In this document: piece by piece, positions 1 to 64,000 of the stretch
How the letters are laid out: each line of letters opens with the position of its first letter
Numbering within the stretch: position 1 is the stretch's first letter
Assembly (NCBI RefSeq): GCF_028368995.1
Contig: NZ_JAQNDL010000004.1
Coordinates: 416,001 to 480,000 of the forward strand
Source: Nannocystis bainbridge
GTDB lineage: Bacteria; Myxococcota_A; Polyangia; Nannocystales; Nannocystaceae
Direction: 5' to 3'
Length of the DNA stretch: 64,000 nt
The notes under the pieces: model-generated
What the model was told of the DNA's origin: nothing
The model's input: only the letters and a program-made list of their open reading frames with translations
Database searches by the model: none
Position numbers and translations under genes: made by a program

Positions 1-93
1 GCTCACGCGCGGGTGACGGCGCTGCAGGCGGCGCTGGGGCTGGCGGACGCCGACGTGGTGCCAGTCGCGTACGCCGACCTGCTCGGGCTGTGA
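1..93 (+). CDS. 3' end of a gene entering the window, possibly CYTH/class IV adenylate cyclase family
   Basis: Frame 1 reads AHARVTALQAALGLADADVVPVAYADLLGL then TGA; the LG...YxDLL C-terminus resembles CYTH proteins. Confidence 0.4.
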   Translation, partial: AHARVTALQAALGLADADVVPVAYADLLGL

Positions 94-104
94 GCGGGAC
101 GTAG

Positions 105-184
105 GGACATGTCCGCGAGGGCATGTGCCTGCGGACATGTTTAATCAGACATGCCCGATCGGGCATGCCGGGAGGGACAGGTTC
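105..184. repeat. 14-bp-period GGRCATGYCC array (6 units)
   Basis: Cores CATG at 108,122,136,150,164 and CAGG at 178; convergent junction abutting the hemH stop. Confidence 0.9.
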
Positions 185-1280
185 AGGCCGAGAGGGTCGC
201 CGGGGGCCGGTCGGTGAGGATCGGCAGGGCGCGCGGGTGGGGGGCGGCCTCGCGGATGAGGGTGGCGAGCGCGTTGACCCATACCGGGTGGTCGTTGAGG
301 CAGGGGACGAGGCGCAGGTCCTCGCCGCCGGCGGCCTTGAACGACTCGGCGGCGCGGATCCCGATCTCCTCGAGCGTCTCCAGGCAGTCGGCGACAAAGG
401 CGGGGCAGAACACGGCCAGGCGGCGGACGCCGCGGCGAGCCAGCTCGACCAGCGCGACGTCGGTGAACGGCTGGATCCACGGGGTGCGGCCGAGGCGGGA
501 CTGGAAGGCGATGCTGGTCGCTTCGCGGGCGAGGCCTAGGCGGTCGCGCAGGGCGCGGGCGGTGGCGACGCAGTGGGCGCGGTAGCAGTTGCGGTTGTTG
601 AGACCGATGGTGTCGCAGCAGTCGGGGCGGGCCAGGCAGTGGGCGCCGCTGGGGTCGCTCTTCTTGACCTGGCGCTCGGGCAGGCCGTGGAAGCTGAACA
701 TGACGTGGTCGGGGCGGAAGTCCTCGAGCACAGGCGCGCCGACGCGGGCGAGCGCGTCGATGAAGGCCGGGTGGTCGTAGAACGGCGGGACGATGGTGAG
801 GAACGGGGTGTTCCACGGCTCGCCGGCGGCGCGGTAGAGGGCCTCGACGGTCGATCCGGTCGAGCTCGAGGCGTATTGCGGGTAGAGCGGGACGGCGACG
901 ATCCGGTCGCAGCCGCGCGCCTTCAGGGCGTCGAGGCCGCGCTGCAGCGAGGGCTCGCCGTAGCGCATGGCGAGCTCGATCTCGAGGTCGGGCATGGCGA
1001 CGCGCAGGGCCTCGGTGAGCTGGCGCGAGTGGTGCAGCAGGGGCGAGCCGTCGGGGCCCCAGACGGTGCGGTAAGCGGCTGCGGAGCGCGCCGGACGGAA
1101 GGGGAGGATGACGAGGTTGAGCAGCAGCCAGCGGCCGACGGCGCCGATGTCGAGGACGCGCGGGTCGGACAGAAACTCGCGCAGGTAGCGGCGGACCTCG
1201 GGGGCGCGCGGGGCGGCGGGCGTGCCGAGGTTGATGAGGAGGACGCCGAGCTTCGGTTCGGGGCGCATGCGCGGGCGCAT
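183..1280 (-). CDS. hemH: ferrochelatase
   Basis: GVLLINLGTP, YLREFLSDPRV, PLYPQYASSSTGS, FSFHGLP, FQSRLG, FVADCLETLEEI motifs; start trimmed to ATG 1280 (or 1268). Confidence 0.95.
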   Translation of the reverse strand: MRPRMRPEPKLGVLLINLGTPAAPRAPEVRRYLREFLSDPRVLDIGAVGRWLLLNLVILPFRPARSAAAYRTVWGPDGSPLLHHSRQLTEALRVAMPDLEIELAMRYGEPSLQRGLDALKARGCDRIVAVPLYPQYASSSTGSTVEALYRAAGEPWNTPFLTIVPPFYDHPAFIDALARVGAPVLEDFRPDHVMFSFHGLPERQVKKSDPSGAHCLARPDCCDTIGLNNRNCYRAHCVATARALRDRLGLAREATSIAFQSRLGRTPWIQPFTDVALVELARRGVRRLAVFCPAFVADCLETLEEIGIRAAESFKAAGGEDLRLVPCLNDHPVWVNALATLIREAAPHPRALPILTDRPPATLSA

Positions 1281-1335
1281 CGTGGCGCGGTTCGCCAGGC
1301 GCCGCAACTGCGCGGCGGCTTGACGCGGGCCAGGG

Positions 1336-2121
1336 GTGCGCGCGACGTTTGCAGCGGTGACGGAGCGGCAGAGCCTGGCGCCAGGTGAGGTCCACGTGTG
1401 GCTGTGCGCGGCCGAGACGCAGGTCGACGCCGACTGGTTGGCGGCGGCGCGCGGGCTGCTGAACCCGGAGGAGCAGGCCCGCCAGGATCGCTTCGTGTTC
1501 GAGCGCAACCGCCGGCAGTTCGCGGTCGCGCGGGTGCTGGTGCGCCAGATCCTCGCCGGCTACACGGGGATCGCGGCAGCCGAGCTGCGCTTCGTCGCCA
1601 ACGAGTACGGCAGGCCGGCGCTGGCCCTGGCCGGCGCGCTCGAGTTCAACCTGTCGCACACCGACGGGCTGGCGGCGCTGGCGGTGACCCGCGTCGGCGA
1701 GATCGGGGTCGACGTCGAGGACGCCGAGCGACGCGCGCGGCCGGAGGAGGTGGCCGACCACTTCTTCGCGCCGAGCGAGGTGGCGGGGCTGATGGCGCTG
1801 GAGACCGAGCAGCGGCGGGCCCGGTTCTTCGACCTGTGGACGCTGAAGGAGGCGTACATCAAGGCGCGCGGGATGGGCCTGGCGATCCCGCTGGACGCGT
1901 TCGCGTACGACCTGTCGCGCGGGCGCGCGGCGATCGATCTGGCGATCGACGCGTCGCTCGGCGATCCGCGCGCGGGCTGGGAGTTCTTCCTGGAGGACCC
2001 GACGCCGCGCCACCGCCTGGCGCTGGCGGCCCGCTTGCCCGCGAGGGAACCCGCGCGGATAACGTATCGGTGGGTCGGTCCGGCCGGGCACGGGCGGCTC
2101 GGCCTGCGAGATGGTCCTTGA
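1336..2121 (+). CDS. 4'-phosphopantetheinyl transferase (Sfp type)
   Basis: YGRP, FNLSHT, IGVDVE, WTLKEAYIKARG motifs. Confidence 0.92.
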   Translation: MRATFAAVTERQSLAPGEVHVWLCAAETQVDADWLAAARGLLNPEEQARQDRFVFERNRRQFAVARVLVRQILAGYTGIAAAELRFVANEYGRPALALAGALEFNLSHTDGLAALAVTRVGEIGVDVEDAERRARPEEVADHFFAPSEVAGLMALETEQRRARFFDLWTLKEAYIKARGMGLAIPLDAFAYDLSRGRAAIDLAIDASLGDPRAGWEFFLEDPTPRHRLALAARLPAREPARITYRWVGPAGHGRLGLRDGP

Positions 2122-2172
2122 GACATGTTTTTATGGACATGTCCGAACGGACCTGTTCTTCACGACCTGTGA
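2107..2172. repeat. 14-bp-period GGRCATGYCC array (5 units)
   Basis: Cores GATG 2110, CATG 2124, CATG 2138, CCTG 2152, CCTG 2166; convergent junction. Confidence 0.85.
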
Positions 2173-2211
2173 TGCCGCGGCGCGACGGGATTCACTCGAA
2201 CGTGCGCGGCC

Positions 2212-2252
2212 CGAAAGCGAAACGACCGCCCCGGGGCTCCGGAGCGGTCGCT
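2212..2252 (-). terminator. probable intrinsic terminator of trpS
   Basis: Minus strand CGACCGCTCCGG-AGCC-CCGGGGCGGTCG hairpin followed by TTTCGCTTTC, about 20 bp after the stop. Confidence 0.55.
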
Positions 2253-2272
2253 GGGCGGCCTGGCGGCGGGGC

Positions 2273-3352
2273 TCAGCCCTTCTGGCTGTAGAAGGGCTTC
2301 TTGCGCTCCTCGGCGCGCGACTGGGTGGCGTGCACGAGGCCTGACCACAGGTTCTCGAGGCCCATGGCGTCGCGGACCTTGCCGAGGGTCTCGTAGGCGA
2401 CCTTGCGGGCGGTGATGGTGCCGTCGACGATGATCTCTTCAGTGCGGTGCTTGTCGGCCGCGAACTCGGACCGGCGCTCGCGGATCGGGACCAGGGTCTT
2501 CTCGAGCGCCTCGATGACGCGGTCCTGGACGGCGGCGAAGCCGATGGCGCCGCGGTCGTACTCGGCGCGGAGGTTGGCCAGCTCCTCGGCGTCGCGCAGG
2601 AAGGCCTCGGCGAACAGGAACAGCGGGGCGTCGGTCGACTCGCCGGGGGCCGGGCCGGGCAGGGTGCGGATCTTGCGAGCGACCTCCTCGGGGCTGTCCT
2701 TGAGCCAGATCGCGTTGCCGGCCGACTTCGACATCTTGCGCTCGGCACCGCCGGCGACGGTGTTGACGCCCGGCAGCGACGGGGTCGCCGAGATGGTGGC
2801 CTGCGGGACCGCAAACACGCGGCCGTAGGCGTCGTTGAAGTGCTGGGCGATGTCGCGGGCGAGGGTGACGTGGGTCTCGTTGTCGGCGCCGACCGGCACG
2901 AGCTCGGCGTTGGCCATGAGAATGTCGGCGGCCTGGAGCACCGGGTAGCCGAGCAGGCCGAGCGGCACGTCAGCGTCCTTGAGGCCGGCGTTGACGGCCA
3001 TGTCCTGGATCGACTGCATGCCCGACAGCCGCGCCACCGGGGTGAGCATCTGCAGCAGGATGGCGATGTCGTAGACCGCCGGTACGCCCGACTGGAGGTA
3101 GATCGTCGAGCGGCCGGGGTCGACGCCCACGCTGAGCATGTCGAGCACCACGTCGCGCACGTGGTTCGGCAGGCGGGCAATCTCGTCGCGCCGCGAGCGG
3201 GTCGTGAGCGAGTGCAGGTCGGCGACGATGATGAAGCACTCGTGGCTGTCCTGCAGTTTGACCCGGCTCTGCAGGGTGCCGACGAGGTGACCGAGGTGAA
3301 GCGGCCCCGTGGGGCGATCACCAGTGAGCAGTCGCGGTTTGCGAGCTTCCAT
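2273..3352 (-). CDS. trpS: tryptophan--tRNA ligase
   Basis: TGDRPTG, HLGH (HIGH), YPVLQAADIL, KMSKS motifs. Confidence 0.95.
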   Translation of the reverse strand: MEARKPRLLTGDRPTGPLHLGHLVGTLQSRVKLQDSHECFIIVADLHSLTTRSRRDEIARLPNHVRDVVLDMLSVGVDPGRSTIYLQSGVPAVYDIAILLQMLTPVARLSGMQSIQDMAVNAGLKDADVPLGLLGYPVLQAADILMANAELVPVGADNETHVTLARDIAQHFNDAYGRVFAVPQATISATPSLPGVNTVAGGAERKMSKSAGNAIWLKDSPEEVARKIRTLPGPAPGESTDAPLFLFAEAFLRDAEELANLRAEYDRGAIGFAAVQDRVIEALEKTLVPIRERRSEFAADKHRTEEIIVDGTITARKVAYETLGKVRDAMGLENLWSGLVHATQSRAEERKKPFYSQKG

Positions 3353-3360
3353 CGAGTTCA

Positions 3361-3389
3361 AGGGTCAAGGCCGGCTCTCCCTGTGTCAA
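3361..3389 (-). promoter_or_regulatory. possible sigma70-like promoter of trpS (near-leaderless)
   Basis: Minus strand TTGACA-N17-GACCCT ending 8 bp before the ATG; -10 is weak. Confidence 0.3.
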
Positions 3390-3419
3390 GCCAACGGGTT
3401 CGCGCATCGCGGAACGACA

Positions 3420-3445
3420 CACAGCTGTCTCATGGGACAGCTGTG
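3420..3445. promoter_or_regulatory. inverted repeat upstream of trpS (operator-like)
   Basis: CACAGCTGTC-TCATGG-GACAGCTGTG, perfect 10-bp arms. Confidence 0.4.
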
Positions 3446-3557
3446 CGTGGACCTGCGACTCGGGCTTGCAAAGAGGGGGTGACCAAATGCGAAGCGCCGC
3501 GACCGAAGGCGGTCACGGCGCATCCGCGCTCCGCGGATCTGGCGGCTGCGAACCAGA

Positions 3558-3941
3558 TCAGCGCAACGCTTCACGCAGGCGCGGCTTGATGTCCGGGAGC
3601 ACCACGCTGACGAGGATGCCGAGCTGCGCCTTGCTGCAGTCGACGGCCATACCCCAGCGATACTTGTCGGTGAGGTCGACCACCACGATCATGACGATGC
3701 CCTCGTCGCCGAGGCGGAGCATGGTCTCGTTCAGATAGTCGGGGACGGGCAGACCCGACTTCTTGATCGTCTCCATGATGCGCTCACAAAGGATGTTGAA
3801 GAGCGCGCACGCCTTGGGGCTGCTGCGAACGCCGGCGACCGACATGCCGGACGTTTTGCTGAAGACGTCGGAGGCGGCCAGGCCACCCATCAGACCGTCT
3901 TCCACCTCAGCGAGCAGTTGGTTTACGACTTTGAGATTCAT
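3558..3941 (-). CDS. hypothetical protein, roadblock/LC7-like
   Basis: 127-aa ORF; pattern GLAASDVF..GMSVAG..helix..VVVDL..WGMAVD..AQLGIL fits a roadblock-type alpha/beta fold (inference). Confidence 0.6.
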   Translation of the reverse strand: MNLKVVNQLLAEVEDGLMGGLAASDVFSKTSGMSVAGVRSSPKACALFNILCERIMETIKKSGLPVPDYLNETMLRLGDEGIVMIVVVDLTDKYRWGMAVDCSKAQLGILVSVVLPDIKPRLREALR

Positions 3942-4091
3942 TTCGAGTTCCTTCGTGATCCGTGCAGTCGGTGCCAGGTCATGGTAGCCGTGGCGCGGGG
4001 CGACAATCTATCACTTTTTGCACGATCCGGACAGCCGTCCAAACGGCCCGAGCGGCGCGCCGCACGTGGCCGCAAGGCCCGTTCGGCGCGG

Positions 4092-4559
4092 TCAGAAGCT
4101 CAGCCCGCGGATCGGCGGCGGCGCGTCCTGCTGCGTCTCCTTGAGGTAGTGCTTCGCAGCCCTCCGCAGCAGCGCCTTGAGATCCTCGGTGTCCCAGGGC
4201 TTCGTGACGTACTGCCACATCAAACCCTCGTTGAGGCCGCGAATTACCACGTTGATGTCGGAGTAGCCGGTGATCAGGATGCGCACCGGCGTCGGGTTGA
4301 TCTCCTTGAGCTTGCCGAACAGCTCGACACCCGTCATCTCCGGCATGCGCTGGTCGCTGAGAACCAGCTGAATGTCGCTGGCCCGGAAGATCTGCAGCGC
4401 CTCGGTGCCCGAGTTGGCGGTGTAGACCTTGAACATGTCGCGGAAGCTCTCCTCCAGCGTGTTGAGGATGCCCCGCTCGTCGTCGACGATGAGCAGCGAG
4501 AGGACCTGCTTGTCCTCTTGGCCGATCGTGCCGGTCTTCTGGAATTCCTTCCAACTCAT
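4092..4559 (-). CDS. stand-alone response regulator receiver protein
   Basis: LLIVDDE, LVLSDQRMP (phospho-Asp), ILITG, KPW motifs; no output domain. Confidence 0.92.
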   Translation of the reverse strand: MSWKEFQKTGTIGQEDKQVLSLLIVDDERGILNTLEESFRDMFKVYTANSGTEALQIFRASDIQLVLSDQRMPEMTGVELFGKLKEINPTPVRILITGYSDINVVIRGLNEGLMWQYVTKPWDTEDLKALLRRAAKHYLKETQQDAPPPIRGLSF

Positions 4560-4791
4560 GCAATACCTCGCTTCTCGCTGGGCAACCGGTCGTAGCGCGG
4601 GGAACCCTCGACGCGAGAGAGAGTCTGCTCCGTTCGCGCATGGTGGCAGGGGCGCATCCGGTTCGCAAGGGCCCCTTGGAGCCGCTCGCAGGAGCGCTGG
4701 TGGAGCGAGCCAGGGCCGGGGAGGCCGTGGCGCCCGGAGGACCTCGAAAGCGACCCGTGAGGCCTGCTAGGGCCTTTTCGCGCGTGAGTGG

Positions 4792-6207
4792 TCACAGTAA
4801 ATCTCCTGTACCACCGTCCGCTCCGCGCACGTAGCGGAAAGTGGACGCAAAGTGGCGAATTCCGGGGGCTTCGACCTCGAAGCGAAGGCCGTGGCGCATG
4901 CGCTGGCCCTTCTCTTCGAACACGGTGCGCACCACGTCGGCGACGTACTCGAGGTGCTCCATGGTGTAGACGCGGCGCGGGATGGTGATCCGGCACAGGT
5001 CGAGGTTGGGGCGGATGTTCTCGCCGGTGTCAGGATCGCGGCCGATGAGGACGCTGCCGACCTCGACCGCGCGCACTCCGCCCTCTTTGTAGAGCTCGAC
5101 GCAGAGCAGCTGGCCGGGGAACTCGTCCTCGGGCACGTTGCCGAAGAAGCGCCGCGCGTCGATGAACACCGCGTGACCGCCGAGCGGCTCGACCAGCGGC
5201 ACGCCAGCGGCGCTGAGCAGCTCGCCGAAGCGCTTGACCTGACCGATGCGGTAGGTGAGGTACGGCTCCTCGGTGACCTCGCGCAGGCCCTGCGCCAACG
5301 CCTCCATGTCGGCGCCCGACATGCCGCCGTAGGTGTAGAAGCCCTCGAACAGGATCGTCGGCGCCTTGAGGCGCTCGTACAGCAGGTCGTCGCGCACGGC
5401 GATGAACCCGCCCATCGGCACGAGCGCGTCCTTCTTCGCGCTCATGATCGCCGCGTCGGTGTAGCTGCACATCTCGGCGACGATCTCCGGGATCGTCTTG
5501 GTCGCGTAGCCGGGCTCGCGGTGCTTGATGAACCACGCGTTCTCGGCGAAGCGCGCGGCGTCGAGGATGACGAGGAGGCCGTACTGGTCGGCGATCCGCC
5601 GCACCTCGCGGATGTTCTCCATCGACACCGGCTGACCGCCGCCCGAGTTGCAGGTGACCGTCATCAGGATGTACGCGACGTGGCGCGGGCCGTACTCGCG
5701 GATGACGCTCTCGAGCTTGGCCAGGTCGACGTCGCCCTTGAACGGGTGGTAGCCCGTCGAGCTGCGGCCGGCGTCGATCGTGCAGTCGATCGCGCGGCCG
5801 CCGGCGAATTCGATGTGCGCCTTGGTCGTGTCGAAGTGCGAGTTGCCGGGCACGATCATGTGCTTTTTGATCAGCACGAAGTCGAGCACGCGCTCGGCGG
5901 CGCGACCCTGGTGGGTCGGGATGGTGTAGCGGTACCCCATCGTCTCGCGGATCTGCCGCTCCATCTCGAAGAAGGAGCGTGAACCGGCGTAGGCCTCGTC
6001 GCCGATCATCATGCGGCCCATCTGGGCCGCCGAGAGGGCTCCGGTGCCGGAGTCGGTCACGAGGTCGATGTACACGTCGTGCGATGCGAGGCGGAACAAG
6101 TTGTTGCCGCACGCCTCGATCCGCCGGACCCGCTCCTCATAAGGGAGCAGCGCGATCGGCTCGACGACCTTCGCCTTGTACGGGATGATCTGTCTGGCTC
6201 TGCTCAT
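4792..6207 (-). CDS. tnaA: tryptophanase (tryptophan indole-lyase)
   Basis: IDLVTDSGTGA, GDEAYAGSRS, THQGRAAE, HFDTT, MSAKKD (PLP Lys), GGHAVFID, C-terminal RHF; Asp in FDTT and His in RHF are tryptophanase-type rather than tyrosine phenol-lyase (FTTT/RFF). Confidence 0.88.
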   Translation of the reverse strand: MSRARQIIPYKAKVVEPIALLPYEERVRRIEACGNNLFRLASHDVYIDLVTDSGTGALSAAQMGRMMIGDEAYAGSRSFFEMERQIRETMGYRYTIPTHQGRAAERVLDFVLIKKHMIVPGNSHFDTTKAHIEFAGGRAIDCTIDAGRSSTGYHPFKGDVDLAKLESVIREYGPRHVAYILMTVTCNSGGGQPVSMENIREVRRIADQYGLLVILDAARFAENAWFIKHREPGYATKTIPEIVAEMCSYTDAAIMSAKKDALVPMGGFIAVRDDLLYERLKAPTILFEGFYTYGGMSGADMEALAQGLREVTEEPYLTYRIGQVKRFGELLSAAGVPLVEPLGGHAVFIDARRFFGNVPEDEFPGQLLCVELYKEGGVRAVEVGSVLIGRDPDTGENIRPNLDLCRITIPRRVYTMEHLEYVADVVRTVFEEKGQRMRHGLRFEVEAPGIRHFASTFRYVRGADGGTGDLL

Positions 6208-8288
6208 GGGCTCTCCGCGGCCTTGGCGGCCCCTTCGGTCCTCGTGCCCGGGTCCTTGGGCTCGGTCGGGATCCGAATGAGGAAGGTTACCCCCGCCGTT
6301 TCATTGCGCGTCACTGCGATGGTCCCCTGGTGCTCCATCACGATCCGGTAGCTGATCGACAGGCCCAATCCTGTCCCCTTGCCGACCGGCTTGGTGGTGA
6401 AGAAGGGATCGAAAATCTTCGAGAGGTTGGCTTCCGAGATGCCTTCGCCGTCGTCCTTGACCGCGATCTCGACCCAGGCGCCGTTGACCCGCGTGTCCAC
6501 GTGAACTTCGCCCCCGCGCGGGGTGGCGTCGATCGCGTTGTTCACGAGGTTCAGTACTACCTGGTTGAGCTTGGCAGGGAAGCAGGCGTAAGGGCGCGTC
6601 AGCGTGAGGTCGGACGTCAACTTGACGCCCTGGTCGCGCGCGTTGTTGGAGAGGATCATCAGGGTCTGACGGATCCCCTCGTCGATGTCGGCGTTCTGGA
6701 ACTGCGCCTCGTCGAGGCGGGCGAAGTTGCGGAGCCCGAGCACGATCTCGGCCATGCGATCGAGGCCGATGAAGCACTCCTCGAGCACCTTCTGCGTGCG
6801 CGCGAGGACCTCGTCGAGCGAGCCTTCCTTCTGCTCGCGGCTCTGGCTGACGTAGCTGAAGAACATCTTGAGCAGCTCGAGCTGCTTCGGCGCGGGCATG
6901 CTGCCGAGGTCGGCGATGACGTCCTTGGCGTCGGAGCCGATGTCTTTGTCTTCCTTCAGCTTGTCGAGGATCGCCCGGGCCGCGCTGACGCGCGCATGCG
7001 GGTCGCCGCCGGCGTCGGCCTCGAGCCAGCGCTGGACCGCGAGCCGCCGCGCGACCTTGAGGACGCGCTCGTGGGCGAGGTGCGTGTTGTTGCGGCTGAA
7101 GGCCAGCGGGTTGTTGATCTCGTGGGCGACGCCGGCGGTGAGCTGGCCGAGGCTGGCGAGCTTCTCGCCCTGGACGAGCTGGGCCTGGGTCTGCTTGAGC
7201 TCGACGAGGCTCTCCTGGAGGCCCTCGTAGAGCTGGTTGTTCGTCAGCGAGATCGCGGTCTGGCTGGCGAGCGAGAGCGTCAGCTCGAGCGCGGCGTCGT
7301 CGTACGGGAGGACGACGCTGTCGATGTCGGCGGCCGTCAGCGTGGCGGTGCGCGAGATCTTGCGGTTGATGAGCTGGAGGACGCCGATGACCTGGTCGTC
7401 CTGGTTCTTCATCGGCAGCACGAGCATGCTGCGCGTGCGGTAGCCGGTGCGCTGATCGAAGGCGGGGTTGAAGCTGTACTCGGCCTTGGGATCGAGCAGG
7501 TAGGCGTCAGGGATGTTGACGGGCTCGCCGGTGACGGCGACGTAGCCGGCGAGGGTGCTCTTCGAGACCGGGATGGTGAACTTGACCAGCTCGAGGTGCG
7601 GCAGCGAGTCGTTCTGCGAGTTGTTGAAGCGCAGGCGCCTGGTGCCGGACGCGTCCTTCTCGACGATGTAGAGCGAGCCGGCGTCGGAGCAGGTGAAGTC
7701 GCGGGCGGTGGTGAGGATGAAGTCGAGGAGCCGCTCCTGATCACGCTCGGTCGACAGGGCGATGCCGATGCGATTGAGCTTGGTGATCTCGCCGGCGAGG
7801 CGGCGACGCTCGGCCTCGAGGCCGAGCAGACGATCGTCGGCGGCGGCGTCGCGGAGGGCGGTGCGGAGCGCGACCTGGAGCGCGGCGGCACCTGGCTCCG
7901 GGGACAGGATCGAGGAGAGCACGTCGCCGAAGCGCTGCTGCAGCGCGTCGGCGCCGGAGCCCGGCAACATGCTGATGATGCGGGTGGGGCCGACGGGCTG
8001 GAGCTCGACGCGGCCGTCGTCGCAGAGGAGGTGCTCGTCGAGGAGGACGATGCACGACCGACCGGCGCGCCGCGTGGCGACGACGGTGCCGAGCTCGCGC
8101 GGAGCGACGGGTCGCAGCTCGCCGGACGAGCGGCACAGAGCGGCGGTCGCCGAGCCGGCGAAGGCCGCCGAGCACAGCAGCAGCGGGGTCAACGGCTCGG
8201 GACGAGGCGCAGGCACAGGCCCGGTGGGTCCGGCCGCGTCACCCGGGGGCGCGGTGCTGGCTGCGTCGTCGGCCTGCACAGTGTTCAT
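6204..8288 (-). CDS. GAF-domain sensor histidine kinase
   Basis: GAF ([25 protein letters not shown]), H-box [36 protein letters not shown]; stop overlaps the tnaA ATG. Confidence 0.93.
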
Positions 8289-8441
8289 GATGGTCGGAGA
8301 ACCGGAGCGCAAAAACAAGAGTCACCGCTGCATCTGCACGACGTGAGGTCGGTGCCCGCGGACCCACACCGACGTCGCGACGACGACGCGGCGCGGGCTG
8401 CACCCGCGACGCGTCGAAGTCCTCAGCGGACGATACCGCGC

Positions 8442-9812
8442 TCACATGTTGACTTCGGGCAGCTCGGCCAACGCCGCCTCGATCGCCGCCTGCGGGTAGG
8501 CGTAGTCGGTCAGCTCGCCGCGGAAGTAGGCGTCGTAGGCCGTCATGTCGAAGTGGCCGTGGCCGCAGAGGTTGAACAGGATCACCGGCGAGGTGCCCTC
8601 TTCCTTGGCGCGGATGGCCTCGCGGATCACCTGAGCCACGGCGTGGCCGGCTTCGGGCGCGGGGACGATGCCCTCGGCGCGCAGGAAGGTGACCGCCGAC
8701 TTGAAGGCCTCGAGCTGCGGGACCGAGTAGGCCTCGATCAGCTTCTGGTCGTACAGCTCGCTGATGACGCTGCCGACGCCGTGGTAGCGCAGGCCGCCCG
8801 CGTGCACCGGCGGCGGGATGAACTTGGCGCCGAGCGTGTGCATCTTGACCATCGGCGCCATGCCGGCGGTGTCGCCGTAGTCGTAGGCGTACACGCCGCG
8901 CGTGAGGGTCGGGCAGGCCGCGGGCTCGACCGCGACGACCCGCACGTTGCGGCCGTGGACGATCTTGTCGCGCAGGTAGGGCACGGCGATGCCGGCGAAG
9001 TTGCTGCCGCCGCCGACGCAGCCGACGATGATGTCGGGGCTGTCACCGGCGCGGTCGAGCTGCAGCATCGCCTCCTGGCCGATGACCGACTGATGCATCA
9101 GCACGTGGTTCAGCACCGAGCCGAGCGCGTACTTGTACTTGCCGCCGCTCTTGGCCGCCATCTCGACGGCCTCGCTGATGGCGATGCCGAGGCTGCCGGT
9201 GCTGTCCGGATCCTGGGCCAGGATCGATCGCCCCGACTCGGTGCGGTCGCTCGGGCTGGCGGTGACGTTGGCGCCGAAGCTCTGGATGATCGCGCGCCGG
9301 TACGGCTTCTGGTGGAAGCTGACCTTCACCATGAAGACGTGGCACTCGAGGTTGAAGAAGTTGCAGGCCTGCGACAGGGCAGTGCCCCACTGACCCGCGC
9401 CGGTCTCGGTGGTCAGGCCGACGACGCCGGCCTGCTTGTTGTAGAAGGCCTGCGGGATCGCGGTGTTCAGCTTGTGGCTGCCGCTCGGCGAGACGCCCTC
9501 GTACTTGTAGTAGATCTTCGCCGTGGTCCCGAGGGCCTTCTCCAGGCGCCTGGCCCGCATCAGCGGCGTGGGGCGCCACAGCTTGTAGATCTCCCGGACC
9601 TCCTCCGGGATGTCGATGAAGCGCTCGCGCGAGACCTCCTGGTTGATGATCTCCGCGGGGAACAGCGGCAGCAGGTCGTCTGGAGTAACCGGGCTCTTGG
9701 TACCGGGGTGCAGGACCACGGGGAGCGGGCGCGGAAGATCGGCCTGGATGTTGTACCAACGTGTCGGAATTGCGCTCTGGGGGAGTTCAAAACGCGTCAG
9801 GGACTCGGTCAT
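8442..9812 (-). CDS. trpB2: TrpB2 (TrpB-like PLP enzyme, tryptophan synthase beta type 2)
   Basis: WYNIQADLP, WRPTPL, GSHKLNTA, TETGAGQWG, GSVLNHV, GGGSNF, HAGGLRYHG, PAPE, CGHGHFD; 456 aa; no trpA nearby. Confidence 0.93.
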   Translation of the reverse strand: MTESLTRFELPQSAIPTRWYNIQADLPRPLPVVLHPGTKSPVTPDDLLPLFPAEIINQEVSRERFIDIPEEVREIYKLWRPTPLMRARRLEKALGTTAKIYYKYEGVSPSGSHKLNTAIPQAFYNKQAGVVGLTTETGAGQWGTALSQACNFFNLECHVFMVKVSFHQKPYRRAIIQSFGANVTASPSDRTESGRSILAQDPDSTGSLGIAISEAVEMAAKSGGKYKYALGSVLNHVLMHQSVIGQEAMLQLDRAGDSPDIIVGCVGGGSNFAGIAVPYLRDKIVHGRNVRVVAVEPAACPTLTRGVYAYDYGDTAGMAPMVKMHTLGAKFIPPPVHAGGLRYHGVGSVISELYDQKLIEAYSVPQLEAFKSAVTFLRAEGIVPAPEAGHAVAQVIREAIRAKEEGTSPVILFNLCGHGHFDMTAYDAYFRGELTDYAYPQAAIEAALAELPEVNM

Positions 9813-10151
9813 TCGCGGCGCTCCAGTCTCGCTCGACCTTTATATCGCGAGGCGTCGCTGCGACAAAGGCCCACGGGTCGGTCGCGGCCTCGGCTTTCGT
9901 CGGCGGGCTGCGGTCCTTGCCCCGTGTTCGCCGAGGTGCACCCCGAGCCGTAGATCGGCTGTTCTTTGGGCCATGCGCCGCAATTCGCGGGGCGCGCCGG
10001 CCGCTGCGCCCGGCGCCCGTGCGCATGCGCGTGGACGCGCCGGGTCGGCAAAACCGGCTGAAACGGGCTTCTGGGGCCATTTGGCGGGCCTCGCCGCGGC
10101 GCGCTTCGGCCGATGCGCGCGGAGTCACGGACCGCGGCGCGCGGACAGGTG

Positions 10152-11870
10152 TCACCGCCGCTTTGCCGCGCGTAGGCGCGCGAAGTACTCGCGGTAGGCC
10201 CGCATCGTCACGCCGGCGAACAGCAGCGTGATCGGGATGTTGACCCACAGCATCACGCCAGTGCCGACCGAGGTGATGTTGTCGAGTTCAGCCTCGGTGC
10301 TGATCCAGCCTGCGCAGGCGAGCAGGATGCTCAGGCAGTAGACGATCTTGTACGGGACGACTGACCGCCGTCCCGCCATGTAGACCATGCCCTGCTCGCC
10401 GTAATAGGCGTACGAGATCATGGTCGACACCGCGAACAGCCACGAGGCCACGGCCACGAGCCACTTCCCGAGCCCCGGGGCCACGCGATCGAAGGCGTGG
10501 CTGGTCAGCGCGGCGCCGACGTAGTCCTTGTAGACGTCGAGGCCTGCGAGCGCAGGCGCGCTGGCGAGCGGCGCCGCCGGGGAGCCCACCGGAGACCAGT
10601 CGACATAGAGGCGATCTCCCGCCCCGACAGCGACGACGCCGCTGACTCGCTGCAGGTCGCCGCCGGTGGCCGGATCGATCGGGCCGTAGCGCGCGAGCAT
10701 GAACACCCCGTCGCCGGGCCGCCAGCCGGTGCCGGTGATCGCCAGCGCCTGCGCATGTTTCTCGGGCAATGGCGTATCGGACAGGTCCCAACAGCCAGGT
10801 TCGATCTGGACCGCGGCCGGCGGGGCGGACAGCGAGGCCTCGCCGTCGCGACACCAGGCGCCGCTGGCCAGCACGACCAGCGAGGTGAGGGTGCAGACGA
10901 CGAGGGTGTCGATGAAGGGCTCGAGGCCGGCGACCACGCCCTCGCGCACGGGCTCGTCGGTCCGCGCGGCGCAGTGGGCGATCGGCGAGGTGCCCTGGCC
11001 GGCCTCGCTCGAGAACAGGGCCCGCTTCATGCCCCACACGAAGGCGGCGCCCGAGGTGCCGCCGACGAACGCGCCGGCGGCGTCGGCTGGGGAGAAGGCG
11101 GAGGCGACGATGAGGCGCAGCATCGCCGGGATGTCGGCGACGTGGACCGCGAGCACGTAGAGGGCGGCGGCGAGGTAGAGGAAGCACATCGCCGGGACCA
11201 GGGCGCCCGCGACGGCGCCGATCCGCTTGATGCCGCCGAGGATGACGGCGCCGACCAACAGCGCGAGCACGACGCCGACGGCCTGCTGCGGCACGCCGAA
11301 GCTCTCCTCGGTGACGATGCCGACGTTCCACGCCTGGAACATGTTGCCGCCGGTGAGCGTGCTGATGAGGAGGGTGATGCAGAACAGGACGCCGAGGACG
11401 CGGCCGACGGGCCGCAGCTTCTCGCTGCGCTGGGCGAGGCCGTCGTCGGCGACCCACATCGGCCCGCCGCTCGGCTCGTCCGGGTTGTCGGTGCGCCGGT
11501 ACAGCATCGACAGCGTGACCTCGGTGGTCTTGAGCGCCATGCCGGCGATGCCGACCATCCACATCCAGAACACCGCGCCCGGGCCCCCGAGCGCGATGGC
11601 GACGGCGACCCCGCCGATGTTGCCGAGGCCCACGGTGGCCGACAGCGCGGCGGAGAGGGCCTGGAAGTGGCTGATGGCCCCGGGCGCGTCGGGCTTGTCG
11701 TAGTCGCCGCGGATGATGGCGACGCCGTGGGTGAGCGCGTGGTACTGGCAGAAGCCGCTCCACACGGTGAACAAGAGGCCGGTGGCCATCACGGCGTAGA
11801 GCACGCTGTCGTGCCACAAGACCGCGTTGATGGCCGTCAGCCAGTCGTTGATGGCGATCCAGATCTCCAC
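10152..11870 (-). CDS. alanine/glycine:cation symporter (AGCS family)
   Basis: ATVGLGNIGGVA, GGPGAVFWMW, GGIKRIG, KRALFSSEAGQG, FIDTLVVCT, YYGE motifs. Confidence 0.92.
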   Translation of the reverse strand: MEIWIAINDWLTAINAVLWHDSVLYAVMATGLLFTVWSGFCQYHALTHGVAIIRGDYDKPDAPGAISHFQALSAALSATVGLGNIGGVAVAIALGGPGAVFWMWMVGIAGMALKTTEVTLSMLYRRTDNPDEPSGGPMWVADDGLAQRSEKLRPVGRVLGVLFCITLLISTLTGGNMFQAWNVGIVTEESFGVPQQAVGVVLALLVGAVILGGIKRIGAVAGALVPAMCFLYLAAALYVLAVHVADIPAMLRLIVASAFSPADAAGAFVGGTSGAAFVWGMKRALFSSEAGQGTSPIAHCAARTDEPVREGVVAGLEPFIDTLVVCTLTSLVVLASGAWCRDGEASLSAPPAAVQIEPGCWDLSDTPLPEKHAQALAITGTGWRPGDGVFMLARYGPIDPATGGDLQRVSGVVAVGAGDRLYVDWSPVGSPAAPLASAPALAGLDVYKDYVGAALTSHAFDRVAPGLGKWLVAVASWLFAVSTMISYAYYGEQGMVYMAGRRSVVPYKIVYCLSILLACAGWISTEAELDNITSVGTGVMLWVNIPITLLFAGVTMRAYREYFARLRAAKRR

Positions 11871-11995
11871 GAGCGGACGAGGGCCGCATGATGGCGGCCC
11901 GACCTGCGCGGCGCAATGACCGGGGCGGGGCCAGGCGAGCGGTCGGCGACTTTGCTGGATTAATTAAAGGAGAGGCGCGGCGGCCGGCCCGCGGC

Positions 11996-12970
11996 TCAGC
12001 CGGCCGGGGCGGATGGGGCCACCGGGGGCGGGCTCGCGGCGGCGGCGGACTGGCCGGCGGCGAGCGGCGTGGCGGGGCTCGTCATCGGCGTCGCGGGCGG
12101 GTCGGCGGCGTCTGCGGGCGCGGGCTTGCCGAGCTGCGGGGCGTCAGGACGGATCCCCGGCGGGACCTCGACGCGCTCGCCGACTGTGATGAGGCTGGCG
12201 TAGCGGAGCAGGCTGACCTTCACCAGCAGATCGGAGAAGGCCCACTCGGTCTCGAAGTTGGTGGCGACGGGGATGTCGACCGCGCCATCGGGGCCGGGCG
12301 CGGGCAGCTCGCGCGAGGGGACGCGCGTGGGTGGGCCGTAGACGCGGGTGTAGTGGGCGACGGCGTCCTCGTAGTCGGCGAGCGCGGGCGCGGGGTCCTT
12401 GGCGGTGCGCTGGTACGAGACGTGGCGCAGCGGATGATCGACGCTGTCGAACACGAACAGCAGGCGGCCCTCGGACCGCGGCCGCGGGCGATCGGTGAGC
12501 TGCTCGCTGCGGGTCTTGGGGCAGCTGAAGCGGACCTGCGGGTTGGCCTCGCGCTTGCTCTTGCGATCGAGCCACGAGGCGGCGGTGACAGCGTCCTCGC
12601 CGCGGGCGCGGGCGTCCTCGAGGCGCTTGCGCTCGACCTTGCGGCGACCCTCCATGCTGGCGCGGATCGAGGTGTCGCCGCAGGCGAGGCCGAGGCGCGC
12701 GGCGAGGGCCTCGGCGTCGGCGACGTGGTGGCGGCCGACGTCGGTGTGCATGGCGACGGTGACGGGCGCGCGCGGCCCCGGGCGCGGATCTTTGAACTCG
12801 AAGCGCCACTCCTGCTCCCTGCGCGCGAACAGGCCGGCGAGGCCGGAGCCGGTCGCGGTCGCGGTCGGCTGGGTGGGCTCCGCGGCGGGCTCGGGCCGCT
12901 GTTCGCCAGCGCCGCAGGCGGCGAGGCCGAGGACGCAGGCGAGAAGGGTGAGGCGCGAGGCGAGCAGCAT
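11996..12970 (-). CDS. hypothetical lipoprotein
   Basis: MLLASRLTLLACVLGLAAC lipobox; start trimmed downstream of the repeat tract. Confidence 0.7.
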   Translation of the reverse strand: MLLASRLTLLACVLGLAACGAGEQRPEPAAEPTQPTATATGSGLAGLFARREQEWRFEFKDPRPGPRAPVTVAMHTDVGRHHVADAEALAARLGLACGDTSIRASMEGRRKVERKRLEDARARGEDAVTAASWLDRKSKREANPQVRFSCPKTRSEQLTDRPRPRSEGRLLFVFDSVDHPLRHVSYQRTAKDPAPALADYEDAVAHYTRVYGPPTRVPSRELPAPGPDGAVDIPVATNFETEWAFSDLLVKVSLLRYASLITVGERVEVPPGIRPDAPQLGKPAPADAADPPATPMTSPATPLAAGQSAAAASPPPVAPSAPAG

Positions 12971-13003
12971 GGGAGGCGCGGGAAAGTTCTCGAAGGGCGG
13001 TGT

Positions 13004-13297
13004 GAACTTCGGGACAGGTCGATGAGGATCGAGATGAACTTCGGGACAGGCGCGGGTGCGGTGGCTCGGAGGGGGAAGTGTCGCGCGACGCTTCGGAGGC
13101 GGAGGTTCGAGGTGAACTTCGGGACAGGTCGCGCGGGAGGCCGGATGAACTTCGGGACAGGTCGCGCGGGAGGCCGGATGAACTTCGGGGCAGGTCGCGC
13201 GGGGCTTGGGGCGGGCCGGAGATCGGGGGAACTTTGGGACAGGTCGCGCGGGGACGCGGGGCCGGGGGCGGGTGTACTTCGGGACAGGTCGCGCGGG
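13004..13297. repeat. 7 dispersed copies of GAACTTCGGGACAGGTC(GCGCGGG)
   Basis: Copies start at 13004,13036,13114,13147,13180,13229,13274. Confidence 0.9.
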
Positions 13298-13314
13298 TGG
13301 CTGCGGAGCGGTGG

Positions 13315-13800
13315 TCAGCGGCCGAGCAAGATGCGGGCGCCGGCGATCGCCTGGCGCAGCTCGGGGTCGCTGACGTCGGACATGGCGCGGCTGGTGGCGT
13401 CGCTGGGCTCGGCCGTCATGGTCGGCGGAGCGAGCGCGGCTGCGGGCAGGGCGAGCGGGCGCGGGCTGGGCGTAGGGACGGCGCCGAGGCGGAACCTCAG
13501 GCCGCCGAGGCGGGCCTCGGGGGCCAGCTGCTGGAGCTTGCCCAGGAGCTGGTCCCGCGAGTACATCAGTTCGTGGTGGTACTGACTGTCCTCGACCACG
13601 ACGATGACCTCGTCCCGCACGACCGCGAGCGGATAGGCGCGCCCGCGCAGCCACGGCATGTTGAGCCGCTCCCAGGCGGCGCGGACGTAGACCAGCCGGA
13701 CCATGTGGTCGGGGACGATGGTCTTGACCAGCCGCCACACGGCGTCGGCGAGCGGCTGCGGACCGCGGGCGAACGAGCGGCGAGGACGACGGGCGGCCAT
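13315..13800 (-). CDS. DUF721/DciA family protein
   Basis: PQPLADAV...AWE...VIVVVEDSQYHHELMYSRDQLLGKLQQ...LRFRLG pattern. Confidence 0.7.
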   Translation of the reverse strand: MAARRPRRSFARGPQPLADAVWRLVKTIVPDHMVRLVYVRAAWERLNMPWLRGRAYPLAVVRDEVIVVVEDSQYHHELMYSRDQLLGKLQQLAPEARLGGLRFRLGAVPTPSPRPLALPAAALAPPTMTAEPSDATSRAMSDVSDPELRQAIAGARILLGR

Positions 13801-13809
13801 CACCGTCGA

Positions 13810-14220
13810 GTGTGCCACACCGCGCTGGCGTGGGCGGCGGCGCTCCTCACGCTCGGATGCGCGGCCCGGTCCGGATGGGAGCGGACCGACGCGCGGGCCT
13901 GCCGCCCGGCCGATCCGCCGCGGATCTGCGTGCTCGCCGAGCCCGACCGGGCCCTGGTGGTCCGCGCGGGCGGGACGGCGCTGGTGCCCGGCGAGTGCGC
14001 GTCGTCGCCCCGGCGCCGCGGCGGGTCGCTTCACGTGACGGCAGAGGACGGTCGAACCGGGGCGCGAGACGACCGCTGGCTGCGGACCGGTCGCGGGGCG
14101 ACGACGCGGATCACGGCGACCAACAAGGCGAAGCCGCGGGTGGTCGAGCGCGACCGCTGCACCGGGCAGATCGAGGCGGACATGGCCGAAGGGTCATCCG
14201 CAGCGCGCGGCCGCGAGTGA
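13810..14220 (+). CDS. hypothetical lipoprotein
   Basis: GTG start, ALAWAAALLTLGC lipobox, several Cys. Confidence 0.55.
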   Translation: MCHTALAWAAALLTLGCAARSGWERTDARACRPADPPRICVLAEPDRALVVRAGGTALVPGECASSPRRRGGSLHVTAEDGRTGARDDRWLRTGRGATTRITATNKAKPRVVERDRCTGQIEADMAEGSSAARGRE

Positions 14221-14266
14221 GGGGCGGCTGCGCGGCGAACGGGCGTGCCCGAATCGTCCGCGTAGC

Positions 14267-14360
14267 GGACATGCTCGAAGGGGCATGGCCGAACGAGCAT
14301 GCGCGAAGGGACATGCTCGAAGGGTCATGGCCGAACGAGCATGCTCGAAGGGACATGCTC
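14267..14360. repeat. 14-bp-period GGRCATGYCC array (7 units)
   Basis: CATG at 14270,14284,14298,14312,14326,14340,14354; convergent junction. Confidence 0.92.
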
Positions 14361-14430
14361 CGACAGCGAGGGGCCGGCCGCCCGGGGAGGCGGCCGGGTG
14401 TCCCGAGGGACAGGCGCGGGCTCGTGTCGC

Positions 14431-15300
14431 TCAGAGCGACGCGAGGCCGGCCTCGTAGGCCTGGCGGAGGCGGAGGGTCAGCGGGCCCTCGCGGCCGTCG
14501 GTGACCGGGAAGCCGTCGAGGGTGGTGACGGCGATCGGGCCGCGCACCGAGGAGGTCAGGAACACCTCGTCGGCGGCGCGCAGGTCGAACGGGTGCAGCG
14601 ACGACTCCTGGGCGGAGATCGCCAGCGAGGCGGCGAGCTCGAGCACGACCGCGCGGGTGATGCCGGGCAGGATGCCGTCGGAGATCGGCGGGGTGAACAG
14701 GACCCCGCCGAGGACCGCGAACACGTTGCTGGTCGCGCCCTCGGCGACCAGGCCGGCTGGGTTGACGAGCACCGCCTCGTCGTCGCCCGCGGCCAGGGCC
14801 TGGCGCAGGGCCTGGATGTTGGGCAGGTAGTTGGCGGTCTTGAACGCGGGGTCGAGCGCGCTGGCCGGGGCGCGCGTGACGTCGACGATCCGCGCCCGCA
14901 GGCCGCGGGAGTAGCCGGCCGCGTCGGGCAGGTCGAGCGGGATCGCCAGCACGGCCAGCGTCGGCGTCAGCGCCTTGCGCGGGTCGAGCATCAGCGGGCC
15001 GACGCCGCGGGTGACGACGATCCGCACCAGGCTGTCGGCGTTGCCGGTGGCAGCGTGGGTGGCGTCGAAGTGCACGCGCAGGTCGGCGTCCGACCAGGGC
15101 AGGTCGAGGCCGATGCCGTCGGCGCTGCGGCGCAGGCGGGCGGTGTGGGCCGCCCAGGAGACGGGGCGGCCGCTGGCGGTGCGCAGGGTCTCGAACACGG
15201 CGTCGCCGAACAAGAACCCGCGGTCGAGCACGGGCACCGCCGCCTCAGCGGGGTCGAGGGGGCGGCCGATGGTGGACAGGTACACGCGGGATGACGGCAT
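14431..15300 (-). CDS. class IV aminotransferase (IlvE/PabC/D-amino acid aminotransferase family)
   Basis: DRGFLFGDAVFET, KTANYL, EGATSNVF, ILPGITR, ADEVFLTSS. Confidence 0.92.
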   Translation of the reverse strand: MPSSRVYLSTIGRPLDPAEAAVPVLDRGFLFGDAVFETLRTASGRPVSWAAHTARLRRSADGIGLDLPWSDADLRVHFDATHAATGNADSLVRIVVTRGVGPLMLDPRKALTPTLAVLAIPLDLPDAAGYSRGLRARIVDVTRAPASALDPAFKTANYLPNIQALRQALAAGDDEAVLVNPAGLVAEGATSNVFAVLGGVLFTPPISDGILPGITRAVVLELAASLAISAQESSLHPFDLRAADEVFLTSSVRGPIAVTTLDGFPVTDGREGPLTLRLRQAYEAGLASL

Positions 15301-15307
15301 AGCTTCA

Positions 15308-15359
15308 GAACATGTCGGATGAGACAGGGTGGAAGGGACAGGGTGAAACGGGCATGTCC
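15308..15359. repeat. 14-bp-period array (4 units)
   Basis: CATG 15311, CAGG 15325, CAGG 15339, CATG 15353; abuts the stop at 15361. Confidence 0.8.
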
Positions 15360-15360
15360 T

Positions 15361-16095
15361 TCAGGACCGGCGGAGACGGAGGCGGAGGCACAGGCCGACG
15401 GCCTCGAGGGCGATCGCGGGCGTCATCTTCGACGCGCCGCGCTCGCGGTCGGGGAACACGATCGGCAGCTCGCGCGCGCGCCTGCCGGCGCGCACGAGGC
15501 GGTACTTCATCTCGATCTGGAAGCCGTAGCCGCTGGCGGCCACGGCGCTGCGATCGAGGGCGGCGAGAGCGGCGCGGCCGTAGCAGACGAACCCGGCGGT
15601 CGGGTCGCGCAGGCCGAGGCCGAGCAGGGTGCGGGCGTAGAGGCCGCCGCCGCGCGACAGCAGGCGGCGCCCGAGGCTCCATCCGCGGGTGCCGCCGCCG
15701 GGCACGTAGCGCGAGCCGATCGCAAAGTCGGCGCCGGTCTCGCCGACCGCGGCGACCAGGCCCGGCAGGTAGGCGGGGTCGTGCGAGAAGTCGGCATCCA
15801 TGGTGATGATGTGGGTGAAGCTGTCCTCGTGCCGCAGGGCCCAGTCGATGCCGGCGAGGTAGGCGCGGCCGAGGCCCTGCTTGGCGGCGCGGTGGAGGAC
15901 GTGGACGCGGGCGTCGGCGGCGGCGAGGCCGTCGGCGAGGGCGCCGGTGCCGTCGGGGCTGGCGTCGTCGATGATGAGCACGCGCGCGTCGGGCAGCGCG
16001 GTGAGGATCGCCGCGGTGATCGGCTCGACGTTGTCGCGCTCGTTGTAGGTCGGCACGAGCACGAGCGGGCGTGGGCGATTGGCGGCGGCGCTCAT
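15361..16095 (-). CDS. polyprenol monophosphomannose synthase (GT2)
   Basis: PTYNERDN, DDASPDGT, GLGRAY, MDADFSHDP, GSRYVPGG, GYGFQIEM, GASKM. Confidence 0.92.
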   Translation of the reverse strand: MSAAANRPRPLVLVPTYNERDNVEPITAAILTALPDARVLIIDDASPDGTGALADGLAAADARVHVLHRAAKQGLGRAYLAGIDWALRHEDSFTHIITMDADFSHDPAYLPGLVAAVGETGADFAIGSRYVPGGGTRGWSLGRRLLSRGGGLYARTLLGLGLRDPTAGFVCYGRAALAALDRSAVAASGYGFQIEMKYRLVRAGRRARELPIVFPDRERGASKMTPAIALEAVGLCLRLRLRRS

Positions 16096-16160
16096 GGCAG
16101 GCAGCCCGCGCAGAGTACCCCGCGCCGGCGCAGGGTTGCGAGGCCGCGCGCCGGGCTGCT

Positions 16161-16808
16161 ATGTTGTCGCCCGCCCAGGTTGCCACGGTGCGACGGATCC
16201 GCTGCCATTACGCGTCCGGAGAGGCCTTTACGGCGGCGCTGCGCGCGGCCGGCGACGATCAGGCGCTGCAGGTCTTCACGACCGAGCGCTTCGAGCCCGG
16301 CGAAGAAGTGCTCGCGGAGGTGTTCTTCACCGGCATGAACGGGAAGATGCTGGTCCGCGCGATCGGCAAGAAATGGCACATGGCGCGCCCGCGCCTGCGC
16401 GTCCGCGCCGGTGGGGTGCTCCGCTGCGCGGGGAGCGAGTGGCGCAAGCTTCAGTTTCTCCGCGAGGTGGCGCTCGGGCGGGCGACCATGGCACCGCGGC
16501 GACGGCACCTGCGCCAGCCGGTTTTGGTCGAGATCCGCTGGCGGCGCAGCGACGGCAATGACCTGATGCCGGCGACGATCTCGGAGATCTCCGAGGCCGG
16601 CGCGCTGCTCCTGACGGACGCGGGACTCACGCTCGGGGAGGAGATCATCATCGAGATCACGACCCCGGGGGGCGCGCGCCCGCTCGAGCTGACCTCGGTC
16701 GTGCGCAACACCCAGCACCCCGACGGGGTCGGCGTCGAGTTCATGCGCCGCACCTCCGGCGGGCTGACGCGGATCCGCGAGGTCATCCGCCGGCTCGTGG
16801 ACCAGTGA
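16161..16808 (+). CDS. PilZ-domain protein (probable tandem PilZ)
   Basis: RRRHLR (RxxxR), EISEAGA ((D/N)xSxxG variant), GVGVEF. Confidence 0.8.
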   Translation: MLSPAQVATVRRIRCHYASGEAFTAALRAAGDDQALQVFTTERFEPGEEVLAEVFFTGMNGKMLVRAIGKKWHMARPRLRVRAGGVLRCAGSEWRKLQFLREVALGRATMAPRRRHLRQPVLVEIRWRRSDGNDLMPATISEISEAGALLLTDAGLTLGEEIIIEITTPGGARPLELTSVVRNTQHPDGVGVEFMRRTSGGLTRIREVIRRLVDQ

Positions 16809-16816
16809 GCGCGATG

Positions 16817-16882
16817 CGACAGGTACGAAGAGACATGTCCGTGGGGACAGGGCGTTCGGGGCAGGTGCGAAGGGGCATGTCC
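16817..16882. repeat. 14-bp-period array (5 units)
   Basis: CAGG 16820, CATG 16834, CAGG 16848, CAGG 16862, CATG 16876. Confidence 0.85.
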
Positions 16883-18310
16883 TTCGGGGCAGCGGCGCTG
16901 GCGCTGGCGCTCGGCTGCGGGCCGCCGGCGGTCGAGGTGCTGCCGGGGGTCAAGGCCGACCTCGGGTCGGGCGCGCCGAGCCCGGTCGGCGAGCCGACGC
17001 CGGCGCGGTCCGAGGGCGACTGCGCCGGGCTGGCGGCGGGCGCGGCCGCGGGCTCCGGCGAGGACGCGGTGCTGCTCGTTTGGACATGTCCGGAAGTTCA
17101 GGCGAGTCCGGCGGCGCTGCGGGCCGCGCTGCTGCAGGCGGGCAGCCCGGCGGAGGCGGCCGCGCTGGCGCCGAAGCTGGCGGCGGCGCCCGATCTGGCG
17201 GGGCTGGCCCGGCTGGCGGCGATCGATCGCCCGGCCGCGGGCTCGCTCAACCCGGCGGAGGCGCCCGACCCGGTCACGGCGATCGTGAGCCCGATCGACG
17301 AGGCGGTGCTCGGCGGGGTGCTGCGAGCGATCGGGGCCCAGACAGCGAGCGGGCTGACGCACGAACAGCGGACGCGGTCGGCGGCGCTGCTGGCCCGGGT
17401 CCACCGCGAGGCGCTGGCGCAGCTGGGGCTGCCGCCGGACCAGCCGCTGCCGCCGTTCGGGCGCCTGCTGGCCGGGCGGTTCCTCCACTTCGGTCGCGGG
17501 TTCTGTCAGACGTACTGGCAGCGGCGCGTGGCCGGGCTCGAGCCGCTGTTCGCGGCGACCGAGGACGAGCTGATGCGGGTGATGCTGGCGGTGGAGCGCA
17601 CGGCCCACGCGGGTGACGACGCGCTGCTGGCGGTCGAGCGCCAGCGGGCCCGCCGTTACTTGCAGGGCAGCGGGGTGGCGGAGCGGCTCAAGTCGCGCGG
17701 GGTGACGCAGACGCCCGAGGCCCTGCTGCCGCTGCCGAACGAGCTCGATCGCCTGGCCGACCACGGCTTCGTCGAGCTGGCGCTGCAGCGGGCGCTGTTC
17801 CTCGCGGGCGAGCAGCCGGCGCCGTTCGGGCTCGTGCCGGTGATCGAGTCGCTGCAGGCGATCCTGAGCCAGCGCGATCTGGGCGAGTTCCAGGCGCTGC
17901 TGACCCGCAGGATCGGCGAGTCGCGCAAGCTGGTGCCGGCGCCGCCGGAGCAGGGGACGCGCGAGTGGCCGGTGCGCGTGCCGTGGAGCTGGTCCGACGC
18001 GAGCTCGGTGGCGACCGCGGCCGAGACGCTGTGCGAGGAGGCCGACGCGGCCCAGGGGACGTCGCGCCAGCGCGGGCTGTGGCGGGCGGTGCTGGCGCTG
18101 CGCGACCGGCCCGACGCGTGCCGCGAGCTGCTGCGCCGGGCGCAAGCCGGCGGGCTGGCGGCCCGGCTGGCGCGGGCGGTGCTCGACCGCCTCGACGACG
18201 ACAGCCTGGCCGGGCTGCGCACGCGCACGGCGGCGCGCGAGGCCGGCGAGGCGCAGGTGCGGCGGGCGTTCGCGCTGGCGAGCCGCGACGCCGGGCTGTT
18301 GCCGCGCTGA
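16877..18310 (+). CDS. hypothetical lipoprotein, helical
   Basis: MSFGAAALALALGC lipobox; ATG supplied by the last array unit; alternative GTG at 16805. Confidence 0.7.
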   Translation: MSFGAAALALALGCGPPAVEVLPGVKADLGSGAPSPVGEPTPARSEGDCAGLAAGAAAGSGEDAVLLVWTCPEVQASPAALRAALLQAGSPAEAAALAPKLAAAPDLAGLARLAAIDRPAAGSLNPAEAPDPVTAIVSPIDEAVLGGVLRAIGAQTASGLTHEQRTRSAALLARVHREALAQLGLPPDQPLPPFGRLLAGRFLHFGRGFCQTYWQRRVAGLEPLFAATEDELMRVMLAVERTAHAGDDALLAVERQRARRYLQGSGVAERLKSRGVTQTPEALLPLPNELDRLADHGFVELALQRALFLAGEQPAPFGLVPVIESLQAILSQRDLGEFQALLTRRIGESRKLVPAPPEQGTREWPVRVPWSWSDASSVATAAETLCEEADAAQGTSRQRGLWRAVLALRDRPDACRELLRRAQAGGLAARLARAVLDRLDDDSLAGLRTRTAAREAGEAQVRRAFALASRDAGLLPR

Positions 18311-18600
18311 GGCGCGGAGGCGCGGAGGCTCGCGGCCGCGCTGGGGCGCGGAGGCTCGCGGCCGCGCTGGGGCGCGGAGGCGTCGCAGAGGCGCGGAGGC
18401 GACGCAGCCGCGCAGAGGCGACGCAGCCGCGCAGAGGCGCGGAGGCGACGCAGAGGCGACGCAGCCGCGCAGAGGCGACGCAGCCGCGCAGAGGCGACGC
18501 AGCCGCGCAGAGGCGCGGAGGCGACGCAGAGGCGACGCAGCCGCGCAGAGGCGACGCAGCCGCGCAGAGGCGACGCAGAGGCGCAGAGGCGACGCGGCGC
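18311..18600. repeat. compound tandem repeat of GCAGAGGC / GCGGAGGC / GAC / GCAGCCGC modules
   Basis: Recurrent 19-bp GCAGAGGCGACGCAGCCGC unit, preceded by a duplicated GGCGCGGAGGCTCGCGGCCGCGCTGG. Confidence 0.9.
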
Positions 18601-18619
18601 GACGCGCTTGCGCGCGCGT

Positions 18620-18769
18620 GAGCATGTTCTTTCGGACATGTGGAATCCGAGCGGGCGCACACGGCATGTTCGAGAGAACATGTAGTTCCAGACATGTCTC
18701 TATGGACATGTCCTCGAAGGCATGACCTATCGGGCATGACCTATCGGGCATGACCGATCGGGCATGTCA
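18620..18769. repeat. 14-bp-period GGRCATGYCC array (11 positions)
   Basis: CATG at 18623,18637,18665,18679,18693,18707,18721,18735,18749,18763; 18651 is degenerate but phase is kept. Confidence 0.93.
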
Positions 18770-21226
18770 TACGGCAGGGGCGTGTGCTGTCAGCCAGGCG
18801 GCGATCTCGCGCTGGCGGCGAGGGTTGCGGATGGCGTGGGCGTCGCGCTCGGCCTGGCGGGCGAGGGCCAGGGCGCGGTCGCGCTGGCTCGGTTCGTGGT
18901 CCCACAGGGCGCGGGCGAGGGCGAAGTGGGCGATGGTGCGGATCAGCGGCTGCTGCGAGCGCTCGGCCAGCGAGTGGGCGCGCTCGAGGTCGTCGAGGGC
19001 GCGGGCGATGGCGCCGCGGCCGAGCTGCAGCATGCCGGTGGCGGCGAAGTACTCGGCGTAGTCGAGGCGGTCGTTGCCGAAGGTGGCGATGATCTGCGGC
19101 AGGGCCGGCTCGAGCAGCCGTGCGGCCTCGTCGAAGTGGCCGAGCTCGAAGTGGGCGAGGCCGAGGTTGGCGTGGGCCATGCACGCGAACGGGTGGCGCT
19201 CGCCGAGCAGGCTGTCGAGCCCGGCGCTGGCCTCGTGGAGGACGGCAGCGGCCTCCTCGACCCGGCCGATCGAGCGCAAGGCCTCGCCGAGGCCGATCTG
19301 GGTGATCCGGATCGGCAGCGGCTCGTCGGGCGCGGTGCGCTGGCGCAGGGCGATGCCGCGGCGGTACAGGTCCTCGGCCTCGGCCAGGCGGCCCTGGGCG
19401 GCGCGCGAGTTGGCCAGATTGTTGAGGAGCTCGGCCTCGATGCCGATCTCGGGCGGGCGCCGGGCGATCAGGGCCCCGGCGATCGCTGCGGCGCGCTCGG
19501 CGGCACCGAAGTCCTGGAGGCCGTAGCCCTGGACGTGGACGTCGGTGACGAGGGCGCGAAGCTCGATGGCGTCGTGGCCGGCGCGGATGCTGGTGAGATA
19601 GGCGGCCCACAGCGAGCTGGCGGACTGCTGGGGCTCGCCGGTGTCGCTGAAGATCCGCCCGCGCCAGAACAGGGCCTCGGCGAGCAGCGGCGGGTAGTCG
19701 GTGGCCTCGGCGGCGTGGATGGTGCGCTCGACGAGGGCGACGGCGCGGTCGATCTGACCGGCGAGGAACAGCGCCTCGACCTGGGCCAGGTCGCGCTGCA
19801 GCAGCTGGACGCGGGCGGCGACGGCGGGGTCGCTCGGGAGGCCGAGGCGGCGCTGTTCGTCCATCAACGCCGTCGGGTCGCCGCACGAGGCGACCGAGCG
19901 CAGCCCGGCGACCGCCTGGGCGGCGTTCATCACGGTGTTGCGATCGCCCTCGGCGAGCACGTCGACGAGCGCGTCGAGCTCGGCCCGGCGGCGCTGCAGG
20001 CAGTGCATCTGCAGGTCGAGCGCGGCGCTCGAGCGCTCGCCGGCGCGGTGGGCCTCGCAGGTGCGCACGTGCAGCTCGGTCCACTCGGCGGCGTGGGCGT
20101 CGAGGTCCTGTCGCGTGCGCGCGACGGTGTCCGCGGCGAACACCAGGCCGGTCGCCAGCATGGCGCGCTCGACCGCGGCGCTGCGGCTGTCGTCCCACAC
20201 GCCGACGAGGTGCTCGGCGGCGTCACGGCAGCTGCCGGCGGCGCCGGCCTGGACGAACGCGATCGCGGCGGTGCCGAGGCCGGCCACGGCGAGGGCCCAG
20301 CGCATGCGTCGGCGGCCGCGATCGGGCGCGGGCGCCAGCTCGGCCAGCAGGTCGTGCATGGTCGGGAAGCGCTGGTTGGGATCGCTGTCGAGGCCGCGCA
20401 GCACGGCCCGCTGGACCTTGGGCGGCACCGGGGTGCGCGCGGGGATCGGGACGCGCTCGCCGAGCAGGACGCTGCGGCTGACCTCCTCGATGGTGCTGCC
20501 GGGGAACGGGCGGTAGCCGAACATCGCCTCGAACAGGGCCACGCAGAAGCCGAACTGATCGGTGCGCGCGTCGGTCGGCTCGCGCAGGAACTGCTCGGGC
20601 GCCATGTAGGCGGGGGTGCCGATCAACGAGCCGGCGGCGGTCATGCGCAGGATCGATTTGCCCGACTCCGAGATCGTGGCGCTGAGCTCGTCGCCGCCGA
20701 GGCCGACCGGCAGGGCCAGGCCGAAGTCCATGACGCGGACGCGGCCGTCGCCGCCGATCATGAAGTTGTCGGGCTTGACGTCGCGGTGGACGATGCCGGC
20801 GCCGTGAGCCGCGGCCAGGCCGCGACCGGCCTCCACGAACACCGCGAGGATGTCGGACCACGAGCGCGTCTGCTCTTCGAGCCAGGTGGTGAGGGTGCGG
20901 CCGTGGACGAACTCGAGGGCGATGAAGATCTGGCTGTTCCACTCGCCGACGTCGTAGATCTGGATGACGTTGGGGTGCGACAGCTGGGCCAGCGCCTGGG
21001 CCTCGCGCAGCAGGCGGGCGCGGCCGGGGAGGTCGCCGCTGAGCTGGCGACGGACCAGCTTGACGGCGACGCGACGGTCGAGCAGCTCGTCGTAGGCGCT
21101 GTAGACGACGCCCATGGCGCCCTCGCCGAGGCGGCTGAGGACGACGTAGCGGCCGAACCGCAGCGCGTTGGCGTCAGGCTCGCTCGAGCCCGCTCCGCCG
21201 CCGGTCGCCGTGGTCTCGTCGGCCAT
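18767..21226 (-). CDS. serine/threonine protein kinase with TM segment and TPR repeats
   Basis: LGEGAMGVVY, VAVKL, HRDVKPDN, DFGLA, GTPAYMAPE; C-terminal TPR-like LNNLA/HANLG repeats. Confidence 0.95.
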   Translation of the reverse strand: MADETTATGGGAGSSEPDANALRFGRYVVLSRLGEGAMGVVYSAYDELLDRRVAVKLVRRQLSGDLPGRARLLREAQALAQLSHPNVIQIYDVGEWNSQIFIALEFVHGRTLTTWLEEQTRSWSDILAVFVEAGRGLAAAHGAGIVHRDVKPDNFMIGGDGRVRVMDFGLALPVGLGGDELSATISESGKSILRMTAAGSLIGTPAYMAPEQFLREPTDARTDQFGFCVALFEAMFGYRPFPGSTIEEVSRSVLLGERVPIPARTPVPPKVQRAVLRGLDSDPNQRFPTMHDLLAELAPAPDRGRRRMRWALAVAGLGTAAIAFVQAGAAGSCRDAAEHLVGVWDDSRSAAVERAMLATGLVFAADTVARTRQDLDAHAAEWTELHVRTCEAHRAGERSSAALDLQMHCLQRRRAELDALVDVLAEGDRNTVMNAAQAVAGLRSVASCGDPTALMDEQRRLGLPSDPAVAARVQLLQRDLAQVEALFLAGQIDRAVALVERTIHAAEATDYPPLLAEALFWRGRIFSDTGEPQQSASSLWAAYLTSIRAGHDAIELRALVTDVHVQGYGLQDFGAAERAAAIAGALIARRPPEIGIEAELLNNLANSRAAQGRLAEAEDLYRRGIALRQRTAPDEPLPIRITQIGLGEALRSIGRVEEAAAVLHEASAGLDSLLGERHPFACMAHANLGLAHFELGHFDEAARLLEPALPQIIATFGNDRLDYAEYFAATGMLQLGRGAIARALDDLERAHSLAERSQQPLIRTIAHFALARALWDHEPSQRDRALALARQAERDAHAIRNPRRQREIAAWLTAHAPAV

Positions 21227-21370
21227 AAACGGCGGCAGCTTACCCGATGCAGGCGGCCGCCGGCGCCCCGGGGACGTGCGTCGGCCAGGGCGCGCGCGGG
21301 TACGGCCGAGCTCACACGATCGAACTCACGCGGCCGGACGGGCGCATGATGCGCGGCCGCGCGCGCGCGG

Positions 21371-21436
21371 CTGCCTGTGCCGGAGGACATGTCCTCGGGG
21401 GCATGTCCGAATCGACATGGCTATTTGAGCATGTCC
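21371..21436. repeat. 14-bp-period array (5 units)
   Basis: CCTG 21374, CATG 21388, 21402, 21416, 21430; overlaps the rhomboid stop. Confidence 0.88.
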
Positions 21437-23025
21437 GCAAAGGCACGCGAGTGCCGCGGCAGGAACAGGGCCCCGAGGACCACGCCGGCGGCGATGCCGG
21501 CGGCGTGGGCGGTGCCGCTGACCTCGGGGGTGAAGCTGTCGAACACGACCTGGAGTCCGAACAGGATGGCGAGCGCGACCAGCTCGGTGCGGCCGATCGG
21601 GGTCGACCGGAGGTCGCGCCGCAGCAGCAGGGCGGCGATCACGGCGCCGCCGAGCGCCATGATCGCCCCGGAGGCGCCGATCAGCAGCAACGGGCTGGCC
21701 GGGTCGCGCAGGAGCGCCACGGCGAGGCCGCTGAGGGCGGCGCTCAGCACGTAGATGGCGGCGAGGCGAGCCCGGCCGAACAGCACCTCGACGAAGGTGC
21801 CGAAGCGCCACAGCATCAGGACGTTGAGGGCGAGGTGGAGGACGCCGACGTGCAGCAGCGTCAGGGTGCCGAGCCGCCAGACCTCGGACGGGCCGAAATC
21901 GCCGGTGTACAGGGCACCCCAGGCGTAGGCGTGCTCCGTGTCGTAGGGATCGCCGACGCTGGCGTAGATGGCGTAGAAGCCGACGAGCACGGCCATCCAC
22001 GCCCAGGTGAGGCGCGGGCGGATGGCGTGGCGGCCGAGGAAGGTCGAGACGGCGCGCAGGGTCGGAGCGCCGCGGCGCAGGGCGGCGAGGCGGTGGTCGA
22101 GCGCGGGGCTAGGGGTGGTGGCCGGCCGCGGCGGGCGGCGCACGATCATGGCGTCGAGCGAGGCGAGGGTGGAGCGGGCGATCCGGTGCTCGCCGTGCTG
22201 CTCGAGCGCGCGCGCGAGGGTGCGACGGGCGGCGTCGGGGCGGCCGGCGCACCACTCGGCGAGGGCGACGCACAGCTCGCGATCGCCGCGCGCGAGGTAC
22301 ATGCCGAGGCCGTCGGCGAGGGCGCAGGTGCGGGCGACGTCGCCGGCGAGGGCGTGGGCCTGGATGACGAGGCGAGCGAGGCGCTCGAGCTGCTGGAAGG
22401 TGGGGTCGCCGGCGAGCGCCCGCGCGAGCGCCTCGGCGAGGGCGTCGCCGCTGGGGTCGGTGCAGGCGACGCTCTGGACGTAGATGGCGCCGAGGCCCTG
22501 GGCGAACAGGCCGGCGCGCTCCTCGGGATCGGCGAAGGCGGCCTTGACGGCGTCGACGTCGCGGCGGTTGTGCAGGAGGACGATGTCGAAGGCGCGCCGC
22601 ACCTGCGGCAGGCCGTGCGAGACGCGATCGAGCTCGGCGGGCGGGACATCGTCGCCGGCGCGCAGGGCGAGGATGGTCGGCAGCGCGGCCAGCTCCTCGC
22701 GCACGACCCGGGTCGGGTGGATCCGCGCGAGCACCCAGGCGAGCCGCCGCGCCCGCACCTCGTCGCCGGCGCCGATGGCCCGGTGCAGCCGCGTCTGCAG
22801 CGAGACGGGGGCGATGATGAAGAGGAGGTAGAGGCCGAAGGCGACGAAGCCGGCGCTGACGGGCTCGATCCACCACGCGAGCGCGGCGGCGAGGACGATA
22901 AAGGCGACGAGCAGCCAGCCGGTGCGCGCGTGCGGCAGGCCGACCCGGCGCAGGTAGAGGGCGTAGCCGAATAGCCCGATCGCGGTGACGATCAGCAGCG
23001 GGAGGGCGAGGGCGTCGATCGGCAC
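21421..23025 (-). CDS. rhomboid-family intramembrane serine protease with N-terminal extension
   Basis: WRL, HLALN, IGASGAI (Ser), AHAAG (His) in the C-terminal part. Confidence 0.88.
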   Translation of the reverse strand: MPIDALALPLLIVTAIGLFGYALYLRRVGLPHARTGWLLVAFIVLAAALAWWIEPVSAGFVAFGLYLLFIIAPVSLQTRLHRAIGAGDEVRARRLAWVLARIHPTRVVREELAALPTILALRAGDDVPPAELDRVSHGLPQVRRAFDIVLLHNRRDVDAVKAAFADPEERAGLFAQGLGAIYVQSVACTDPSGDALAEALARALAGDPTFQQLERLARLVIQAHALAGDVARTCALADGLGMYLARGDRELCVALAEWCAGRPDAARRTLARALEQHGEHRIARSTLASLDAMIVRRPPRPATTPSPALDHRLAALRRGAPTLRAVSTFLGRHAIRPRLTWAWMAVLVGFYAIYASVGDPYDTEHAYAWGALYTGDFGPSEVWRLGTLTLLHVGVLHLALNVLMLWRFGTFVEVLFGRARLAAIYVLSAALSGLAVALLRDPASPLLLIGASGAIMALGGAVIAALLLRRDLRSTPIGRTELVALAILFGLQVVFDSFTPEVSGTAHAAGIAAGVVLGALFLPRHSRAFADMLK

Positions 23026-23098
23026 GCAGCCGCAGGGTAGCCGAGCGCGGGCAGGTCGGGGTAGATCGATCGGCGTGCTGAAGCGGGCGGCGGTGCGG

Positions 23099-23959
23099 AT
23101 GCAGTCGGCGATCGCGGTGGCGATCGCGGTGGTGGCGTCGGTGCTGGTGCTGGCGGTGGCGCCGTGGTGGATGGTGGTGATAGGGCCGCTGGTCGGGCTC
23201 GGCTACCGCGCGGCGGCGCTGCGGCCGATCACGCGGCGCGAGCGCGTGGCGCTGGCGCCGGTGCCGGAGACCTGGCGCGAGCTGCTGAGCCGGCGGGTGC
23301 CGTTCTACGAGCGGCTGACGCCGCCGGCGCAGCGGCGCTTCGAGGGCGACGTGGCGGTGTTCCTGGCCGAACACCGGATCTATGGGCCGCAGGGGTCGGA
23401 GGTGCCGGAGGAGGTCAAGCTGATGATCGGGGCCGGGGCGGCGATGCTGTGCCACGGGCGGCCGGACTGGGAGTGGCCGCACGTGCGCGACATCGTCGTC
23501 CACCCGACGCAGTGGAACGAGGACGGCGAGCCCGGCGACCACCACGGGATCGCCGGGCAGGTCCACCTGCAGGGGCCGGTGCTGTTCTCGCGCAAGCAGA
23601 TCCGGTTCGGCTTCCGCAAGCCCGACGGCGAGAACGTGGTGCTGCACGAGCTGGCCCACGTGCTCGACATGGCCGACGGGGCCGCCGACGGGTCGCCCGA
23701 CCGGTTCGCGTGGTCGGCGGTGCCGGGCTGGGAGGATCTGGTCAAGAGCCGCTTGAAGTCGGTCCGTCGCAAGCAGGGCGGGCCGCTGCGGGCGTACGCG
23801 GGGACCAACTCGGCGGAGCTGTTCGCGGTCGCGGTCGAGGTGTTCTTCGAGCAGCCGCAGCGCCTGCGCAAGCAGGACCCGCAGCTCTACGAGGCGCTGG
23901 CGACGCTGTTCAACGTCGACCCCGACACGGGGGTGCTGCGACGGGCGCTGCCGGAGTAG
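23099..23959 (+). CDS. MtfA/peptidase M90 zinc-dependent peptidase
   Basis: DGENVVLHELAHVLD, YAGTNSAELFAV, EVFFEQP; N-terminal TM segment. Confidence 0.88.
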   Translation: MQSAIAVAIAVVASVLVLAVAPWWMVVIGPLVGLGYRAAALRPITRRERVALAPVPETWRELLSRRVPFYERLTPPAQRRFEGDVAVFLAEHRIYGPQGSEVPEEVKLMIGAGAAMLCHGRPDWEWPHVRDIVVHPTQWNEDGEPGDHHGIAGQVHLQGPVLFSRKQIRFGFRKPDGENVVLHELAHVLDMADGAADGSPDRFAWSAVPGWEDLVKSRLKSVRRKQGGPLRAYAGTNSAELFAVAVEVFFEQPQRLRKQDPQLYEALATLFNVDPDTGVLRRALPE

Positions 23960-23969
23960 GCTGGCCCTA

Positions 23970-24050
23970 CAGGGTGTCCTTAAGGACAGGTTGATTCTCA
24001 GGAGGATGTCCCACGGGACAGGTCGGTTGCCTGTCCCGAAGGACATCCGG
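23970..24050. repeat. three pairs of 14-bp-spaced TGTCC-N4-GGACA units
   Basis: Core pairs 23973/23987, 24005/24019, 24030/24044; convergent junction. Confidence 0.8.
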
Positions 24051-24053
24051 CGA

Positions 24054-24404
24054 TCAGATCGGCGTGGCCGACAGCACGCGCGCGGTGCAGACGGCGCCCG
24101 CGGTGGCGACCTCGACGACGAGCGGGCGGGGCTTGCCGTCTTCCATGGCGGGCAGGCGGACCGCGACGGTGGTGCGGAGGGCGGTGGCGGGGGCGGCGAA
24201 GCCGATCACGTGCTGCTGGCCCTTCTCGCTGCTGTCGATGCCGTGGAGGACCGCGCGGGCGTCGGGCTGCTGGGGATCGCGGGTCAGCTCGACGGACAGG
24301 ACGACCACGAAGTCCCGCGGCGAGGCATTGACGAACACAGAGCCCTGGACCGGGTGGTTGGGGTCCAGCGAGGGGTTGGAGAACACGACGTCGTACGCGC
24401 TCAT
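24054..24404 (-). CDS. hypothetical protein
   Basis: MSAYDVVFSNPSLDPNHPVQGSV...; ATGA overlap with the upstream gene. Confidence 0.65.
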   Translation of the reverse strand: MSAYDVVFSNPSLDPNHPVQGSVFVNASPRDFVVVLSVELTRDPQQPDARAVLHGIDSSEKGQQHVIGFAAPATALRTTVAVRLPAMEDGKPRPLVVEVATAGAVCTARVLSATPI

Positions 24405-24802
24405 GCCGGGGAGCTTAGCGCCACTCGCCGCAGGGCTGCCGCGGCGAGGGCGTCGAGCACGGCGGGGTCGCTGGCGAGCGCGTCGCCGGCGAGCGCGATC
24501 TCGAGGCTCGCGTGGTCGCGCTGGACCCGGGCGACGAGCTCCGGGACGTCGCGCTTCAGGTGGCGCCCGCCGCCGGAGAGGAACACCGGCACGACGACGA
24601 CCCGCCGCACGCCGGCCTCGCCGAGGCGCGCGACGACGTCGCCGAGCGCGGGGCCGTGCTCGAGGGTGGCGAGCGCGATCGCCAGCGCGGGGGCGAGGAC
24701 GCGCAGGCGCTCGGCGATCTGCTCGACCGGGGTCAGCCAGTCGGGATCGGGGCTGCCGTGGGCGAGCAGCGCGAGCGCGAGCTCGGGGCGGGGGTCGCTC
24801 AT
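24401..24802 (-). CDS. CbiX/SirB-like small chelatase
   Basis: LLAHGSPDP, VVVVPVFLSGGGRHLKRDVP. Confidence 0.85.
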   Translation of the reverse strand: MSDPRPELALALLAHGSPDPDWLTPVEQIAERLRVLAPALAIALATLEHGPALGDVVARLGEAGVRRVVVVPVFLSGGGRHLKRDVPELVARVQRDHASLEIALAGDALASDPAVLDALAAAALRRVALSSPA

Positions 24803-26004
24803 GACCGGGCCGCGCGCAGCTCGACGGCGAGGATGGCCTCGTGATCGCGGAGCCGCTGCAGGCACTCCTCGCTCGGCGCGACCTCGAAGGTGATGGTGGC
24901 GCAGGCCGCCTCACCGCCGGCGAAGATGGTGTTGCTCATGCCCTGGACGTTGACCCGCTCCTCGCGCAGCGCCATGAGGATGCCGGCGAGCACGCCGACG
25001 CGATCGAGGTGGCGGACGACGAGGCTGTAGCGAGCGACGCGCTCGTTGAGGTTGACGGCGTGGTGGACGATGCCGCGGGCGACGAAGCTCTCGATGATGC
25101 GCACGACCTCGTCGCTGATCGCCGACTCGGCCTGCTCGGTCGAGGCGCCGATGTGCGGGGTGGCGTAGACGTCGCCGTGTTCGCCGGCGATGTTCTTGAA
25201 GTCGGCCTGGCCGCCGGCGGGCTCGCCCTCGAAGACGTCGAGGCCGGCGCGCAGCCGACCGGCGCGCACGGCCTCGGCGAGGGCCTTGTCGTCGACGACG
25301 CCGCCGCGCGAGGTGTGGATCAGGGTGGCGCCCGGCCGCATGCGCGCGAGCTGCTCGGCGCCGATGTAGTGGTGGTTGGTCTTGGAGTAGGGGACGTGGA
25401 CGCTGACGATGTCGCTGACGTCGAGCAGCGCGCCGAGGTCGGCGACCTGGATCGCGCCGTGGGCCTCGAGCACGTCGGGCGCGATCGGGTGGTTGGCGCA
25501 GGTGACGATCTTGAGGCCAAAGGCGCGGGCGCGGACGGCGACCTCGCGGGCGATCATGCCGAAGCCGACGAGGCCGAGGGTCTGCCCCTTGAGGCCGCGG
25601 GCCTTGCCGTACTTGCTCTTGTTCCAGGTGCCGTGCCGCAGCTCGAGGGTGGCGTCGACGATCCGCCGGTCGAGCGCGAGGATCAGGCCCATGGTCAGCT
25701 CGGCCACGGCGATCGCGTTCTTGCCGGGGCAGTTGGCGACGAAGATGCCGCGACGGCTGGCGGCGGCGGTGTCGATGGTGTTGGTGCCGGCTCCGGCACG
25801 CACGACCAGCGACAGCGGCGGGGAGGCGGCCAGGGCGGTCTCGCTGACCACCGTCGAGCGGACGACGAGGATGTCGGCCTTCGTCTCGCCGAGCGCGGCA
25901 GGCAGCTGCTCGGCGCTCAACTCGGGCCGGTAGACGACCTCGCCGAGGCGAGCCAGGACGTCACGACCACTCGGAGGAAACTTGTCGGCGATCAGCACCA
26001 GCAT
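24799..26004 (-). CDS. serA: D-3-phosphoglycerate dehydrogenase with ACT domain
   Basis: RAGAGTNTID, NAIAVAEL, GLVGFGMIA, LDVFEGEP, TPHIGAST, HLDRVGVLA. Confidence 0.85.
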   Translation of the reverse strand: MLVLIADKFPPSGRDVLARLGEVVYRPELSAEQLPAALGETKADILVVRSTVVSETALAASPPLSLVVRAGAGTNTIDTAAASRRGIFVANCPGKNAIAVAELTMGLILALDRRIVDATLELRHGTWNKSKYGKARGLKGQTLGLVGFGMIAREVAVRARAFGLKIVTCANHPIAPDVLEAHGAIQVADLGALLDVSDIVSVHVPYSKTNHHYIGAEQLARMRPGATLIHTSRGGVVDDKALAEAVRAGRLRAGLDVFEGEPAGGQADFKNIAGEHGDVYATPHIGASTEQAESAISDEVVRIIESFVARGIVHHAVNLNERVARYSLVVRHLDRVGVLAGILMALREERVNVQGMSNTIFAGGEAACATITFEVAPSEECLQRLRDHEAILAVELRAARS

Positions 26005-26092
26005 GGCGGCCATCCATACCATGCCCGCTGCTCGCGCCGTCGTGATCGCGCGCGCTTGCGAGGGGCAATCTTGCGGTTGTATTGGTGGATGA

Positions 26093-26113
26093 ATTACGGA
26101 TTTGTTTCGTAAT
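26093..26113. promoter_or_regulatory. inverted repeat in an AT-rich divergent intergenic region
   Basis: ATTACG-N9-CGTAAT inside a conspicuously AT-rich patch at about 26075-26145. Confidence 0.4.
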
Positions 26114-26244
26114 CTTGGACGATAAAATAGGAAGTCTTGGATGATGGTGGGTTCGGGCGCAGCGCCGCAGCGCGGATGGCGGGCGGGTGACTGCGTCGGC
26201 GCAAGACACTGGCGGTGTTTGCGAGATCTCGCTATGGGTCGCCG

Positions 26245-28224
26245 ATGCCTCGCCTGCGCCTCGAGTGGATCGCCGTCGCCTCGCTGACGGCGTGCGGTGC
26301 GACGCCCACCGCCGACACGGCCGCGGGTCGGCCGGTGTCGGCAAGCCCGGCCACGCCGGTGACCGCGAGCGCCCCGGCGCCGCTCGAGACGACGGCGCCG
26401 CCGGCCGCGGCAACGCCGGCTCCGACGCCGCTACCGCTGCCGACCGCGGCCGATGCCGGGACCTGTCCGGCCGCCGACGATCGGGCCTATGGGATCTTGG
26501 TGTCACCGCAGCGGCCGGCGGTCGGGCAGCCGATGCGGGTGCTGGCGGCGACGCTGGCGGGCGAAGAGGCGCTGGCGCTGCGGGTCGAGGGCGGGGCTGA
26601 CCCTTCGGACATGCGCTTTTGGACAGGCGCTCCGGCGGCGGCGCTGGCGACGGTGACGCCGGACAGGGCGGGCGAGCTGACGATCGTCGCGGGCCGCGGC
26701 GGGGTCGGCAAGGTCTGCCTCAAAGTGAAGGTGCGCGAGCGGGCCGGGCGCGACGCACCGCCGCCGGCGAGCACGGCGGTGTGGCCGAGCCAGCGCGCGT
26801 GGGACAGCGGGGAAGAGGCGCTGTACTCGGCGTGGGTGCGGGCGCTGTTCCACGCCGAGCCGGGCGTCGACCTGGCCTACACGGCGTTCGATCAGGTGAC
26901 GCGCGATCCGGTCCGCAACATCCTTCATGACGCGTTCGCGTGGGGCGAGGACGCGGCGCCGCAGCAGGGCGGGCTGCACATGCGGCCGGACTGCGCCGAC
27001 ACGCCGTACTTCCTGCGCGCGTACTACAGCTGGAAGCGGGCGCTGCCGTTCGCTTTCCGCGGCTGCTCGCGCGGGGGGCCGGGCAAGCCGCCGCGCTGCG
27101 GCGAGACGACCAGCAACCTGGCGGCGCCGGGTGGGTCGGGGCCGCAGCCGGGGCAGCTCGGGGCGGTGCAACACTTCATGCGGCGCACGCTGGCGTGGGG
27201 GGTGCACACGGGCAACGGGCGGGTGGCGCTGGGCGACGAGCGCAGCGACCTCTATCCGGTGCGACTCGATCGCCGGTCGCTGCGGCCGGGCACGGTCTAC
27301 GCCGATCCTTACGGGCACATCCTGGTGCTGGTGGAGCTGTTCGCCGGCGAGGGCGGGCGGCCGGGGGTGCTGTACGCGGTCGACGGTCAGCCCGACGGCA
27401 GCATCACGCGCAAGCGGTTCTGGGAGGGCAACTTCCTGTGGAACCCGGACCCGCTGCTCGGCGGATCGGGGTTCAAGAATTTCCGGCCGATCGCGATCCG
27501 TGACGGGGCGGCGACGCCGCTGACGGATGCCGAGATCGCGGCCCACGGCGACTACGGCGACCTGTCCCAAGAGCAAGGTACGCTGGCGGGCCCGGCGTTC
27601 TACGACCGCATGGAGGCGATCGTGTCGCCAGGCGCGCGCGACCCGTTCCTCGCCCAGGAGGAGGCGGTCGCGGCGCTGTTCGAGCAGGCGCGAGTGCGGG
27701 TGACGTCGGTCGGCAACGGTGAGGCGTTCTTCAAGCAGAGCCCGGGGGCGACGATCGCGATGCCGGAGGGGTTCGCGGTGTTCGAGACGACGGGCTCGTG
27801 GGAGTCGTACTCGACGCCGGCCCGCGACCTGCGGCTGCTGATCGCCATCGACGTGGTCCGCGACTTCGCCGACAAGGTGCGACGTCAGCCGGCGGTGTTC
27901 GCGGCGGAGAACGACCTCGAGGGCGTGGTGCGCCGGCTCGGCGAGGCGCGCGACAAGCTGCTCGCCGATCCGAAGTTCCGCTTCGAGTACGTGCGCAGCG
28001 ACGGATCGAAGTGGCCGCTCGGGCTCGGCGAACTGGTGGCCCGGGGGCGCGCGCTCGAGGTCGCTTACAACCCGAACGACTGCCCGGAGCACCGCTGGGG
28101 CGCGCCCGCCGGCAGCGAGGAGGCGAAGCCTTGCTCGCGCCGGGCACCGAACGAGCAGCAGACGAAGATGGAGCGCTATCGGGAGTGGTTCTCGGCGCGC
28201 AAGCGGCCGGCCCGCGGGACCTGA
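26245..28224 (+). CDS. hypothetical lipoprotein with possible NlpC/P60-like Cys-His peptidase domain
   Basis: VASLTAC lipobox, Pro/Ala/Thr linker, DCAD and LRPGTVY..GHILV motifs. Confidence 0.7.
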   Translation: MPRLRLEWIAVASLTACGATPTADTAAGRPVSASPATPVTASAPAPLETTAPPAAATPAPTPLPLPTAADAGTCPAADDRAYGILVSPQRPAVGQPMRVLAATLAGEEALALRVEGGADPSDMRFWTGAPAAALATVTPDRAGELTIVAGRGGVGKVCLKVKVRERAGRDAPPPASTAVWPSQRAWDSGEEALYSAWVRALFHAEPGVDLAYTAFDQVTRDPVRNILHDAFAWGEDAAPQQGGLHMRPDCADTPYFLRAYYSWKRALPFAFRGCSRGGPGKPPRCGETTSNLAAPGGSGPQPGQLGAVQHFMRRTLAWGVHTGNGRVALGDERSDLYPVRLDRRSLRPGTVYADPYGHILVLVELFAGEGGRPGVLYAVDGQPDGSITRKRFWEGNFLWNPDPLLGGSGFKNFRPIAIRDGAATPLTDAEIAAHGDYGDLSQEQGTLAGPAFYDRMEAIVSPGARDPFLAQEEAVAALFEQARVRVTSVGNGEAFFKQSPGATIAMPEGFAVFETTGSWESYSTPARDLRLLIAIDVVRDFADKVRRQPAVFAAENDLEGVVRRLGEARDKLLADPKFRFEYVRSDGSKWPLGLGELVARGRALEVAYNPNDCPEHRWGAPAGSEEAKPCSRRAPNEQQTKMERYREWFSARKRPARGT

Positions 28225-28407
28225 GGAGTCGGGTCGGTCGCGGCGCGGGCGACGGTGAGGCGCGACGAGCGAGTCTCGCGCCCGGCACGCGGGACCCGGG
28301 GCGCGACGAGCGAGTCGTTCGCGCCCGGCTCGGGGGACTCGAGGCGCGGCGAAGTGCGAGTCACTCGTCGGTGTGACGAAGCAGTGACGCGCGGACAGTC
28401 GGCCGGA

Positions 28408-28851
28408 TCAGGCGCCGGCGTCGCGCGGCGGGCGGACGACGAGGACGCTGCAGTGGGCGTGATTGACGACGCGGGCAGCGGTGGTGCCGAGCAGGCGATC
28501 GAGGGTGTCGAAGCCGTGGCTACCGATGATGATGAGGTCGGCGCCGATGGCGTCGGCGACCTCGCAAATCACCTGCGCGGGTCGGCCGAGGCGGACGTGG
28601 ATCTCGCCGGCGAGCGAGGCCGTGAGGGAGCCTCGCAGGTTCACGAGGTCCTGGTGCGCGAGCTCCACCAGGCGCGCGCCGAGCTCTTCGCCGCTGAGCG
28701 ACCAGGCTTCGACGGGCATGCCGATCGGGACGTTGACGGCCCGGCACAGGTCGAGCGCGGCGCCGTGGCTGGCGGCGAGCTGCGCGGCCTGGCGGAGGAC
28801 GAGGTCGGTCCGCGAGGACCCGTCGAGGGCGGCGAGGATGCGGGTGTACAT
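28408..28851 (-). CDS. universal stress protein
   Basis: ILAALDGS, GRPAQVI, ADLIIIGSHG, LLGTTA, CSVLVVR. Confidence 0.92.
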   Translation of the reverse strand: MYTRILAALDGSSRTDLVLRQAAQLAASHGAALDLCRAVNVPIGMPVEAWSLSGEELGARLVELAHQDLVNLRGSLTASLAGEIHVRLGRPAQVICEVADAIGADLIIIGSHGFDTLDRLLGTTAARVVNHAHCSVLVVRPPRDAGA

Positions 28852-28926
28852 GCGCGGACAATTTAGATCGTCGGCGCGAGGTTGTTCACCTTTTCGATGT
28901 GCGCGGGAGAGCGTAGCCTCCCGGCC

Positions 28927-29352
28927 ATGGTCGACCAATCCACCCCGGTCCGCGACGTGATGACGCCGGCCCCGATCACGATCGGCCGCGCGCAGACGCT
29001 GTCCGACGCGGCTCGGCGGATGCACGAGCACCACGTCCCTCACTTGCCCGTGCTCGAGGGCGGCTACTTGTTCGGGGTCCTCAGCGAGCGGGACATCGAC
29101 CTGGTCGAGAACCTGCCGGACGTGGACCCGGACGCGGTCAAGGTCGAGGAGGCGATGACGCAGGACCCGTACCGCGTCGGCCCGGACGTGACGGTGGGTG
29201 AGGTGGTCCGGACGATGGCGGCCCACAAGTACGGCTCGGCGGTGGTGATGCACGAGGGCCGCGTGGCCGGGATCTTCACCACGGCCGACGCCATGAACCT
29301 GCTGGCCGCGGTCCTGGCGCCCGCCGCTCCGCCCGCCGCCGAAGGTGTATGA
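28927..29352 (+). CDS. CBS-domain protein
   Basis: VRDVMT, HLPVLEG, GVLSERD, VEEAMT, GIFTTAD. Confidence 0.9.
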   Translation: MVDQSTPVRDVMTPAPITIGRAQTLSDAARRMHEHHVPHLPVLEGGYLFGVLSERDIDLVENLPDVDPDAVKVEEAMTQDPYRVGPDVTVGEVVRTMAAHKYGSAVVMHEGRVAGIFTTADAMNLLAAVLAPAAPPAAEGV

Positions 29353-29380
29353 TGCACCCGCGCCAGGCTGCGGGGCGAAC

Positions 29381-30090
29381 ATGAGCGGGCTGATTCTCAT
29401 CGTCGAAGACGAACGCGACCTGGTGGCGACCCTCGAGTACGCGCTCGATCGCGAGGGGTTCCGCACCCGGTCGGCCTACACCGGTCGACAAGCGCTCGAG
29501 ATCGCGGTGACCGAGCCGGCACCCGACCTCGTGCTGCTCGACCTGATGCTGCCCGACATGTCCGGGACGCAGGTGTGCCAGCAGCTCCGCGCCAACGAGC
29601 GCACGCGGGCGATGCCGGTGATCATGATGACGGCCAAGGCCGAGGAGGTCGATCGCGTGGTCGGCTTCGAGGTCGGCGCCGACGACTACGTGGTCAAGCC
29701 GTTCAGCCTGCGCGAGCTGATGCTGCGGATCCGGGCGGTGCTGCGGCGCAAGACCCCGGCCGAGACGCCGCTGGCGCCGACGCCGTACGGGCGGCTGCGC
29801 GTCGACATGGACGGCCATCGCGTGTGGGTCGACGACACCGAGGTGACGCTGACGGCGCTCGAGTTCCGCCTGCTGACGACGCTGATCGCTCGCCGCGGCC
29901 GGGTCCAGACCCGCGACGCGCTGCTGGCCGACGTGTGGGGCGTGCAGCCGGGGCTGACGACGCGCACGGTCGACACGCACGTCCGGCGCCTGCGCAAGAA
30001 GCTGGGCGAGATCGCCGACTACGTGCAGACGCTGCGCGGGGTGGGCTACCGCTTCACGACCGACCTGCGCGCGTCCGAGGACGACGAACC

Positions 30091-30094
<4 letters not shown>
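29381..30094 (+). CDS. OmpR/PhoB-family response regulator (PhoB-like)
   Basis: ILIVEDE, LLDLMLP, GADDYVVKPF, EFRLL, RTVDTHVRRLRKKL, RGVGYR. Confidence 0.93.
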
Positions 30095-31819
<1,725 letters not shown>

Positions 31820-31821
<2 letters not shown>

Positions 31822-31885
31822 GCAGGGCCTTTCAGACAGGTCGTGAAGGACAGGTCGTCGAGGACATGGCCGACTGGGCATGTCC
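31820..31885. repeat. 14-bp-period array (5 units)
   Basis: CAGG 31823, 31837, 31851; CATG 31865, 31879; convergent junction. Confidence 0.88.
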
Positions 31886-31900
31886 TTTGCGACTCACGGG

Positions 31901-33349
31901 TCAGGGCAGCAGGGCGTCGGCGAGCACGTCGAGCAGGGCGCTGTCCTGGGTGTCGCCGGCCAGCTCCCAGAACATCGCGCCGCCGAGGGCCTTGGCGGTG
32001 ATGTAGTCGGTCTTGCGCTGCATCGACTCGGGGTCGTCGTAGGTGATGAAGAGGTCGTCGGCGGCGTCGTAAAGCCACGGGACCGCGGCCTCGGCGTGCC
32101 AGAAGCGCTCGAGCTCGGGCTCGTAGTTGGCGACGATGTCGTGGTAGTCGACGATGCCGGGCTCCCAGGTGCCGGGGCCGGCGCCGCTGAAGGTCGAGTA
32201 GAGGCCGTCCTGGCCGCCGCTGGCGCCGGCGAAGCTGCGGCCGTAGAACGGCACGCCGAGCACCAGCTGATCGGGCGCGACGCCGGCGGCGAGGATGGCG
32301 GTGACGGCGGAGTCGTCGCTGAGCAGGGCGTTGTTCGGGTCGGGATCGTCGGCCGGGCTGTAGAGCGCGGCGTTGTGGGTGGTGGTGCCCATCCACGGGC
32401 CGGCGAAGTCGTAGGCCATGAGGTTGATCCAGTCGACGCTGGCGGCGATGCCGGGGAGATCGAGGTTGGCGAGGTTGCCCGGTCCGGCGGGCGCGGCGAT
32501 GGTCAGCAGGTAGTCGGCGCCGTCTTCGGCCCCGGCGGCGTCGAGCTCGGTCCGCAGGGCGGCCAGGAGCGCGCTGTAGTGCTGGCCCTCGAGCGGCGAG
32601 GCGGGGAACTCCCAGTCGATGTCGACGCCGTCGAACCCGTAGTCGCGCATGAACTTGACGCACGAGGCCGCCAGCTTGGCCCGGCCCTGCTCGGTGGCGG
32701 CGTTGGGGGCGAAGTTGGTCGACCAGGTGTAGCCGCCGACCGAGATGAGGGTGCGCAGGTGGCCGTGCTGCTGCTTGAGCTGGTGAAGCTGGTGGAAGCT
32801 GCCCTTGAGCGGGGCGTTCGGGTCGTCGCCGTCGTAGACCTTCTCGATGTCGGCGTAGCTGTCGCCGAGCACGCACTCGCCGGCGGGGCTGAGGTTGGCG
32901 AAGGCGTAATTGACGTGGGTGAGCTTGGCGGCCGGGATGTCGCTGACGTGGTAGTCGCGGTCGTAGACGGCCCAGGCGGTGAAGTAGCCGACGATCCGGC
33001 CGGCGCCGCGGACGGGATCGCCGGTGGTAGTCGTCGTGGTGTCGATGTCGGTGGTGTCGGTGGTGTCGGGGCCGGTGGTGGTCGAGGCGACGGTGGTGGT
33101 GCCCGGGTCGCCGGTGGTCGGCGCGGTGGTGCCGGTCGGATCGCCGCTGTCGCTGTCGGTCGCGGTCCCGCTCGTCCCGGAAGTCGTGCCGGCGGTGATG
33201 ACGGGATCGGTGGCTGTCGAGCCGTCGGTGGTCGCGGGTGAGCCTGTCCCTTCGGACATGGTCGAATCGCCCTGTCCCCCGGGACATGCAGCGACGAGCG
33301 CGGCGGTCAGCAGGAGCGCGGGGACGGGGCGGGGTGGAAGCGACGGCAT
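31901..33349 (-). CDS. GH18 chitinase lipoprotein with Thr-rich linker
   Basis: LVAAC lipobox; THVNYAF, ISVGG, FDGVDIDWE (DxDxE), MAYDF, GVPFYG, GGAMFWE. Confidence 0.93.
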   Translation of the reverse strand: MPSLPPRPVPALLLTAALVAACPGGQGDSTMSEGTGSPATTDGSTATDPVITAGTTSGTSGTATDSDSGDPTGTTAPTTGDPGTTTVASTTTGPDTTDTTDIDTTTTTTGDPVRGAGRIVGYFTAWAVYDRDYHVSDIPAAKLTHVNYAFANLSPAGECVLGDSYADIEKVYDGDDPNAPLKGSFHQLHQLKQQHGHLRTLISVGGYTWSTNFAPNAATEQGRAKLAASCVKFMRDYGFDGVDIDWEFPASPLEGQHYSALLAALRTELDAAGAEDGADYLLTIAAPAGPGNLANLDLPGIAASVDWINLMAYDFAGPWMGTTTHNAALYSPADDPDPNNALLSDDSAVTAILAAGVAPDQLVLGVPFYGRSFAGASGGQDGLYSTFSGAGPGTWEPGIVDYHDIVANYEPELERFWHAEAAVPWLYDAADDLFITYDDPESMQRKTDYITAKALGGAMFWELAGDTQDSALLDVLADALLP

Positions 33350-33389
33350 GGACGGCCATCTTGACGGCACTCGCGGCCCGAGAGCGAGG

Positions 33390-33430
33390 ACAAAGCGAGC
33401 GCGGGGGCGCGCCAGGGCGCCCCCGCTCGC
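33390..33430 (-). terminator. possible terminator after the VWA genes
   Basis: GC-rich hairpin GCGAGCGGGGGCGC...GCGCCCCCGCGCTCGC followed by TTTG on the minus strand. Confidence 0.35.
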
Positions 33431-33437
33431 GCCGGGC

Positions 33438-34676
33438 TCAGCCGATGACGCAGCCGTACTCGATCTGGACGATGCCGGTCTGCTTGTAGTGCTCGCACGC
33501 GTCGCCGCACAGGATGATGGCGTCGCGGTCGGGCGAGGTGTACTTCCAGCCGGCCTCCTCGTCGCAGTTGGCGACCTGCGTGTCCTGGCCCTCGTAGACC
33601 TGCTGGTCGGCGTCGCTGTCGCTGCCGACCTCGACTTGCTGGATGAAGAAGCTGTCCGGCACCGGCTCGCCGAGCTTGATCTCGCACGAGACGACCTGCT
33701 GCGTGATGGCGTTGAGCGCGGCCTGCAGCTCGGTCTGGTTGAGGGCGTTGTAGAACTTCTCCTCGCCGGGGCGGGCGGTGCCGCCGAGCTCGGCCAGCTC
33801 GTTGAGCTTCTCGTAGGTGTTGGTGTTGTCGGGGTTGCCGTCGACCATCGTCGGCGAGAACACGTCCTCGATGTCGATGCCGATGACGTAGGTCGGGAAG
33901 CCCATCGCCTGGGCCTCGGCGACCACCGCCGGCAGGTTGTCGTCGTAGTCGTTGAACAGCGCGGGCGTCACCGTGCCGGCCTTGCAGTTGGCGGCCCCGT
34001 CGGTGACGAGGATGATGAACTTCGGCTCGTCGTCCTGCAGGCCGGCGAGCTCGTCGAGCGCGACCTTGATGCCGGCCGCGGCCGGGGTGCCGCCGGCGAT
34101 CATCGTCGTGTCGGCGGGCGGGAGGGCGGCGAGGATGGCGGCGCCGCTCTGCGGGCCGATCGGGACCAGCGGCTGGGCGTCGACCGTGCAGGCGGCGGGG
34201 CCGTAAGAGCCGGTGGCGGTGAGCGACGGGAACAGCACCGCGCCGAAGTTGATGACGTTGTCGAGGCTGGCGAAGATCGACTCGACGACCGAGTGGAGGC
34301 TCATCCAGCGGGTGATGTCCGGGGTGTTGGGATCGGCGTCGTGATCCCAGAAGCCGGACTCCTCCGAGATCATCGAGCCCGACTTGTCGAGCACGAGCAC
34401 GACCCGCGGGATGACGGGCTCGATCTCCATCGGCACGAACTCGTCACACACCAGCGGACCGTCCTCAGTCGTGGTCCCGGTGACGTCGGGGCCGGTGGTG
34501 GGCGCCCCGGTGGTCGGGTCTTCGGGCCCGGTGGTGCTGGTGGTGGTGGTGAGCGGGGGCAGCTCGACGCCGGTGGTGCCGGGGGTCGAGTTGCCGCCGG
34601 CGGTGTCGTCATCCCCGCCAGGGCAGGCGCTGAGGAGCGCAACGGAAGCTACGGTGACAAACAGAGGGCGCTGCAT
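33438..34676 (-). CDS. VWA-domain lipoprotein (CglB-like), paralog 1
   Basis: LLSAC lipobox, Thr-rich linker, MIDAS DKSGS, GGTP, VTDGAANC, Cys-rich C-terminus ending YGC. Confidence 0.85.
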   Translation of the reverse strand: MQRPLFVTVASVALLSACPGGDDDTAGGNSTPGTTGVELPPLTTTTSTTGPEDPTTGAPTTGPDVTGTTTEDGPLVCDEFVPMEIEPVIPRVVLVLDKSGSMISEESGFWDHDADPNTPDITRWMSLHSVVESIFASLDNVINFGAVLFPSLTATGSYGPAACTVDAQPLVPIGPQSGAAILAALPPADTTMIAGGTPAAAGIKVALDELAGLQDDEPKFIILVTDGAANCKAGTVTPALFNDYDDNLPAVVAEAQAMGFPTYVIGIDIEDVFSPTMVDGNPDNTNTYEKLNELAELGGTARPGEEKFYNALNQTELQAALNAITQQVVSCEIKLGEPVPDSFFIQQVEVGSDSDADQQVYEGQDTQVANCDEEAGWKYTSPDRDAIILCGDACEHYKQTGIVQIEYGCVIG

Positions 34677-34810
34677 GTCGGGGCAGTACCCGCGGCGGCG
34701 CTTTCAATTGGGGTCGATGAACATCGGCCGCGGCGCCGCAAAACGGCGACCGCGGCGGGTCCGGAGTGCGCGCGCCCTCGCTCGCCCCCGGACCCGCGCG
34801 GCGCCGAACT

Positions 34811-36034
34811 CTAGGGGATGAAGCAGCCGTACTCGATCTCGACGAGGCCGGTGGCTTTGTAGTGCTCGCAGGCGGCGCCGCACAGGACGATCGCGTCGCG
34901 CGTCGGGCTGGTGTACTGCCAGCCGCTCTCGCTGTCGCAAGCGTCGACCTGCGTGTCCTGGCCGTCGTATTCCTGCTTGTCGGCGTCGTCGCCGATCTCG
35001 ACGCGCTGGATGTAGAAGTGGTCAGGGACGGGCTTGCCGAGGCCGATCTCGCACGAGACGACGCCGCCGGTGATGGCCATGAGCGCGGCCTGCAGCTCCT
35101 CCTCGTTGGTGGCGTTGTAGAACTTCTCGGCGCCCGGCCGCGCGGTGCCGGCGATCTCGGCCAGCTCGTTGAGCTGCTCGTAGGGGTTGATGCCGTCGGG
35201 GTTGCCGTCCTGCAGCACCGGGGTGAGCGCGTCGGAGATGTCGATGCCGACGACGTGGACCTGATAGCCGGCGTCGCGGGCGTCGGCGACGGTGGTGGCC
35301 AGACGGGCGTCGTAGTCGTCGAACAGCTTGTCGTTGTCGGGATCGCAGTTGGCGGCGCCGTCGGTGATGAAGATGATCGACCTCGGCTCTTCGCCCTCGA
35401 GCCCATCGAGCGCGCTGATGGCCGCCTGGAGGCCGGCGGTCGAGGGGGTGCCGCCGGCGATCGTGGTGGTGTTCGGCGGCGGGATGGCGGCGAGGATGGC
35501 CCCGCCGGCCTGCGGACCGACCGGCACCAGCAGATCGGCCCCGACGACGCAGGCGGCGATGGTCGGCTTGGCGGTGGCCGCGAGCGACGGGAACAGCACC
35601 GCGCCGAACTGGACCACGGTGTCGAGGCCGCCGACCATCGACTCGACCACCGCGTGCAGGCTCGACCAGCGCGACACGACGTCGGTGGCAGGATCGCCGT
35701 CGTGGTCCCACTCGTAGAGCATCGAGCCCGACTTGTCGAGGACGAGGACGACGCGCGGCACGATCGGCTCGGGCGCCGCCGGGATGAAGTCGTCGCACTT
35801 GAGCGGGCCGTCGCCGGTGGTGCTGGAGGCGGTAGTGGTCGGATCGGGCTCGTCCTGCGTGGTGGTCCCGGGCTCGCCGCCGCTGCTGGTGCTGTCGTCC
35901 GCGGTGGTCGGCGGGAGGATGCTGGTGACGACCTCCGAAGCAGCGTCGCTGTCGCTCTCGCTGGTGGCCTCGCCGCCCGGACACGCGGATAGAAGAAGGA
36001 CAAGCCAAGCCATGGATAAGGATGAGCGCTGCAT
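34811..36034 (-). CDS. VWA-domain lipoprotein (CglB-like), paralog 2
   Basis: LLSAC lipobox, DKSGS, ITDGAANC; clearly collinear with 33438-34676. Confidence 0.85.
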   Translation of the reverse strand: MQRSSLSMAWLVLLLSACPGGEATSESDSDAASEVVTSILPPTTADDSTSSGGEPGTTTQDEPDPTTTASSTTGDGPLKCDDFIPAAPEPIVPRVVLVLDKSGSMLYEWDHDGDPATDVVSRWSSLHAVVESMVGGLDTVVQFGAVLFPSLAATAKPTIAACVVGADLLVPVGPQAGGAILAAIPPPNTTTIAGGTPSTAGLQAAISALDGLEGEEPRSIIFITDGAANCDPDNDKLFDDYDARLATTVADARDAGYQVHVVGIDISDALTPVLQDGNPDGINPYEQLNELAEIAGTARPGAEKFYNATNEEELQAALMAITGGVVSCEIGLGKPVPDHFYIQRVEIGDDADKQEYDGQDTQVDACDSESGWQYTSPTRDAIVLCGAACEHYKATGLVEIEYGCFIP

Positions 36035-36085
36035 GATCGGGCAGTACCCGCCGCGCAGCGTTCAATTGCGGGGGCGCGTCGATCG

Positions 36086-37252
36086 CTAAAGACAGCCGAA
36101 GCGCAGCCGGGCGATCGCGCCCGCGTGCAGCCGATCACAGGCGGCGGGGCAAAGCTCGATCGCCCGGTGGGTGTCGTCGCGCCAGCGCCAGGCCCAGCGA
36201 TCGTCGCAGTCGGGGTCGGCGCGGTGCATGCGACCGTCGACGTCGAGGGCGACGAGGTTCGGATAGTCGGGCGCGGCGTCGATGCCGATCCGGCAGGCGT
36301 CGACCTGCTCGGCCAGGGGGGCCAGGCGCTCGCGCAGACCGGCCAGCACCTGCGGCAGCGCGGCCGTGTCGCGCAGGTGGAGGTAGTGCTCGGGCCCCGC
36401 TTGCGCCGCGCCGCCGGCCAGCGCGAGCGCGTTGAAGTACTCGTGCGGGTTGACGTCGTCGATCATGCTGTCGCCCGCGAGCAGCGGGGCGAGCACGTCC
36501 ATGACGCTGATGCCGACGACGACCGTCGGGATGCCGCTGGCGAAGCTGGCCTCGACCAGCGGGTAGACCTCGCCGTCGAGCTTCTCGGCGATGTCCTCTT
36601 TGATCTTCGGCTTGGTCGGGCAGTTCGGCGGGTTGTCGCTGACGAGGACGATGGCGCGCTGGCGCAGCAGGCCGTCCTCCAGCGGCGGGAACAGGTCGGA
36701 CCAGGCCTCGCGCAGCGGGTTCTCGCCGATCGGCGGCGAGGCGATGTCCTCGGGGACAGCGTCGAGGATGGCCGCCGAGACGTCTTCGGTGCCGAATGGG
36801 ACCCGCGAGTTGTCGTTGAGGTTGCAGAAGCCCTGCTCGGAGATCAGGGTCGGCGTCGGGAACACGACCGCGGCGAAGTCGATGCGATCGGCGAACTCGG
36901 GCACGAGGGTGTGGACCAGCGCGACCAGGCCGTCCCAGCGGCTGAGGCCGGGCGGGTCGACGGCCTGGGCGCAGCGCTCGCGCTCGGTCGGATCGTCGAG
37001 GCAGCGGCGCATCGACTGCGAGTGGTCGAGCAGCAGGGCGACCTGCGGGCGCACGTCCTGCAGGTCGAAGGTGAGGCCGCTGCAGCGGCGCTCGACGGCG
37101 CACACGCCGTCGTCCTGGCACGGCAGGTCGGGGCCGCAGTCGGCGTCGGTCTCGCAGCGCTCGCCCCAAAGCGCCTGTCCTTCGAAACATGACCCGAAGA
37201 CCAGGGCCGTGGCGAGGCAGGCGAGGCGCGCGAGGCCGGCCGCGCGCGCCAT
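36086..37252 (-). CDS. VWA-domain lipoprotein, divergent paralog 3
   Basis: VFGSC lipobox, Cys-rich CETDADC..C..C module, DHSQS MIDAS variant, VSDNPPNC, ELCPAAC..FGC. Confidence 0.8.
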   Translation of the reverse strand: MARAAGLARLACLATALVFGSCFEGQALWGERCETDADCGPDLPCQDDGVCAVERRCSGLTFDLQDVRPQVALLLDHSQSMRRCLDDPTERERCAQAVDPPGLSRWDGLVALVHTLVPEFADRIDFAAVVFPTPTLISEQGFCNLNDNSRVPFGTEDVSAAILDAVPEDIASPPIGENPLREAWSDLFPPLEDGLLRQRAIVLVSDNPPNCPTKPKIKEDIAEKLDGEVYPLVEASFASGIPTVVVGISVMDVLAPLLAGDSMIDDVNPHEYFNALALAGGAAQAGPEHYLHLRDTAALPQVLAGLRERLAPLAEQVDACRIGIDAAPDYPNLVALDVDGRMHRADPDCDDRWAWRWRDDTHRAIELCPAACDRLHAGAIARLRFGCL

Positions 37253-37884
37253 CAGTGGCCCTTCCAGGTCCGGCGCTTGCCGGTGTCGAGGTGGACGAAC
37301 TGGCTGACGGGGTAGTAGCCGACGCCGCCTTTCCACCGCTTGAGCGCGTACTTGTAGAGCTTGTCGGCCTTGACGCCGCGCAGCGAGAAGTCGATCGCCT
37401 GGCTGCGCGCGTGCTGGCTGTCGCGCGCGACCTCGTGGCCCTTCTTGGTGAGCATGAGGTTGAACTTGGGGTGGCGGAAGCCGCTGATGACGCGGACCTC
37501 GCCGGCGCCGAAGTGGTCGGCCGCGGCGACGACCCCGGCGATCAGCTCGGCGGGGTGGCCGGCCGGCTCGTCGGTGAAGCGGCAGCGAAAGAAGCTCGCC
37601 AGCGCGCCGGGAGGGTGGGGGCCGCGCAGCGGCATGACCTCGAGCGTGTGAAGGTGACGGGCGAACAGCACCGGGTCGGCCTGGTCGCCGGCGCGTGGGG
37701 AGTCGCGGCAGACCGGGTCGATGAGACATGTTCCATCGGACATGTCCTTGGGGCAACATGCGCGCCGGGCCGGCGGCGGGGCCCGCTTGGCGGCGAGGTA
37801 GGCGGCCTTCTTGTCGTCCTCGTGCTCGCCGGTCGGACCGACGGCGGGGCCGAGCAGCGCGGCGACGAGGAGGACGACCTGCAC
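37252..37884 (-). CDS. YcbK/DUF882 family (peptidase M15-like) protein
   Basis: VISGFR, SQH..SQAID, GGVGYYP, FVHLDTG. Confidence 0.85.
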   Translation of the reverse strand: MQVVLLVAALLGPAVGPTGEHEDDKKAAYLAAKRAPPPARRACCPKDMSDGTCLIDPVCRDSPRAGDQADPVLFARHLHTLEVMPLRGPHPPGALASFFRCRFTDEPAGHPAELIAGVVAAADHFGAGEVRVISGFRHPKFNLMLTKKGHEVARDSQHARSQAIDFSLRGVKADKLYKYALKRWKGGVGYYPVSQFVHLDTGKRRTWKGH

Positions 37885-37971
37885 GCGGACAGTCTAGTGC
37901 GCGGCGCGGGTTCTTTCGAGCCTCGCCGCGCGGGCGCGTGGACGCGGCCGAATTCGGGCTGGGTGACGGCG

Positions 37972-38451
37972 CTAGCCGGCGTCGCCGGGGAAGCGCGCGA
38001 CCTCGACGTAGGCCCCGGGGCCGGCGTCGCCCACGCGGCGGAACAGCACGGCGCCGCCGATAGTGTGCTCCTGGGCGTCGACGACCAGGTAGTCGACCGG
38101 GTAACCGGCGGCCAGCGCGGCGGCCTCGTCCTCGGCCGAGAAGTAGGCGCCGACCCGCGGGTGCGAGTGGTAAATGATGGTGGGCGGATCGTCGCCGTCG
38201 AAGGCGCGCGTGAACTCGATCAGCTCGCGGCCGCCGAAGTTGTAGCCGTTGGCCGAGGTCCGCGGGTAGGTCTCGGGGTCCATCGCGTGCAGCTTGTCCA
38301 TGAAGTTCTTGCACGGATACAGCCGCATGGCGTCGCCGCGGCCGCGCAGGTAGCCGCAGCACTCGCCCGGGAACTCGGCCCGCGATTGGGCGTAGATCTG
38401 GGCCAGGAGCGCAGCAGGGACGGCGAATTCGGAGGCTGGCGTTTCGGACAT
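37972..38451 (-). CDS. JAB/Mov34 metallopeptidase (Mec/CysO-cysteine peptidase-like)
   Basis: PGECCG, YHSHP..AYFSAED JAMM motif. Confidence 0.9.
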   Translation of the reverse strand: MSETPASEFAVPAALLAQIYAQSRAEFPGECCGYLRGRGDAMRLYPCKNFMDKLHAMDPETYPRTSANGYNFGGRELIEFTRAFDGDDPPTIIYHSHPRVGAYFSAEDEAAALAAGYPVDYLVVDAQEHTIGGAVLFRRVGDAGPGAYVEVARFPGDAG

Positions 38452-38456
38452 GTCCT

Positions 38457-39437
38457 TCACCACAGGTAGCGCTTCTCCCAGCGCAGCGGGACGAAGTAGC
38501 GGTCGCCGCGGTCGCACAGGATGGTGACGACCACGCCGCGGCGGCCCTCCGCAGACAACTGCTTGGCGATCCGCAGCGCGCCGGCGACGTTACCGCCCGA
38601 GGAGTGGCCGACGAACAGGCCCTCCTCCCGGGCGAGCCGCTCGGCCATGTCCCAGCCCTCGTCGGTCGGCAGCCAGATCGTGTCATCGAGCACGCCGGCG
38701 TCGTAGATCGCCGGCACGATGCTCGAGGGCAGGTGCTTCATGCCCTCGAGGCCGTGCATGGCGTCGTCGGGCTGGATGGCGACGCAGCGGATGTCGCGGC
38801 TGAACTCGTGGAGCCGGCGCGAGGTGCCGACGACGGTGCCGCTGGTGCCGATGCCGGTCACGAAGTGAGTGACGCGGCCGCCGGTCTGCTGCCAGATCTC
38901 GGGCGCGGTGGTGTGGTAGTGCGCCAGCGGGTTGTTGGGGTTGCCGTACTGGTCGGCGTAGTGCCAGCGCTCGGGGTGACGCTCGACGAGCTCGTGGGCC
39001 AGCACGATCGCGCCGTCGCTGCCCTCCATCGGGCTGCTGTAGACGATCTCGACCCCGTACGCGGTGGTGACCTGCTTGCGCGGGGCGCTGACGTTCTCGG
39101 GCATCACGAGGGTGACGGGCACGCCGAGCGCGGCGCCGACCATGGCGTAGGCGATGCCGGTGTTGCCGCTGGTGCTGTCGATGAGGCGCACGCCCGGGCG
39201 CAGCAGGCCGCGCGCGAGGGCGTCACGCACGATCCGCAGGGCGGCGCGATCCTTGACCGAGCCGGCCGGGTTGCAGAACTCGCACTTGGCCCAGATCTCG
39301 ACGCCGGGCGTGGCGCGATCGATGTGGTGCAGCCGCACCAGCGGGGTGTTGCCGACGAGGTCGACGATGCTGTCCGTTCGGACAGCTCGCCCCGGACGCA
39401 GGTCGCTCAGGAGTTGTTCGCGGCCGGTGGGCAGCAT
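38457..39437 (-). CDS. cysM: cysteine synthase, CysM type (probably sulfur-carrier dependent)
   Basis: GNTPLV, NPAGSVKDR, TSGNTG, GTSGT, HGLEGMKH; neighbours MoaD-like and JAB genes. Confidence 0.85.
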   Translation of the reverse strand: MLPTGREQLLSDLRPGRAVRTDSIVDLVGNTPLVRLHHIDRATPGVEIWAKCEFCNPAGSVKDRAALRIVRDALARGLLRPGVRLIDSTSGNTGIAYAMVGAALGVPVTLVMPENVSAPRKQVTTAYGVEIVYSSPMEGSDGAIVLAHELVERHPERWHYADQYGNPNNPLAHYHTTAPEIWQQTGGRVTHFVTGIGTSGTVVGTSRRLHEFSRDIRCVAIQPDDAMHGLEGMKHLPSSIVPAIYDAGVLDDTIWLPTDEGWDMAERLAREEGLFVGHSSGGNVAGALRIAKQLSAEGRRGVVVTILCDRGDRYFVPLRWEKRYLW

Positions 39438-39450
39438 GGGGCGTGCGCGC

Positions 39451-39723
39451 TCAACCGCCGGCGATCGCGGGGACGATGCTGATCTCGTCGCTGGCCTTGA
39501 CCGCGGTGCCGAGGTTGTCGAGGAAGCGGATGTCGTCCTCGCCGACGAACACGTTGACGAACCGCCGCACCTTGCCGGCCTCGTCGCAGATCCGCTCCTT
39601 GATCCCCGGGTAGCTCTGCTCGAGGCCGTCGAGCACGCCGGCGACGGTCTCGCCTTCGACGGTGACCTCTTCGCGGCCTTGGGTGTACTTGCGCAGGGGA
39701 GTGGGGATCCGGACGTTCGGCAT
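39451..39723 (-). CDS. MoaD/ThiS/CysO ubiquitin-like sulfur carrier
   Basis: IPTPLR, RRFVNVFVGEDDIRF, C-terminal PAIAGG. Confidence 0.92.
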   Translation of the reverse strand: MPNVRIPTPLRKYTQGREEVTVEGETVAGVLDGLEQSYPGIKERICDEAGKVRRFVNVFVGEDDIRFLDNLGTAVKASDEISIVPAIAGG

Positions 39724-39754
39724 GACGGTGTGTTCAGTATAATGAACAGGGCGC

Positions 39755-40489
39755 TCAGGTACTGCAAGCGGCGCTCGAACACGCGGGCCCCAGCGGGCCC
39801 CGGACGGGCCGGGAAACCTGCGGATCACACCCCGGGCAGCCTGCGCGCCGCGCGGGGCGGATCTGCTGCGGACGGAGCTCGCGGAGGTCGAGCGCGACGA
39901 GGGTGCCGGCGACGTCCGCCCCGGCGTCGAGGGCGACCGCGAGGTGCGCCATCATGAAGCCGAGCGCGCCCGCGGCCGCACCCTGGACGCCGACGGCGGC
40001 GCATGAGGGCGCGAGCTCGGCCGGCGGCGCGGCCTCGAAGACGCAGCGAAAGCAGGCGCCAGCGCCGTGACGCACGGCCATCGCCTGACCGCCCCAGCGC
40101 TGCACGCCGCCGATGACGAGATCGAGGCGATGCTCGCCGCACAGGTCGTGGGTGAGGAACTTGAGGTCGGGCTGGTCGCTGCACTCGAGCACGACGGTGC
40201 CCGGCGCCTGGGCCGCGAGCAGCGATGAGAGCGTGCGCTCGTCGAGCCGCAGGGGGATCGGCTCGACCTCGAGATCGGGCGCGCACGCCCGCAGGCGACG
40301 GGCCGCGGCCTCGACCTTGGGTGCGCCGACGTCACCGAGATCGTAGAGGACCTGGCGATGGAGGTTGGTGGCGTCGACGACGTCGCAGTCGACGACGCCG
40401 ATCCGCGTCGCGCCGCTCCCGACGAGCCCGAGCAGGGCCGGGCAGCCGAGGCCGCCGGCGCCGAGCACGAGGAAGCGACCGCCGGCCAT
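39755..40489 (-). CDS. HesA/MoeB/ThiF (E1-like) adenylyltransferase
   Basis: GAGGLG, DATNLHRQ, CFRC, PSC, CPGC; no rhodanese domain. Confidence 0.9.
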   Translation of the reverse strand: MAGGRFLVLGAGGLGCPALLGLVGSGATRIGVVDCDVVDATNLHRQVLYDLGDVGAPKVEAAARRLRACAPDLEVEPIPLRLDERTLSSLLAAQAPGTVVLECSDQPDLKFLTHDLCGEHRLDLVIGGVQRWGGQAMAVRHGAGACFRCVFEAAPPAELAPSCAAVGVQGAAAGALGFMMAHLAVALDAGADVAGTLVALDLRELRPQQIRPARRAGCPGCDPQVSRPVRGPLGPACSSAACST

Positions 40490-40495
40490 CGGGCC

Positions 40496-41443
<948 letters not shown>

Positions 41444-41458
41444 GCGAAGATCGGCGGC

Positions 41459-41875
41459 TCAGATGATGAAGTCGGTCGAGCGGCGACGGAAGCTGTCGCG
41501 CGCCTCGCCGAGCAGCTGCTCGAGGCTGAGCTGCCCCACCGCGGCCTCGAAGCGGGCGTCGACCGAGCGCTCGACGATCCGCGTGATCTCGTCCTGCGGA
41601 TCCCCGGTGACAGGGCCGCTGCTGGTGGGGGTCGACAGCGCCTGCAGCACCTCGGCGATCGAGATGTCGGCGGCGGGGCGGGCCAATTTGTAGCCGCCGC
41701 GCGGGCCGCGCTTGCCCACCACGAAGCCCGCCTTGCGGAGTTCACCGATGATTTCCTCCAAATACCGCGAGGGAATCGCCTGTTGCTCCGCGATGACGTG
41801 GGCCGAGGCGTATCCCCGGTGAGCGACATGGCAAAGGGCGCGCAGGCCGTATCGGGCTTTGGTCGTAAGCTGCAT
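41459..41875 (-). CDS. Rrf2-family transcriptional regulator (CymR-like)
   Basis: MQLTTKARYGLRAL, YLEEI, RGPRGGY; lacks the IscR-type three-Cys motif. Confidence 0.9.
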   Translation of the reverse strand: MQLTTKARYGLRALCHVAHRGYASAHVIAEQQAIPSRYLEEIIGELRKAGFVVGKRGPRGGYKLARPAADISIAEVLQALSTPTSSGPVTGDPQDEITRIVERSVDARFEAAVGQLSLEQLLGEARDSFRRRSTDFII

Positions 41876-42200
41876 TTTCCGGTGGGCCTTGATGAAAAGT
41901 CTGGGCCCGGACTTTGCCACAACTTCCCCACGTTCGTCATGGAATTCTCGCGGGAAAACAGTGGTGCAGGGACCCCGTTCGCATACCCTTTCACCGTTTA
42001 AAATTCGGGAAATTAGCGGGCGTCCGCGCGCAGGCTGGGTCTGCGCTGGTCTCGTGGGCAAATGGGTGAAAACGCGCGCCAGTCGGGGAGATCCGCGGGA
42101 CCCAACCGGGATCCGCCTTGCGCGAACCTCGCAGAAATGCGCAGGTGGCGCGACGGCGAGCGACGAGACTTCTCTCGGGCGGCCCCGGCGGCGATCGCCG

Positions 42201-42227
42201 TTGACACGGAGGCCATGGAGGTACTAC
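42201..42227 (+). promoter_or_regulatory. possible promoter of efp
   Basis: TTGACA at 42201 then TACTAC at 42222; spacing short (15 bp). Confidence 0.3.
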
Positions 42228-42240
42228 CCACCGCACGCCC

Positions 42241-42801
42241 ATGGACGTCTCCGAACTCCGCAAGAACGCAAAGGTCCAGCTCGACGGCCACCCCTACGTC
42301 GTCGTCGAATTCTTGTTCGTCAAGCCGGGCAAGGGGCAGGGGCTCTACAAGTGCAAGCTCAAGAACATGATCACCGGCGCGGTCCTCGATCGGACCTGGC
42401 GCTCGGGTGAGCGGTTCGATCCGGCCAACGTCGAGTCGCGCAAGATGCAGTACCTGTTCAAGGACCAGAACGGGTTCACCTTCATGGACAACGAGAGCTA
42501 CGAGCAGGTCGCCCTCGCCGACGAGATCGTCGGCGACGACTCGGCCTTCTTGCTCGACCAGATCGCGGTCGACGTCCTCTTCTACAACGACCGTCCGGTC
42601 GGCGTGACGCTGCCCAGCCACATCGTCATGACCATCACCGAGTGCGAGCCGGGCGTGAAGGGCGACACCGCCACCAACGCGACCAAGAACGCGACCGTCG
42701 AGACCGGCCACAAGATCCAGGTCCCGCTGTTCATCCGCGAGGGTGACAAGGTCAAGATCGACACGCGCACCGGCTCCTACGTCGAGCGCATCAACACCTA
42801 G
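42241..42801 (+). CDS. efp: elongation factor P
   Basis: KPGKG loop, FMDNESYEQ, PGVKGDTA, VPLFI, IDTRTGSY. Confidence 0.97.
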   Translation: MDVSELRKNAKVQLDGHPYVVVEFLFVKPGKGQGLYKCKLKNMITGAVLDRTWRSGERFDPANVESRKMQYLFKDQNGFTFMDNESYEQVALADEIVGDDSAFLLDQIAVDVLFYNDRPVGVTLPSHIVMTITECEPGVKGDTATNATKNATVETGHKIQVPLFIREGDKVKIDTRTGSYVERINT

Positions 42802-42808
42802 TCGTTCG

Positions 42809-43810
42809 ATGGCGGCCGAGCTCGGCGGGCTCGCGTGGCCCGCCCGCGTACAGATCTGGGACGCCGCGTTGGCCGCCGTGCGCGGCTATTTTCGCGAGGC
42901 GGGCCTGCGCGAGGTCAGCACGCCGGTGCGCGTGCCCGCGGTCGCGGTCGAGCCGTTCATCGAGCCGATCGCCGCGCCGCCGGGCCTGCTGGCGACCAGC
43001 CCCGAGCTGGCGATGAAGCGGCTGCTGGTGCGCGGCAGCGGGCCGATCTTTCAGATCGCCCACGTGTTCCGTCGCGCCGAGGTCGGCGATCGTCACAGCG
43101 AAGAGTTCCACCTCGTCGAGTGGTACCGCCTCGGCGCCGATCTCGATCCGCTGCTCGCCGACGTCGAGGCGCTCGTAGCCCGGGTGTTCGCTGCGACAGG
43201 TACGAACGGACATGTCCCGAAGACCTGGCAGCGCGCGCGCTTCGGCGACGTGGTGACCGCGACCTGCGGCGCGCGCCTGCGCGGCGACGAGGGGCCCGAC
43301 GCCTTGGTGGCCGCGCTGCCGCCGGCGCTGGCCGCCGAGGTGGTCGCGGCGCTGGTGCCGGCCGCGGGCGCGGACCCGGCGGCGCGGACCCTGATGGCGT
43401 GGACGGCTTTCTTTACTGCCTGGTCGGACATGTTCTTCGAGACATGGCTGAAAGGACATGAAGGTACGCACCTGGTCGACTTCCCGGCGCCGCTCGCGGC
43501 GCTGGCGGTGACCGACCCGGAGCGGCCGTGGCTGGCGCGGCGGGCCGAGTGCCACGTCGGCGGGCTGGAGATCGCCAACGGCTACGTCGAGCTGCGCGAC
43601 GCCGACGAGCAGCGGCGTCGGTTCGCGGCGGTCAACGAGCTGCGGCGGGCCCACGGCTCGGCGGCGCTGCCGATCGACGACGAATTCCTGACCGAGCTGC
43701 CCGGGCTGCCGCCGTGCGCCGGGATCGCTCTCGGCCTCGACCGCCTGATCACCCTCGCAGCCTGCCGCACGCGCCTCGCCGACGTCTCGCTCGCCCTCGC
43801 TGGCGGGTGA
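42809..43810 (+). CDS. epmA: EF-P lysine aminoacylase (EpmA/GenX)
   Basis: TSPELAMKRLL, FR..E.GDRHSEEF..EWY, EIANGYVEL, GLPPCAGIALGLDRL; follows efp. Confidence 0.9.
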   Translation: MAAELGGLAWPARVQIWDAALAAVRGYFREAGLREVSTPVRVPAVAVEPFIEPIAAPPGLLATSPELAMKRLLVRGSGPIFQIAHVFRRAEVGDRHSEEFHLVEWYRLGADLDPLLADVEALVARVFAATGTNGHVPKTWQRARFGDVVTATCGARLRGDEGPDALVAALPPALAAEVVAALVPAAGADPAARTLMAWTAFFTAWSDMFFETWLKGHEGTHLVDFPAPLAALAVTDPERPWLARRAECHVGGLEIANGYVELRDADEQRRRFAAVNELRRAHGSAALPIDDEFLTELPGLPPCAGIALGLDRLITLAACRTRLADVSLALAGG

Positions 43811-44157
43811 GAAGACCCGATGCAGAAGGGGCTCGGGCGATCCACGGGCGCGAGCCTCGAGTGACTTGGTGTTCGGGGCAGGGGCGGGCGCCGGCGGCGA
43901 CCCCTGGCGGCACACCGCGACACCCTCGGCCTGCGGCGGCGATGCGGCGAGGGGGAGCGGCTCGCGCTGGACGGATGGCTAGGGCCGCGGGGATCCGCAG
44001 ATCGGACCGAGTTCGGACGCCGGACCGTGCAGGCCGCCTCGCACGTGCGCCGTGGCCTTGCGGCCCCGCCGCCAGGACCGGAGGTCGGCCCGCGGTCGCG
44101 CTCGGAACCGCGGGGCGTCTTGAACTCCCCTCACATGTCTGTACACTGGCGCTCTCC

Positions 44158-45231
44158 ATGCGTCCGATTCTCGCCGCAGTTGCCGCGTGTGCCCTGTTCC
44201 TGGCGCCCGGCTGCACCAAGATCGCCGCGCGCGACTTCATCCGCGAGGGAAACACCCTCTACGCCAACGGGCAGTATCGCGAGGCGATCGAGAAGTACAA
44301 CGAGGCCGAGAAGCTGGAGCCCGACCTGGTCACGCTGTTCTGGAACCGCGCCTGCGCGGCCGAGAGCATCGTCCTCAAGATCAAGGATCCGAACCAGCTC
44401 GCCGATCGCAAGGTCTTCACCGACCTCGCGCTGTCGGACTTCAAGACCTGGCTCGACCGCGCCGGCAACGAGGTGACCGAAGACGACCGCGCGGCGTACC
44501 TCAACCACCGGCTCGCGCTGCTCGACGCCGACGAGCGCTGCGACGACCTGCTGTCCTACTTCCTCGAGCAGCACAACAAGAACTCGAAGGAAGAGGGCTG
44601 GTACACGCGCATCGCCAAGCAGTACGAAACCTGCGGGCGCACCAAGGACGCCGACGAGTGGTTCGTCAAGCGCACGGTCGACTTCCCGACCAGCGTGCGC
44701 GCCTACCTCTCGCTGGCGATCCGCAAGCTCGAGCGGCTCTACCCCGAGCCCGACAGCGGCGTGCAGTACAACACCAACTTGTCGGAGGAAGAGCGCCTGG
44801 CGCTCGCCAACGAGGCGATCGCCCTCCTCGACAAGGCGACGATGATCGACCACAAGTTCATCGAGGCGTACATCTACCGGTCGATCGCGTACACCCAGCG
44901 GCAGCTGGCGCGGCGCTACGGCGACGATCCGACGCAGAACACCGCCTACGAGAACCTCAACCTGATCCTCGCGCGCGAGGACGGCATGTCGGCGTGGCGG
45001 CAGCAGAAGGCGATCTGCGACATCAAGGTCGAGCCCGAGTGCCCGACTGACAAGGCGCCGGAGGGCCCGTGCTGCATGCTGGCGCCGCGCCCGATCTCCC
45101 CCGAAGAAGAGGCTTCCGACGCCGAGCGCAAGAAGGCGATCGAGGAGGAGATCCGGGTGCTCGAGAGCGGCGCCACGCCGGAGCCGGTCAAGGGCAAGGG
45201 CAAGAAGGTCAAGGGGCAGGGCAGCAAGTAG
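44158..45231 (+). CDS. TPR-repeat lipoprotein
   Basis: LAPGC lipobox; REGNTLYANGQYREAIEKY TPR; Lys-rich tail. Confidence 0.8.
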   Translation: MRPILAAVAACALFLAPGCTKIAARDFIREGNTLYANGQYREAIEKYNEAEKLEPDLVTLFWNRACAAESIVLKIKDPNQLADRKVFTDLALSDFKTWLDRAGNEVTEDDRAAYLNHRLALLDADERCDDLLSYFLEQHNKNSKEEGWYTRIAKQYETCGRTKDADEWFVKRTVDFPTSVRAYLSLAIRKLERLYPEPDSGVQYNTNLSEEERLALANEAIALLDKATMIDHKFIEAYIYRSIAYTQRQLARRYGDDPTQNTAYENLNLILAREDGMSAWRQQKAICDIKVEPECPTDKAPEGPCCMLAPRPISPEEEASDAERKKAIEEEIRVLESGATPEPVKGKGKKVKGQGSK

Positions 45232-45281
45232 TCGCGGCGCCCGCTTCGCACGCGGGCGTTCGGGGCCAGTGAGACCGCACC

Positions 45282-46085
45282 ATGTTTGAACACTATCTCA
45301 CGTACCAAAAGTCCGACCCCAAGCGTCAGCGCCGGATCGCGATCGCTTCGGTCGTGTCGGGCACGCTCACCTTCTCCGGCATCATCTTCGTCTGGGCCGC
45401 GAACAAGATGAACATCACCAAGGTGGACCCGCCGACGGTCCAGTTCTTGATGGTGCAGATGAGCGCCGAGGAGGCCGCGCCGCCTCCACCTCCGCCTCCG
45501 CCGCCCGCCGCGGCCGAGACCCAGGAGGAAGAGGAGAAGGAAGAGATCCCCGAGGAGGACGTCCCGGAGGAGATCGTTCAGCCGAAGGAGACGCCCGACA
45601 AGGTGCCCGACGTGAAGAAGACGGCGGGCGGCCCCAAGACCAATTCGGTGCCCGGCGGCGTGCCCGGCGGCGTGCCCGGCGGTGTGCCCGGCGGCGTGCT
45701 GGGCGGTGTGCTGGGCGGTCAGCTCGGCGGCCAGCTCGGCGGCGTGGCGACCAAGCGCGACGCGACCCAGGCGGTCGCGCCGAAGCCGATCGCGGTGGTC
45801 ATGGGCAACGCCATCTACAAGCCCGATCCCGAGAGCAACAAGCTCGCCGCGACCAAGGCCGGCATGTTCGACAAGCGGCCCGGCACCGTCACGATCTTCT
45901 TCTGCGTCGACGTCGACGGCAAGACGACCGAAGTGAAGACCAAGAAGAAGTTCCCCCACAACGACCCCAAGGTCGACGAAATCTGCCGCGACACGGTCAA
46001 GAAGTGGCGCTTCAAGCCCTTCATGGTCGGCGGCAAGGCGACCAAGGTGTGCTCCGAGGTCGACTTCAACATCAAGTTCAACTGA
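45282..46085 (+). CDS. TonB-family energy transducer
   Basis: N-terminal TM, poly-Pro and acidic linker, GGVPGGV repeats, C-terminal VDVDGK...WRFKP. Confidence 0.88.
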   Translation: MFEHYLTYQKSDPKRQRRIAIASVVSGTLTFSGIIFVWAANKMNITKVDPPTVQFLMVQMSAEEAAPPPPPPPPPAAAETQEEEEKEEIPEEDVPEEIVQPKETPDKVPDVKKTAGGPKTNSVPGGVPGGVPGGVPGGVLGGVLGGQLGGQLGGVATKRDATQAVAPKPIAVVMGNAIYKPDPESNKLAATKAGMFDKRPGTVTIFFCVDVDGKTTEVKTKKKFPHNDPKVDEICRDTVKKWRFKPFMVGGKATKVCSEVDFNIKFN

Positions 46086-46227
46086 CTTCAGGGCCCTCCG
46101 GGCTCGAGCGCCACCGCCTCCGGGCCTGAGCGCTCCACGGTCTACCGGCCCTGGTCCTCGCCGGCGCGACCTCAAGACTTCTGGCCTCGCGGCTCCACCC
46201 GCCGGCCCCGCCAAGACCCCAATACAA

Positions 46228-46396
46228 GGCCCTTCGGGCCTGATCCACTGCACGGCCCTCCGGGCCTGATCCACTGCACGGCCCTCCGGGCCTGATCCAC
46301 TGCACGGCCCTCCGGGCCTGATCCACTGCACGGCCCTCCGGGCCTGATCCACTGCACGGCCCTCCGGGCCTGATCCACCGCACGGCCTTCAGGCCC
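46228..46396. repeat. 26-bp tandem repeat GGCCCTCCGGGCCTGATCCACTGCAC (6 full units plus a partial)
   Basis: Units at 46228,46254,46280,46306,46332,46358,46384; each has a GGCCC-N3-GGGCC hairpin. Confidence 0.95.
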
Positions 46397-46430
46397 TCAG
46401 CCGACCCCAACGAGAAGACAGGCATCCGAC

Positions 46431-47167
46431 ATGGAGCTCATCGACATCACCACGCTACTCGCCAACACCGGCGGCACGGACTTCTCCCTCGCAGGCATGT
46501 GGGAGCAGATGGGCATCTTCGCCAAGGTCATCTTGGTGTTGCTCATGCTCATGTTCCTGCTGTCTCTGGCGATCGTGCTCGAGCGCCTGCGGGCTTACTC
46601 GCGGTCGCGGCGGCACTCGATCCAGTACATCATGCTGCTGCGCAACTTCTTGCAGGAGCGCAAGCTGCAAGAGGCGGTCGCGGCGGCGCAGACCCACGGC
46701 GACAGCCCGCTGGCCAAGGTCGTCGGCGCCGGTCTGAACGAGTACATCAAGGGCATGGAGGCCCTCAACGAGGAGGGTCCCGAGGATGTCGGCGACTTCG
46801 ACCTCGTCGACGCGGTCAACCGCCAGCTCGAGCGCGCCAAGGAGCGTGAGACGGCCAACCTCAAGCGCGGCCTGACCTCGCTGGCGACCGTCGGCACCAC
46901 CGCCCCGTTCGTCGGCCTCCTCGGCACCGTGGTCGGCATCATCAACTCGTTCCAGGGCATCTCGTCCGACGGCGGCGGCGGTCTGTCGTCGGTCGCCGGC
47001 GGGATCTCCGAGGCCCTCGTCGCCACCGCGGTGGGCCTCCTCGTCGCCATCCCGGCGGTCGTGATGTTCAACTCCTTCAACGCGCGGGTCGAGGGCTTCC
47101 AGATCGACATGAACGACGTGGCGTCGGAGCTCATCGACTTCGTCCTCAAGGAAGGGCGCTACCCCTG

Positions 47168-47168
<1 letters not shown>
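46431..47168 (+). CDS. MotA/TolQ/ExbB proton channel
   Basis: LATVGTTAPFVGLLGTVVGI, GGISEALVATAVGLLVAIPA. Confidence 0.95.
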
Positions 47169-47695
<527 letters not shown>

Positions 47696-47963
47696 GCGTC
47701 CGTGATGCTGCGGCCGGGCGAGCGGCCGGGCTGTCGGCGATGCCTCCAGGCGCTCGCGCCACCGACCCCGAGTTGTTCGCCGCGTCACCGAACCCGCCAT
47801 CGCCGAGCTCCCCGCGTCCGAACTCCGTCCGAACCAAAGCCCGCTCAAACCCCGCGGCGCGACCCTCCCCAGGGCGCGCCGCTTGCGTTTTTCCTATCCC
47901 TCCGCGGCAAACGGCGGTAGGCTAATTATCAGCGCGAGCCCTCGGCGGCCGCGAAGGATCACC

Positions 47964-48410
47964 ATGAGCATGTCCGCAGGTGGCTCCAAAAAGGGAGCCC
48001 AGAGCGATATCAACGTCACTCCGCTCGTCGACGTCTGTCTCGTGCTGCTCATCATCTTCATGGTGATGCTGCCGAAGAACGTGCCCGAGCTTTCGGTCAA
48101 GGTGCCGCCCGAGAGCAAGACGCGGCAGAAGCCGCAGCCCGAGAGTGAGAACCTCGTCCTCGGTCTGACGAAAGACGGGGCCATCACGATCAACCGGACG
48201 CCGGTCGACAAGGCGAGCCTCAAGGACACGCTGGAGAACCAGCTCAAGTTCCGCGACAAGAAGGTCATCTTCGTCAACTTCGACGATGACGCCGTCTACG
48301 GGCTCGCGGTCGAGGTGCTCGACATCGCCAAGCACTCCGGCGCTGACGTGCTCGGCATCATGAAGAACAAGGACAAGCCGACTCCGGACAGCTTGCGGCA
48401 GAAAACCTAA
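47964..48410 (+). CDS. ExbD/TolR family protein (second copy)
   Basis: INVTPLVDVCLVLLIIFMV; FDDDAVYG. Confidence 0.93.
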   Translation: MSMSAGGSKKGAQSDINVTPLVDVCLVLLIIFMVMLPKNVPELSVKVPPESKTRQKPQPESENLVLGLTKDGAITINRTPVDKASLKDTLENQLKFRDKKVIFVNFDDDAVYGLAVEVLDIAKHSGADVLGIMKNKDKPTPDSLRQKT

Positions 48411-48418
48411 CCGACTCG

Positions 48419-51400
48419 ATGAGCAGGACCGACGCCATGCGTAAAAACCTCCTCCGAAGCATTCCCCGCTTGTCGCGCCCGATTCACCGCGGCGACGCCG
48501 GCTCTGGCGCCTGGGCGCTGGCCGTGTTCGCTGTGTTCGGCGCCTCGACGGTGTTGAGCGGCTGTGTGACCGACCCCGATTGCGGCGTCTGTGACCCCGA
48601 GAACCTGATCCTCGAGACCGTCGCGGGCGTCAATTATGCCGGCAAGGTCGTCAAGCTGCTCGGCCCCGAGTGCGAGGGTCCCGAGTGTCCAGGCGAGATC
48701 AAGAACGGCAACTACTTCGTCGAGAAGGTCATCCCCTGTCTGGAGACCGACGCGGCGCTCGAGGCCCCGCGCGGCGCCCAGGAGTGGTGCAAGGTCTCGC
48801 CGCTGATCGTCACCGACGGCCTGCAGTTCATCTTCAACAACCTGCTGGATCCGCAGTCGGTCGAGCTCGTCCGCAAGTCGCCGGTCAACCCGCAGCTGTT
48901 CGAGGTCTACGACTGGAAGACGAACATCGTCCACCTCGAAGGCCCGATCACGCGCTATAACGGCGACTATCGCCCGGGTTCGCAGACGGCGCCCGACCAG
49001 GTGGCGCGCCTCGTCAACCTGGCCTGCATCGACAACCTGAACGAGCAGGGCAAGGGGTTCAACCACGAGAACGTGGCCGACAACTCCTGTGACGGCCTGT
49101 TCGTCGACCCGAAGTCGAAGAAGACCATCCCGCTCAAGATGCGGGTGGCCGAAGAGGTCAAGACCTACAAGGGCGAGACCGACGCGCGCCGCGCCTCGCA
49201 GTCGTGCACGACCCCGCAGGACGGCGTCGACACCTGCTGCGACGCGTGTGACTACGAGCTCGCGGTCAACATCGCCAAGTACGGCACGACCACGCCGGTC
49301 CCGGCCAGCCAGGAGGCCAACAGCAACCAGCTGCGCAGCCCCAACGCCGGCAACGCGCTCACCTGCGATCTGATGGGCGACAAGTTCGCGCAGTGCCGCG
49401 ACTTCATCCCGTACGTGAACCGGACCGAGGAGGTCCGCGAGTACTCGTACGACTGGACCGACGGCAAGCAGACCTTCCGCGTGCCGCTGCAGGACAAGCT
49501 GCGCGAGACGCATCCCGACGAGCGCCCGCCCGGCCTCGAGCAGCTCAACATCCGCTGCGAGACCGACGAGGACTGCGCGGTCAAGCCGTATCCGGCCCTG
49601 CCGGGCAGCAACTGCGTCGGCACCAAGAACGGCGCCGCGTGCAGCGGCTCCGATCCGGAGTGCGAGGACAAGTTCTGCCGCGCCGAGTGGTTCGTCGAGT
49701 GCCGCGTCGAGACGGCCACCACCGGCGAGCAGGGCTACTGCGTCGACAAGCGCTGGAACGGCAACGGCGTCGCCGCTTGCTTCCAGACCCAGGTCCCGTA
49801 CCCGATCTGCCGCGACGAGACGTGCACCTCCAAGCAGTCGGAGTCGGCGGACAAGGCCAAGGGCCGCCGCTTCGCCTTCGCCGACTCCGACCTCAGCAAC
49901 TCGATCTCGGCGCTCGAGGGCTGCCGCGCCGAGCTCAGCAAAGGTGGCCAGGTGCCCGCCGCTTGCGACCCGTACTTCCAGGAAGGCGTCCAGCCGACGA
50001 GCCGCTACGACCGCAAGGAGACGCTGCCGAGCGTCGCTCGCAACTGCGTGTGCGAGGAGGATCCGGCGCCCGGTTGCGGCGACCTCGTGGCCTCGCTGTG
50101 CCGCGAGGGCGGCGACATCAACAAGCCCTTGATCAAGGAGAAGATCGGGCAGTACGCGATGAAGTTCGTGTCGAAGAACGGCGGCGTGATCTACGACCCG
50201 GCGATCAAGGGCGTGCTGTTCTTGCCGGCCGACCTCGGCGCGGTCCCGCGGAGCTTCGCCGAGACCTGCTCGGCGGGCCGGTCCAAGGGCGCCGGTGCGC
50301 TCAACATCCGCGACGGCTGGCGCGGCAACGACAACGGGTTCTTCGAGAGCTACGAGAACTTCGATCGCGCGATGTGCTCGAGCTCGACCTACAAGATCGT
50401 CTTCAACGACGAGTCGACGAAGAACGAGACGACCGGCGGCATCGCCCAATACATCCGCGACAAGGTCGGCAACACGCTGCGGGACAAGGCGACCTACGTC
50501 ATCCACACGCCCGACTTCCACGTCGTCCCGGGCAGCGGCTTCCCGACCAACAACCTGCGCATCGGCGCGTGCGACGACTTCGAGCTGCGCTTCTCGAACA
50601 AGTACGACATGAGCCCGTCGAACTTGCTGAAGCTGCAGATCATCGAGCTCGGCGGCACCGACGAAGAGCCGGTCGAGGGCAAGGTGATCGCGGGCGGCCC
50701 CGGTTGCGCCAAGACGGCCGAGGACCTCGAGGCCGGCGTCGGCAGCGTGCCGTGCCTGTCGGTCAACGTCCGCGACCAGGACATCGGGTCGGTCCGCGTC
50801 GAGATCGACGCCAAGGAGTTCGGCGCCATCCTGCAGCCGAATTCCAGCGACAACCCGATCCGCTACCGCTTCAAGGTCCCGGGCCTCACGCTCGCCGACG
50901 GCGAGGACGTGTTCGAGGCGATGAAGAACCGCCCGGCCGACTACGCGGCGGCGTTCTGGGACGCGTGCGGCATGCCGCTCGTGCTCGGCATGCCGAAGGT
51001 CGACGGCGACGGGAACGTGGCGAAGGGTGGCAAGGCCGCCTCGCCGGACTTCTGGTACGACTTCGAGATCGACTCGCCGAAGTGCAAGGAGGACGAGGAC
51101 CTCGACGGCTTCCCGTTCTCCTGCGACAACGCGCCCGACGACTTCAACCCGGACCAGGTCAACAGCGACGGCGACGAGGCCGGCGACGTGGTCGACCTGT
51201 GCCCGACGGTGGCGACGATGAACCCGTTTGCCGACACCGACAAGGACGGCATCGGCAACGAGTGCGACTTCTGCACCCGCCCGGTGGCCACCTACAACAA
51301 GAACGCGGCGGCGGCCTCGGCCTCGGAGAAGATGAAGGTCCGCAACATCCCGGACCAGTCCGACTTCGACCGCGACGGCATCGGCGACGTCTGCGACAAC

Positions 51401-52555
51401 TGCATCACCGTGGCCAACTGCGGCGACTTCGGCGAGGGTGGCAACAAGAAGCCGGCCAAGATCGGCGACCCCGTCCCGTTCAACAACGACAGCCAGTGCC
51501 AGGTCGACATCGACGCCAACCCGTTCATCGGTGACGCGTGCGTCGGGCTGATTACGATGCCCGAGATGGGCGCGGCGGGCCCGGTCGGCTTCGGCCTCGA
51601 GGACGACTTCGACCAGGACGGCGTCGCCAACAAGGACGACAGGTGCCCGCGCCAGCGTGTCAAGGCGTGCACTGAGGACGCGGAGTGCGGCGGCGAGGAC
51701 GTGACCTGCGCAGCCGGGTTCTGCAGCAACCACTCGGACTTCGACGGCGACGACGTCGGCGACATCTGCGACACCTGTCCGTTCGATCAGAACCCGCAGC
51801 AGGTCCAGATGGGCATGTCGGAGGAGAACGACCTCGACGGCGACTTCGTCGGCTTCAACTGCGAGACCAACAACGAGTGCTTCGACCGTCCGGACGCGCG
51901 CCCGATCGCGTTCTACGACAAGGTCGCGCCCTCGGGCATGTGCTGCACGACGGTGTTCCCGGTCGACACGCTCGACGCCCCGCGCCTGATGCCCGACGGC
52001 GAGCCGCTCGAACGCGACGAAGTCGAGCGCCTGATGATGGAGTACCAGGCCGCGCGGGAGGCGTGGGCGATGGCGATGGACGGCTCCGAGCCGCCGCTCC
52101 CGCCGCTGTTCGTCCCGCTCAAGGCCGACTGCGGCGGCGAGGGGCCCGACAAGTGCCGCCAGCTGCCGCCGAAGGTCCTCGGCATCCACGGCGTCGTCAA
52201 CCTGCCGCCCGGCTGCGCCGAGGCCGGTCAGCCGCTCAACCTCGACAGCCCGAGCATCAACGGCAACGCCGACGAGCTCTACAAGTTCATGTGCACGCTG
52301 CCGCAGCGCGACCAGGACTTCGACGGCATCGGCGACGAGTGCGATCTGTGCCAGTTCTCGTTCGACCCCGACAACACCCTGTACAAGGACCAGAACAACA
52401 AGGTGTGGCCGCAGTACGGCCAGTACTGCAGCGGCGTGTGGGCCGTCGACGTGGCGCCCCGCCTGCTCTCGCAGTGCGGTGACCTGTCCGAGGACGTGGG
52501 CATGACCACGACCGACACCACGACCGGTGGCATGACCACGACCACCGGCGGCTGA
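48419..52555 (+). CDS. large Cys-rich lipoprotein with thrombospondin type-3-like Ca-binding repeats
   Basis: VLSGC lipobox; DKDGIGNECD, DRDGIGDVCDNC, DGDDVGDICDTCP, DFDGIGDECDLC; Thr-rich C-terminus. Confidence 0.85.
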   Translation: MSRTDAMRKNLLRSIPRLSRPIHRGDAGSGAWALAVFAVFGASTVLSGCVTDPDCGVCDPENLILETVAGVNYAGKVVKLLGPECEGPECPGEIKNGNYFVEKVIPCLETDAALEAPRGAQEWCKVSPLIVTDGLQFIFNNLLDPQSVELVRKSPVNPQLFEVYDWKTNIVHLEGPITRYNGDYRPGSQTAPDQVARLVNLACIDNLNEQGKGFNHENVADNSCDGLFVDPKSKKTIPLKMRVAEEVKTYKGETDARRASQSCTTPQDGVDTCCDACDYELAVNIAKYGTTTPVPASQEANSNQLRSPNAGNALTCDLMGDKFAQCRDFIPYVNRTEEVREYSYDWTDGKQTFRVPLQDKLRETHPDERPPGLEQLNIRCETDEDCAVKPYPALPGSNCVGTKNGAACSGSDPECEDKFCRAEWFVECRVETATTGEQGYCVDKRWNGNGVAACFQTQVPYPICRDETCTSKQSESADKAKGRRFAFADSDLSNSISALEGCRAELSKGGQVPAACDPYFQEGVQPTSRYDRKETLPSVARNCVCEEDPAPGCGDLVASLCREGGDINKPLIKEKIGQYAMKFVSKNGGVIYDPAIKGVLFLPADLGAVPRSFAETCSAGRSKGAGALNIRDGWRGNDNGFFESYENFDRAMCSSSTYKIVFNDESTKNETTGGIAQYIRDKVGNTLRDKATYVIHTPDFHVVPGSGFPTNNLRIGACDDFELRFSNKYDMSPSNLLKLQIIELGGTDEEPVEGKVIAGGPGCAKTAEDLEAGVGSVPCLSVNVRDQDIGSVRVEIDAKEFGAILQPNSSDNPIRYRFKVPGLTLADGEDVFEAMKNRPADYAAAFWDACGMPLVLGMPKVDGDGNVAKGGKAASPDFWYDFEIDSPKCKEDEDLDGFPFSCDNAPDDFNPDQVNSDGDEAGDVVDLCPTVATMNPFADTDKDGIGNECDFCTRPVATYNKNAAAASASEKMKVRNIPDQSDFDRDGIGDVCDNCITVANCGDFGEGGNKKPAKIGDPVPFNNDSQCQVDIDANPFIGDACVGLITMPEMGAAGPVGFGLEDDFDQDGVANKDDRCPRQRVKACTEDAECGGEDVTCAAGFCSNHSDFDGDDVGDICDTCPFDQNPQQVQMGMSEENDLDGDFVGFNCETNNECFDRPDARPIAFYDKVAPSGMCCTTVFPVDTLDAPRLMPDGEPLERDEVERLMMEYQAAREAWAMAMDGSEPPLPPLFVPLKADCGGEGPDKCRQLPPKVLGIHGVVNLPPGCAEAGQPLNLDSPSINGNADELYKFMCTLPQRDQDFDGIGDECDLCQFSFDPDNTLYKDQNNKVWPQYGQYCSGVWAVDVAPRLLSQCGDLSEDVGMTTTDTTTGGMTTTTGG

Positions 52556-52579
52556 GTCGTCTCCGCGACGCGCTCGACG

Positions 52580-52614
52580 AAGAAGGGGCCGCCCTGCGCG
52601 GCCCCTTCTTTTTT
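52580..52614 (+). terminator. intrinsic terminator
   Basis: AAGAAGGGGCCGC-CCTGC-GCGGCCCCTTCTT then TTTT. Confidence 0.88.
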
Positions 52615-52693
52615 GCGCGTGCAACGTCCGACGCGCTGCCCGAGCGAAGCGCCGGTTACGGCGCTTCGCTTCACGGCGGTCGCGTCTCGCGGT

Positions 52694-53437
52694 TCAGATC
52701 GACACGGCGGGCTCGAAGCGCCAGACGGCGCGCAGGTCACCGTCGGCGTTGCGCGCGGCGATCTCGGCCGCGACCTGCTCGAGCTCGTCGGCGGGGCGCG
52801 GGGCGCCGTCGTAGAACAATCGACCCTGGCCACCCTCGGCGTCCGGCTCGAACCAGCAGTCGAGGTCGTCGAGGGTGAGGATGTGGCCGCGACGGAGCCG
52901 GGACGCGATGTTCTCGGCGGTGAGGCCGTCGTCGAATTCCTCGCGCAGCTTGCCGAGCCGGCGTGCCTCCTCACTGAGCCCGGCGAGGTCGCCGGCGACC
53001 ACGGCGTGCAACTCCCCGAGCGCGCGCAGGCCGTCGATCTCGCCCTCGCCGCCCCAGAAGCGGCCGCGGACGTAGAGGTAGGGCGGGGCCATCACGCCGG
53101 TCACGCCGGCGATCTGGCGGGCGGCCTGCGGCTGGTCGTGGAGGTTCATGCGGCGGAAGGGGATGCCTTCGGCGGTGAACACCGCGGTCACGTGATCGGT
53201 GGCGGCGTCGCCGGGGTAGCCGAACACGACGACGACGATCGGATCGGACCTGTCCAATGGTTCATCTTGCAGCGCCGCCTCTTCGACGGGCGGCTCGGGG
53301 CGGGCCTCGCTGCGGCCCCCGAGCGCCGCGGCGCGCTCCTGCACCTGCTCGATGAGCTTGCGGCTGGTCTCGCGGACACCCTCGGGCAGGTGCTTCTCCG
53401 CCATCGATTGCGCCTTGCGCAGCAGATCTCGCAACAC
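52694..53437 (-). CDS. glutaredoxin-fold hypothetical protein lacking CxxC
   Basis: VVVVFG, GIPFRRMNL, TGVMAPPYLYVRGRFWGG resemble a glutaredoxin; GYPGD where Cys is expected. Confidence 0.6.
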   Translation of the reverse strand: MLRDLLRKAQSMAEKHLPEGVRETSRKLIEQVQERAAALGGRSEARPEPPVEEAALQDEPLDRSDPIVVVVFGYPGDAATDHVTAVFTAEGIPFRRMNLHDQPQAARQIAGVTGVMAPPYLYVRGRFWGGEGEIDGLRALGELHAVVAGDLAGLSEEARRLGKLREEFDDGLTAENIASRLRRGHILTLDDLDCWFEPDAEGGQGRLFYDGAPRPADELEQVAAEIAARNADGDLRAVWRFEPAVSI

Positions 53438-53601
53438 CGGGGGACAGTAACGCGAACCCCGGGGGGCGACCAGACGTGGCGGCCTGGCGGGCGCGACGGG
53501 ACAGGCGGTGCGGCGCCCAGGAATTTTCGCGCACCGCGGGCAGGCCGCGCCGAAACCCGCCGGCCCTCGCCGATCCGTGGTATGCATCTGCCTCGCGCCC
53601 G

Positions 53602-54498
53602 ATGTTGCGGCTCACGCTCCACCTCGTGCTCGCGGCCAACTTCGCCGTGAGTCCCGTTGCCGGATCCAAGGACAAGCCAGCGTCCAACTGCCGCAACCCG
53701 AGCGCCCTCTACGAAGAGGGCCTCAAGGACTACGATCAGAAGTTCACCAGGGCCGCGATCGAGAAGTTCGAAGCGGCCCACCGGTGCTCGAAGAACCCGC
53801 TGATCCTCTACAACATCGGCCTGGCGTACCAGCGGTTGTACGACGCCGAGCAGCAGCCTGACCTGCTGCACGCGGCCAAGAAGGCGCTGGTCGAGTACGT
53901 CGACGCGATCGAGAAGGACCCGACGCTCGGCGCCGACCCCGAAGAGGTGAAGCCGGCGCTGGCCGAGATCGACGCGGAGCTCGAGCGGATCCGTCCGCCC
54001 GAGGTCGCGCCCGAGCCCGAGCCGCTGCCGGCGGCGCCCGATCCGGTCGACGATCCGGGCCGGTCGAAGCGGCTGCTCGGCATCGGGTTGATGAGCGGCG
54101 GCGGAGCGCTGACGGTGGTGGGCGTGGCGGTTGGCGCCGTGTTCGCCAGCAAGGGCGGCAAGCTGCACGACCAGCTCAACGGTGAGGGCGCCGTCTACGA
54201 CCAGCTCGAGGCGGGCGGCTGCGGCCTGGCACAGGCCGACGACGTGCAGGGCGCCGACACGATGGCGTGCGACGCCCTCCGCGGCCGACGCGAGGACCTC
54301 CGCAGCGACGGCGTACGCGCCAACGGGGTGGCGTTCGGGATGATGGCGGTCGGCGTGGTCGGCCTCGGCCTCATCATCGGCGGCGCGGTGGCGTTCGCCC
54401 AGGGCAAGCGCGCCACGTCCGAGTGGGAGTCGAGCCAGCGCGCTCGCGTCCGGGTCCTGCCGACGATGGGCGGGCTGCTGCTGCAGGGGCGCTTCTAG
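53602..54498 (+). CDS. hypothetical exported TPR protein with C-terminal hydrophobic segments
   Basis: LYEEGLKDY, ILYNIGLAY TPR; C-terminal GGLLLQGRF typical of myxobacterial proteins. Confidence 0.7.
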   Translation: MLRLTLHLVLAANFAVSPVAGSKDKPASNCRNPSALYEEGLKDYDQKFTRAAIEKFEAAHRCSKNPLILYNIGLAYQRLYDAEQQPDLLHAAKKALVEYVDAIEKDPTLGADPEEVKPALAEIDAELERIRPPEVAPEPEPLPAAPDPVDDPGRSKRLLGIGLMSGGGALTVVGVAVGAVFASKGGKLHDQLNGEGAVYDQLEAGGCGLAQADDVQGADTMACDALRGRREDLRSDGVRANGVAFGMMAVGVVGLGLIIGGAVAFAQGKRATSEWESSQRARVRVLPTMGGLLLQGRF

Positions 54499-54612
54499 GC
54501 GGCTCCGCGCTGGCCGCGACGACGCGATTCGCTCGTGGCAGCTTGATGACGTGATTCGCCGGCCCGGCGCCCAGCCGTTCGGCTCGAGCGTCCCACGTCG
54601 TGGCGGCCCTGC

Positions 54613-54692
54613 TTGGATGTCTCGAAGGACATGCCCATGTCGACATGTCTTCGTGGACATGCCACGAAGGACATGTTCTCACAGACAGGCTC
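54613..54692. repeat. 14-bp-period array (6 units)
   Basis: GATG 54616, CATG 54630, 54644, 54658, 54672, CAGG 54686; convergent junction. Confidence 0.9.
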
Positions 54693-56010
54693 AATCTCGC
54701 CGCGGCTCGGCGGTCGGCTCGCCGCGCGGCAGCAGCAGGGTGAAGCTGGACCCGCGGCCGCTCTCGCTGTCGACGACGATGTCGCCGCCGAGCAGGCGGG
54801 CGAAGCGGCGGCTGATGGCGAGGCCGAGGCCGGTGCCGCCGAAGCCGTGGCGGGCGTCGTGGACCTGCGAGAAGTCGCGGAACAGCAGCGAAAGCTTGTC
54901 GGCGTCGATGCCGATGCCGGTGTCGGCGACGCAGAAGGCGATGAACTCGCGGTCGCCCTCGCGGGCCGCTCGCACCGCCAGCTCGACCTCGCCGCGCGCG
55001 GTGAACTTGACCGCATTGCTCAGCAAGTTGAGCAAGATCTGGCGCAGCTTGGTGGCGTCGGTCGTGATGTCCCCGAGGCCAGGTTCGAGCACCATCCGCC
55101 AGCGCAGCGGCTTGCCGCGCAGCTGCGGGCGCACGGCCGCCTCCATCTCCTCGGCCAGCGGCGCGACCGCGACCGACTCGCGCCGCAGCTGCGGGACGCC
55201 GGCCTCGAGGCGCGCGAGGTCGAGGATGTCCTCGATGACGGCGACGAGGTGGCGGCCGGAGCGGTCGACGGTCTGGATGTCGGGCAGGAGCTGGCCGAGG
55301 CCGGCGGCGGTGGCCTCCTCGCGCAGCATCTCGGCGCAGCCGAGGATCGCGTTGAGCGGCGTGCGCAGCTCGTGGCCCATGTTGGCGAGGAAGAGGTCCT
55401 TGGCGCGCGCCGCGGTGACGGCCTCGGCGCGGGCGCGGGCGAGGTCGTCCCGCTGCTCGGCGAGCTCGCGCTCGCGGCGATCGAGCTCGAGGCGGACGGC
55501 GGCCTGGCGCGCGAGGGCGAGGAGGTCGCGCCGCTGGTCCTCGTCGAAGCGGCGCGGGACGACATCGAGGATGCACAGGCCGGCGATCGCCCGGCCGGCC
55601 TCGCCGGGCAGCGACACGCCGACGAGGCTGCGCAGCCGCGGGCAGGCGGCCACCAGCGGATGCGCGGCGAACCGCGGGTCGGCGGCGAGATCTTCGATCT
55701 CGAGCGGCTCGTCGCGCGCGAGCACGGCGGTACAAAAGGACAGGTAGCGTGAGGCGTCGCCGTCGCCGAGGCCGAAGCTGCCCGCGAGCCACACGGCGTC
55801 CTCGTCGGCGAGGGCGAGCAGGACGATCGGCGCGGCCAGCAGCGTGGCGGCCAGACGCGTGAGATCGGCGAAGGCCTGCTCGCGGTCCGAGCCGACGGGC
55901 GCACGCTCCGGCGCGCCCGCACGCGGGACCTCGAGCTCGGACGACGCGACCAACTCCACGGACCTACGATACTCGCCGTCGCGAGCGCAGCAAGCCCTCT
56001 TCATCGCCAT
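54691..56010 (-). CDS. GAF-domain histidine kinase
   Basis: SFC..DPRF..GLCILD GAF; FLANMGHELRTPLN, NLLSNAVKFT, DTGIGI, GGTGLGL. Confidence 0.93.
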   Translation of the reverse strand: MAMKRACCARDGEYRRSVELVASSELEVPRAGAPERAPVGSDREQAFADLTRLAATLLAAPIVLLALADEDAVWLAGSFGLGDGDASRYLSFCTAVLARDEPLEIEDLAADPRFAAHPLVAACPRLRSLVGVSLPGEAGRAIAGLCILDVVPRRFDEDQRRDLLALARQAAVRLELDRRERELAEQRDDLARARAEAVTAARAKDLFLANMGHELRTPLNAILGCAEMLREEATAAGLGQLLPDIQTVDRSGRHLVAVIEDILDLARLEAGVPQLRRESVAVAPLAEEMEAAVRPQLRGKPLRWRMVLEPGLGDITTDATKLRQILLNLLSNAVKFTARGEVELAVRAAREGDREFIAFCVADTGIGIDADKLSLLFRDFSQVHDARHGFGGTGLGLAISRRFARLLGGDIVVDSESGRGSSFTLLLPRGEPTAEPRRD

Positions 56011-56088
56011 CTGCTTCGTACGGCTGTCCGCGGCCAGCTGTTCGAGCGATCGGGCGATCGAAGGTTCACGCGACGACTGTCGCAGTCG

Positions 56089-56955
56089 TCAGAACTTGCC
56101 GAGGCGGACGCCGAGAGTGCCGGTCAGGCCGCTGAGGATCCGGTCGCTCGGCCCGCTCCACGGCTGGGCCACGGCGAAGCGATAGCCGCCCGAGAGCACC
56201 AGCCGGAGCACGCGGGTCAGCGCGAACGACAGCCCGAGCTCGGGTTCGGCGACGAACATGGCGGCACGATTGACGCAGCGATCGAGCCGCTCGTCGTTGA
56301 GGCAGACCCGGCCGCCGCCGATGAGCGCGCCGATTTGGAGCGAGAAGAAACGGACCTGCAACAACGCGACGGCGAGCGTGACGCCGGCGTACTGGGTCCG
56401 CATGTTGAAGGTGCGGTCGTCGGAGCGCTGGGCCGGCAGCGGGGTGGCGAGCGCGTGGCCGGCGGCGCCGAACATGAAGCGCTCGTTGACGATGACGGCG
56501 AAGTCGGCGCCGAGCATCAGTCCGGGCGAGCGTCCGAAGCCGGTGAGCTTGAAGTTAGGGGCGATGTAGGCGCCGACCTTGGAGTCGCGGACGATGAGCG
56601 GCTGACCCTCGGTCCACAGCGGCCCGCGCTTGGGCTCGCGCTTGGCCTTGACCTCGGCCTTTTCGCCTGGCTTTGGGGACATGGTCTCAGGGCCAGGTTT
56701 TGAAGGAGCGGAGGTGTCGGGCGGCGCCGGGGTGGCCACGCCGGAGGAGGGCGGCTGCCAGGCCGGGACGCTGGCGGGCTGGGTGAGATCGGGCGGGTTG
56801 CCGTCGACCGGCTGGGGCGCGGGCATCGGCGCCAGCGAGGTGGAGCCGCTGCTGCTGGAGTGCGGCGAGGGCGGGGCCTGGACGCCCGCGGCCGCGCGCG
56901 CCGGGACGGACAGGAGGGCGAGCGCAGCGAACACGGAAATTGCGCGGGGGGCCAT
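56089..56955 (-). CDS. hypothetical outer-membrane beta-barrel-like protein
   Basis: Signal peptide, Pro-rich linker, alternating beta strands, C-terminal GKF. Confidence 0.65.
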   Translation of the reverse strand: MAPRAISVFAALALLSVPARAAAGVQAPPSPHSSSSGSTSLAPMPAPQPVDGNPPDLTQPASVPAWQPPSSGVATPAPPDTSAPSKPGPETMSPKPGEKAEVKAKREPKRGPLWTEGQPLIVRDSKVGAYIAPNFKLTGFGRSPGLMLGADFAVIVNERFMFGAAGHALATPLPAQRSDDRTFNMRTQYAGVTLAVALLQVRFFSLQIGALIGGGRVCLNDERLDRCVNRAAMFVAEPELGLSFALTRVLRLVLSGGYRFAVAQPWSGPSDRILSGLTGTLGVRLGKF

Positions 56956-57058
56956 GGGGTGGGGGATACTGTTGCAGGGGCGGCCCCACGAGGCAATCGC
57001 GGGCCGCCCGGGAGCCGGCCGGCTTGCCGGTGCGCGCCACCACGGGCAAGATCCGGGC

Positions 57059-57865
57059 GTGCGTCGCTCTGTCGTGTTCGCTCTGTCCGCCGCGGCCGCG
57101 CTGCTCGCGTGCACACCCGAGCCGGCGAGCACGGTCGAGATGCGCCAGACGGTGGTCGAGGTGGTCGACCAGGGCCGGGCGATGGCGATCGAGAACGCCA
57201 TGGTCGCGCTGGTCGGCAGCATCGACCCGGCCGACAGCCTGGCCCACATCACCGACCAGGTCGCGGCCGGGCTGGCGACGCAGACGCCGTGCGCGGTGGT
57301 CAGCCGCCCGGGCGCGGTGGCGCTGCGGGTGTGGTTCGGCAGCAAGGCCGAGCCGTGCCCCTACGCCGGGATCGGCCTCAGCGGGACGATGCGCGTGGTC
57401 TACACGCGGCCCGACGGCGACGGCCTGCTGGCGTCGATCTACTACGAGCCGCTGCGCGGCGAGGCGACGCTGCTCGACGGCTTCTCCCAGCTGACGTGGG
57501 CGCCCGACGGCAGTCAGCGGCTGGTGACCGAGATCCGGGTCGACACGGCGACCGAGCGGCAGGTGGAGATCCAGTCGGATCGCCTGCTGTCCCACGTCGA
57601 CGGCGCGCTCAAGGTCGAGGGCTGGCGCCGCTGGCAGACGCTGATGGGCCGCTGGGAGGCCGAGCTCGCCGCGCTGCTGGTCGACGCCGACGAGTTCATG
57701 CCGTACTCGGGCCTGGCCGAGGTCGAGACGCCGTTCAACCACTCGATCGTGCTCGACTTCACGCACGAGGCCGGCGGGGCCCAGGTGCGCGCCAACGGCG
57801 GCCGCCGCGACCGCCTGTTCGAGGTCACCGCCGAGGGTGACGTGATCGACGTCGGCGACGGTTAG
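57059..57865 (+). CDS. hypothetical lipoprotein
   Basis: GTG start; AAALLAC lipobox; beta-rich body. Confidence 0.7.
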   Translation: MRRSVVFALSAAAALLACTPEPASTVEMRQTVVEVVDQGRAMAIENAMVALVGSIDPADSLAHITDQVAAGLATQTPCAVVSRPGAVALRVWFGSKAEPCPYAGIGLSGTMRVVYTRPDGDGLLASIYYEPLRGEATLLDGFSQLTWAPDGSQRLVTEIRVDTATERQVEIQSDRLLSHVDGALKVEGWRRWQTLMGRWEAELAALLVDADEFMPYSGLAEVETPFNHSIVLDFTHEAGGAQVRANGGRRDRLFEVTAEGDVIDVGDG

Positions 57866-57878
57866 CGGCTGGCGCGTG

Positions 57879-57958
57879 GGACATGTCCTCGGGGGCATGC
57901 CCGCAGGACCATGTTCGTTTAAGCATGTCCTCGGGGTCATGCCCCCGAGGACATGTCC
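57879..57958. repeat. 14-bp-period GGRCATGYCC array (6 units)
   Basis: CATG at 57882,57896,57910,57924,57938,57952; convergent junction. Confidence 0.92.
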
Positions 57959-57964
57959 GGGCCG

Positions 57965-59905
57965 TCAGCGCTGGAGGACCGGCCAGATCAGCGCGGTCTG
58001 GATCGGGTCCTCGCGCAGGGCGTCGAGCTGGGCCAGCACGCCGGAGACGGCCGCGAGGCCGCCGGGGCCGAGCGCGACGGCGAGGCTCGGGACCAGGTCG
58101 TGCTCGGCGGCGGCGCGGAGCAGGCTGGGGCCGGTGTCGAAGCCCTCGATCAGGTCCTTGAGGGTCGGCTCGGGCGGGTAGACCTCGAGCGCGACCTCGG
58201 GGCCGATGCCGGAGAGCTTGCGGGTCTCGGCGAGCGCCTCGGTGAGGCCGCCGAGCTCGTCGACGAGGCCGCGCTCCTTGGCGGCGGCGCCGGTCCACAC
58301 GCGGCCCTGGGCGATCGCGTGGATGTCGTCGAAGGTCTTGCCGCGGCCGCTGGCGACGCGCTCGACGAAGATCTTGTAGATGTCCTCCATCGTCGCCAGC
58401 ACGCGGGCTCGCTCGCCCTCGGTCCACGGGGTCATGCCCGACCACATCGCGGCCCGCTTGCCCCTGGTGATCGGGAAGGTGCGGATGCCGACCTTCTCGA
58501 GCATGCCGGCGACGGCGATCTTGCCGCCGACCACGCCGATCGAGCCGGTGAGGGTGTTGGCGAGGGCGAAGATCTTGGTCGCGCCGCAGGCGATGTAGTA
58601 ACCGCCCGACGCGGCCACGCCGCCCATCGACACCACGACCGGCTTCTTCTCCTTGGCCCGCTGGAGCGCGCGCCAGATCTGCTCCGAGGCCATCGCGCTG
58701 CCGCCACCGGAGTCGACGCGGAGCAGGATCGCGGCGACGTTGGCGTCGTCGGCGAGGTTGTCGATCGCGGCAGCGAGGGTGCGCCCGGCGATCTGGTTGC
58801 GCGCGCCGATGGTGCCCTGGCCGCGGCCGTCGACGATGCTGCCGAGCGCGTAGACGAGGGCGATGTGCGGCTCCTTGGGCCGCTTGGGCGGGACCAGGCC
58901 GATGAAGGTCTGCAGCTTCTCCATGTCGAAGCCGCCGCCGCTCGGGCTGTCCTTGAGCTTGACCTGCTTCCACGCGGCGCCGCCGGTGTGCTGGGCGCGG
59001 AAGTCTTCGTAGGTGGCGACGCCGTCGACGAGCCCGGCCGCGAGCGCGCCCTCGCTGGTGAACAGGGCCTCGTCGATCTGCTGCGCGACGGTCTCGGGGG
59101 CCAGCTCGCGGCCGGCGGCGATGCCCGCCTGCATGGTCAAATAGGCCTGATCGACCACGGCGGCCAGGGTCTCGCGCATCTCCTTCGACGGCTCGGTGCG
59201 CGTGAGCGGCTCGGCCGCGCCCTTGAAGGCGCCGACGTGCACGAAGTCGGGGACGACGCCGAGCTTGTCGAGCAGGCCGCGCAGGTGCAGCGGCATGGCC
59301 ATCGGGCCGGGGATCATGACCTCGCCGACCGGCTGGACGCCGACGGCGTCGCAGGCGCTCATGAGGTAGTAGACGGCGTTGGTCGGGACGTCGGCGTGGC
59401 AGACGAGCTTGCGCTTGCCCTCGGCCTTGAAGGCGAGGAAGGCGCCGCGGACCTCCTCGGCGGTGGCCATGTCGAGGCTCACGTCGGTGAAGCGGACCAG
59501 CAGGCCCTGGACGTTGGCGTCGGTGGCCAGGCGATCGAGGCGCGTCAGCAGGGCGTGGAGCTCGATGAGGGCGCCGCCGCCGAACAGCGACATCGGCGCG
59601 AGCTCGCCGATCTCGCCGCCGAGATCGAGGGTGAGCCAGTGCGGCTTGGCGGCGTCGAAGCCGGGCGACTGGCGCGGCGGGTCGTAGGGGCCGGGGGCGT
59701 CGAGCTTGTCGGCGAGCATGCTGCTCAGCGGGCCGAGGTTGGCGAGCGCGCCCGTGGGGGCCGCCGGGGCCGTCGTGGGGGCGACGTCTCGCTTGTCGCC
59801 GGCTTCGGCGGGCGGGGTCCGATCGGGCTGGCGATCGCCGCGGCAGGCGGTGGCACACAGGGTGGCGAGGCTGAGCAGGGCGGTGGTGGCTCGCGTGACG
59901 CGCAA
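57965..59905 (-). CDS. sppA: signal peptide peptidase SppA (two S49 domains)
   Basis: GAFKGAAEP, LRVDSGGGS, AASGGYYIA, TGSIGV, QGRVWTG, GLVDELGG. Confidence 0.92.
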   Translation of the reverse strand: MRVTRATTALLSLATLCATACRGDRQPDRTPPAEAGDKRDVAPTTAPAAPTGALANLGPLSSMLADKLDAPGPYDPPRQSPGFDAAKPHWLTLDLGGEIGELAPMSLFGGGALIELHALLTRLDRLATDANVQGLLVRFTDVSLDMATAEEVRGAFLAFKAEGKRKLVCHADVPTNAVYYLMSACDAVGVQPVGEVMIPGPMAMPLHLRGLLDKLGVVPDFVHVGAFKGAAEPLTRTEPSKEMRETLAAVVDQAYLTMQAGIAAGRELAPETVAQQIDEALFTSEGALAAGLVDGVATYEDFRAQHTGGAAWKQVKLKDSPSGGGFDMEKLQTFIGLVPPKRPKEPHIALVYALGSIVDGRGQGTIGARNQIAGRTLAAAIDNLADDANVAAILLRVDSGGGSAMASEQIWRALQRAKEKKPVVVSMGGVAASGGYYIACGATKIFALANTLTGSIGVVGGKIAVAGMLEKVGIRTFPITRGKRAAMWSGMTPWTEGERARVLATMEDIYKIFVERVASGRGKTFDDIHAIAQGRVWTGAAAKERGLVDELGGLTEALAETRKLSGIGPEVALEVYPPEPTLKDLIEGFDTGPSLLRAAAEHDLVPSLAVALGPGGLAAVSGVLAQLDALREDPIQTALIWPVLQR

Positions 59906-60009
59906 GGAAATTCCTCCGGGCGATGTGGACCCGGGCCGGACCCGCGGAGTGTCGCGAGCGGACGGCTGGGCGGGTCGCTTCCGCGCAAGTATCCTCCCGG
60001 CACCCCGCC

Positions 60010-61101
60010 ATGCAAAGTCCCGTGTCCGAGCTCGCCCCGCGGCCTCAGGGTCCTGAACTCCTCGCCGATCTGACGACGCTCGTGCCCGATCCGAACCGGC
60101 TGTGCGTGGCCTATGCGAGCCTCATGCAGGTGCAGGAGGGCCGCACCCGCCAGGGTCGACCGTACTTCGATCTGGTGGTGAGCGACGCCGCGCGGACCAT
60201 CGCCGCCAAGGTCTGGGACGACGCGCCCGAGGCGATGGAGGCGGCGAGGGCGGCGCGACGCGGGCAGGCGGTCAAGCTGCTGTTCCGCGTCGAGCAGTAC
60301 CAGGGCGCGCTGCAGCTCAACGTCCGCAAGCTTCGCGGCGCGCTCGACGACGACGACGGCTACGCGCCGGCGCGGGTGTTCGGCGAGGGCTTCGAGCGGG
60401 TCGCGGGCAAGCTGTGCCGCACGCTGGTGTTCGACATCGAGACGGCGCCGGCGCACGACCCGGCGACGATGCCGGCCAGCGTGATCGAGGCGATCCAGCG
60501 CCACGCGACGCGCGAGGCGTGCGAGCCGGGGCTGGTGATGAGCCTGTCGCCGCTGTTCGGGCAGGTCGTGTCGCTGGCGTTCATGGACGGCGACGACCTC
60601 GACGGCGAGGTGTGGGCGCTCGGCGTGCCGCCCGGCGGCGATCCGCGGCGGGTGGTCGAGGCGGTGCCGCCGTGGCTGCAATTGGTCAGCGAGCGCGAGC
60701 TGCTGCAGGCGTTCTGGCTGCTGGCGGCCCAGGCCGAGGTGGTGGTCAGCTACAACGGGCGCAACTTCGACGTGCCGTTCCTGCTCGGGCGCAGCCTCGT
60801 GCACGAGGTGCCGGCGCGGGTCGATCTGCTCGGCAGCCCGTACGCGTTGCGGCCGCACCTCGACCTCTACCGCATGATCGCCACCGGCCGCTCGGTCGCC
60901 CCGGCCCCGCTCGACGCGGTCTGCTGGGCGCTCGGGGTCGACAGCCCGAAGGGCGGGATGAGCGGCGCCGACGTCGCCCCGGCCTACGCCCGCGGCGAGC
61001 TGGCGGCGATCTCCTCTTACAACCGCGGCGACGTGCGCGCGACCGCCAGCGTGTACCAGCGCGTGCGCGACACGGTGCTGCGGTTCCGCGAGGACTGGTG
61101 A
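60010..61101 (+). CDS. OB-fold plus DEDDy (PolB-exo-like) 3'-5' exonuclease
   Basis: GRPYFDLVVSD..AKVWD (YhaM-like OB fold); VFDIET, SYNGRNFDVPFL, YNRGDV (Exo I-III). Confidence 0.82.
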   Translation: MQSPVSELAPRPQGPELLADLTTLVPDPNRLCVAYASLMQVQEGRTRQGRPYFDLVVSDAARTIAAKVWDDAPEAMEAARAARRGQAVKLLFRVEQYQGALQLNVRKLRGALDDDDGYAPARVFGEGFERVAGKLCRTLVFDIETAPAHDPATMPASVIEAIQRHATREACEPGLVMSLSPLFGQVVSLAFMDGDDLDGEVWALGVPPGGDPRRVVEAVPPWLQLVSERELLQAFWLLAAQAEVVVSYNGRNFDVPFLLGRSLVHEVPARVDLLGSPYALRPHLDLYRMIATGRSVAPAPLDAVCWALGVDSPKGGMSGADVAPAYARGELAAISSYNRGDVRATASVYQRVRDTVLRFREDW

Positions 61102-61104
61102 GCC

Positions 61105-61260
61105 GGGGCTGTCCGAACGGGCATGCTCTGGAGAGCATGTCCTGAAGGGCATGTAGGATCGCGCGGCCGGATGGAGCCTGCGAACAGCGAAGGGGGACAT
61201 GCCGGTTCGGGCATGTCCCCTCGTGCATGTTCTGGAGAGCATGTCCTCGCGGACATGCCC
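61105..61260. repeat. two 14-bp-period arrays (4 and 5 units)
   Basis: Cores 61108,61122,61136,61150 and 61198,61212,61226,61240,61254; convergent junction. Confidence 0.9.
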
Positions 61261-61271
61261 TTCGGGTCAGC

Positions 61272-62546
61272 TCAGCCGAACACCACGCGGAAGCGGCACT
61301 TCTTGCCCGCCTGCAGGCGCACGCCCTGGTCGCCGGCCGCGGCCGGGGTGACGGGGTGGGCCGGGTCGGTGACGGGCTCGCCGTTGAGCTTGACGGCACC
61401 GGCGCCGATCCGCTCGCGAGCCTCGCGCTTGGACTTGAACGCCTCGATCTCGGGGTGCGTGACGAGGTCGACCAGCCGGATCTCGGGGCCGGGCACGGTC
61501 ACCAGCGGCACCGCGCTCCAGTCGTCGCTGCTGCCGAACGCCTGCTCGCTGGCCTGCTTGGCCTGGGTGGCGTGGTCGAGGCCGTGCAGCAGGGCGGTGG
61601 CCTCGTAGGCGAGGCGGACCTTGGCGGCCTTGAGGGCCGCGCCGCCCTCGGCGGTGAGCGCCTCGATCTCGGCGACCGGGACGTCGGTGAAGGTCCGCAG
61701 CATGCGGGCGACGTCGCGGTCGTCGCAGCCGATCCAGAACTGGTAGTACTCGAACGGGGTCAGCCGCTCGGGGTCGAGCCAGACCGCGCCGCGCTCCGTC
61801 TTGCCCATCTTGCGCCCGTCGGTGGTGAGCAGCAGCGGCAAGGTGAGGCAGTGGGCGGCGTTGGGCTGGCCCTCGGGGGTCATGCGCCGGATCAGCTCGA
61901 TGCCGGCGACCATGTTGCCCCACTGGTCCGAGCCGCCGAACTGCAGGGTGCAGCCGTGGTGGCGGAACAGGTGCAGGAAGTCGTAGGCCTGGAACAGCTG
62001 GTAGTTGAACTCGAGGAAGCTGAGCGGGATCTCGGCGTCGAGGCGGTCGCGGTAGGTCTTGACCGCGATCATGCGGTTGACCGTGAAGTGGCGGCCGACG
62101 TCGCGCAGGAATTCGATGTACTTGAGCTCGAGCAGCCAGTCGCCGTTGTCGAGCAGGACCGCGTCGTTGGGCCGGCCGCTGTCGAAGTGGAGGAAGCGGC
62201 CGAGCTGGGTCTTGATCGCGGCGGCGTTGGCGGCCACGTCGTCGCGCGTCAGCAGCTTGCGCGCCTCCATCTTGCCGGACGGGTCGCCGATCATGCCGGT
62301 GCCGCCGCCGATGATGACGATCGGCCGGTGGCCGGCGCGCTGGAGGGCGCGCATGCCCATGATCTGGACCAGGTGGCCGACGTGCAGCGAGGCGGCGGTC
62401 GGGTCGTAGCCGACGTAGAAGGTGACCATGCCGCTGTCCATGGCGGCGTCGATGGCCTGGAAGTCGCTGGCCTGTTCGAAGTAACCGCGCTCGAGCATGC
62501 GCTGGAGGGCGGCGGAGCGGGGCGGCTGCGGCGGGGTGGCGTTCAT
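61272..62546 (-). CDS. tyrS: tyrosine--tRNA ligase
   Basis: GYDPTAASLHVGH, GDPSGK, EFNYQLFQAYDF, QFGGSDQWGN, KMGKT, S4-like C-terminus. Confidence 0.97.
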   Translation of the reverse strand: MNATPPQPPRSAALQRMLERGYFEQASDFQAIDAAMDSGMVTFYVGYDPTAASLHVGHLVQIMGMRALQRAGHRPIVIIGGGTGMIGDPSGKMEARKLLTRDDVAANAAAIKTQLGRFLHFDSGRPNDAVLLDNGDWLLELKYIEFLRDVGRHFTVNRMIAVKTYRDRLDAEIPLSFLEFNYQLFQAYDFLHLFRHHGCTLQFGGSDQWGNMVAGIELIRRMTPEGQPNAAHCLTLPLLLTTDGRKMGKTERGAVWLDPERLTPFEYYQFWIGCDDRDVARMLRTFTDVPVAEIEALTAEGGAALKAAKVRLAYEATALLHGLDHATQAKQASEQAFGSSDDWSAVPLVTVPGPEIRLVDLVTHPEIEAFKSKREARERIGAGAVKLNGEPVTDPAHPVTPAAAGDQGVRLQAGKKCRFRVVFG

Positions 62547-62553
62547 GGCGCTG

Positions 62554-62897
62554 TCACGCGGTCGGTGGTTCTTCGAGGGTGTCGGCGGCGGCCTCGGCGG
62601 CGGCGAGCCGTTGCTCGTGTTGATCGAGGGCGCGTCGCAGGCCCTGCAAGCGCTCGTGGACCTTGTGGCGGAACCGCTGGTGCAGGTCCTTCTCGCGGAA
62701 CAGCTCGTCGGCGATCTGCATGGCGACGAGCAGGGCGACCCGTTGGGCGTTGGCGGCGCTGTTGACCCGCTTGGCGCCGCTGCTCAGCAGCTGCAAGTGG
62801 CCGTCGACGAACTCGGCCAGCTGTTGGACGTAATCCTGGCCCTCGTCGCTGCGGATCGTGAGCGTCTGCCCGGCGATCTCGACCTGGACGGAGCGCT

Positions 62898-62901
<4 letters not shown>
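62554..62901 (-). CDS. zapA: cell division protein ZapA
   Basis: VQVEIAGQTLTI, LAEFVD, VALLVAMQIADEL, coiled coil. Confidence 0.85.
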
Positions 62902-63977
<1,076 letters not shown>

Positions 63978-64000
63978 GGCGAGCGCGCGACGCTAGCACC

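Follow-up and report, generated by a model that had tools for sequence, protein, structure and literature searches.

The 64-kb stretch of Nannocystis bainbridge DNA analysed here (the window) carries 16 arrays of a short palindromic repeat, 13 of them between genes and three in genes. Each unit consists of a 10-bp palindrome, GGRCATGYCC, and a 4-bp spacer; there is a single type of unit, and arrays contain between 3 and 11 units. The core is preceded by G, G and R, and followed by Y, C and C. Among 79 in-phase units, it reads CATG in 59, CAGG in 10, CCTG in five, GATG in two and another sequence in three; the core bases C, A, T and G reach frequencies of.95,.90,.85 and 1.00 at unit positions 4-7. 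The degenerate positions R3 and Y8 vary independently of one another and of the adjacent unit. The arrays have a GC content of 58%, compared with 71% for the genome, and take up 1.7% of the window.

The decamer GGRCATGYCC is found 18 times in the window against an expectation of 0.31, and the dyad TGYCC-N4-GGRCA, which spans the spacer, 19 times against 0.33; neither figure was reached in any of 100 shuffles. The decamer also occurs as single copies within genes, at 17082, 38446 and 43208. CATG itself occurs 281 times, where base composition would predict about 168. Its spacing is highly regular: 40 CATG pairs in the window lie 14 bp apart, none 13 bp and one 15 bp. Further peaks are found at 28 bp (29 pairs), 42 bp (24), 56 bp (14), 70 bp (8) and 84 bp (7); distances off this series account for 0-5 pairs each. 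The autocorrelation proposed previously for 14, 28 and 42 bp is therefore seen within the window, and continues to 84 bp. As in a cooperative operator, palindromic boxes are set at a fixed centre-to-centre distance. All statistics are drawn from these 64 kb and from one 21-kb orthologous locus.

Genes were mapped by GC3 frame analysis and Pfam. At the first convergent junction, six units (105..188; fold z = -3.6) lie between a + strand gene with its stop at 93 and the - strand ferrochelatase gene, with its stop at 183. Five units at 2107..2176 (GATG, CATG, CATG, CCTG, CCTG) overlap the stop codon (2119-2121) of a PPTase gene that converges with TrpRS. An 11-unit array at 18620..18773, in which the unit at 18648 is fully degenerate, abuts the stop (18767) of a Ser/Thr kinase gene. 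Five units (three CAGG, two CATG) fill a 79-bp convergent junction at 31820..31889, and six at 54613..54696 abut the stop (54691) of a histidine kinase gene, again between convergent genes. The six units at 57879..57962 fill a 99-bp convergent junction and form a near-perfect 84-nt palindrome overall (-66.7 kcal/mol, z = -8.6). A further convergent junction holds two arrays, one of four units (61105..61160) that begins 4 bp past the stop of an exonuclease-like gene, and one of five (61195..61264) that lies 12 bp from the TyrRS stop, 6 bp out of phase with the first. The remaining occupied convergent junction, 94 bp long, is filled by three TGTCC-N4-GGACA dyads (23970..24047) that are not in 14-bp phase, with spacings of 32 and 25 bp.

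Four arrays lie at junctions that are co-directional, and not convergent, according to this gene map. Seven units with a 42-bp super-period occupy a -/- junction (14267..14364), near which there is a solitary TGTCC-N4-GGACA dyad (14399-14412). Four units (CATG, CAGG, CAGG, CATG) fill a 60-bp junction at 15308..15363, five begin 9 bp past the stop of a PilZ gene (16817..16886; +/+), and five overlap the stop (21421) of a rhomboid gene (21371..21440; -/-). The terminal units of arrays are complete decamers, not half-dyads, and neither conserved head or tail sequences nor target duplications flank the arrays of the window. The earlier note had listed 12 loci; the element is present at all of them, but 23970 departs from the 14-bp phase, 61105 is two arrays, and three arrays within coding sequence had been missed.

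Taken by junction, arrays occupy 8 of the 10 convergent sites. When only gaps of at least 40 bp are counted, they occupy 4 of 19 co-directional junctions and 0 of 6 divergent ones; none of the nine divergent pairs of any gap has an array. The difference is significant both for convergent versus divergent (p = 0.007) and for convergent versus co-directional junctions (p = 0.0045). Previous counts of 9/11 convergent and 0/10 divergent junctions have to be revised, but the bias towards gene 3' ends and the absence from divergent junctions hold. The same applies to the proximity to stop codons: in 12 of the 13 intergenic arrays, an edge lies no more than 16 bp from such a codon, and in long gaps the arrays are placed at the stop-codon end, not randomly.

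The arrays in coding sequence comprise four units directly past the lipobox cysteine of a GH18 lipoprotein gene (33240..33295; gene start 33349, - strand), three units in an M15 peptidase gene (37710..37751; start near 37884, - strand), and three units in an EpmA-like gene (43426..43467), encoding SDMFFETWLKGHEGT. The EpmA-like gene also contains a degenerate three-unit array (CAGG, CATG, CCTG) at 43194..43235, and a weak array lies within coding sequence at 10695-10806. Codons ending in A or T are enriched in all four in-gene arrays (p = 5e-4, 4e-3, 1e-7 and 6e-4); in the GH18 gene, they make up 8 of 19 codons, compared with 3.5% across the rest of the gene. The in-gene arrays show nucleotide-level constraint, and illustrate cleanly how codon bias is overridden by a DNA motif. 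The EpmA array at 43426 is not an insertion; the segment is unchanged in length, and its W, S, D, W and L do not vary within the family alignment. Its three CATGs are built from the residues M, T and H together with the rare codons ACA, AAA, GGA, CAT, GAA and GGT, and these residues are found only in the closest aligned relatives (at least 78% identity; those named are Nannocystis). The in-gene arrays arose in place by point changes. For motif and period to have evolved in place within the EpmA gene would imply a reader of both.

The earlier note rightly placed the DNA in the Myxococcota. A second Nannocystis species, N. exedens, has arrays at all three shared junctions. Spacer identity between the two species is 15/68, i.e. 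at the random level, and array identity is 69-76%, compared with 87.7% at third codon positions and 90.7% overall. Units are equally similar between species at any offset, and at one shared junction the phase relative to the stop has moved by 7 nt. Array content has turned over completely, with positions kept. Within the arrays, local duplications are evident: a super-repeat of 42 bp reaches 93% identity, and three units of 14 bp reach 97%. Most spacers bear no resemblance to their neighbours in sequence; spacers are nevertheless alike more often within arrays (32/150) than between arrays (284/2700; OR 2.3, p = 1.6e-4). The arrays clearly grow by tandem duplication. The previous argument against slippage is thereby wrong in part: the phase is exact, but tandem duplication feeds the arrays and, if rapid, by itself keeps the phase, so that missing indels are weaker evidence than they appear.

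We tentatively regard the arrays as in-phase binding sites, located where transcription units end, for a dimeric, sequence-specific DNA-binding protein. One GGRCATGYCC decamer, with its two-fold symmetry, would take one dimer. Adjacent dimers would touch solely at the fixed 14-bp spacing, which gives a turn of 120° per unit and four helical turns for three units, and the protein would cover an array of 3-11 units to give a short nucleoprotein filament. Such filaments would lie directly past stops, chiefly between convergent genes, and be kept from promoter regions; their likeliest use would be to mark and seal transcription-unit ends as a bidirectional roadblock, an insulator or a topological barrier. 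We infer both the nature of the reader, a protein that acts on double-stranded DNA, and the effect of its binding.

A cooperative DNA-binding protein, one of two models put forward in the earlier note, fits the exact spacing, the specific core with R/Y-degenerate flanks, and the in-gene arrays; no candidate for the cognate protein was found among the window proteins (Pfam, 55 proteins; NCBIfam, 12 unknown ones). The independent variation of R3 and Y8 points to recognition by a protein rather than base pairing, and a hairpin loop would tolerate the changes in length that the spacing excludes. The protein reading is also favoured by the writing of arrays into coding sequence by point changes, by the biased placement with respect to junctions and stops, and by the retention of arrays at all shared junctions in N. 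exedens despite random spacers. A GC content of 58% is, moreover, a poor choice for stable stems, and tests for hairpins (see below) are negative.

This reading is complicated by three observations. Most arrays fold significantly, one of them as the 84-nt palindrome; the spacer-centred dyads at 23970 are out of phase, and are as compatible with a hairpin, or with a dimer bound to TGTCC-N4-GGACA, as with a decamer reader; and tolerance of insertions gives the same junction gradient, as for REP elements. A strong roadblock is further opposed by the in-gene arrays of 3-4 units, which would block transcription of their own genes. A more far-reaching version is decidedly doubtful: a dedicated protein would polymerise on stop-codon arrays, the resulting roadblocks would stop transcription from either side and insulate convergent genes from each other, and the whole would be a general protein-based terminator/insulator system with in-gene arrays as tunable brakes. 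A comparable system lies behind eukaryotic rRNA genes, where sites for a terminator protein form arrays; no protein-based terminator/insulator is known to operate genome-wide in bacteria.

The principal alternative, possible if somewhat unlikely, is an RNA element akin to REP/BIME. Neighbouring or mirrored decamers would pair to give stems of 7-10 bp with four-base loops, and these would attenuate transcription in both directions and/or protect upstream mRNA from 3' exonucleases. A palindromic unit works on either strand, which suits convergent junctions, and the positions directly past stops and at most convergent junctions agree with such a role. An RNA role may hold because arrays fold better than shuffles: z <= -2.3 was obtained for 13 of the 18 arrays folded, 12 of them among the 16 of the window, and the best z is -8.6. 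In addition, the out-of-phase dyads at 23970 retain only the halves that are able to pair. E. coli REPs are described, in the available text of a recent study, as elements of 3'UTRs with both a terminating and a stabilising activity, most of which lack a U-tract (bioRxiv 10.64898/2026.03.23.713779).

The distribution of classical terminators is also in keeping with the RNA reading. As claimed previously, one array-less convergent junction (52580) has such a terminator (-36.1 kcal/mol, z = -5.3); it consists of a GC-rich stem of 11-14 bp and then T6, and bears little resemblance to the arrays. Terminator-like matches are scarce in 1-60000: within arrays, the scan lists only 16849-16836, 18606-18623 and 23975-23988, and outside arrays there is almost none just past a gene end (a weak one lies at 11993-11976), although the scanner is simple and overlooked the 52580 hairpin. 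In this window, the arrays largely stand in for classical terminators. The second array-less convergent junction, on the other hand, has no significant structure (z = 0.38).

Selection for tetraloop hairpins, the second model of the earlier note, finds no specific support in the arrays themselves. Positions 8-10 of a unit do not covary with positions 1-3 of the next (23/51 paired versus 20.3 expected independently, 30 versus 28.8, and 32 versus 31.7), and the third base pair from the loop is mismatched in about half of adjacent unit pairs (23/51 Watson-Crick). Real arrays (-590.8 kcal/mol) show no excess of fold energy over arrays rebuilt from randomly drawn units (-586.9 ± 15 kcal/mol), and spacers within arrays have no mirror complementarity (p = 0.78). 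Per base, the presence of an array does not improve the folding of an intergenic region, the sense strand is more stable than the antisense in just 3 of 7 single-direction arrays, and an Rfam search gave 0 matches at gathering score. Pairing also leaves the invariant CATG, the exact 14-bp period and the evolution of the motif in the EpmA gene unexplained.

It is unlikely that the arrays are a self-propagating satellite without host function, expanding and contracting by slippage or spread by a REP-type (RAYT-like) enzyme, and surviving where they do least harm, past stops and between convergent genes. Local duplication, the similarity of spacers within arrays, complete turnover between species that are 90.7% identical overall, a junction gradient that agrees with insertion tolerance, and the share of the window filled by arrays are all consistent with this account. 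It is opposed by an EpmA array that formed without insertion and contrary to codon bias, by the maintenance of arrays at all shared junctions despite turnover, by their non-random position in long gaps, and by the lack of heads, tails and target duplications; the 55 window proteins include none with a transposase or Y1 (RAYT) domain. A highly iterated palindrome comparable to HIP1 of cyanobacteria, with the decamer enriched by a CATG-specific methyltransferase or a mismatch-repair bias and the arrays as a slippage by-product, is very improbable: decamer over-representation, single in-gene copies and the overriding of codon bias by in-gene copies agree with it, but 14-bp phase, stop adjacency and absence from divergent junctions go unexplained, and the core variants all run from A/T to G/C, as in ordinary decay under GC pressure and not in motif-creating repair.

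Arrays would be very numerous on the chromosome if they were as dense throughout the genome as they are in the window. With 8 of 10 convergent junctions occupied, and only one classical terminator in the window, the ending of transcription units and the insulation of convergent genes become testable questions in a high-GC bacterium. The arrays further offer a case in which content turns over completely between close species at fixed positions. In practical terms, annotation would be affected, as stop codons fall inside some units, and the arrays would be relevant to genome assembly and to expression engineering in Nannocystis, which are natural-product producers.

Several known systems share individual features with the arrays. 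Intrinsic terminators likewise lie directly past stops, and stems with four-base loops can form here; the arrays differ in that they have no U-tract, and their stems contain AT pairs and are often mismatched. MetJ met-boxes, read by ribbon-helix-helix repressors, and plasmid centromere arrays consist of boxes with fixed periods of about 7-20 bp that bind cooperative dimers; MetJ-type boxes sit in promoters, and centromere repeats at one plasmid locus. The short palindromic or repeated boxes set head to tail at a fixed period are similar, whereas the present arrays, with a period of 14 bp, are dispersed at many gene ends and avoid promoters. CRISPR arrays alternate repeats of about 24-40 bp with unique spacers that are roughly as long, and are accompanied by a leader and by cas genes; they were ruled out on account of the 14-bp period and 4-bp spacers, with no cas domains among the 55 proteins and no match to an Rfam CRISPR repeat.

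In a myxobacterium, Myxococcus xanthus, the nucleoid-associated protein CdbA has hundreds of dispersed sites enriched in intergenic DNA, a distribution resembling that found here; CdbA sites were rejected, since the motif given in the part of the source consulted is a GC-rich direct repeat with a 4-bp gap (PMC7156744), as against a CATG inverted repeat at 58% GC. The canonical PadR operator, as outlined in an excerpt of PMC3506622, combines ATGT and ACAT as an inverted motif, 8-10 nt apart, at a single promoter site. Across the spacer of the present arrays, C-ATGT-CC-N4-GG-ACAT-G corresponds to ATGT-N8-ACAT, a likeness of just eight bases; the arrays avoid divergent promoter junctions (0/9) and end in complete decamers, and Pfam detected no PadR gene among the window proteins.

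REP elements go together with a RAYT gene, which encodes a Y1 transposase and has repeats on either side; no RAYT gene was seen among the 55 window proteins. In the available portion of the REP study (bioRxiv 10.64898/2026.03.23.713779), units are imperfect palindromes, 30-50 bp long, that alternate between the types Y, Z1 and Z2, have a conserved bulge and are exclusively extragenic; from one to 12 of them (1-12) make up a cluster, usually located in a 3' untranslated region or between convergent genes, with species-specific sequences, and have been proposed to act as terminators, mRNA stabilisers and protein-binding sites. The arrays differ in their 10-bp perfect-type palindrome, their exact 14-bp period, the lack of alternating types, and the presence of 3-5 arrays within genes (33240, 37710 and 43426; also 43194 and the weak 10695). 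A literature search found no description of 14-bp-phased decamer arrays. What they have in common with REP/BIME is a conserved palindromic motif, dispersed in clusters at gene 3' ends and also present in N. exedens, and the arrays look like an undescribed relative of the intergenic repeat elements of bacteria.

All 12 loci listed in the earlier note are real (12/12), with decamers near GGACATGTCC running 4 bases apart. CATG, the core of the unit, occurs 281 times in the window, against about 168 expected from base composition. CATG–CATG pairs number 40 at 14 bp, 0 at 13 bp and 1 at 15 bp, and the multiples of the period are well represented (29 at 28 bp, 24 at 42, 14 at 56, 8 at 70 and 7 at 84), with 0–5 pairs at other distances. 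The motif GGRCATGYCC is found 18 times against 0.31 expected, and TGYCC-N4-GGRCA 19 times against 0.33; neither count was reached in any of 100 shuffles. Tandem Repeats Finder calls period 14 at six array loci and, at 14259-14360, a super-period of 42 bp (93% matches); at 18719-18766 it finds three near-identical units (97%). Periodicity and enrichment are far above chance, and the 14-bp-phased element described at first reading is real; all statistics are based on 64 kb and one orthologous locus. Some details require amendment. Locus 23970 does contain dyads, but these are three TGTCC-N4-GGACA elements that are out of the 14-bp phase, and the element at 61105 consists of two arrays with a 6-bp offset rather than a single one.

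The consensus over the 79 in-phase units counted is GGRCATGYCC, with values of.95,.90,.85 and 1.00 at positions 4–7. The cores comprise 59 CATG, 10 CAGG, 5 CCTG, 2 GATG and 3 others, and all single-step variants are A/T-to-G/C changes. The spacers are non-random: with strands collapsed, the commonest of 76 are CTTC/GAAG (8), GAAC (6) and TGAA (5), followed by CGAA, GAAA and CCGA (4 each). Spacer orientation, as read from the array listing, has no pattern with respect to the direction of transcription. Arrays occupy 1,106 bp of the window and are 58% GC; the window as a whole is 71% GC. A co-directional junction at 13113-13306 holds repeats of 33–45 bp, each with an embedded CTTCGGGACAGGTCGCGCGGG, apparently a single decayed unit of an array (CAGG variant, TTC-type spacer) within a longer repeat.

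The arrays are concentrated at gene ends. On a gene map of the window built from GC3 frame analysis and Pfam, arrays are present at 8/10 convergent junctions, 4/19 co-directional junctions (gap at least 40 bp) and 0/6 divergent junctions (gap at least 40 bp; 0/9 divergent pairs overall); convergent junctions differ from both divergent (p = 0.007) and co-directional ones (p = 0.0045). The counts first reported, 9/11 convergent and 0/10 divergent, come close to the 8/10 and 0/9 of this map, except that loci 14267, 15308, 16817 and 21371 are co-directional. Adjacency to stop codons holds as claimed: the array edge is within 16 bp of a stop in 12/13 intergenic arrays, and several overlap it. In long gaps the array is placed at the stop-codon end, and short convergent gaps (79–99 bp) are nearly all array sequence. 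The remainder of the convergent junction beside the array at 18620 is filled by a separate 19-bp tandem repeat, GCGCAGAGGCGACGCAGCC (18372-18595; 11.8 copies, 89% matches). Another, a 26-bp repeat, GGCCCTCCGGGCCTGATCCACTGCAC (46228-46387; 6.2 copies, 98% matches), lies between TonB-like and ExbB genes.

Two convergent junctions are free of arrays. At 52580, the classical terminator noted at first reading is borne out: the hairpin at 52570-52620 has a predicted stem of 14 pairs followed by T6 (−36.1 kcal/mol, z = −5.3). The other junction has a 43-bp repeat (28250-28360; 2.3 copies) without significant structure (z = 0.38), so that a substitute hairpin is found at 52580 alone. Simple terminator scans of 1-60000, which missed the 52580 hairpin itself, gave no convincing candidate for a classical terminator at the remaining gene ends.

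The original inventory was correct in what it listed but incomplete. Three arrays were absent from it: 33240-33295, in a GH18 lipoprotein gene directly past the lipobox cysteine; 37710-37751, within the N-terminal coding region of an M15 peptidase gene; and 43426-43467, in an EpmA-like gene that also carries a degenerate triplet at 43194-43235. A weak in-phase cluster lies at 10695-10806 in a sodium:alanine symporter gene. All of these additional arrays are within coding sequence, and they are the most telling evidence on whether the element is a hairpin or a protein site. The array at 43426-43467 translates as SDMFFETWLKGHEGT in the EpmA-like protein. This segment has no length change relative to 14 relatives, which rules out an origin by insertion; throughout the family, its W, S, D, W and L do not vary. 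Rare codons and the residues M, T and H produce the three CATGs; in the alignment, M, T and H occur only in the closest relatives (at least 78% identity; the named ones are Nannocystis). Codons ending in A/T amount to 6/15 in the EpmA array, compared with 7.5% among that gene's other codons, 4/15 against 4.6% elsewhere in the gene for the M15 peptidase, 8/19 against 3.5% for GH18, and 7/38 against 3.9% for the symporter, an enrichment found in all four (p from 4e-3 to 1e-7). Point changes have thus built motif and period into a conserved gene despite its codon bias. This implies a reader able to recognise sequence as well as spacing. Lone perfect decamers also occur within genes at 17082, 38446 and 43208, with flanks of the usual GAA/TTC type; beside two of these, decayed CAGG or CCTG units lie in phase.

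The preferred reading, a tentative one, is that each array may be a phased series of sites for a DNA-binding protein of two-fold symmetry, which would coat the arrays where transcription units end. Such binding could create a roadblock or insulator, or else a topological barrier. For this, as for the cooperative DNA-binding protein originally proposed, the motif, the phase, the placement, the persistence, the duplication and the constraint at nucleotide level are observed; we infer the protein on duplex DNA and the effect of its binding. Several points count against this reading: none of the window proteins is a candidate (Pfam on 55, NCBIfam on 12), the gradient across junction types is also what insertion tolerance would give, phase can be kept by duplication alone, the out-of-phase dyads at 23970 are compatible with other readings, and the sample covers 64 kb plus one locus.

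That the arrays work instead as REP-like RNA elements seems rather doubtful. They are able to fold: relative to dinucleotide shuffles, z is ≤ −2.3 for 13 of the 18 arrays examined, and the six units at 57879-57962 form one near-perfect long palindrome that includes the spacers (TCGG pairs with CCGA; −66.7 kcal/mol, z = −8.6). No such symmetry is present in the N. exedens array of this junction. The tetraloop hairpins of the earlier note gain no specific support: every test for selected pairing was negative. Watson–Crick pairs between positions 8–10 and positions 1–3 of the next unit number 23, 30 and 32 of 51, where independence expects 20.3, 28.8 and 31.7. Pairing within units is similar (21, 33 and 35 of 51 against 20.4, 28.8 and 29.5), and contingency tables give no R3/Y8 association. 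Compared with arrays rebuilt from randomly drawn units (60 permutations), real arrays have no excess fold energy on either strand (−590.8 against −586.9 ± 15.0 on one, −522.6 against −513.9 ± 14.9 on the other). Spacers are no more mirror-complementary within arrays than between them (p = 0.78). Of the 7 arrays transcribed in one direction only, just 3 have the more stable fold on the sense strand; per-base folding is no stronger in intergenic regions with arrays than in the rest, and Rfam returns no match at the gathering score. Furthermore, a structural role could do without an invariant CATG and without an exact period, GC-rich stems would serve better in 71% GC DNA, and generic structure would not demand motif and period inside a conserved gene. 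Plus-strand RNA is more stable than minus-strand RNA in 14/18 arrays regardless of flanking gene direction, a bias that may reflect a G+T skew of this replichore.

Arrays are also present in a second species. The TyrRS of the window is 92% identical to that of N. exedens and 88–91% to the enzymes of four further named Nannocystis, which identifies the window as chromosomal DNA of a Nannocystis species. Genome contigs were searched with the TyrRS alignment, and one relative was present among the 80 loci listed, a 21-kb locus of N. exedens DSM 71; the other 79, unrelated (1.18 Mb), served as negative controls. The N. exedens locus has 11 CATG pairs at 14 bp, 8 at 28 bp and 5 at 42 bp; the controls have 18 at 14 bp altogether. 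Its arrays lie at exactly three junctions, which are those common to this locus and the window. Overall identity is 90.7% over 9.3 kb, with 87.7% at third codon positions and 86–96% in divergent intergenic regions; arrays reach 69–76%, one being unalignable. Unit by unit, spacers agree at 15/68, as at random, and decamer identity is equal at every unit offset, which rules out unit-by-unit orthology. Array positions thus persist while their content is completely replaced. At one such junction, array phase relative to the flanking stop differs by 7 nt between species. Stop codons may lie within a unit: the TGA of the N. exedens histidine kinase forms positions 1–3 of the unit TGACATGTCC (17814-17826 of that locus), and the unit AGACATGTTT of the window (2119-2130) shares bases with a TGA. 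At the C-terminus, the histidine kinases of the two species differ by about 7 codons.

Direct spacer similarity is higher within arrays (32/150) than between them (284/2700; p = 1.6e-4), and tandem duplication therefore feeds the arrays; the original argument against slippage was in part wrong. A functionless satellite is unlikely. An inserted mobile element cannot write the motif into a gene by point changes. It is very improbable that the arrays are palindromes iterated through methylation or repair.

The Nannocystis repeat family is real and statistically strong and, as far as searched, undescribed. No published description was found in literature drawn mainly from outside subscription journals; of 47 papers matching GGACATGTCC, the 20 listed mainly concern p53 and include none on a bacterial repeat. 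The longest array has no blastn match among 72,556 plasmids, and a protein search with the open-frame translation of an array, aimed at spurious ORFs over arrays elsewhere, gave no candidates. Ribbon-helix-helix repressors bind tandem palindromic operator boxes, and plasmid centromeres are arrays; if the preferred reading of phased protein sites is correct, the mode of action might by analogy be similar. The canonical PadR motif, ATGT-N8-ACAT (PMC3506622), is contained in the array unit read across the spacer, a resemblance that may serve as a lead only. The Myxococcus protein CdbA is ruled out as reader, its motif being a GC-rich direct repeat (PMC7156744). The nearest family is REP/BIME, defined as a conserved repeated motif that is exclusively extragenic, with palindromic units of 30–50 bp in clusters of 1–12 and proposed roles as terminator, stabiliser or site of protein binding (bioRxiv 10.64898/2026.03.23.713779). 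Dispersal, 3′ location and clustering are common to both; the Nannocystis element differs in unit size and type and is not exclusively extragenic. The element belongs with the palindromic repeats dispersed between genes, but several traits are unusual: its exact 14-bp phase, the decamer centred on CATG, its position next to stop codons, in-gene copies that override codon bias, and full turnover of content at fixed positions.

Follow-up and report, generated by a model that had tools for sequence, protein, structure and literature searches.

A conserved histidine kinase, tryptophanase and receiver gene core in a tryptophan/indole gene cluster of Nannocystis

The window analyzed here (64,000 nucleotides of contig NZ_JAQNDL010000004.1 of Nannocystis bainbridge, positions 416,001 to 480,000) carries at 2273-9812 a minus-strand run of six co-oriented genes, as found by ORF calls and family scans. 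The original prediction had set the ends of this run at the stop of TrpRS and the start of TrpB2, which agree with the ORFs. It identified the genes correctly, and the roadblock-like fold that it gave to a 127-aa protein is also right (family scans; AlphaFold/Foldseek). Furthermore, a seventh co-oriented gene, beyond the range first considered, lies just 5' of TrpB2 and encodes an AgcS symporter; it is adjacent in all six Nannocystis genome loci with contigs long enough. The genes and candidate regulatory elements are the following (bit-score cut-offs in parentheses):

10152..11870, minus strand: AgcS-family Na+/alanine-type amino-acid symporter (PF01235 1.9e-113; TIGR00835 398.3 bits, cut-off 272.65)
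8442..9812, minus strand: TrpB2, stand-alone TrpB-like PLP enzyme of the indole-salvage type (NF009057 709.9 bits, cut-off 366; TIGR01415 607.9 bits, cut-off 518.85)
6204..8318, minus strand: cytoplasmic GAF-HisKA-HATPase histidine kinase, HK (Pfam GAF 2.5e-13; HATPase_c 1.4e-26)
4792..6207, minus strand: tryptophanase, TnaA (PF01212 4.6e-77; NF009709 629.4 bits, cut-off 285)
4092..4559, minus strand: stand-alone receiver, REC, a REC-only response regulator whose N-terminus carries a conserved extension (PF00072 1.4e-22)
4003..4019, minus strand: conserved A-rich/TGATAGATTG motif 5' of p127, candidate promoter element of its own
3558..3941, minus strand: p127, 127-aa Roadblock/LC7-fold protein (AlphaFold2 model and Foldseek)
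3420..3445, minus strand: perfect 10-bp inverted repeat with a 6-nt spacer 5' of TrpRS2, candidate operator or hairpin
2273..3352, minus strand: TrpRS2, second tryptophanyl-tRNA synthetase, TrpRS II-like (TIGR00233 254.6 bits, cut-off 176.75)

Tight coupling is limited to HK and tnaA, whose stop and start overlap by 4 bp. The other genes are separated by 339 bp (AgcS-TrpB2), 123 bp (TrpB2-HK), 232 bp (tnaA-REC), 150 bp (REC-p127) and 205 bp (p127-TrpRS2). Moreover, p127 and TrpRS2 each have a conserved upstream motif of their own. The motif at 4003..4019 is kept in 10 Nannocystis loci, including divergent ones, in intergenic surroundings that are not kept; the inverted repeat at 3420..3445 is kept only among the closest species, with one arm altered. 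These gaps of 123-339 bp and the separate motifs argue against the six genes being a single tight operon. In RNA libraries from three studies, contigs of Nannocystis-like organisms span tnaA-REC, REC-p127 or both (X8, 2741 nt, 3509-6202; X12, 1441 nt, 3490-4921; X7, 883 nt, 3699-4581; X14, 703 nt, 4395-5097), while TrpB2 (8427-9816) and TrpRS2 (2288-3371) are on contigs of their own; such libraries may contain DNA and their contigs are no proof of a single transcript.

The comparison of neighborhoods indicates that the structure of the locus is layered, the conserved core being the GAF kinase, tnaA and receiver genes. Among 61 related genomes, 15 encode a TnaA orthologue with at least 73% identity (our own genome, 10/10 other Nannocystis, 2/2 of genus g4 and 2/3 of genus g2), and its gene is directly 3' of the HK orthologue in all 15. 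REC follows tnaA in the window and in the five fetched loci that hold tnaA (L099-L102, L113). The 4-bp HK/tnaA overlap is common to Nannocystis and g4, and the tnaA-REC gap of g4 is just 17-20 bp. The core is thus found in three Nannocystaceae genera, and also in one distant Myxococcota genome of another class (G323), where a GAF-HK (567 aa), TnaA (67%) and REC (51%) are flanked by unrelated genes on either side. Among 401 evenly sampled Myxococcota genomes, a full-length REC orthologue is found only in our own genome and in G323. In the TnaA tree (31 rows), the eight triad-linked rows form one branch (support 100/99). Neighborhood conservation, the check first suggested, is thus positive but layered. 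These genes are a conserved association and not a random neighborhood; p127 is linked in two genera, and the linkage of TrpB2, AgcS and TrpRS2 is limited to Nannocystis. Finally, in genome G036 (86% complete; genus g2), HK and REC lie side by side with no tnaA in between, and there is no TnaA match genome-wide at E<=1e-60; the signaling pair can therefore exist without the enzyme.

The kinase is made of a variable REC-like N-terminal domain, a long helix, a GAF domain, a DHp domain that holds an insertion of about 100 aa, and a catalytic ATPase domain; for residues 1-380, the fold was examined and Foldseek matches were obtained. The H-box histidine is invariant in 6/6 orthologues. The best sequence matches of the GAF domain are PDE5A GAF-A (E 8.7e-21) and CyaB2 (9.3e-21), with the GAFs of PDE2A and PDE10A also found, and cyclic-nucleotide GAFs are also among its top structural matches in Foldseek. 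Alignments with PDE5A GAF-A, PDE2A GAF-B and Anabaena CyaB2 (E about 1e-20) display the common stretch FN..DQ.TGY.T.S.L..P.KN. In contrast to these proteins, the GAF is here part of a histidine kinase whose N-terminal domain is REC-like. The putative ligand is most likely a cyclic nucleotide or a similar molecule, as suggested by a GAF similarity of about 30% identity. There is no sign in this domain, closest to cGMP/cAMP-binding GAFs, of the sensing of indole or Trp that had been attributed to the kinase.

TnaA has tryptophanase 8sbg as its best solved relative (2.3e-140). Its Asp126, His452 and Val383 correspond to Thr124, Phe448 and Arg381 of tyrosine phenol-lyase, and by these specificity residues it is a Trp-type enzyme. 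However, it scores under both NCBIfam TnaA equivalog cut-offs (566.4 < 750; 480.5 < 825.8), which speaks against a module. The gene is single-copy in this 11-Mb genome; in the phylum, TnaA-like matches (E<=1e-60) occur in 152 of 401 genomes and are common as stand-alone catabolic genes. The E. coli tna operon (tnaC-tnaA-tnaB) encodes a tryptophanase of the same type with the same Trp-type residues and likewise includes a transporter gene. In contrast to that operon, tnaA is here flanked by a histidine kinase gene and a receiver gene, the carrier is of the AgcS family instead of a TnaB-type permease, and six-frame reading of the upstream regions revealed no Trp-containing leader peptide; identity is about 45-50%, for a protein under the TnaA equivalog cut-offs. 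The proposal that the locus makes indole is weakened by two strains with the full cluster, FL3 and NCELM (loci L009 and L008), which are listed as indole-negative (PMC10435759, Table 3). This phenotype would fit tight control or recapture of indole and would equally fit a TnaA that is unexpressed, or inactive as a tryptophanase under the conditions of that test.

In the receiver, D26, D27, D69, T97 and K120 are invariant in 11/11 orthologues. Since it has no output domain, an output through protein contacts, as first proposed, is the natural reading. Its neighbor p127 has no Pfam match at E<=1, but its AlphaFold2 model (pLDDT 91.2, pTM 0.84) matches Roadblock3 (9jue), MglB and LAMTOR/Rag roadblock domains in Foldseek (probability 1.0, TM about 0.7). 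The predicted protein thus shares the Roadblock/LC7 fold of MglB/MglC-type proteins (MglB 3t1s, 6izw and 6h5b, TM about 0.73) and, as in the RomR/Myxococcus polarity module, its gene adjoins a receiver-domain gene in a gliding myxobacterium. However, its identity to MglB is only 8-14%, with no Pfam Robl_LC7 match, and no MglA-like GTPase gene was found in the scanned neighborhoods, unlike in the Myxococcus polarity module. The p127 family is confined to 3 of 41 sampled genera. Linkage to the core is seen in two genera, 3' of REC in Nannocystis and 5' of HK in g4 (L099, L100), where a divergent REC-PATAN(DUF4388) gene adjoins it; the association is therefore kept despite a differing position. 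Against a module, no p127 is found close to the core in g2 (0/3 p127 loci) or in G323, and p127 has three paralogues in unrelated contexts in its own genome.

We favor, with about even confidence, a conserved functional module in which a cytoplasmic two-component pathway is linked to the metabolism of tryptophan and indole. The core operon would comprise the GAF histidine kinase, tryptophanase and stand-alone receiver. Since tryptophanase appears translationally coupled to the kinase, it would always be produced together with the signaling pair and in proportion to it. The soluble kinase would read an intracellular ligand through its GAF, by homology most likely a cyclic nucleotide, and may phosphorylate the receiver, as suggested by intact catalytic residues. 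Devoid of an output domain, the receiver must bind other proteins to act, and p127, by its linkage in two genera, is its likeliest candidate partner or scaffold. The co-produced tryptophanase is predicted to convert Trp into indole, pyruvate and ammonia, as expected from its specificity residues. Nannocystis would have recruited three more genes around this core: TrpB2 would convert indole back to Trp, TrpRS2 would maintain the charging of tRNA-Trp during depletion of the Trp pool or a rise in indole compounds, and the AgcS-type carrier would transport a small amino acid. TrpB2 and TrpRS2 would thereby buffer Trp and indole and, with AgcS, keep indole transient and low, with no bulk accumulation. 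From the signaling switch proposed initially, this retains the link of Trp/indole enzymes to signaling genes and drops the sensing of indole or Trp. No description of such a link was found in the literature searched.

Tryptophanase could instead be the output and not the source of a signal, in a starvation-controlled catabolism of tryptophan. The kinase would read nutritional state, a cyclic nucleotide being one possible cue. Once phosphorylated, the receiver, possibly aided by p127, would switch the activity or localization of tryptophanase for the production of pyruvate and ammonia, and TrpB2 and TrpRS2 would shield protein synthesis from Trp depletion. The GAF is of the cyclic-nucleotide type, and expression of E. 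coli tna also depends on cAMP-CRP and is tied to nutritional state. As the receiver lacks a DNA-binding domain, it could plausibly act on a protein from its own operon, stand-alone catabolic TnaA-like genes are common in the phylum, and the carrier gene upstream is as in catabolic operons. However, we consider this rather unlikely: TnaA and TrpB2, if both active, would make a futile cycle, no bulk indole was detected in strains with the cluster, the Roadblock-fold adaptor and the REC-PATAN(DUF4388) gene of g4 suggest a signaling or motility-type network more than plain catabolism, and the contact between REC and TnaA is putative.

It is unlikely that the kinase senses indole or tryptophan, with tryptophanase as signal synthase and TrpB2 as sink of an autoinducer or prey-cue circuit. 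Such a circuit would explain a synthase-like enzyme encoded between kinase and receiver and coupled to the kinase, and the recruitment of two more Trp/indole genes in Nannocystis; a negative bulk indole test is compatible with low, signal-level production. Quorum-sensing operons such as agrBDCA, comQXPA and luxMN combine a synthase and a sensor kinase and, as here, the enzyme for a diffusible molecule, a histidine kinase and a response regulator are encoded together. In contrast to them, HK is cytoplasmic and bears a GAF of the cyclic-nucleotide type, its regulator lacks a DNA-binding domain and indole is only a putative ligand. The nearest characterized relatives of the GAF bind cGMP or cAMP, and G036 has the signaling pair without tnaA, both of which argue against this circuit. 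CpxA is a membrane kinase with an architecture different from that of HK. PMC6550529 names it as a sensor of indole, and HK bears no resemblance to such known sensors. In favor of an indole signal in myxobacteria, PMC3126691, crediting Gerth 1993 and Stamm 2005, reports that indole induces sporulation in Stigmatella aurantiaca.

The genes added in Nannocystis bear on a last alternative. TrpB2 and TrpRS2 are each single-copy, and the genome carries a canonical trpB-trpA at another site and a housekeeping TrpRS adjoining SerRS, with 32% identity to TrpRS2, whose translation displays HLGH and KMSKS motifs. That only HK-tnaA-REC is functional, TrpB2, AgcS, TrpRS2 and possibly p127 being incidental, would be consistent with a linkage confined to one genus, in which background synteny is expected, with the separate intergenic regions, putative promoters and RNA-library contigs of TrpB2, AgcS and TrpRS2, with the absence of TrpRS2 from the cluster-bearing Nannocystis genome G009 (83% complete) and with its adjoining a SerA-like dehydrogenase and a methyltransferase in other genera, but we consider this quite improbable, since TrpB2 and TrpRS2, at unlinked sites in sister genera, both moved to flank the core, within about 5 kb of the sole tnaA (by chance, (10 kb/11 Mb)^2, roughly 1e-6 as a rough estimate), synteny breaks on the 3' side directly past TrpRS2 in L015 and past p127 in L067 while the cluster is kept down to 66% HK identity, and p127 is core-linked in a second genus at another position. 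As a second divergent TrpRS beside a housekeeping copy, TrpRS2 resembles TrpRS II of Deinococcus radiodurans (1yi8, 2a4m), one of its best solved relatives (E 1.1e-65), although its top solved match is 6ncr (1.7e-88); the housekeeping copy best matches other TrpRS (3m5w, 2.7e-85). A link to nitric-oxide synthase has been described for TrpRS II. TrpRS2 is here a neighbor of tryptophanase, and only in Nannocystis.

Seven co-oriented minus-strand genes span positions 2273-11870 of the window, which lies in a genome of 11 Mb and five contigs. The original prediction had described six of them, and these genes and their end coordinates proved correct in ORF and family scans, which added an overlooked AgcS symporter. 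The locus is real and conserved, and its description is extended.

Genes of the cluster (ORF and family scans)
10152-11870, minus strand, AgcS-family symporter, the seventh co-oriented gene
8442-9812, minus strand, TrpB2
6204-8318, minus strand, GAF-HisKA-HATPase histidine kinase (HK)
4792-6207, minus strand, tryptophanase (TnaA)
4092-4559, minus strand, receiver-only protein (REC)
3558-3941, minus strand, p127, a protein of 127 aa without Pfam family
2273-3352, minus strand, tryptophanyl-tRNA synthetase (TrpRS2)

The association of HK, tnaA and REC is conserved, of single origin and tightly packed: the HK stop and the tnaA start overlap by 4 bp, the remaining gaps of the cluster being 123-339 bp. 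Our sample of genome contigs comprises 79 tnaA loci, 10 from Nannocystis and 69 others. Gene order is maintained in all 10 Nannocystis loci over whatever part the contig covers: five have all seven genes, three are cut upstream with HK through TrpRS present, one is cut downstream and one (L067) runs from AgcS through p127 with no TrpRS, although more than 8 kb of further sequence is present. The synteny breaks in L067, L014 and L015 are taken from a tblastx comparison covering three loci. None of the 69 other loci has the cluster arrangement; matches among them are scattered and weak (kinase-like in L032, L039, L069 and L071, AgcS-like in L049), and L082 has a receiver-like ORF (31%) about 0.8 kb downstream.

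Furthermore, 15 of 61 related genomes carry a TnaA orthologue of at least 73% identity, directly downstream of an HK orthologue in every case (15/15). Two genomes of another Nannocystaceae genus (g4) have the order p127-HK-TnaA-REC, with an HK/tnaA overlap of 4 bp and a tnaA-REC gap of 17-20 bp, and two genomes of a further genus (g2) have HK-TnaA-REC. The third g2 genome (G036) has HK-REC without tnaA between them, and no TnaA match was found in this genome, which is 86% complete. There, a REC-GGDEF-EAL gene precedes the kinase, forming a row with the orthologues of HK (55%) and REC (67%) at 6919-11491 of locus L103 (G036:C34).

At the scale of the phylum, the neighbours of the best 30 TnaA loci from 401 Myxococcota genomes were inspected, and one locus among them has the triad outside the own genome. 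It belongs to a genome of another class (G323), where a GAF-HK, TnaA (67%) and REC (51%) lie between a glycosyltransferase-like gene and plsX. Within the 401-genome sample, full-length REC orthologues were found in the own genome and G323 only. In a tree of 31 TnaAs hand-chosen from the fetched loci, the eight triad-linked enzymes make up one branch (support 100/99), whose sister consists of stand-alone TnaAs at 57-65% identity. Among 80 metagenome loci, three have the cluster, all Nannocystis-like, and no other triad was seen; five loci with a TnaA at 62-65% have neither kinase nor receiver.

Two auxiliary tryptophan genes, those of TrpB2 and TrpRS2, were recruited to this core in one genus, Nannocystis. 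TrpB2 scores above its equivalog cut-offs (NF009057, 709.9 vs 366 bits; TIGR01415, 607.9 vs 518.85 bits) and stands apart from trpA, the canonical trpB-trpA pair being on another contig. Its orthologues in g2 and g4 (70-77% identity) are unlinked to the cluster (0/6 loci). The genome holds two TrpRS that are 32% identical, and the housekeeping copy adjoins SerRS. TrpRS2 exceeds the TIGR00233 cut-off (254.6 vs 176.75 bits) and its translation has the HLGH and KMSKS motifs. A ranking of solved structures puts 6ncr and Deinococcus TrpRS II at the top for TrpRS2, and ordinary bacterial TrpRS at the top for the housekeeping copy. Judged by its class I motifs, its equivalog score, its divergence from the housekeeping copy and this ranking, the cluster TrpRS is an auxiliary, TrpRS II-like second copy. 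It occurs in nine of 11 Nannocystis genomes, next to p127 in all nine; in one genome, G009, the cluster is present but TrpRS2 is absent. Orthologues with 45-65% identity occur in 12 genomes of other genera, and none of the 12 fetched loci has other cluster genes nearby. In these other Nannocystaceae genera, the TrpRS2 orthologue has a divergent neighbour gene for a 2-hydroxyacid dehydrogenase that is SerA-like and bears an ACT domain (L087:8073-9338, L092:10562-12154), and a Methyltransf_32 gene adjoins it in two loci (L087:10636-11844, L089:8660-9871). A role of TrpRS2 as indolmycin-type self-resistance of a biosynthetic cluster was set aside since no biosynthetic genes flank the cluster, where the neighbours are opposite-strand genes for a ferrochelatase and a PPTase, and since orthologues of other genera also lie in housekeeping-like contexts.

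The tryptophanase belongs to the beta-eliminating lyase fold family (PF01212, 4.6e-77) and passes the NCBIfam subfamily model NF009709 (629.4 bits vs a cut-off of 285). It scores below both TnaA equivalog cut-offs (NF053783, 566.4 vs 750; TIGR02617, 480.5 vs 825.8) and also below that of tyrosine phenol-lyase (TPL; 522.2 vs 720.7 bits). Its MSAKKD aligns with the PLP-lysine S-x-K-K-D motif of solved tryptophanases. In alignments to 8sbg and TPL chains, Asp126 and His452 occupy the positions of TPL Thr124 and Phe448, and Val383 stands at that of Arg381, which has no equivalent; all three residues are invariant in six TnaA orthologues. An Asp and a His at these two positions and the lack of an Arg381 equivalent are what we take to be the marks of tryptophan specificity. 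Because of these residues, TnaA is assigned as a tryptophan-type enzyme. All of the catalytic signatures are intact.

The kinase has a HATPase_c domain (1.4e-26), and the histidine of its H-box (HEINNPL) is invariant in six of six orthologues. REC has a conserved N-terminal extension, and none of its five canonical residues (D26, D27, D69, T97 and K120) varies among the 11 orthologues. In domains and residues, the two proteins are those of a two-component system. From their conserved adjacency, HK is predicted to phosphorylate REC. In one Nannocystis genome (L010, G007:C2:1860571-1862654), the kinase match is split into two pieces that overlap (residues 2-574 and 568-694), suggesting a frameshift or a misassembly around residue 570.

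The original prediction held that this kinase senses indole or tryptophan, a claim that is weakened by the nature of its GAF domain. The folded model of residues 1-380 (pLDDT 78) runs from a disordered tip through a REC-like alpha/beta domain, a long helix and the GAF domain to a helix leading into DHp. Over the REC-like and GAF domains, the best structural match found by Foldseek is the REC-GAF 'dual sensor' kinase 6oap. Sequence comparison places the GAF domain nearest to PDE5A GAF-A (E 8.7e-21) and CyaB2 (E 9.3e-21), followed by the GAFs of PDE2A and PDE10A, and its Foldseek matches also point to cyclic-nucleotide-binding GAFs. It resembles these domains in sequence and fold, and is predicted to bind a cyclic nucleotide.

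The product p127 had been called roadblock-like, which its fold bears out. Its AlphaFold model (pLDDT 91.2) has the alpha-beta-beta-alpha-beta-beta-beta-alpha order of the Roadblock fold and gives 99 Foldseek matches in the PDB at E ≤ 0.001, headed by archaeal Roadblock3, Rag, LAMTOR and MglB (TM about 0.7). No Pfam family, Robl_LC7 included, matches it at E ≤ 1, so the name refers to the fold and not to a sequence family. No GTPase family was found among the neighbouring genes that were scanned. A predicted complex of REC and p127 obtained scores of 0.01 and 0.04 vs a mark of 0.32, which counts neither way.

The p127 family is restricted to three of 41 sampled genera, and three paralogues occur elsewhere in the own genome, in unrelated contexts. 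One of them (G000:C3:742451-742819, 47% identity) is the C-terminal part of a frame of about 333 aa (L004:5992-6993) whose N-terminus is a DUF4388 (PATAN) domain, and open frames of about 280-340 aa occur at the PATAN-type paralogue in all three genera with the family. These frames suggest that PATAN and Roadblock parts are fused in one protein. A second link to PATAN regulators is found in g4, where a REC-DUF4388 (PatA-like) gene lies divergently beside p127-HK-TnaA-REC (L099:8623-9378, L100:11972-12832). A literature search on PATAN and Roadblock returned unrelated papers only.

We give about an even chance to a two-component pathway tied to tryptophan/indole metabolism. REC, which is without output domain, would then work by contacting other proteins, p127 being a candidate partner; the ligand of the GAF domain would be a cyclic nucleotide rather than indole, and TnaA would be made in step with the signalling proteins. 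TrpB2 and TrpRS2 may limit indole build-up and protect tRNA-Trp charging. Such limitation would also account for a bulk result, 'Indole production' being listed as negative in a strip test for Nannocystis FL3, NCELM and BB15-2 (PMC10435759, Table 3). Strains FL3 (L009) and NCELM (L008) have the complete cluster with a TnaA 99% identical, and the window tnaA shares 97-99% identity with its counterparts in named Nannocystis species.

A more metabolic version makes tryptophanase the regulated output, in starvation catabolism; we consider it rather unlikely. The version originally proposed, with the kinase as indole sensor and tryptophanase as the signal source of an indole circuit, is unlikely. 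It is supported in part: the conserved association of tryptophan/indole enzymes with signalling genes stands, and the sensing claim is weakened by the cyclic-nucleotide type of the GAF domain. Equally unlikely is a private indole circuit of Nannocystaceae, in which tryptophanase, co-translated with a cytoplasmic kinase, would emit indole pulses, with TrpB2 and the TrpRS II-type enzyme serving to quench and buffer them. The kinase-receiver-Roadblock branch, tied to PATAN/REC regulators, would then act on gliding polarity or fruiting/sporulation. If true, such a circuit would represent a new type of two-component signalling, one with an embedded synthase, and would open the long-standing finding of indole-triggered myxospore formation to genetics.

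The locus is a two-component system combined with tryptophan/indole enzymes, each of known kind, in a new combination. Indole is a widespread bacterial signal, and we know of no dedicated indole production-and-response locus in myxobacteria. A tryptophanase hard-wired to a kinase-receiver pair provides a concrete candidate that is open to genetic work in strains that can be cultured, such as N. exedens DSM 71 and N. punicea FL3, and the case gains from the indole-salvage enzyme and spare TrpRS recruited beside it. According to reports cited in PMC3126691, a myxobacterium sporulates in response to indole. In the literature searched, mostly abstracts, no description was found of a tryptophanase within a two-component operon or of a TrpB2-tryptophanase cluster. 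The likeness to the E. coli tna operon goes no further than the enzyme and a carrier in the cluster; quorum-sensing synthase/kinase operons are alike in layout but not in sensor type; Myxococcus polarity proteins are alike only through a Roadblock fold beside a receiver; and TrpRS2 resembles Deinococcus TrpRS II as a divergent second copy. Moreover, TrpB2 and TrpRS II-type synthetases, two classes of enzyme that are poorly understood, can be seen here in a natural setting, and the cluster adds a Roadblock-fold family without obvious GTPase tie.

Regarding expression, no Rfam family was found at E ≤ 1 in positions 1-14000 of the window, and so no T-box or leader RNA. A promoter consensus scan of the cluster gave no promoter, minus-strand terminators were not convincing (the sole item being a weak hairpin at 11993-11976), and six-frame reading of all upstream regions revealed no Trp-rich, tnaC-like leader peptide. 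RNA libraries of root, rhizosphere and soil contain contigs that map to this stretch with about 90-97% likeness, depth figures and uncovered parts of the mapping being left out of account. Four contigs from three studies bridge genes: X8 (3509-6202) tnaA-REC-p127, X12 the tnaA 3' end-REC-p127, X7 REC-p127 and X14 REC-tnaA. TrpB2 and TrpRS2 are on separate contigs, and the ends of these contigs lie near the gene ends. Since such contigs prove neither transcription nor a single transcript, they are a weak hint only.

Several minor features of the region were also recorded. The TrpB2-HK gap of L067, a locus from a divergent Nannocystis genome, is 395 bp vs about 120 bp in other Nannocystis, the extra length being in the alignment a short tandem repeat with a unit of roughly 14 bp. 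G+C is 0.64-0.68 over p127, REC, tnaA and the 3' part of HK (window 3000-7000) and 0.71-0.74 in the flanks, and GC3 is 0.83 in REC and p127 vs 0.91-0.95 in adjoining genes. Directly upstream of AgcS, a 580-aa open frame (11996-13738, minus strand) without Pfam or NCBIfam family is matched by a counterpart of 52% identity in the equivalent position of G009 (L113). Finally, two more PALP-family (PLP-dependent) genes lie side by side at 38511-41416 on the minus strand (G000:C4:454511-457416).

Follow-up and report, generated by a model that had tools for sequence, protein, structure and literature searches.

Phased 14-bp palindromic arrays of a Nannocystis lineage and their overprinting on protein-coding sequence

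Arrays between and within the genes of the window

The stretch analysed here (the window) comprises 64,000 nucleotides of the soil myxobacterium Nannocystis bainbridge (GCF_028368995.1 NZ_JAQNDL010000004.1:416001-480000) and carries arrays of a 14-bp unit both between and within its genes. Each unit consists of the 10-bp palindrome GGRCATGYCC and 4 variable bases, and the units are repeated head to tail, with a consensus that is palindromic and has no strand polarity. CATG pairs in the window lie 14 bp apart in 40 cases, 13 bp apart in none and 15 bp apart in one, and the corresponding genome-wide counts are 3736, 72 and 262. Genome-wide the motif forms 2074 phased chains, of which 954 contain three or more CATG. 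Among the non-CATG cores at in-phase gaps within arrays (n=286), the commonest are CCTG (53), CATT (51), CAGG (43) and AATG (38). On the sense strand we noted a slight excess of G in the 5' half and of T in the 3' half. A literature search that covered few subscription journals returned no description of this array family. The intergenic arrays considered here are as follows.

14265..14362, intergenic: seven units, with a higher-order period of 42 bp
18618..18771, between convergent genes: ten CATG units, the longest array in the window
31818..31887, intergenic: five units between the convergent stops of a kinase gene (31821) and a chitinase gene (31901)
54625..54694, intergenic: five units adjoining the stop of the minus-strand gene 54691-56010
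57877..57960, intergenic: six-unit reference array taking up the space between the convergent stops 57865 and 57965
61117..61262, intergenic: two arrays, one of three units and one of five, lying between the convergent stops 61101 and 61272

Orthologous spacers of most relatives also bear arrays, which differ in unit number and sequence. The unit number of the array at 57877..57960 varies among relatives, and the one at 54625..54694 has four to five units of different sequence there.

The initial annotation had described the same phased motif in nine further patches, all said to lie inside intact open reading frames. They are listed with their score sums and the number expected by chance, which is a count over the ~54 kb of coding sequence (CDS) in the window; a chain was called from a score sum of 14.

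10749..10804, in the alanine/glycine:cation symporter (AGCS) gene 10152-11870, minus strand (Pfam Na_Ala_symp), within a loop specific to the lineage: four units, one an exact CATG; sum 26, expected 0.12, strong
26605..26632, in the lipoprotein gene 26245-28224, plus strand: two units encoding SDMRFWTG; sum 20, expected 0.3-0.4, weak alone; kept in four relatives
31445..31472 (cores cited at 31450/31464), in the PAS/HisKA/HATPase histidine kinase gene 30088-31821, plus strand: two weak units; score below 14, expected more than 1, indistinguishable from chance
33238..33293, in the GH18 chitinase gene 31901-33370, minus strand (Pfam GH18), immediately following the lipobox Cys (LVAAC): four units; sum 29, expected 0.08, strong
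37169..37210, at the lipobox (VFGSC) of the gene for VWA-like lipoprotein 3 (VWA3), 36086-37252, minus strand: sum 22, expected 0.3-0.4, weak alone
37722..37749, in the YcbK/DUF882 peptidase gene 37252-37884, minus strand (Pfam Peptidase_M15_2): two strong units encoding KDMSDGTC; sum 35, expected 0.03, strong
43192..43219 (EpmA-1), in the EpmA-like gene, plus strand: two units encoding ATGTNGHVPK; sum 21, expected 0.3-0.4, weak alone; kept in close relatives
43424..43479 (EpmA-2), in the EpmA-like gene 42806-43810, plus strand: three strong CATG units and one weak, encoding SDMFFETWLKGHEGT; sum 39, expected 0.02, strong
56675..56702, in a divergent start region (cited as inside an OMP gene): sum 17

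The 14-bp spacing holds for 25 of the 25 core positions cited, 13 of which are exact CATG, 10 CAGG or CCTG, one AATG and one GATG. Seven of the nine patches are coding (AGCS, lipoprotein, chitinase, VWA3, YcbK and both EpmA patches), with intact reading frames at all seven. Of the other two, the kinase patch is at chance level and the OMP patch does not lie inside an OMP gene: the coding signal switches strand there, a minus-strand ORF of 197 aa begins at the site (ATG 56682-56680), and no Pfam or NCBIfam match was found on either flank. VWA3, which is paralogous to the VWA protein encoded at 33441-34676 (E 1e-26), has its true start at 37252, where it overlaps the stop of YcbK, and its CDS includes the patch. 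The chitinase array is kept in three relatives, while relative G010 lacks the chitinase gene. Peptides that recur at in-CDS arrays are DMS, GTGP or TCP, and (G/E)HV.

A lineage-specific, genome-wide family

The in-gene patches proved to belong genuinely to a family of 14-bp units, arranged head to tail, that is specific to the lineage and found throughout the genome. In the interiors of gene calls from a crude GC3-based caller (8.19 Mb), there are 1039 pairs, 244 triples and 84 quadruples of units of at least 6 bits at spacing 14. When codons were shuffled synonymously, five runs yielded 69-73 pairs, 1-4 triples and 0-1 quadruples, far below the real counts and contrary to the equality that the initial annotation had named as its refutation. 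Off-phase controls on the real sequence gave 9 pairs at spacing 13 and 10 at spacing 16, with no triples at 13, 15 or 16. Six in-CDS chains in the window score at least 20, against 0.44 expected. The triple counts and window chain scores refute a chance origin of the patches as a whole set, and although the kinase patch is individually compatible with chance and the lipoprotein, EpmA-1 and VWA3 patches marginally so, we give practically no credence to chance or a codon-usage artefact as the explanation of the in-gene copies.

Genome-wide we count 1122 arrays, 944 outside gene calls and 178 inside, with 125 of the latter coding robustly on both flanks; Pfam and ortholog checks of the calls covered the window genes and 12 others. 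Real coding sequence thus holds about one-tenth of the arrays in a genome of which ~84% is called coding, and per base arrays are ~26 times rarer in CDS interiors (125 in 8.19 Mb) than in inter-gene spacers (706 in ~1.8 Mb). The majority lie within a few tens of bases 3' of stop codons, above all at convergent junctions, 414 of 1408 of which carry an array (29%), compared with 404 of 5051 junctions between tandem genes and 58 of 1408 between divergent ones (4%). In tandem spacers the median array lies 25 nt past the upstream stop and 165 nt ahead of the next start. This 3'-end placement was absent from the picture drawn in the initial annotation. Because just 29% of convergent junctions are occupied and arrays are clustered along the genome with uneven spacing (CV 1.52), they are not a universal end signal.

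The family is abundant only in six close Nannocystis-like genomes, with 1005-1670 phased CATG triples each. Five other genomes of the same genus have 2-62, and 20 genomes from other genera have 0-4.

Origin and maintenance of the in-gene copies

The window's in-gene arrays arose through base substitution and altered gene length little if at all; this took place before the six array-rich species diverged. As the initial annotation had proposed, alignment with protein orthologs shows overprinting: against array-poor orthologs there is no length difference at the EpmA, AGCS and kinase patches, and one of two codons at YcbK. EpmA-2 was produced by substitutions; across the array-rich six, the best in-phase three-unit score in EpmA is 27.5-36.7, and four further genomes give -13 to 2.9. 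In the kinase GAC CTC became GAC ATG. In YcbK an ACATGT seed (Thr-Cys) is already found in two of three aligned array-poor genomes, and the second unit was made 14 bp from it with a net loss of two codons. Among the 125 robust in-CDS arrays genome-wide, 36 have a spanning paralog that allows comparison and 89 do not; 24 of the 36 comparisons show the same length, 7 a partial gap and 5 an insertion.

These alignments bear directly on the alternative that a mobile REPIN or MITE-like element entered genes in multiples of three units. Three-unit arrays, which at 42 bp stay in frame, make up 87 of the 125 robust in-CDS arrays as against 308 of 944 outside gene calls, and in five of the 36 paralog comparisons the array coincides with a gap of 10 residues or more, both as insertion would predict. 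However, the three-unit excess looks like a size gradient, since two-unit in-CDS arrays are commoner still (1039 pairs), and in 24 of the 36 comparisons the length is unchanged. With a MITE-like element, filled and empty sites differ by the length of the element; here orthologs are of equal length, codons flanking the changes within the EpmA, AGCS and kinase patches are shared, and YcbK shows a net loss. Neither terminal inverted repeats nor target duplications are evident in the units. The genome (90.5% complete) has no match to the RAYT Y1 transposase (PF01797), a search whose control was positive in 6 of 14 known genomes, and on that result the arrays are not RAYT-driven. We consider insertion of a mobile element very improbable.

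That the overprinted sites are tolerant regions, as also suggested initially, is borne out for the most part in the window but is an incomplete account genome-wide. The window patches do occupy lipoprotein linkers, a lineage-specific loop and variable segments, but of 13 in-CDS arrays placed genome-wide against Pfam, seven lie within or adjoin domain envelopes of bona fide proteins. In ClpB the array is in D2-small, across the GARPL motif.

Since then, nucleotide-level constraint has preserved these arrays of the window, rare A/T-ending codons included. The claim that such codons are rare in the flanks holds: 39 of 107 third positions in the patches end in A or T (36%), against 913 of 16429 elsewhere (5.6%), and genome-wide GC3 is 0.63 within the 125 robust in-CDS arrays and 0.95 and 0.96 in their flanks. 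Within the window, A/T third positions are identical across all aligned relatives (three or four) in 27 of 39 cases in arrays and 374 of 913 elsewhere (Fisher p 0.0007), and G/C third positions in 62 of 68 and 12238 of 15516 (p 0.011). The 18 codons of the AGCS array (ATC through CAT), eight of them A/T-ending, are identical in six genomes. All in-CDS arrays of the window are common to the relatives, with none gained or lost among five species while the spacers turned over, and no relative-specific in-CDS array was found in the 64 kb.

Overprinting of this kind has a precedent. Findlay & Redfield (2009, PMC2817400) describe uptake sequences in coding regions as short genome-wide motifs, overprinted by point change at poorly conserved residues, with motif-encoded peptides in the proteome. 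The uptake sequences of Pasteurellaceae (USS) and Neisseria (DUS) thus resemble the present family in being a short motif laid over coding DNA by substitution, here in the EpmA, AGCS, kinase and YcbK alignments and the same-length paralogs, and in their recurring encoded peptides. This likeness raises the possibility of molecular drive with no cellular function, in which biased transmission or repair favours motif-matching alleles, through motif-biased DNA uptake or motif-directed mismatch correction, matches accumulate by point change where selection allows, and slippage alters unit number in spacers. Substitution at variable positions, the lineage-specific burst, the turnover of unit number in spacers and the proximity of in-CDS arrays to other arrays (median 2.9 kb versus 4.0 kb for random CDS positions, p 0.004) are all in keeping with it. 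Yet uptake sequences are dispersed singly and have no 14-bp tandem phase, and 34.5-65% of them fall in ORFs according to the same study (PMC2817400), whereas the present motif forms tandem arrays of which 125-178 of 1122 lie in gene calls, at a per-base density in CDS far below that of spacers. The absence of gain or loss among five species suits old, maintained sites better than an active drive, and we regard drive as an improbable account of the family.

Candidate readers of the arrays

What the arrays are for is a more tentative matter. The best reading, in our view, and one to which we give somewhat less than even odds, is that they are bound, at a pitch of 14 bp, by a sequence-specific factor. 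The palindrome would be the recognition site of a putative, probably dimeric factor that binds side by side, three units spanning 42 bp or about four helix turns; the arrays would mark or insulate gene 3' ends, and the in-gene copies would be the same sites, fitted round what the protein tolerates. A DNA-level binding code behind the in-gene patches, as put forward in the initial annotation, is on these sequence patterns plausible.

The principal alternative is that the arrays are read as RNA, as REP-like elements whose tandem transcript hairpins act as terminators that lack a U-tract or as 3'-end stabilisers against exonucleases, the in-gene copies being either weakened by-products that the genes tolerate or internal attenuators where operons are tightly packed. 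Their position directly past stop codons and their convergent enrichment fit such a role, and some arrays fold very strongly whichever strand is taken (-72.2 and -67.1 kcal/mol, z near -10; z -9.8 for the RNA of 57877..57960 at -72.2 kcal/mol). Genome-wide, intergenic arrays have a mean fold z of -3.25 with three units and -4.53 with four, folding better than in-CDS arrays with as many units (p 2e-7 and 2e-5), which retain some fold (z -1.89 and -2.66). The slight G and T excess on the sense strand would be expected from G-U tolerance in RNA, and would be expected equally from transcription-linked deamination. Against this, would-be paired positions show no covariation within units or between adjacent units (mutual information 0.002-0.023 bits) and the A-C mismatch combination is not avoided; the four-base spacer words are diverse, with no favoured loop or tetraloop sequences and little strand bias. 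None of the 11 terminator-like matches in 44000-63900 (7.5 expected by chance) is at an array, so that U-tracts are lacking there, and no Rfam family was found in the window. The window's in-CDS patches, furthermore, keep their CATG cores and rare codons across relatives but show no better folding than shuffled sequence (z -0.26, -0.61 and -1.6). The lack of covariation, the lack of favoured loops and the weak in-CDS folds together favour sequence recognition. A palindromic consensus yields hairpins regardless, and as intergenic arrays do fold well, an RNA-level reader or structure keeps a real but minor share of our expectation.

Known systems offer partial parallels. REP clusters are bound by gyrase and IHF and make the mRNA upstream of them more stable. 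The REP/BIME elements of enterobacteria and pseudomonads, like the present arrays, are short, palindromic, high-copy consensus units at gene 3' ends or between genes, often several per site; one account (PMC12306157) makes short palindromic high-copy units and extragenic clustering their definition. The arrays differ in their strict 14-bp head-to-tail phase, in a perfect-type palindromic unit that has no polarity and in showing no compensatory stem maintenance. REP/BIME elements are extragenic and seldom overlap coding regions; of the present 1122 arrays, 944 fall outside gene calls and 178 inside, 125 of these being robustly coding on both flanks. Intrinsic (Rho-independent) terminators are likewise G+C-rich, self-complementary sequences right after stops, usable both ways between convergent genes, and intergenic arrays share their stable hairpin; unlike them, the arrays have no U-tract, many units, a sequence-specific core and in-gene copies. 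A further parallel is given by the met boxes of MetJ and the heptad arrays of the omega repressor, where small repressors bind cooperatively to operator boxes in tandem. These consist of two to about seven abutting short units, palindromic or alternately oriented, each supposedly bound by one dimer, with the pitch setting cooperativity. Abutting short palindromic units at fixed pitch are common to both, but MetJ and omega arrays occupy a handful of promoters, whereas the present family runs to more than 1000 arrays, and these avoid spacers that are divergent (promoter-only). No Pfam DNA-binding family was found among 20 genes flanking divergent-region arrays.

A more specific version, which we offer as speculation and think rather unlikely, is that a clade-specific Nannocystis protein polymerises on the 14-bp-phased palindromes and so builds protein-DNA boundaries where genes end, which would serve as a two-way RNA polymerase roadblock or a supercoil barrier between convergent genes, and that selection for boundaries inside tightly packed operons rewrote coding sequence, conserved domains such as ClpB D2-small included. 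If this were true, more than 100 sites would carry a second, protein-read code on top of the genetic code.

As a rule, short repeats in genomes are transposase-spread extragenic palindromes or uptake signals spread by biased recombination, and the 14-bp family fits neither: it is a phased tandem palindrome in a genome with no RAYT gene, expanded to more than 1000 loci in one myxobacterial clade. Practically, the arrays distort codon statistics, encode recurring peptides and in one case, the 56680 site, touch a start codon. They also provide a handle for finding a putative sequence-specific reader in bacteria with almost no molecular genetics. About one in ten was written into working coding sequence by substitution, and the DNA there bears two messages, with rare codons within the overprinted genes held fixed across species. 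The family is thus a natural, well-replicated example of dual coding, with more than 100 sites at which protein sequence and nucleotide signal constrain each other.

The 14-bp array family and its frequency inside genes

The arrays are built from a 14-bp unit, a GGR-CATG-YCC with reverse-complement symmetry and then four bases of weak specificity, and all 25 of the coordinates cited for genes in the initial annotation fall in 14-bp steps. Their cores are CATG at 13 sites, CAGG or CCTG at 10, and AATG and GATG at one each. This looser definition of the core is justified because non-CATG variants are common at in-phase gaps within arrays, led by CCTG/CAGG, CATT/AATG and CATA/TATG. CATG pairs in the window number 40 at 14 bp, 29 at 28, 24 at 42 and 14 at 56, with none at 13 bp and one at 15 bp. 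The phasing extends across the 11.05-Mb genome (71.5% G+C), which holds 3736 CATG pairs at 14 bp, against 72 at 13 bp and 79 at 16 bp, and 2074 in-phase CATG chains, 954 of them with at least three CATG. This genome has 1670 phased CATG triples, five close relatives have 1005–1162 (these six are the array-rich genomes) and five other genomes of the genus have 2–62; the assemblies of these last five are fragmented and may under-represent repeats. In other genera (20 genomes) the count is 0–4, and a reversed-pattern control gave 0–2.

The initial annotation proposed comparing in-gene cores at 14-bp spacing with a codon-shuffled control, and the comparison shows a large excess in real genes (see the table). 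Units were scored with a position weight matrix derived from intergenic arrays (2518 units), its core softened with the observed variants at hand-set probabilities, and those of at least 6 bits were counted in 8.19 Mb of coding-sequence (CDS) interiors. The shuffle is a conservative control, because it keeps the amino-acid sequence and the arrays themselves shaped that sequence.

Table. Phased units in CDS interiors
Real CDS, spacing 14: pairs 1039; triples 244; quadruples 84
Five synonymous-codon shuffles, spacing 14: pairs 69–73; triples 1–4; quadruples 0–1
Real CDS, spacing 13: pairs 9; triples 0; quadruples 0
Real CDS, spacing 16: pairs 10; triples 0; quadruples 0

Six in-CDS chains of the window have a sum (the added bit scores of in-phase units) of at least 20, against 0.44 expected (Poisson probability about 6e-6, calculated by hand). 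Individually strong sums are those of EpmA-2 (39), YcbK (35), chitinase (29) and AGCS (26); VWA3 (22), EpmA-1 (21) and the lipoprotein (20) are individually weak. Taken as a set, the 14-bp array observation is statistically overwhelming.

Array-bearing genes of the window

Genes were called from the GC1>GC2<GC3 pattern, and as a check those of the window were searched against Pfam and NCBIfam and aligned with four syntenic relatives. Nine patches had been placed inside intact ORFs; seven lie in real coding sequence, the kinase patch is coding but not distinguishable from chance, and the outer-membrane-protein (OMP) patch lies outside the OMP gene, at a divergent start region.

Patches in coding sequence
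AGCS symporter (Na_Ala_symp, E 2e-113): patch in a loop of about 105 residues limited to the family's nearer members
Lipoprotein with lipobox SLTAC: patch encodes SDMRFWTG
GH18 chitinase: patch begins at the lipobox Cys of LVAAC and continues through the linker
36089–37252, VWA-like lipoprotein 3: patch covers lipobox VFGSC
YcbK/DUF882 peptidase: patch in a Cys-rich segment past the signal peptide
EpmA-like gene (best family TIGR00462, 241.7 bits, under the 286.9 cut-off): two patches, EpmA-1 at 43192–43219 and EpmA-2 at 43424–43479
Kinase: patch between HisKA and HATPase_c

The kinase patch scores too low to pass as a chain, and chance alone should give more than one match of its kind in the window. 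The OMP patch sits where a minus-strand 197-aa ORF begins (ATG 56682–56680) and the coding phase switches strand; the genes on both sides have no Pfam or NCBIfam family match. Both patches should be dropped from the nine. A single CATG of this two-unit array (56680–56683) can be read as ATG in either direction: on the minus strand it starts the 197-aa ORF, on the plus strand it shares the frame of the downstream gene, and relatives carry in-frame indels around the site.

The EpmA-like gene with its two arrays lies 4 bp past efp (TIGR00038, above its cut-off; 42241–43810 for the pair), and the closest named records of its protein are from Nannocystis species, at 86–90% identity. The true start of VWA-like lipoprotein 3, at 37252, overlaps the stop of YcbK, and the adjacent VWA protein is a paralog (E 1e-26). 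Lipoprotein 3 shows a weak NCBIfam match, far under cut-off, to the adventurous-gliding lipoprotein CglB (E 1e-4), and the whole tandem trio of VWA lipoproteins may be CglB-like. The rare codon TGT, lying within the motif core, encodes the lipobox Cys of two lipoproteins (33278–33293 and 37188–37200), in the contexts GCA TGT CCC (chitinase) and TCA TGT TTC (VWA3). Past their signal peptides, both VWA paralogs carry SACPGG (approximate ranges 34620–34640 and 35980–36000, at the protein level). Motif and lipobox may have co-adapted.

Other repeats and local rearrangements occur in the window. The spacer past the gene ending at 18310 holds a ten-unit 14-bp array adjoined by a 19-bp tandem repeat (18304–18595), which has about 11.8 copies and a higher-order period of 76 bp with 95% identity. 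Between the genes 45297–46085 and 46431–47168 lies a 26-bp tandem repeat that is almost perfect (46228–46387, 6.2 copies, 98% matches), and the alignment breaks there in three of four relatives. Repeats of 33, 45 and 23 bp at 13113–13306 have a unit that includes GGGACAGGTCG, a one-off variant of the palindrome in the 14-bp unit, and may represent a second family built around the same core. The chitinase gene region is without counterpart in one relative (G010), where the alignment skips from 31821 to 33355; in another (G005) the kinase–chitinase spacer is about 965 bp and carries no array, against 111 bp (31800–31910) in the window.

Overprinting by substitution

The patches had been proposed to be overprinted by substitution, with ortholog alignment as the check, and the alignments support this. 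EpmA-2 was aligned codon by codon across ten orthologs. The six array-rich genomes read TCG GAC ATG TTC TTC GAG ACA TGG CTG AAA GGA CAT, and a more distant genome of the genus reads TCG GAC CTC CAC CTC GAT CCC TGG CTG TCA CGG CAG; length is equal over the first 16 codons, and the anchors W-S-D and P-W-L are conserved within the patch. The best in-phase three-unit score of the gene is 27.5–36.7 in the array-rich genomes, against −13.0 to 2.9 in the other four. The 18 codons of the AGCS array (ATC through CAT, eight of them A/T-ending) do not differ among the six array-rich genomes; the peptide at this place in the array-poor genomes of the genus is similar and equally long, and its codons end in G/C. 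The kinase patch likewise equals its orthologs in length, with GAC CTC replaced by GAC ATG as in EpmA-2. In YcbK, a single motif-like ACATGT (Thr-Cys) is already present in two of three aligned array-poor genomes; the array-rich clade adds another unit, placed exactly 14 bp upstream, at a net cost of two codons.

Among 125 robust in-CDS arrays of the genome, 36 have a paralog spanning the site and 89 are without one; 24 of the 36 match the paralog in length, seven show a gap of 4–9 residues and five a gap of at least 10. The idea that the excess of three-unit arrays in CDS marks in-frame insertion was not upheld by the pair counts and paralog lengths. These comparisons support substitution as the main route by which in-CDS arrays arose; judged by length against orthologs and paralogs, the 14-bp family is not an insertion element.

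Codons ending in A or T are indeed frequent in the patches, as first noted (39 of 107 codons; elsewhere in the window, 913 of 16429; Fisher p 1e-21), and genome-wide GC3 is 0.63 within the robust in-CDS arrays, with 0.95 and 0.96 in the flanks. A/T third positions are identical in all aligned relatives at 27 of 39 sites in arrays, against 374 of 913 elsewhere (p 0.0007), and G/C third positions at 62 of 68, against 12238 of 15516 (p 0.011). Every in-CDS array of the window recurs in those relatives that possess the gene, and no relative-specific in-CDS array was found in the syntenic 64 kb; seeming mismatches among relatives were mapped coordinates displaced by indels.

The suggestion that sites occupy tolerant loops holds for the window patches but not for every array of the genome. 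For 12 array-bearing genes with 13 arrays, we mapped the array coordinates onto reported Pfam envelopes: five arrays fall within a domain (ClpB D2-small, Mur ligase M, STAND AAA_16, the AAA lid of a sigma-54 activator and the Lnt N-terminal domain), another overlaps a paired CXXCH domain, a seventh sits at the HxxEH region directly ahead of the matched stretch of a peptidase M16 domain, and six lie between domains or in a protein without a Pfam match. In the ClpB-like gene the units run over the GARPL motif, with GCA and CGT codons.

Placement and reading of the arrays

Arrays concentrate at the ends of genes. Chains with at least four CATG lie in convergent spacers (282), tandem spacers (189), divergent spacers (17) and deep in CDS (24), and 68 touch a 3' and 27 a 5' gene edge; the spacers total 325 kb convergent, 942 kb tandem and 518 kb divergent. 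Arrays of at least three units occupy 414 of 1408 convergent, 404 of 5051 tandem and 58 of 1408 divergent junctions. Median distances from array to stop are 16 and 22 nt in convergent spacers, and in tandem spacers the array lies a median of 25 nt past the upstream stop and 165 nt ahead of the next start. Orthologous spacers in most relatives carry arrays too, with other unit numbers and sequences, and BLAST alignments with relatives are interrupted at several intergenic arrays.

Filling of gaps in a regular array spacing was rejected, the spacing being over-dispersed (CV 1.52) and in-CDS arrays being closer to other arrays than random CDS positions are. Overprinting of the downstream gene's 5' end where operons are tightly packed is consistent with the chitinase, VWA3 and YcbK patches and fails genome-wide, where the 125 robust in-CDS arrays show no such pattern by gene-position decile (8, 21, 13, 15, 22, 16, 13, 13, 3 and 1). 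The last fifth of genes is almost free of these arrays, with 3 and 1 in deciles nine and ten against 21 in decile two; arrays close to a gene end possibly turn extragenic via a new stop codon.

REP/BIME clusters resemble the 14-bp family in placement, size and palindromy; the 14-bp family differs in two REP features, a RAYT and compensatory stems, neither of which was found, and in also entering genes. No Y1/RAYT transposase was found in the genome. Its in-gene behaviour is similar to that of uptake signal sequences as described in PMC2817400, from which it differs by tandem phase, strong CDS depletion and stop-codon placement. No description of the family was found in the literature searched, nor anything relevant on Nannocystis palindromic repeats or myxobacteria REP; the motif string returned p53 response-element papers alone, a coincidence of sequence.

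Palindromic units could act as RNA hairpins, and on either strand certain intergenic arrays have extremely strong folds (z about −10). Matched for unit number, fold z is −3.25 and −4.53 for intergenic arrays against −1.89 and −2.66 for in-CDS arrays, whose motif scores are somewhat lower, and in-CDS patches of the window fold no better than shuffles (z −0.26, −0.61 and −1.6). Mutual information between would-be paired positions within a unit, in adjacent units and in further units is 0.002–0.023 bits, with no avoidance of A-C combinations. The four-base spacers vary widely in sequence, and stable-tetraloop words are without clear sense-strand excess (TTCG 21 against CGAA 16, GAAA 19 against TTTC 13). 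No U-tracts were found at arrays, and Rfam returned zero families over the whole window. The sense strand has a small G and T excess, for which a mutational explanation is also available. Among sequencing runs, matches came from metagenome or metatranscriptome contigs of soil, root and rhizosphere, with small shares, and none from RNA-seq of a culture; contigs of this kind do not reveal where transcripts end.

Because pairs do not covary, spacers are diverse, in-CDS patches of the window fold no better than shuffles and U-tracts and Rfam matches are absent, the evidence, which is indirect, favours a sequence-specific reader of the arrays, most simply a dimeric DNA-binding protein that would occupy units side by side. 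The DNA-level binding code first proposed is the best available candidate reading, although a Pfam search of 20 genes flanking divergent-spacer arrays for a binder beside its own sites gave enzymes, ankyrin and unknowns, and no DNA-binding family. The motif extends into protein sequence as well: unrelated proteins share recurring array-encoded peptides (DMS, GTGP or TCP, and (G/E)HV) that cycle every 14 residues, and these peptides are a proteome-level footprint of the DNA motif.
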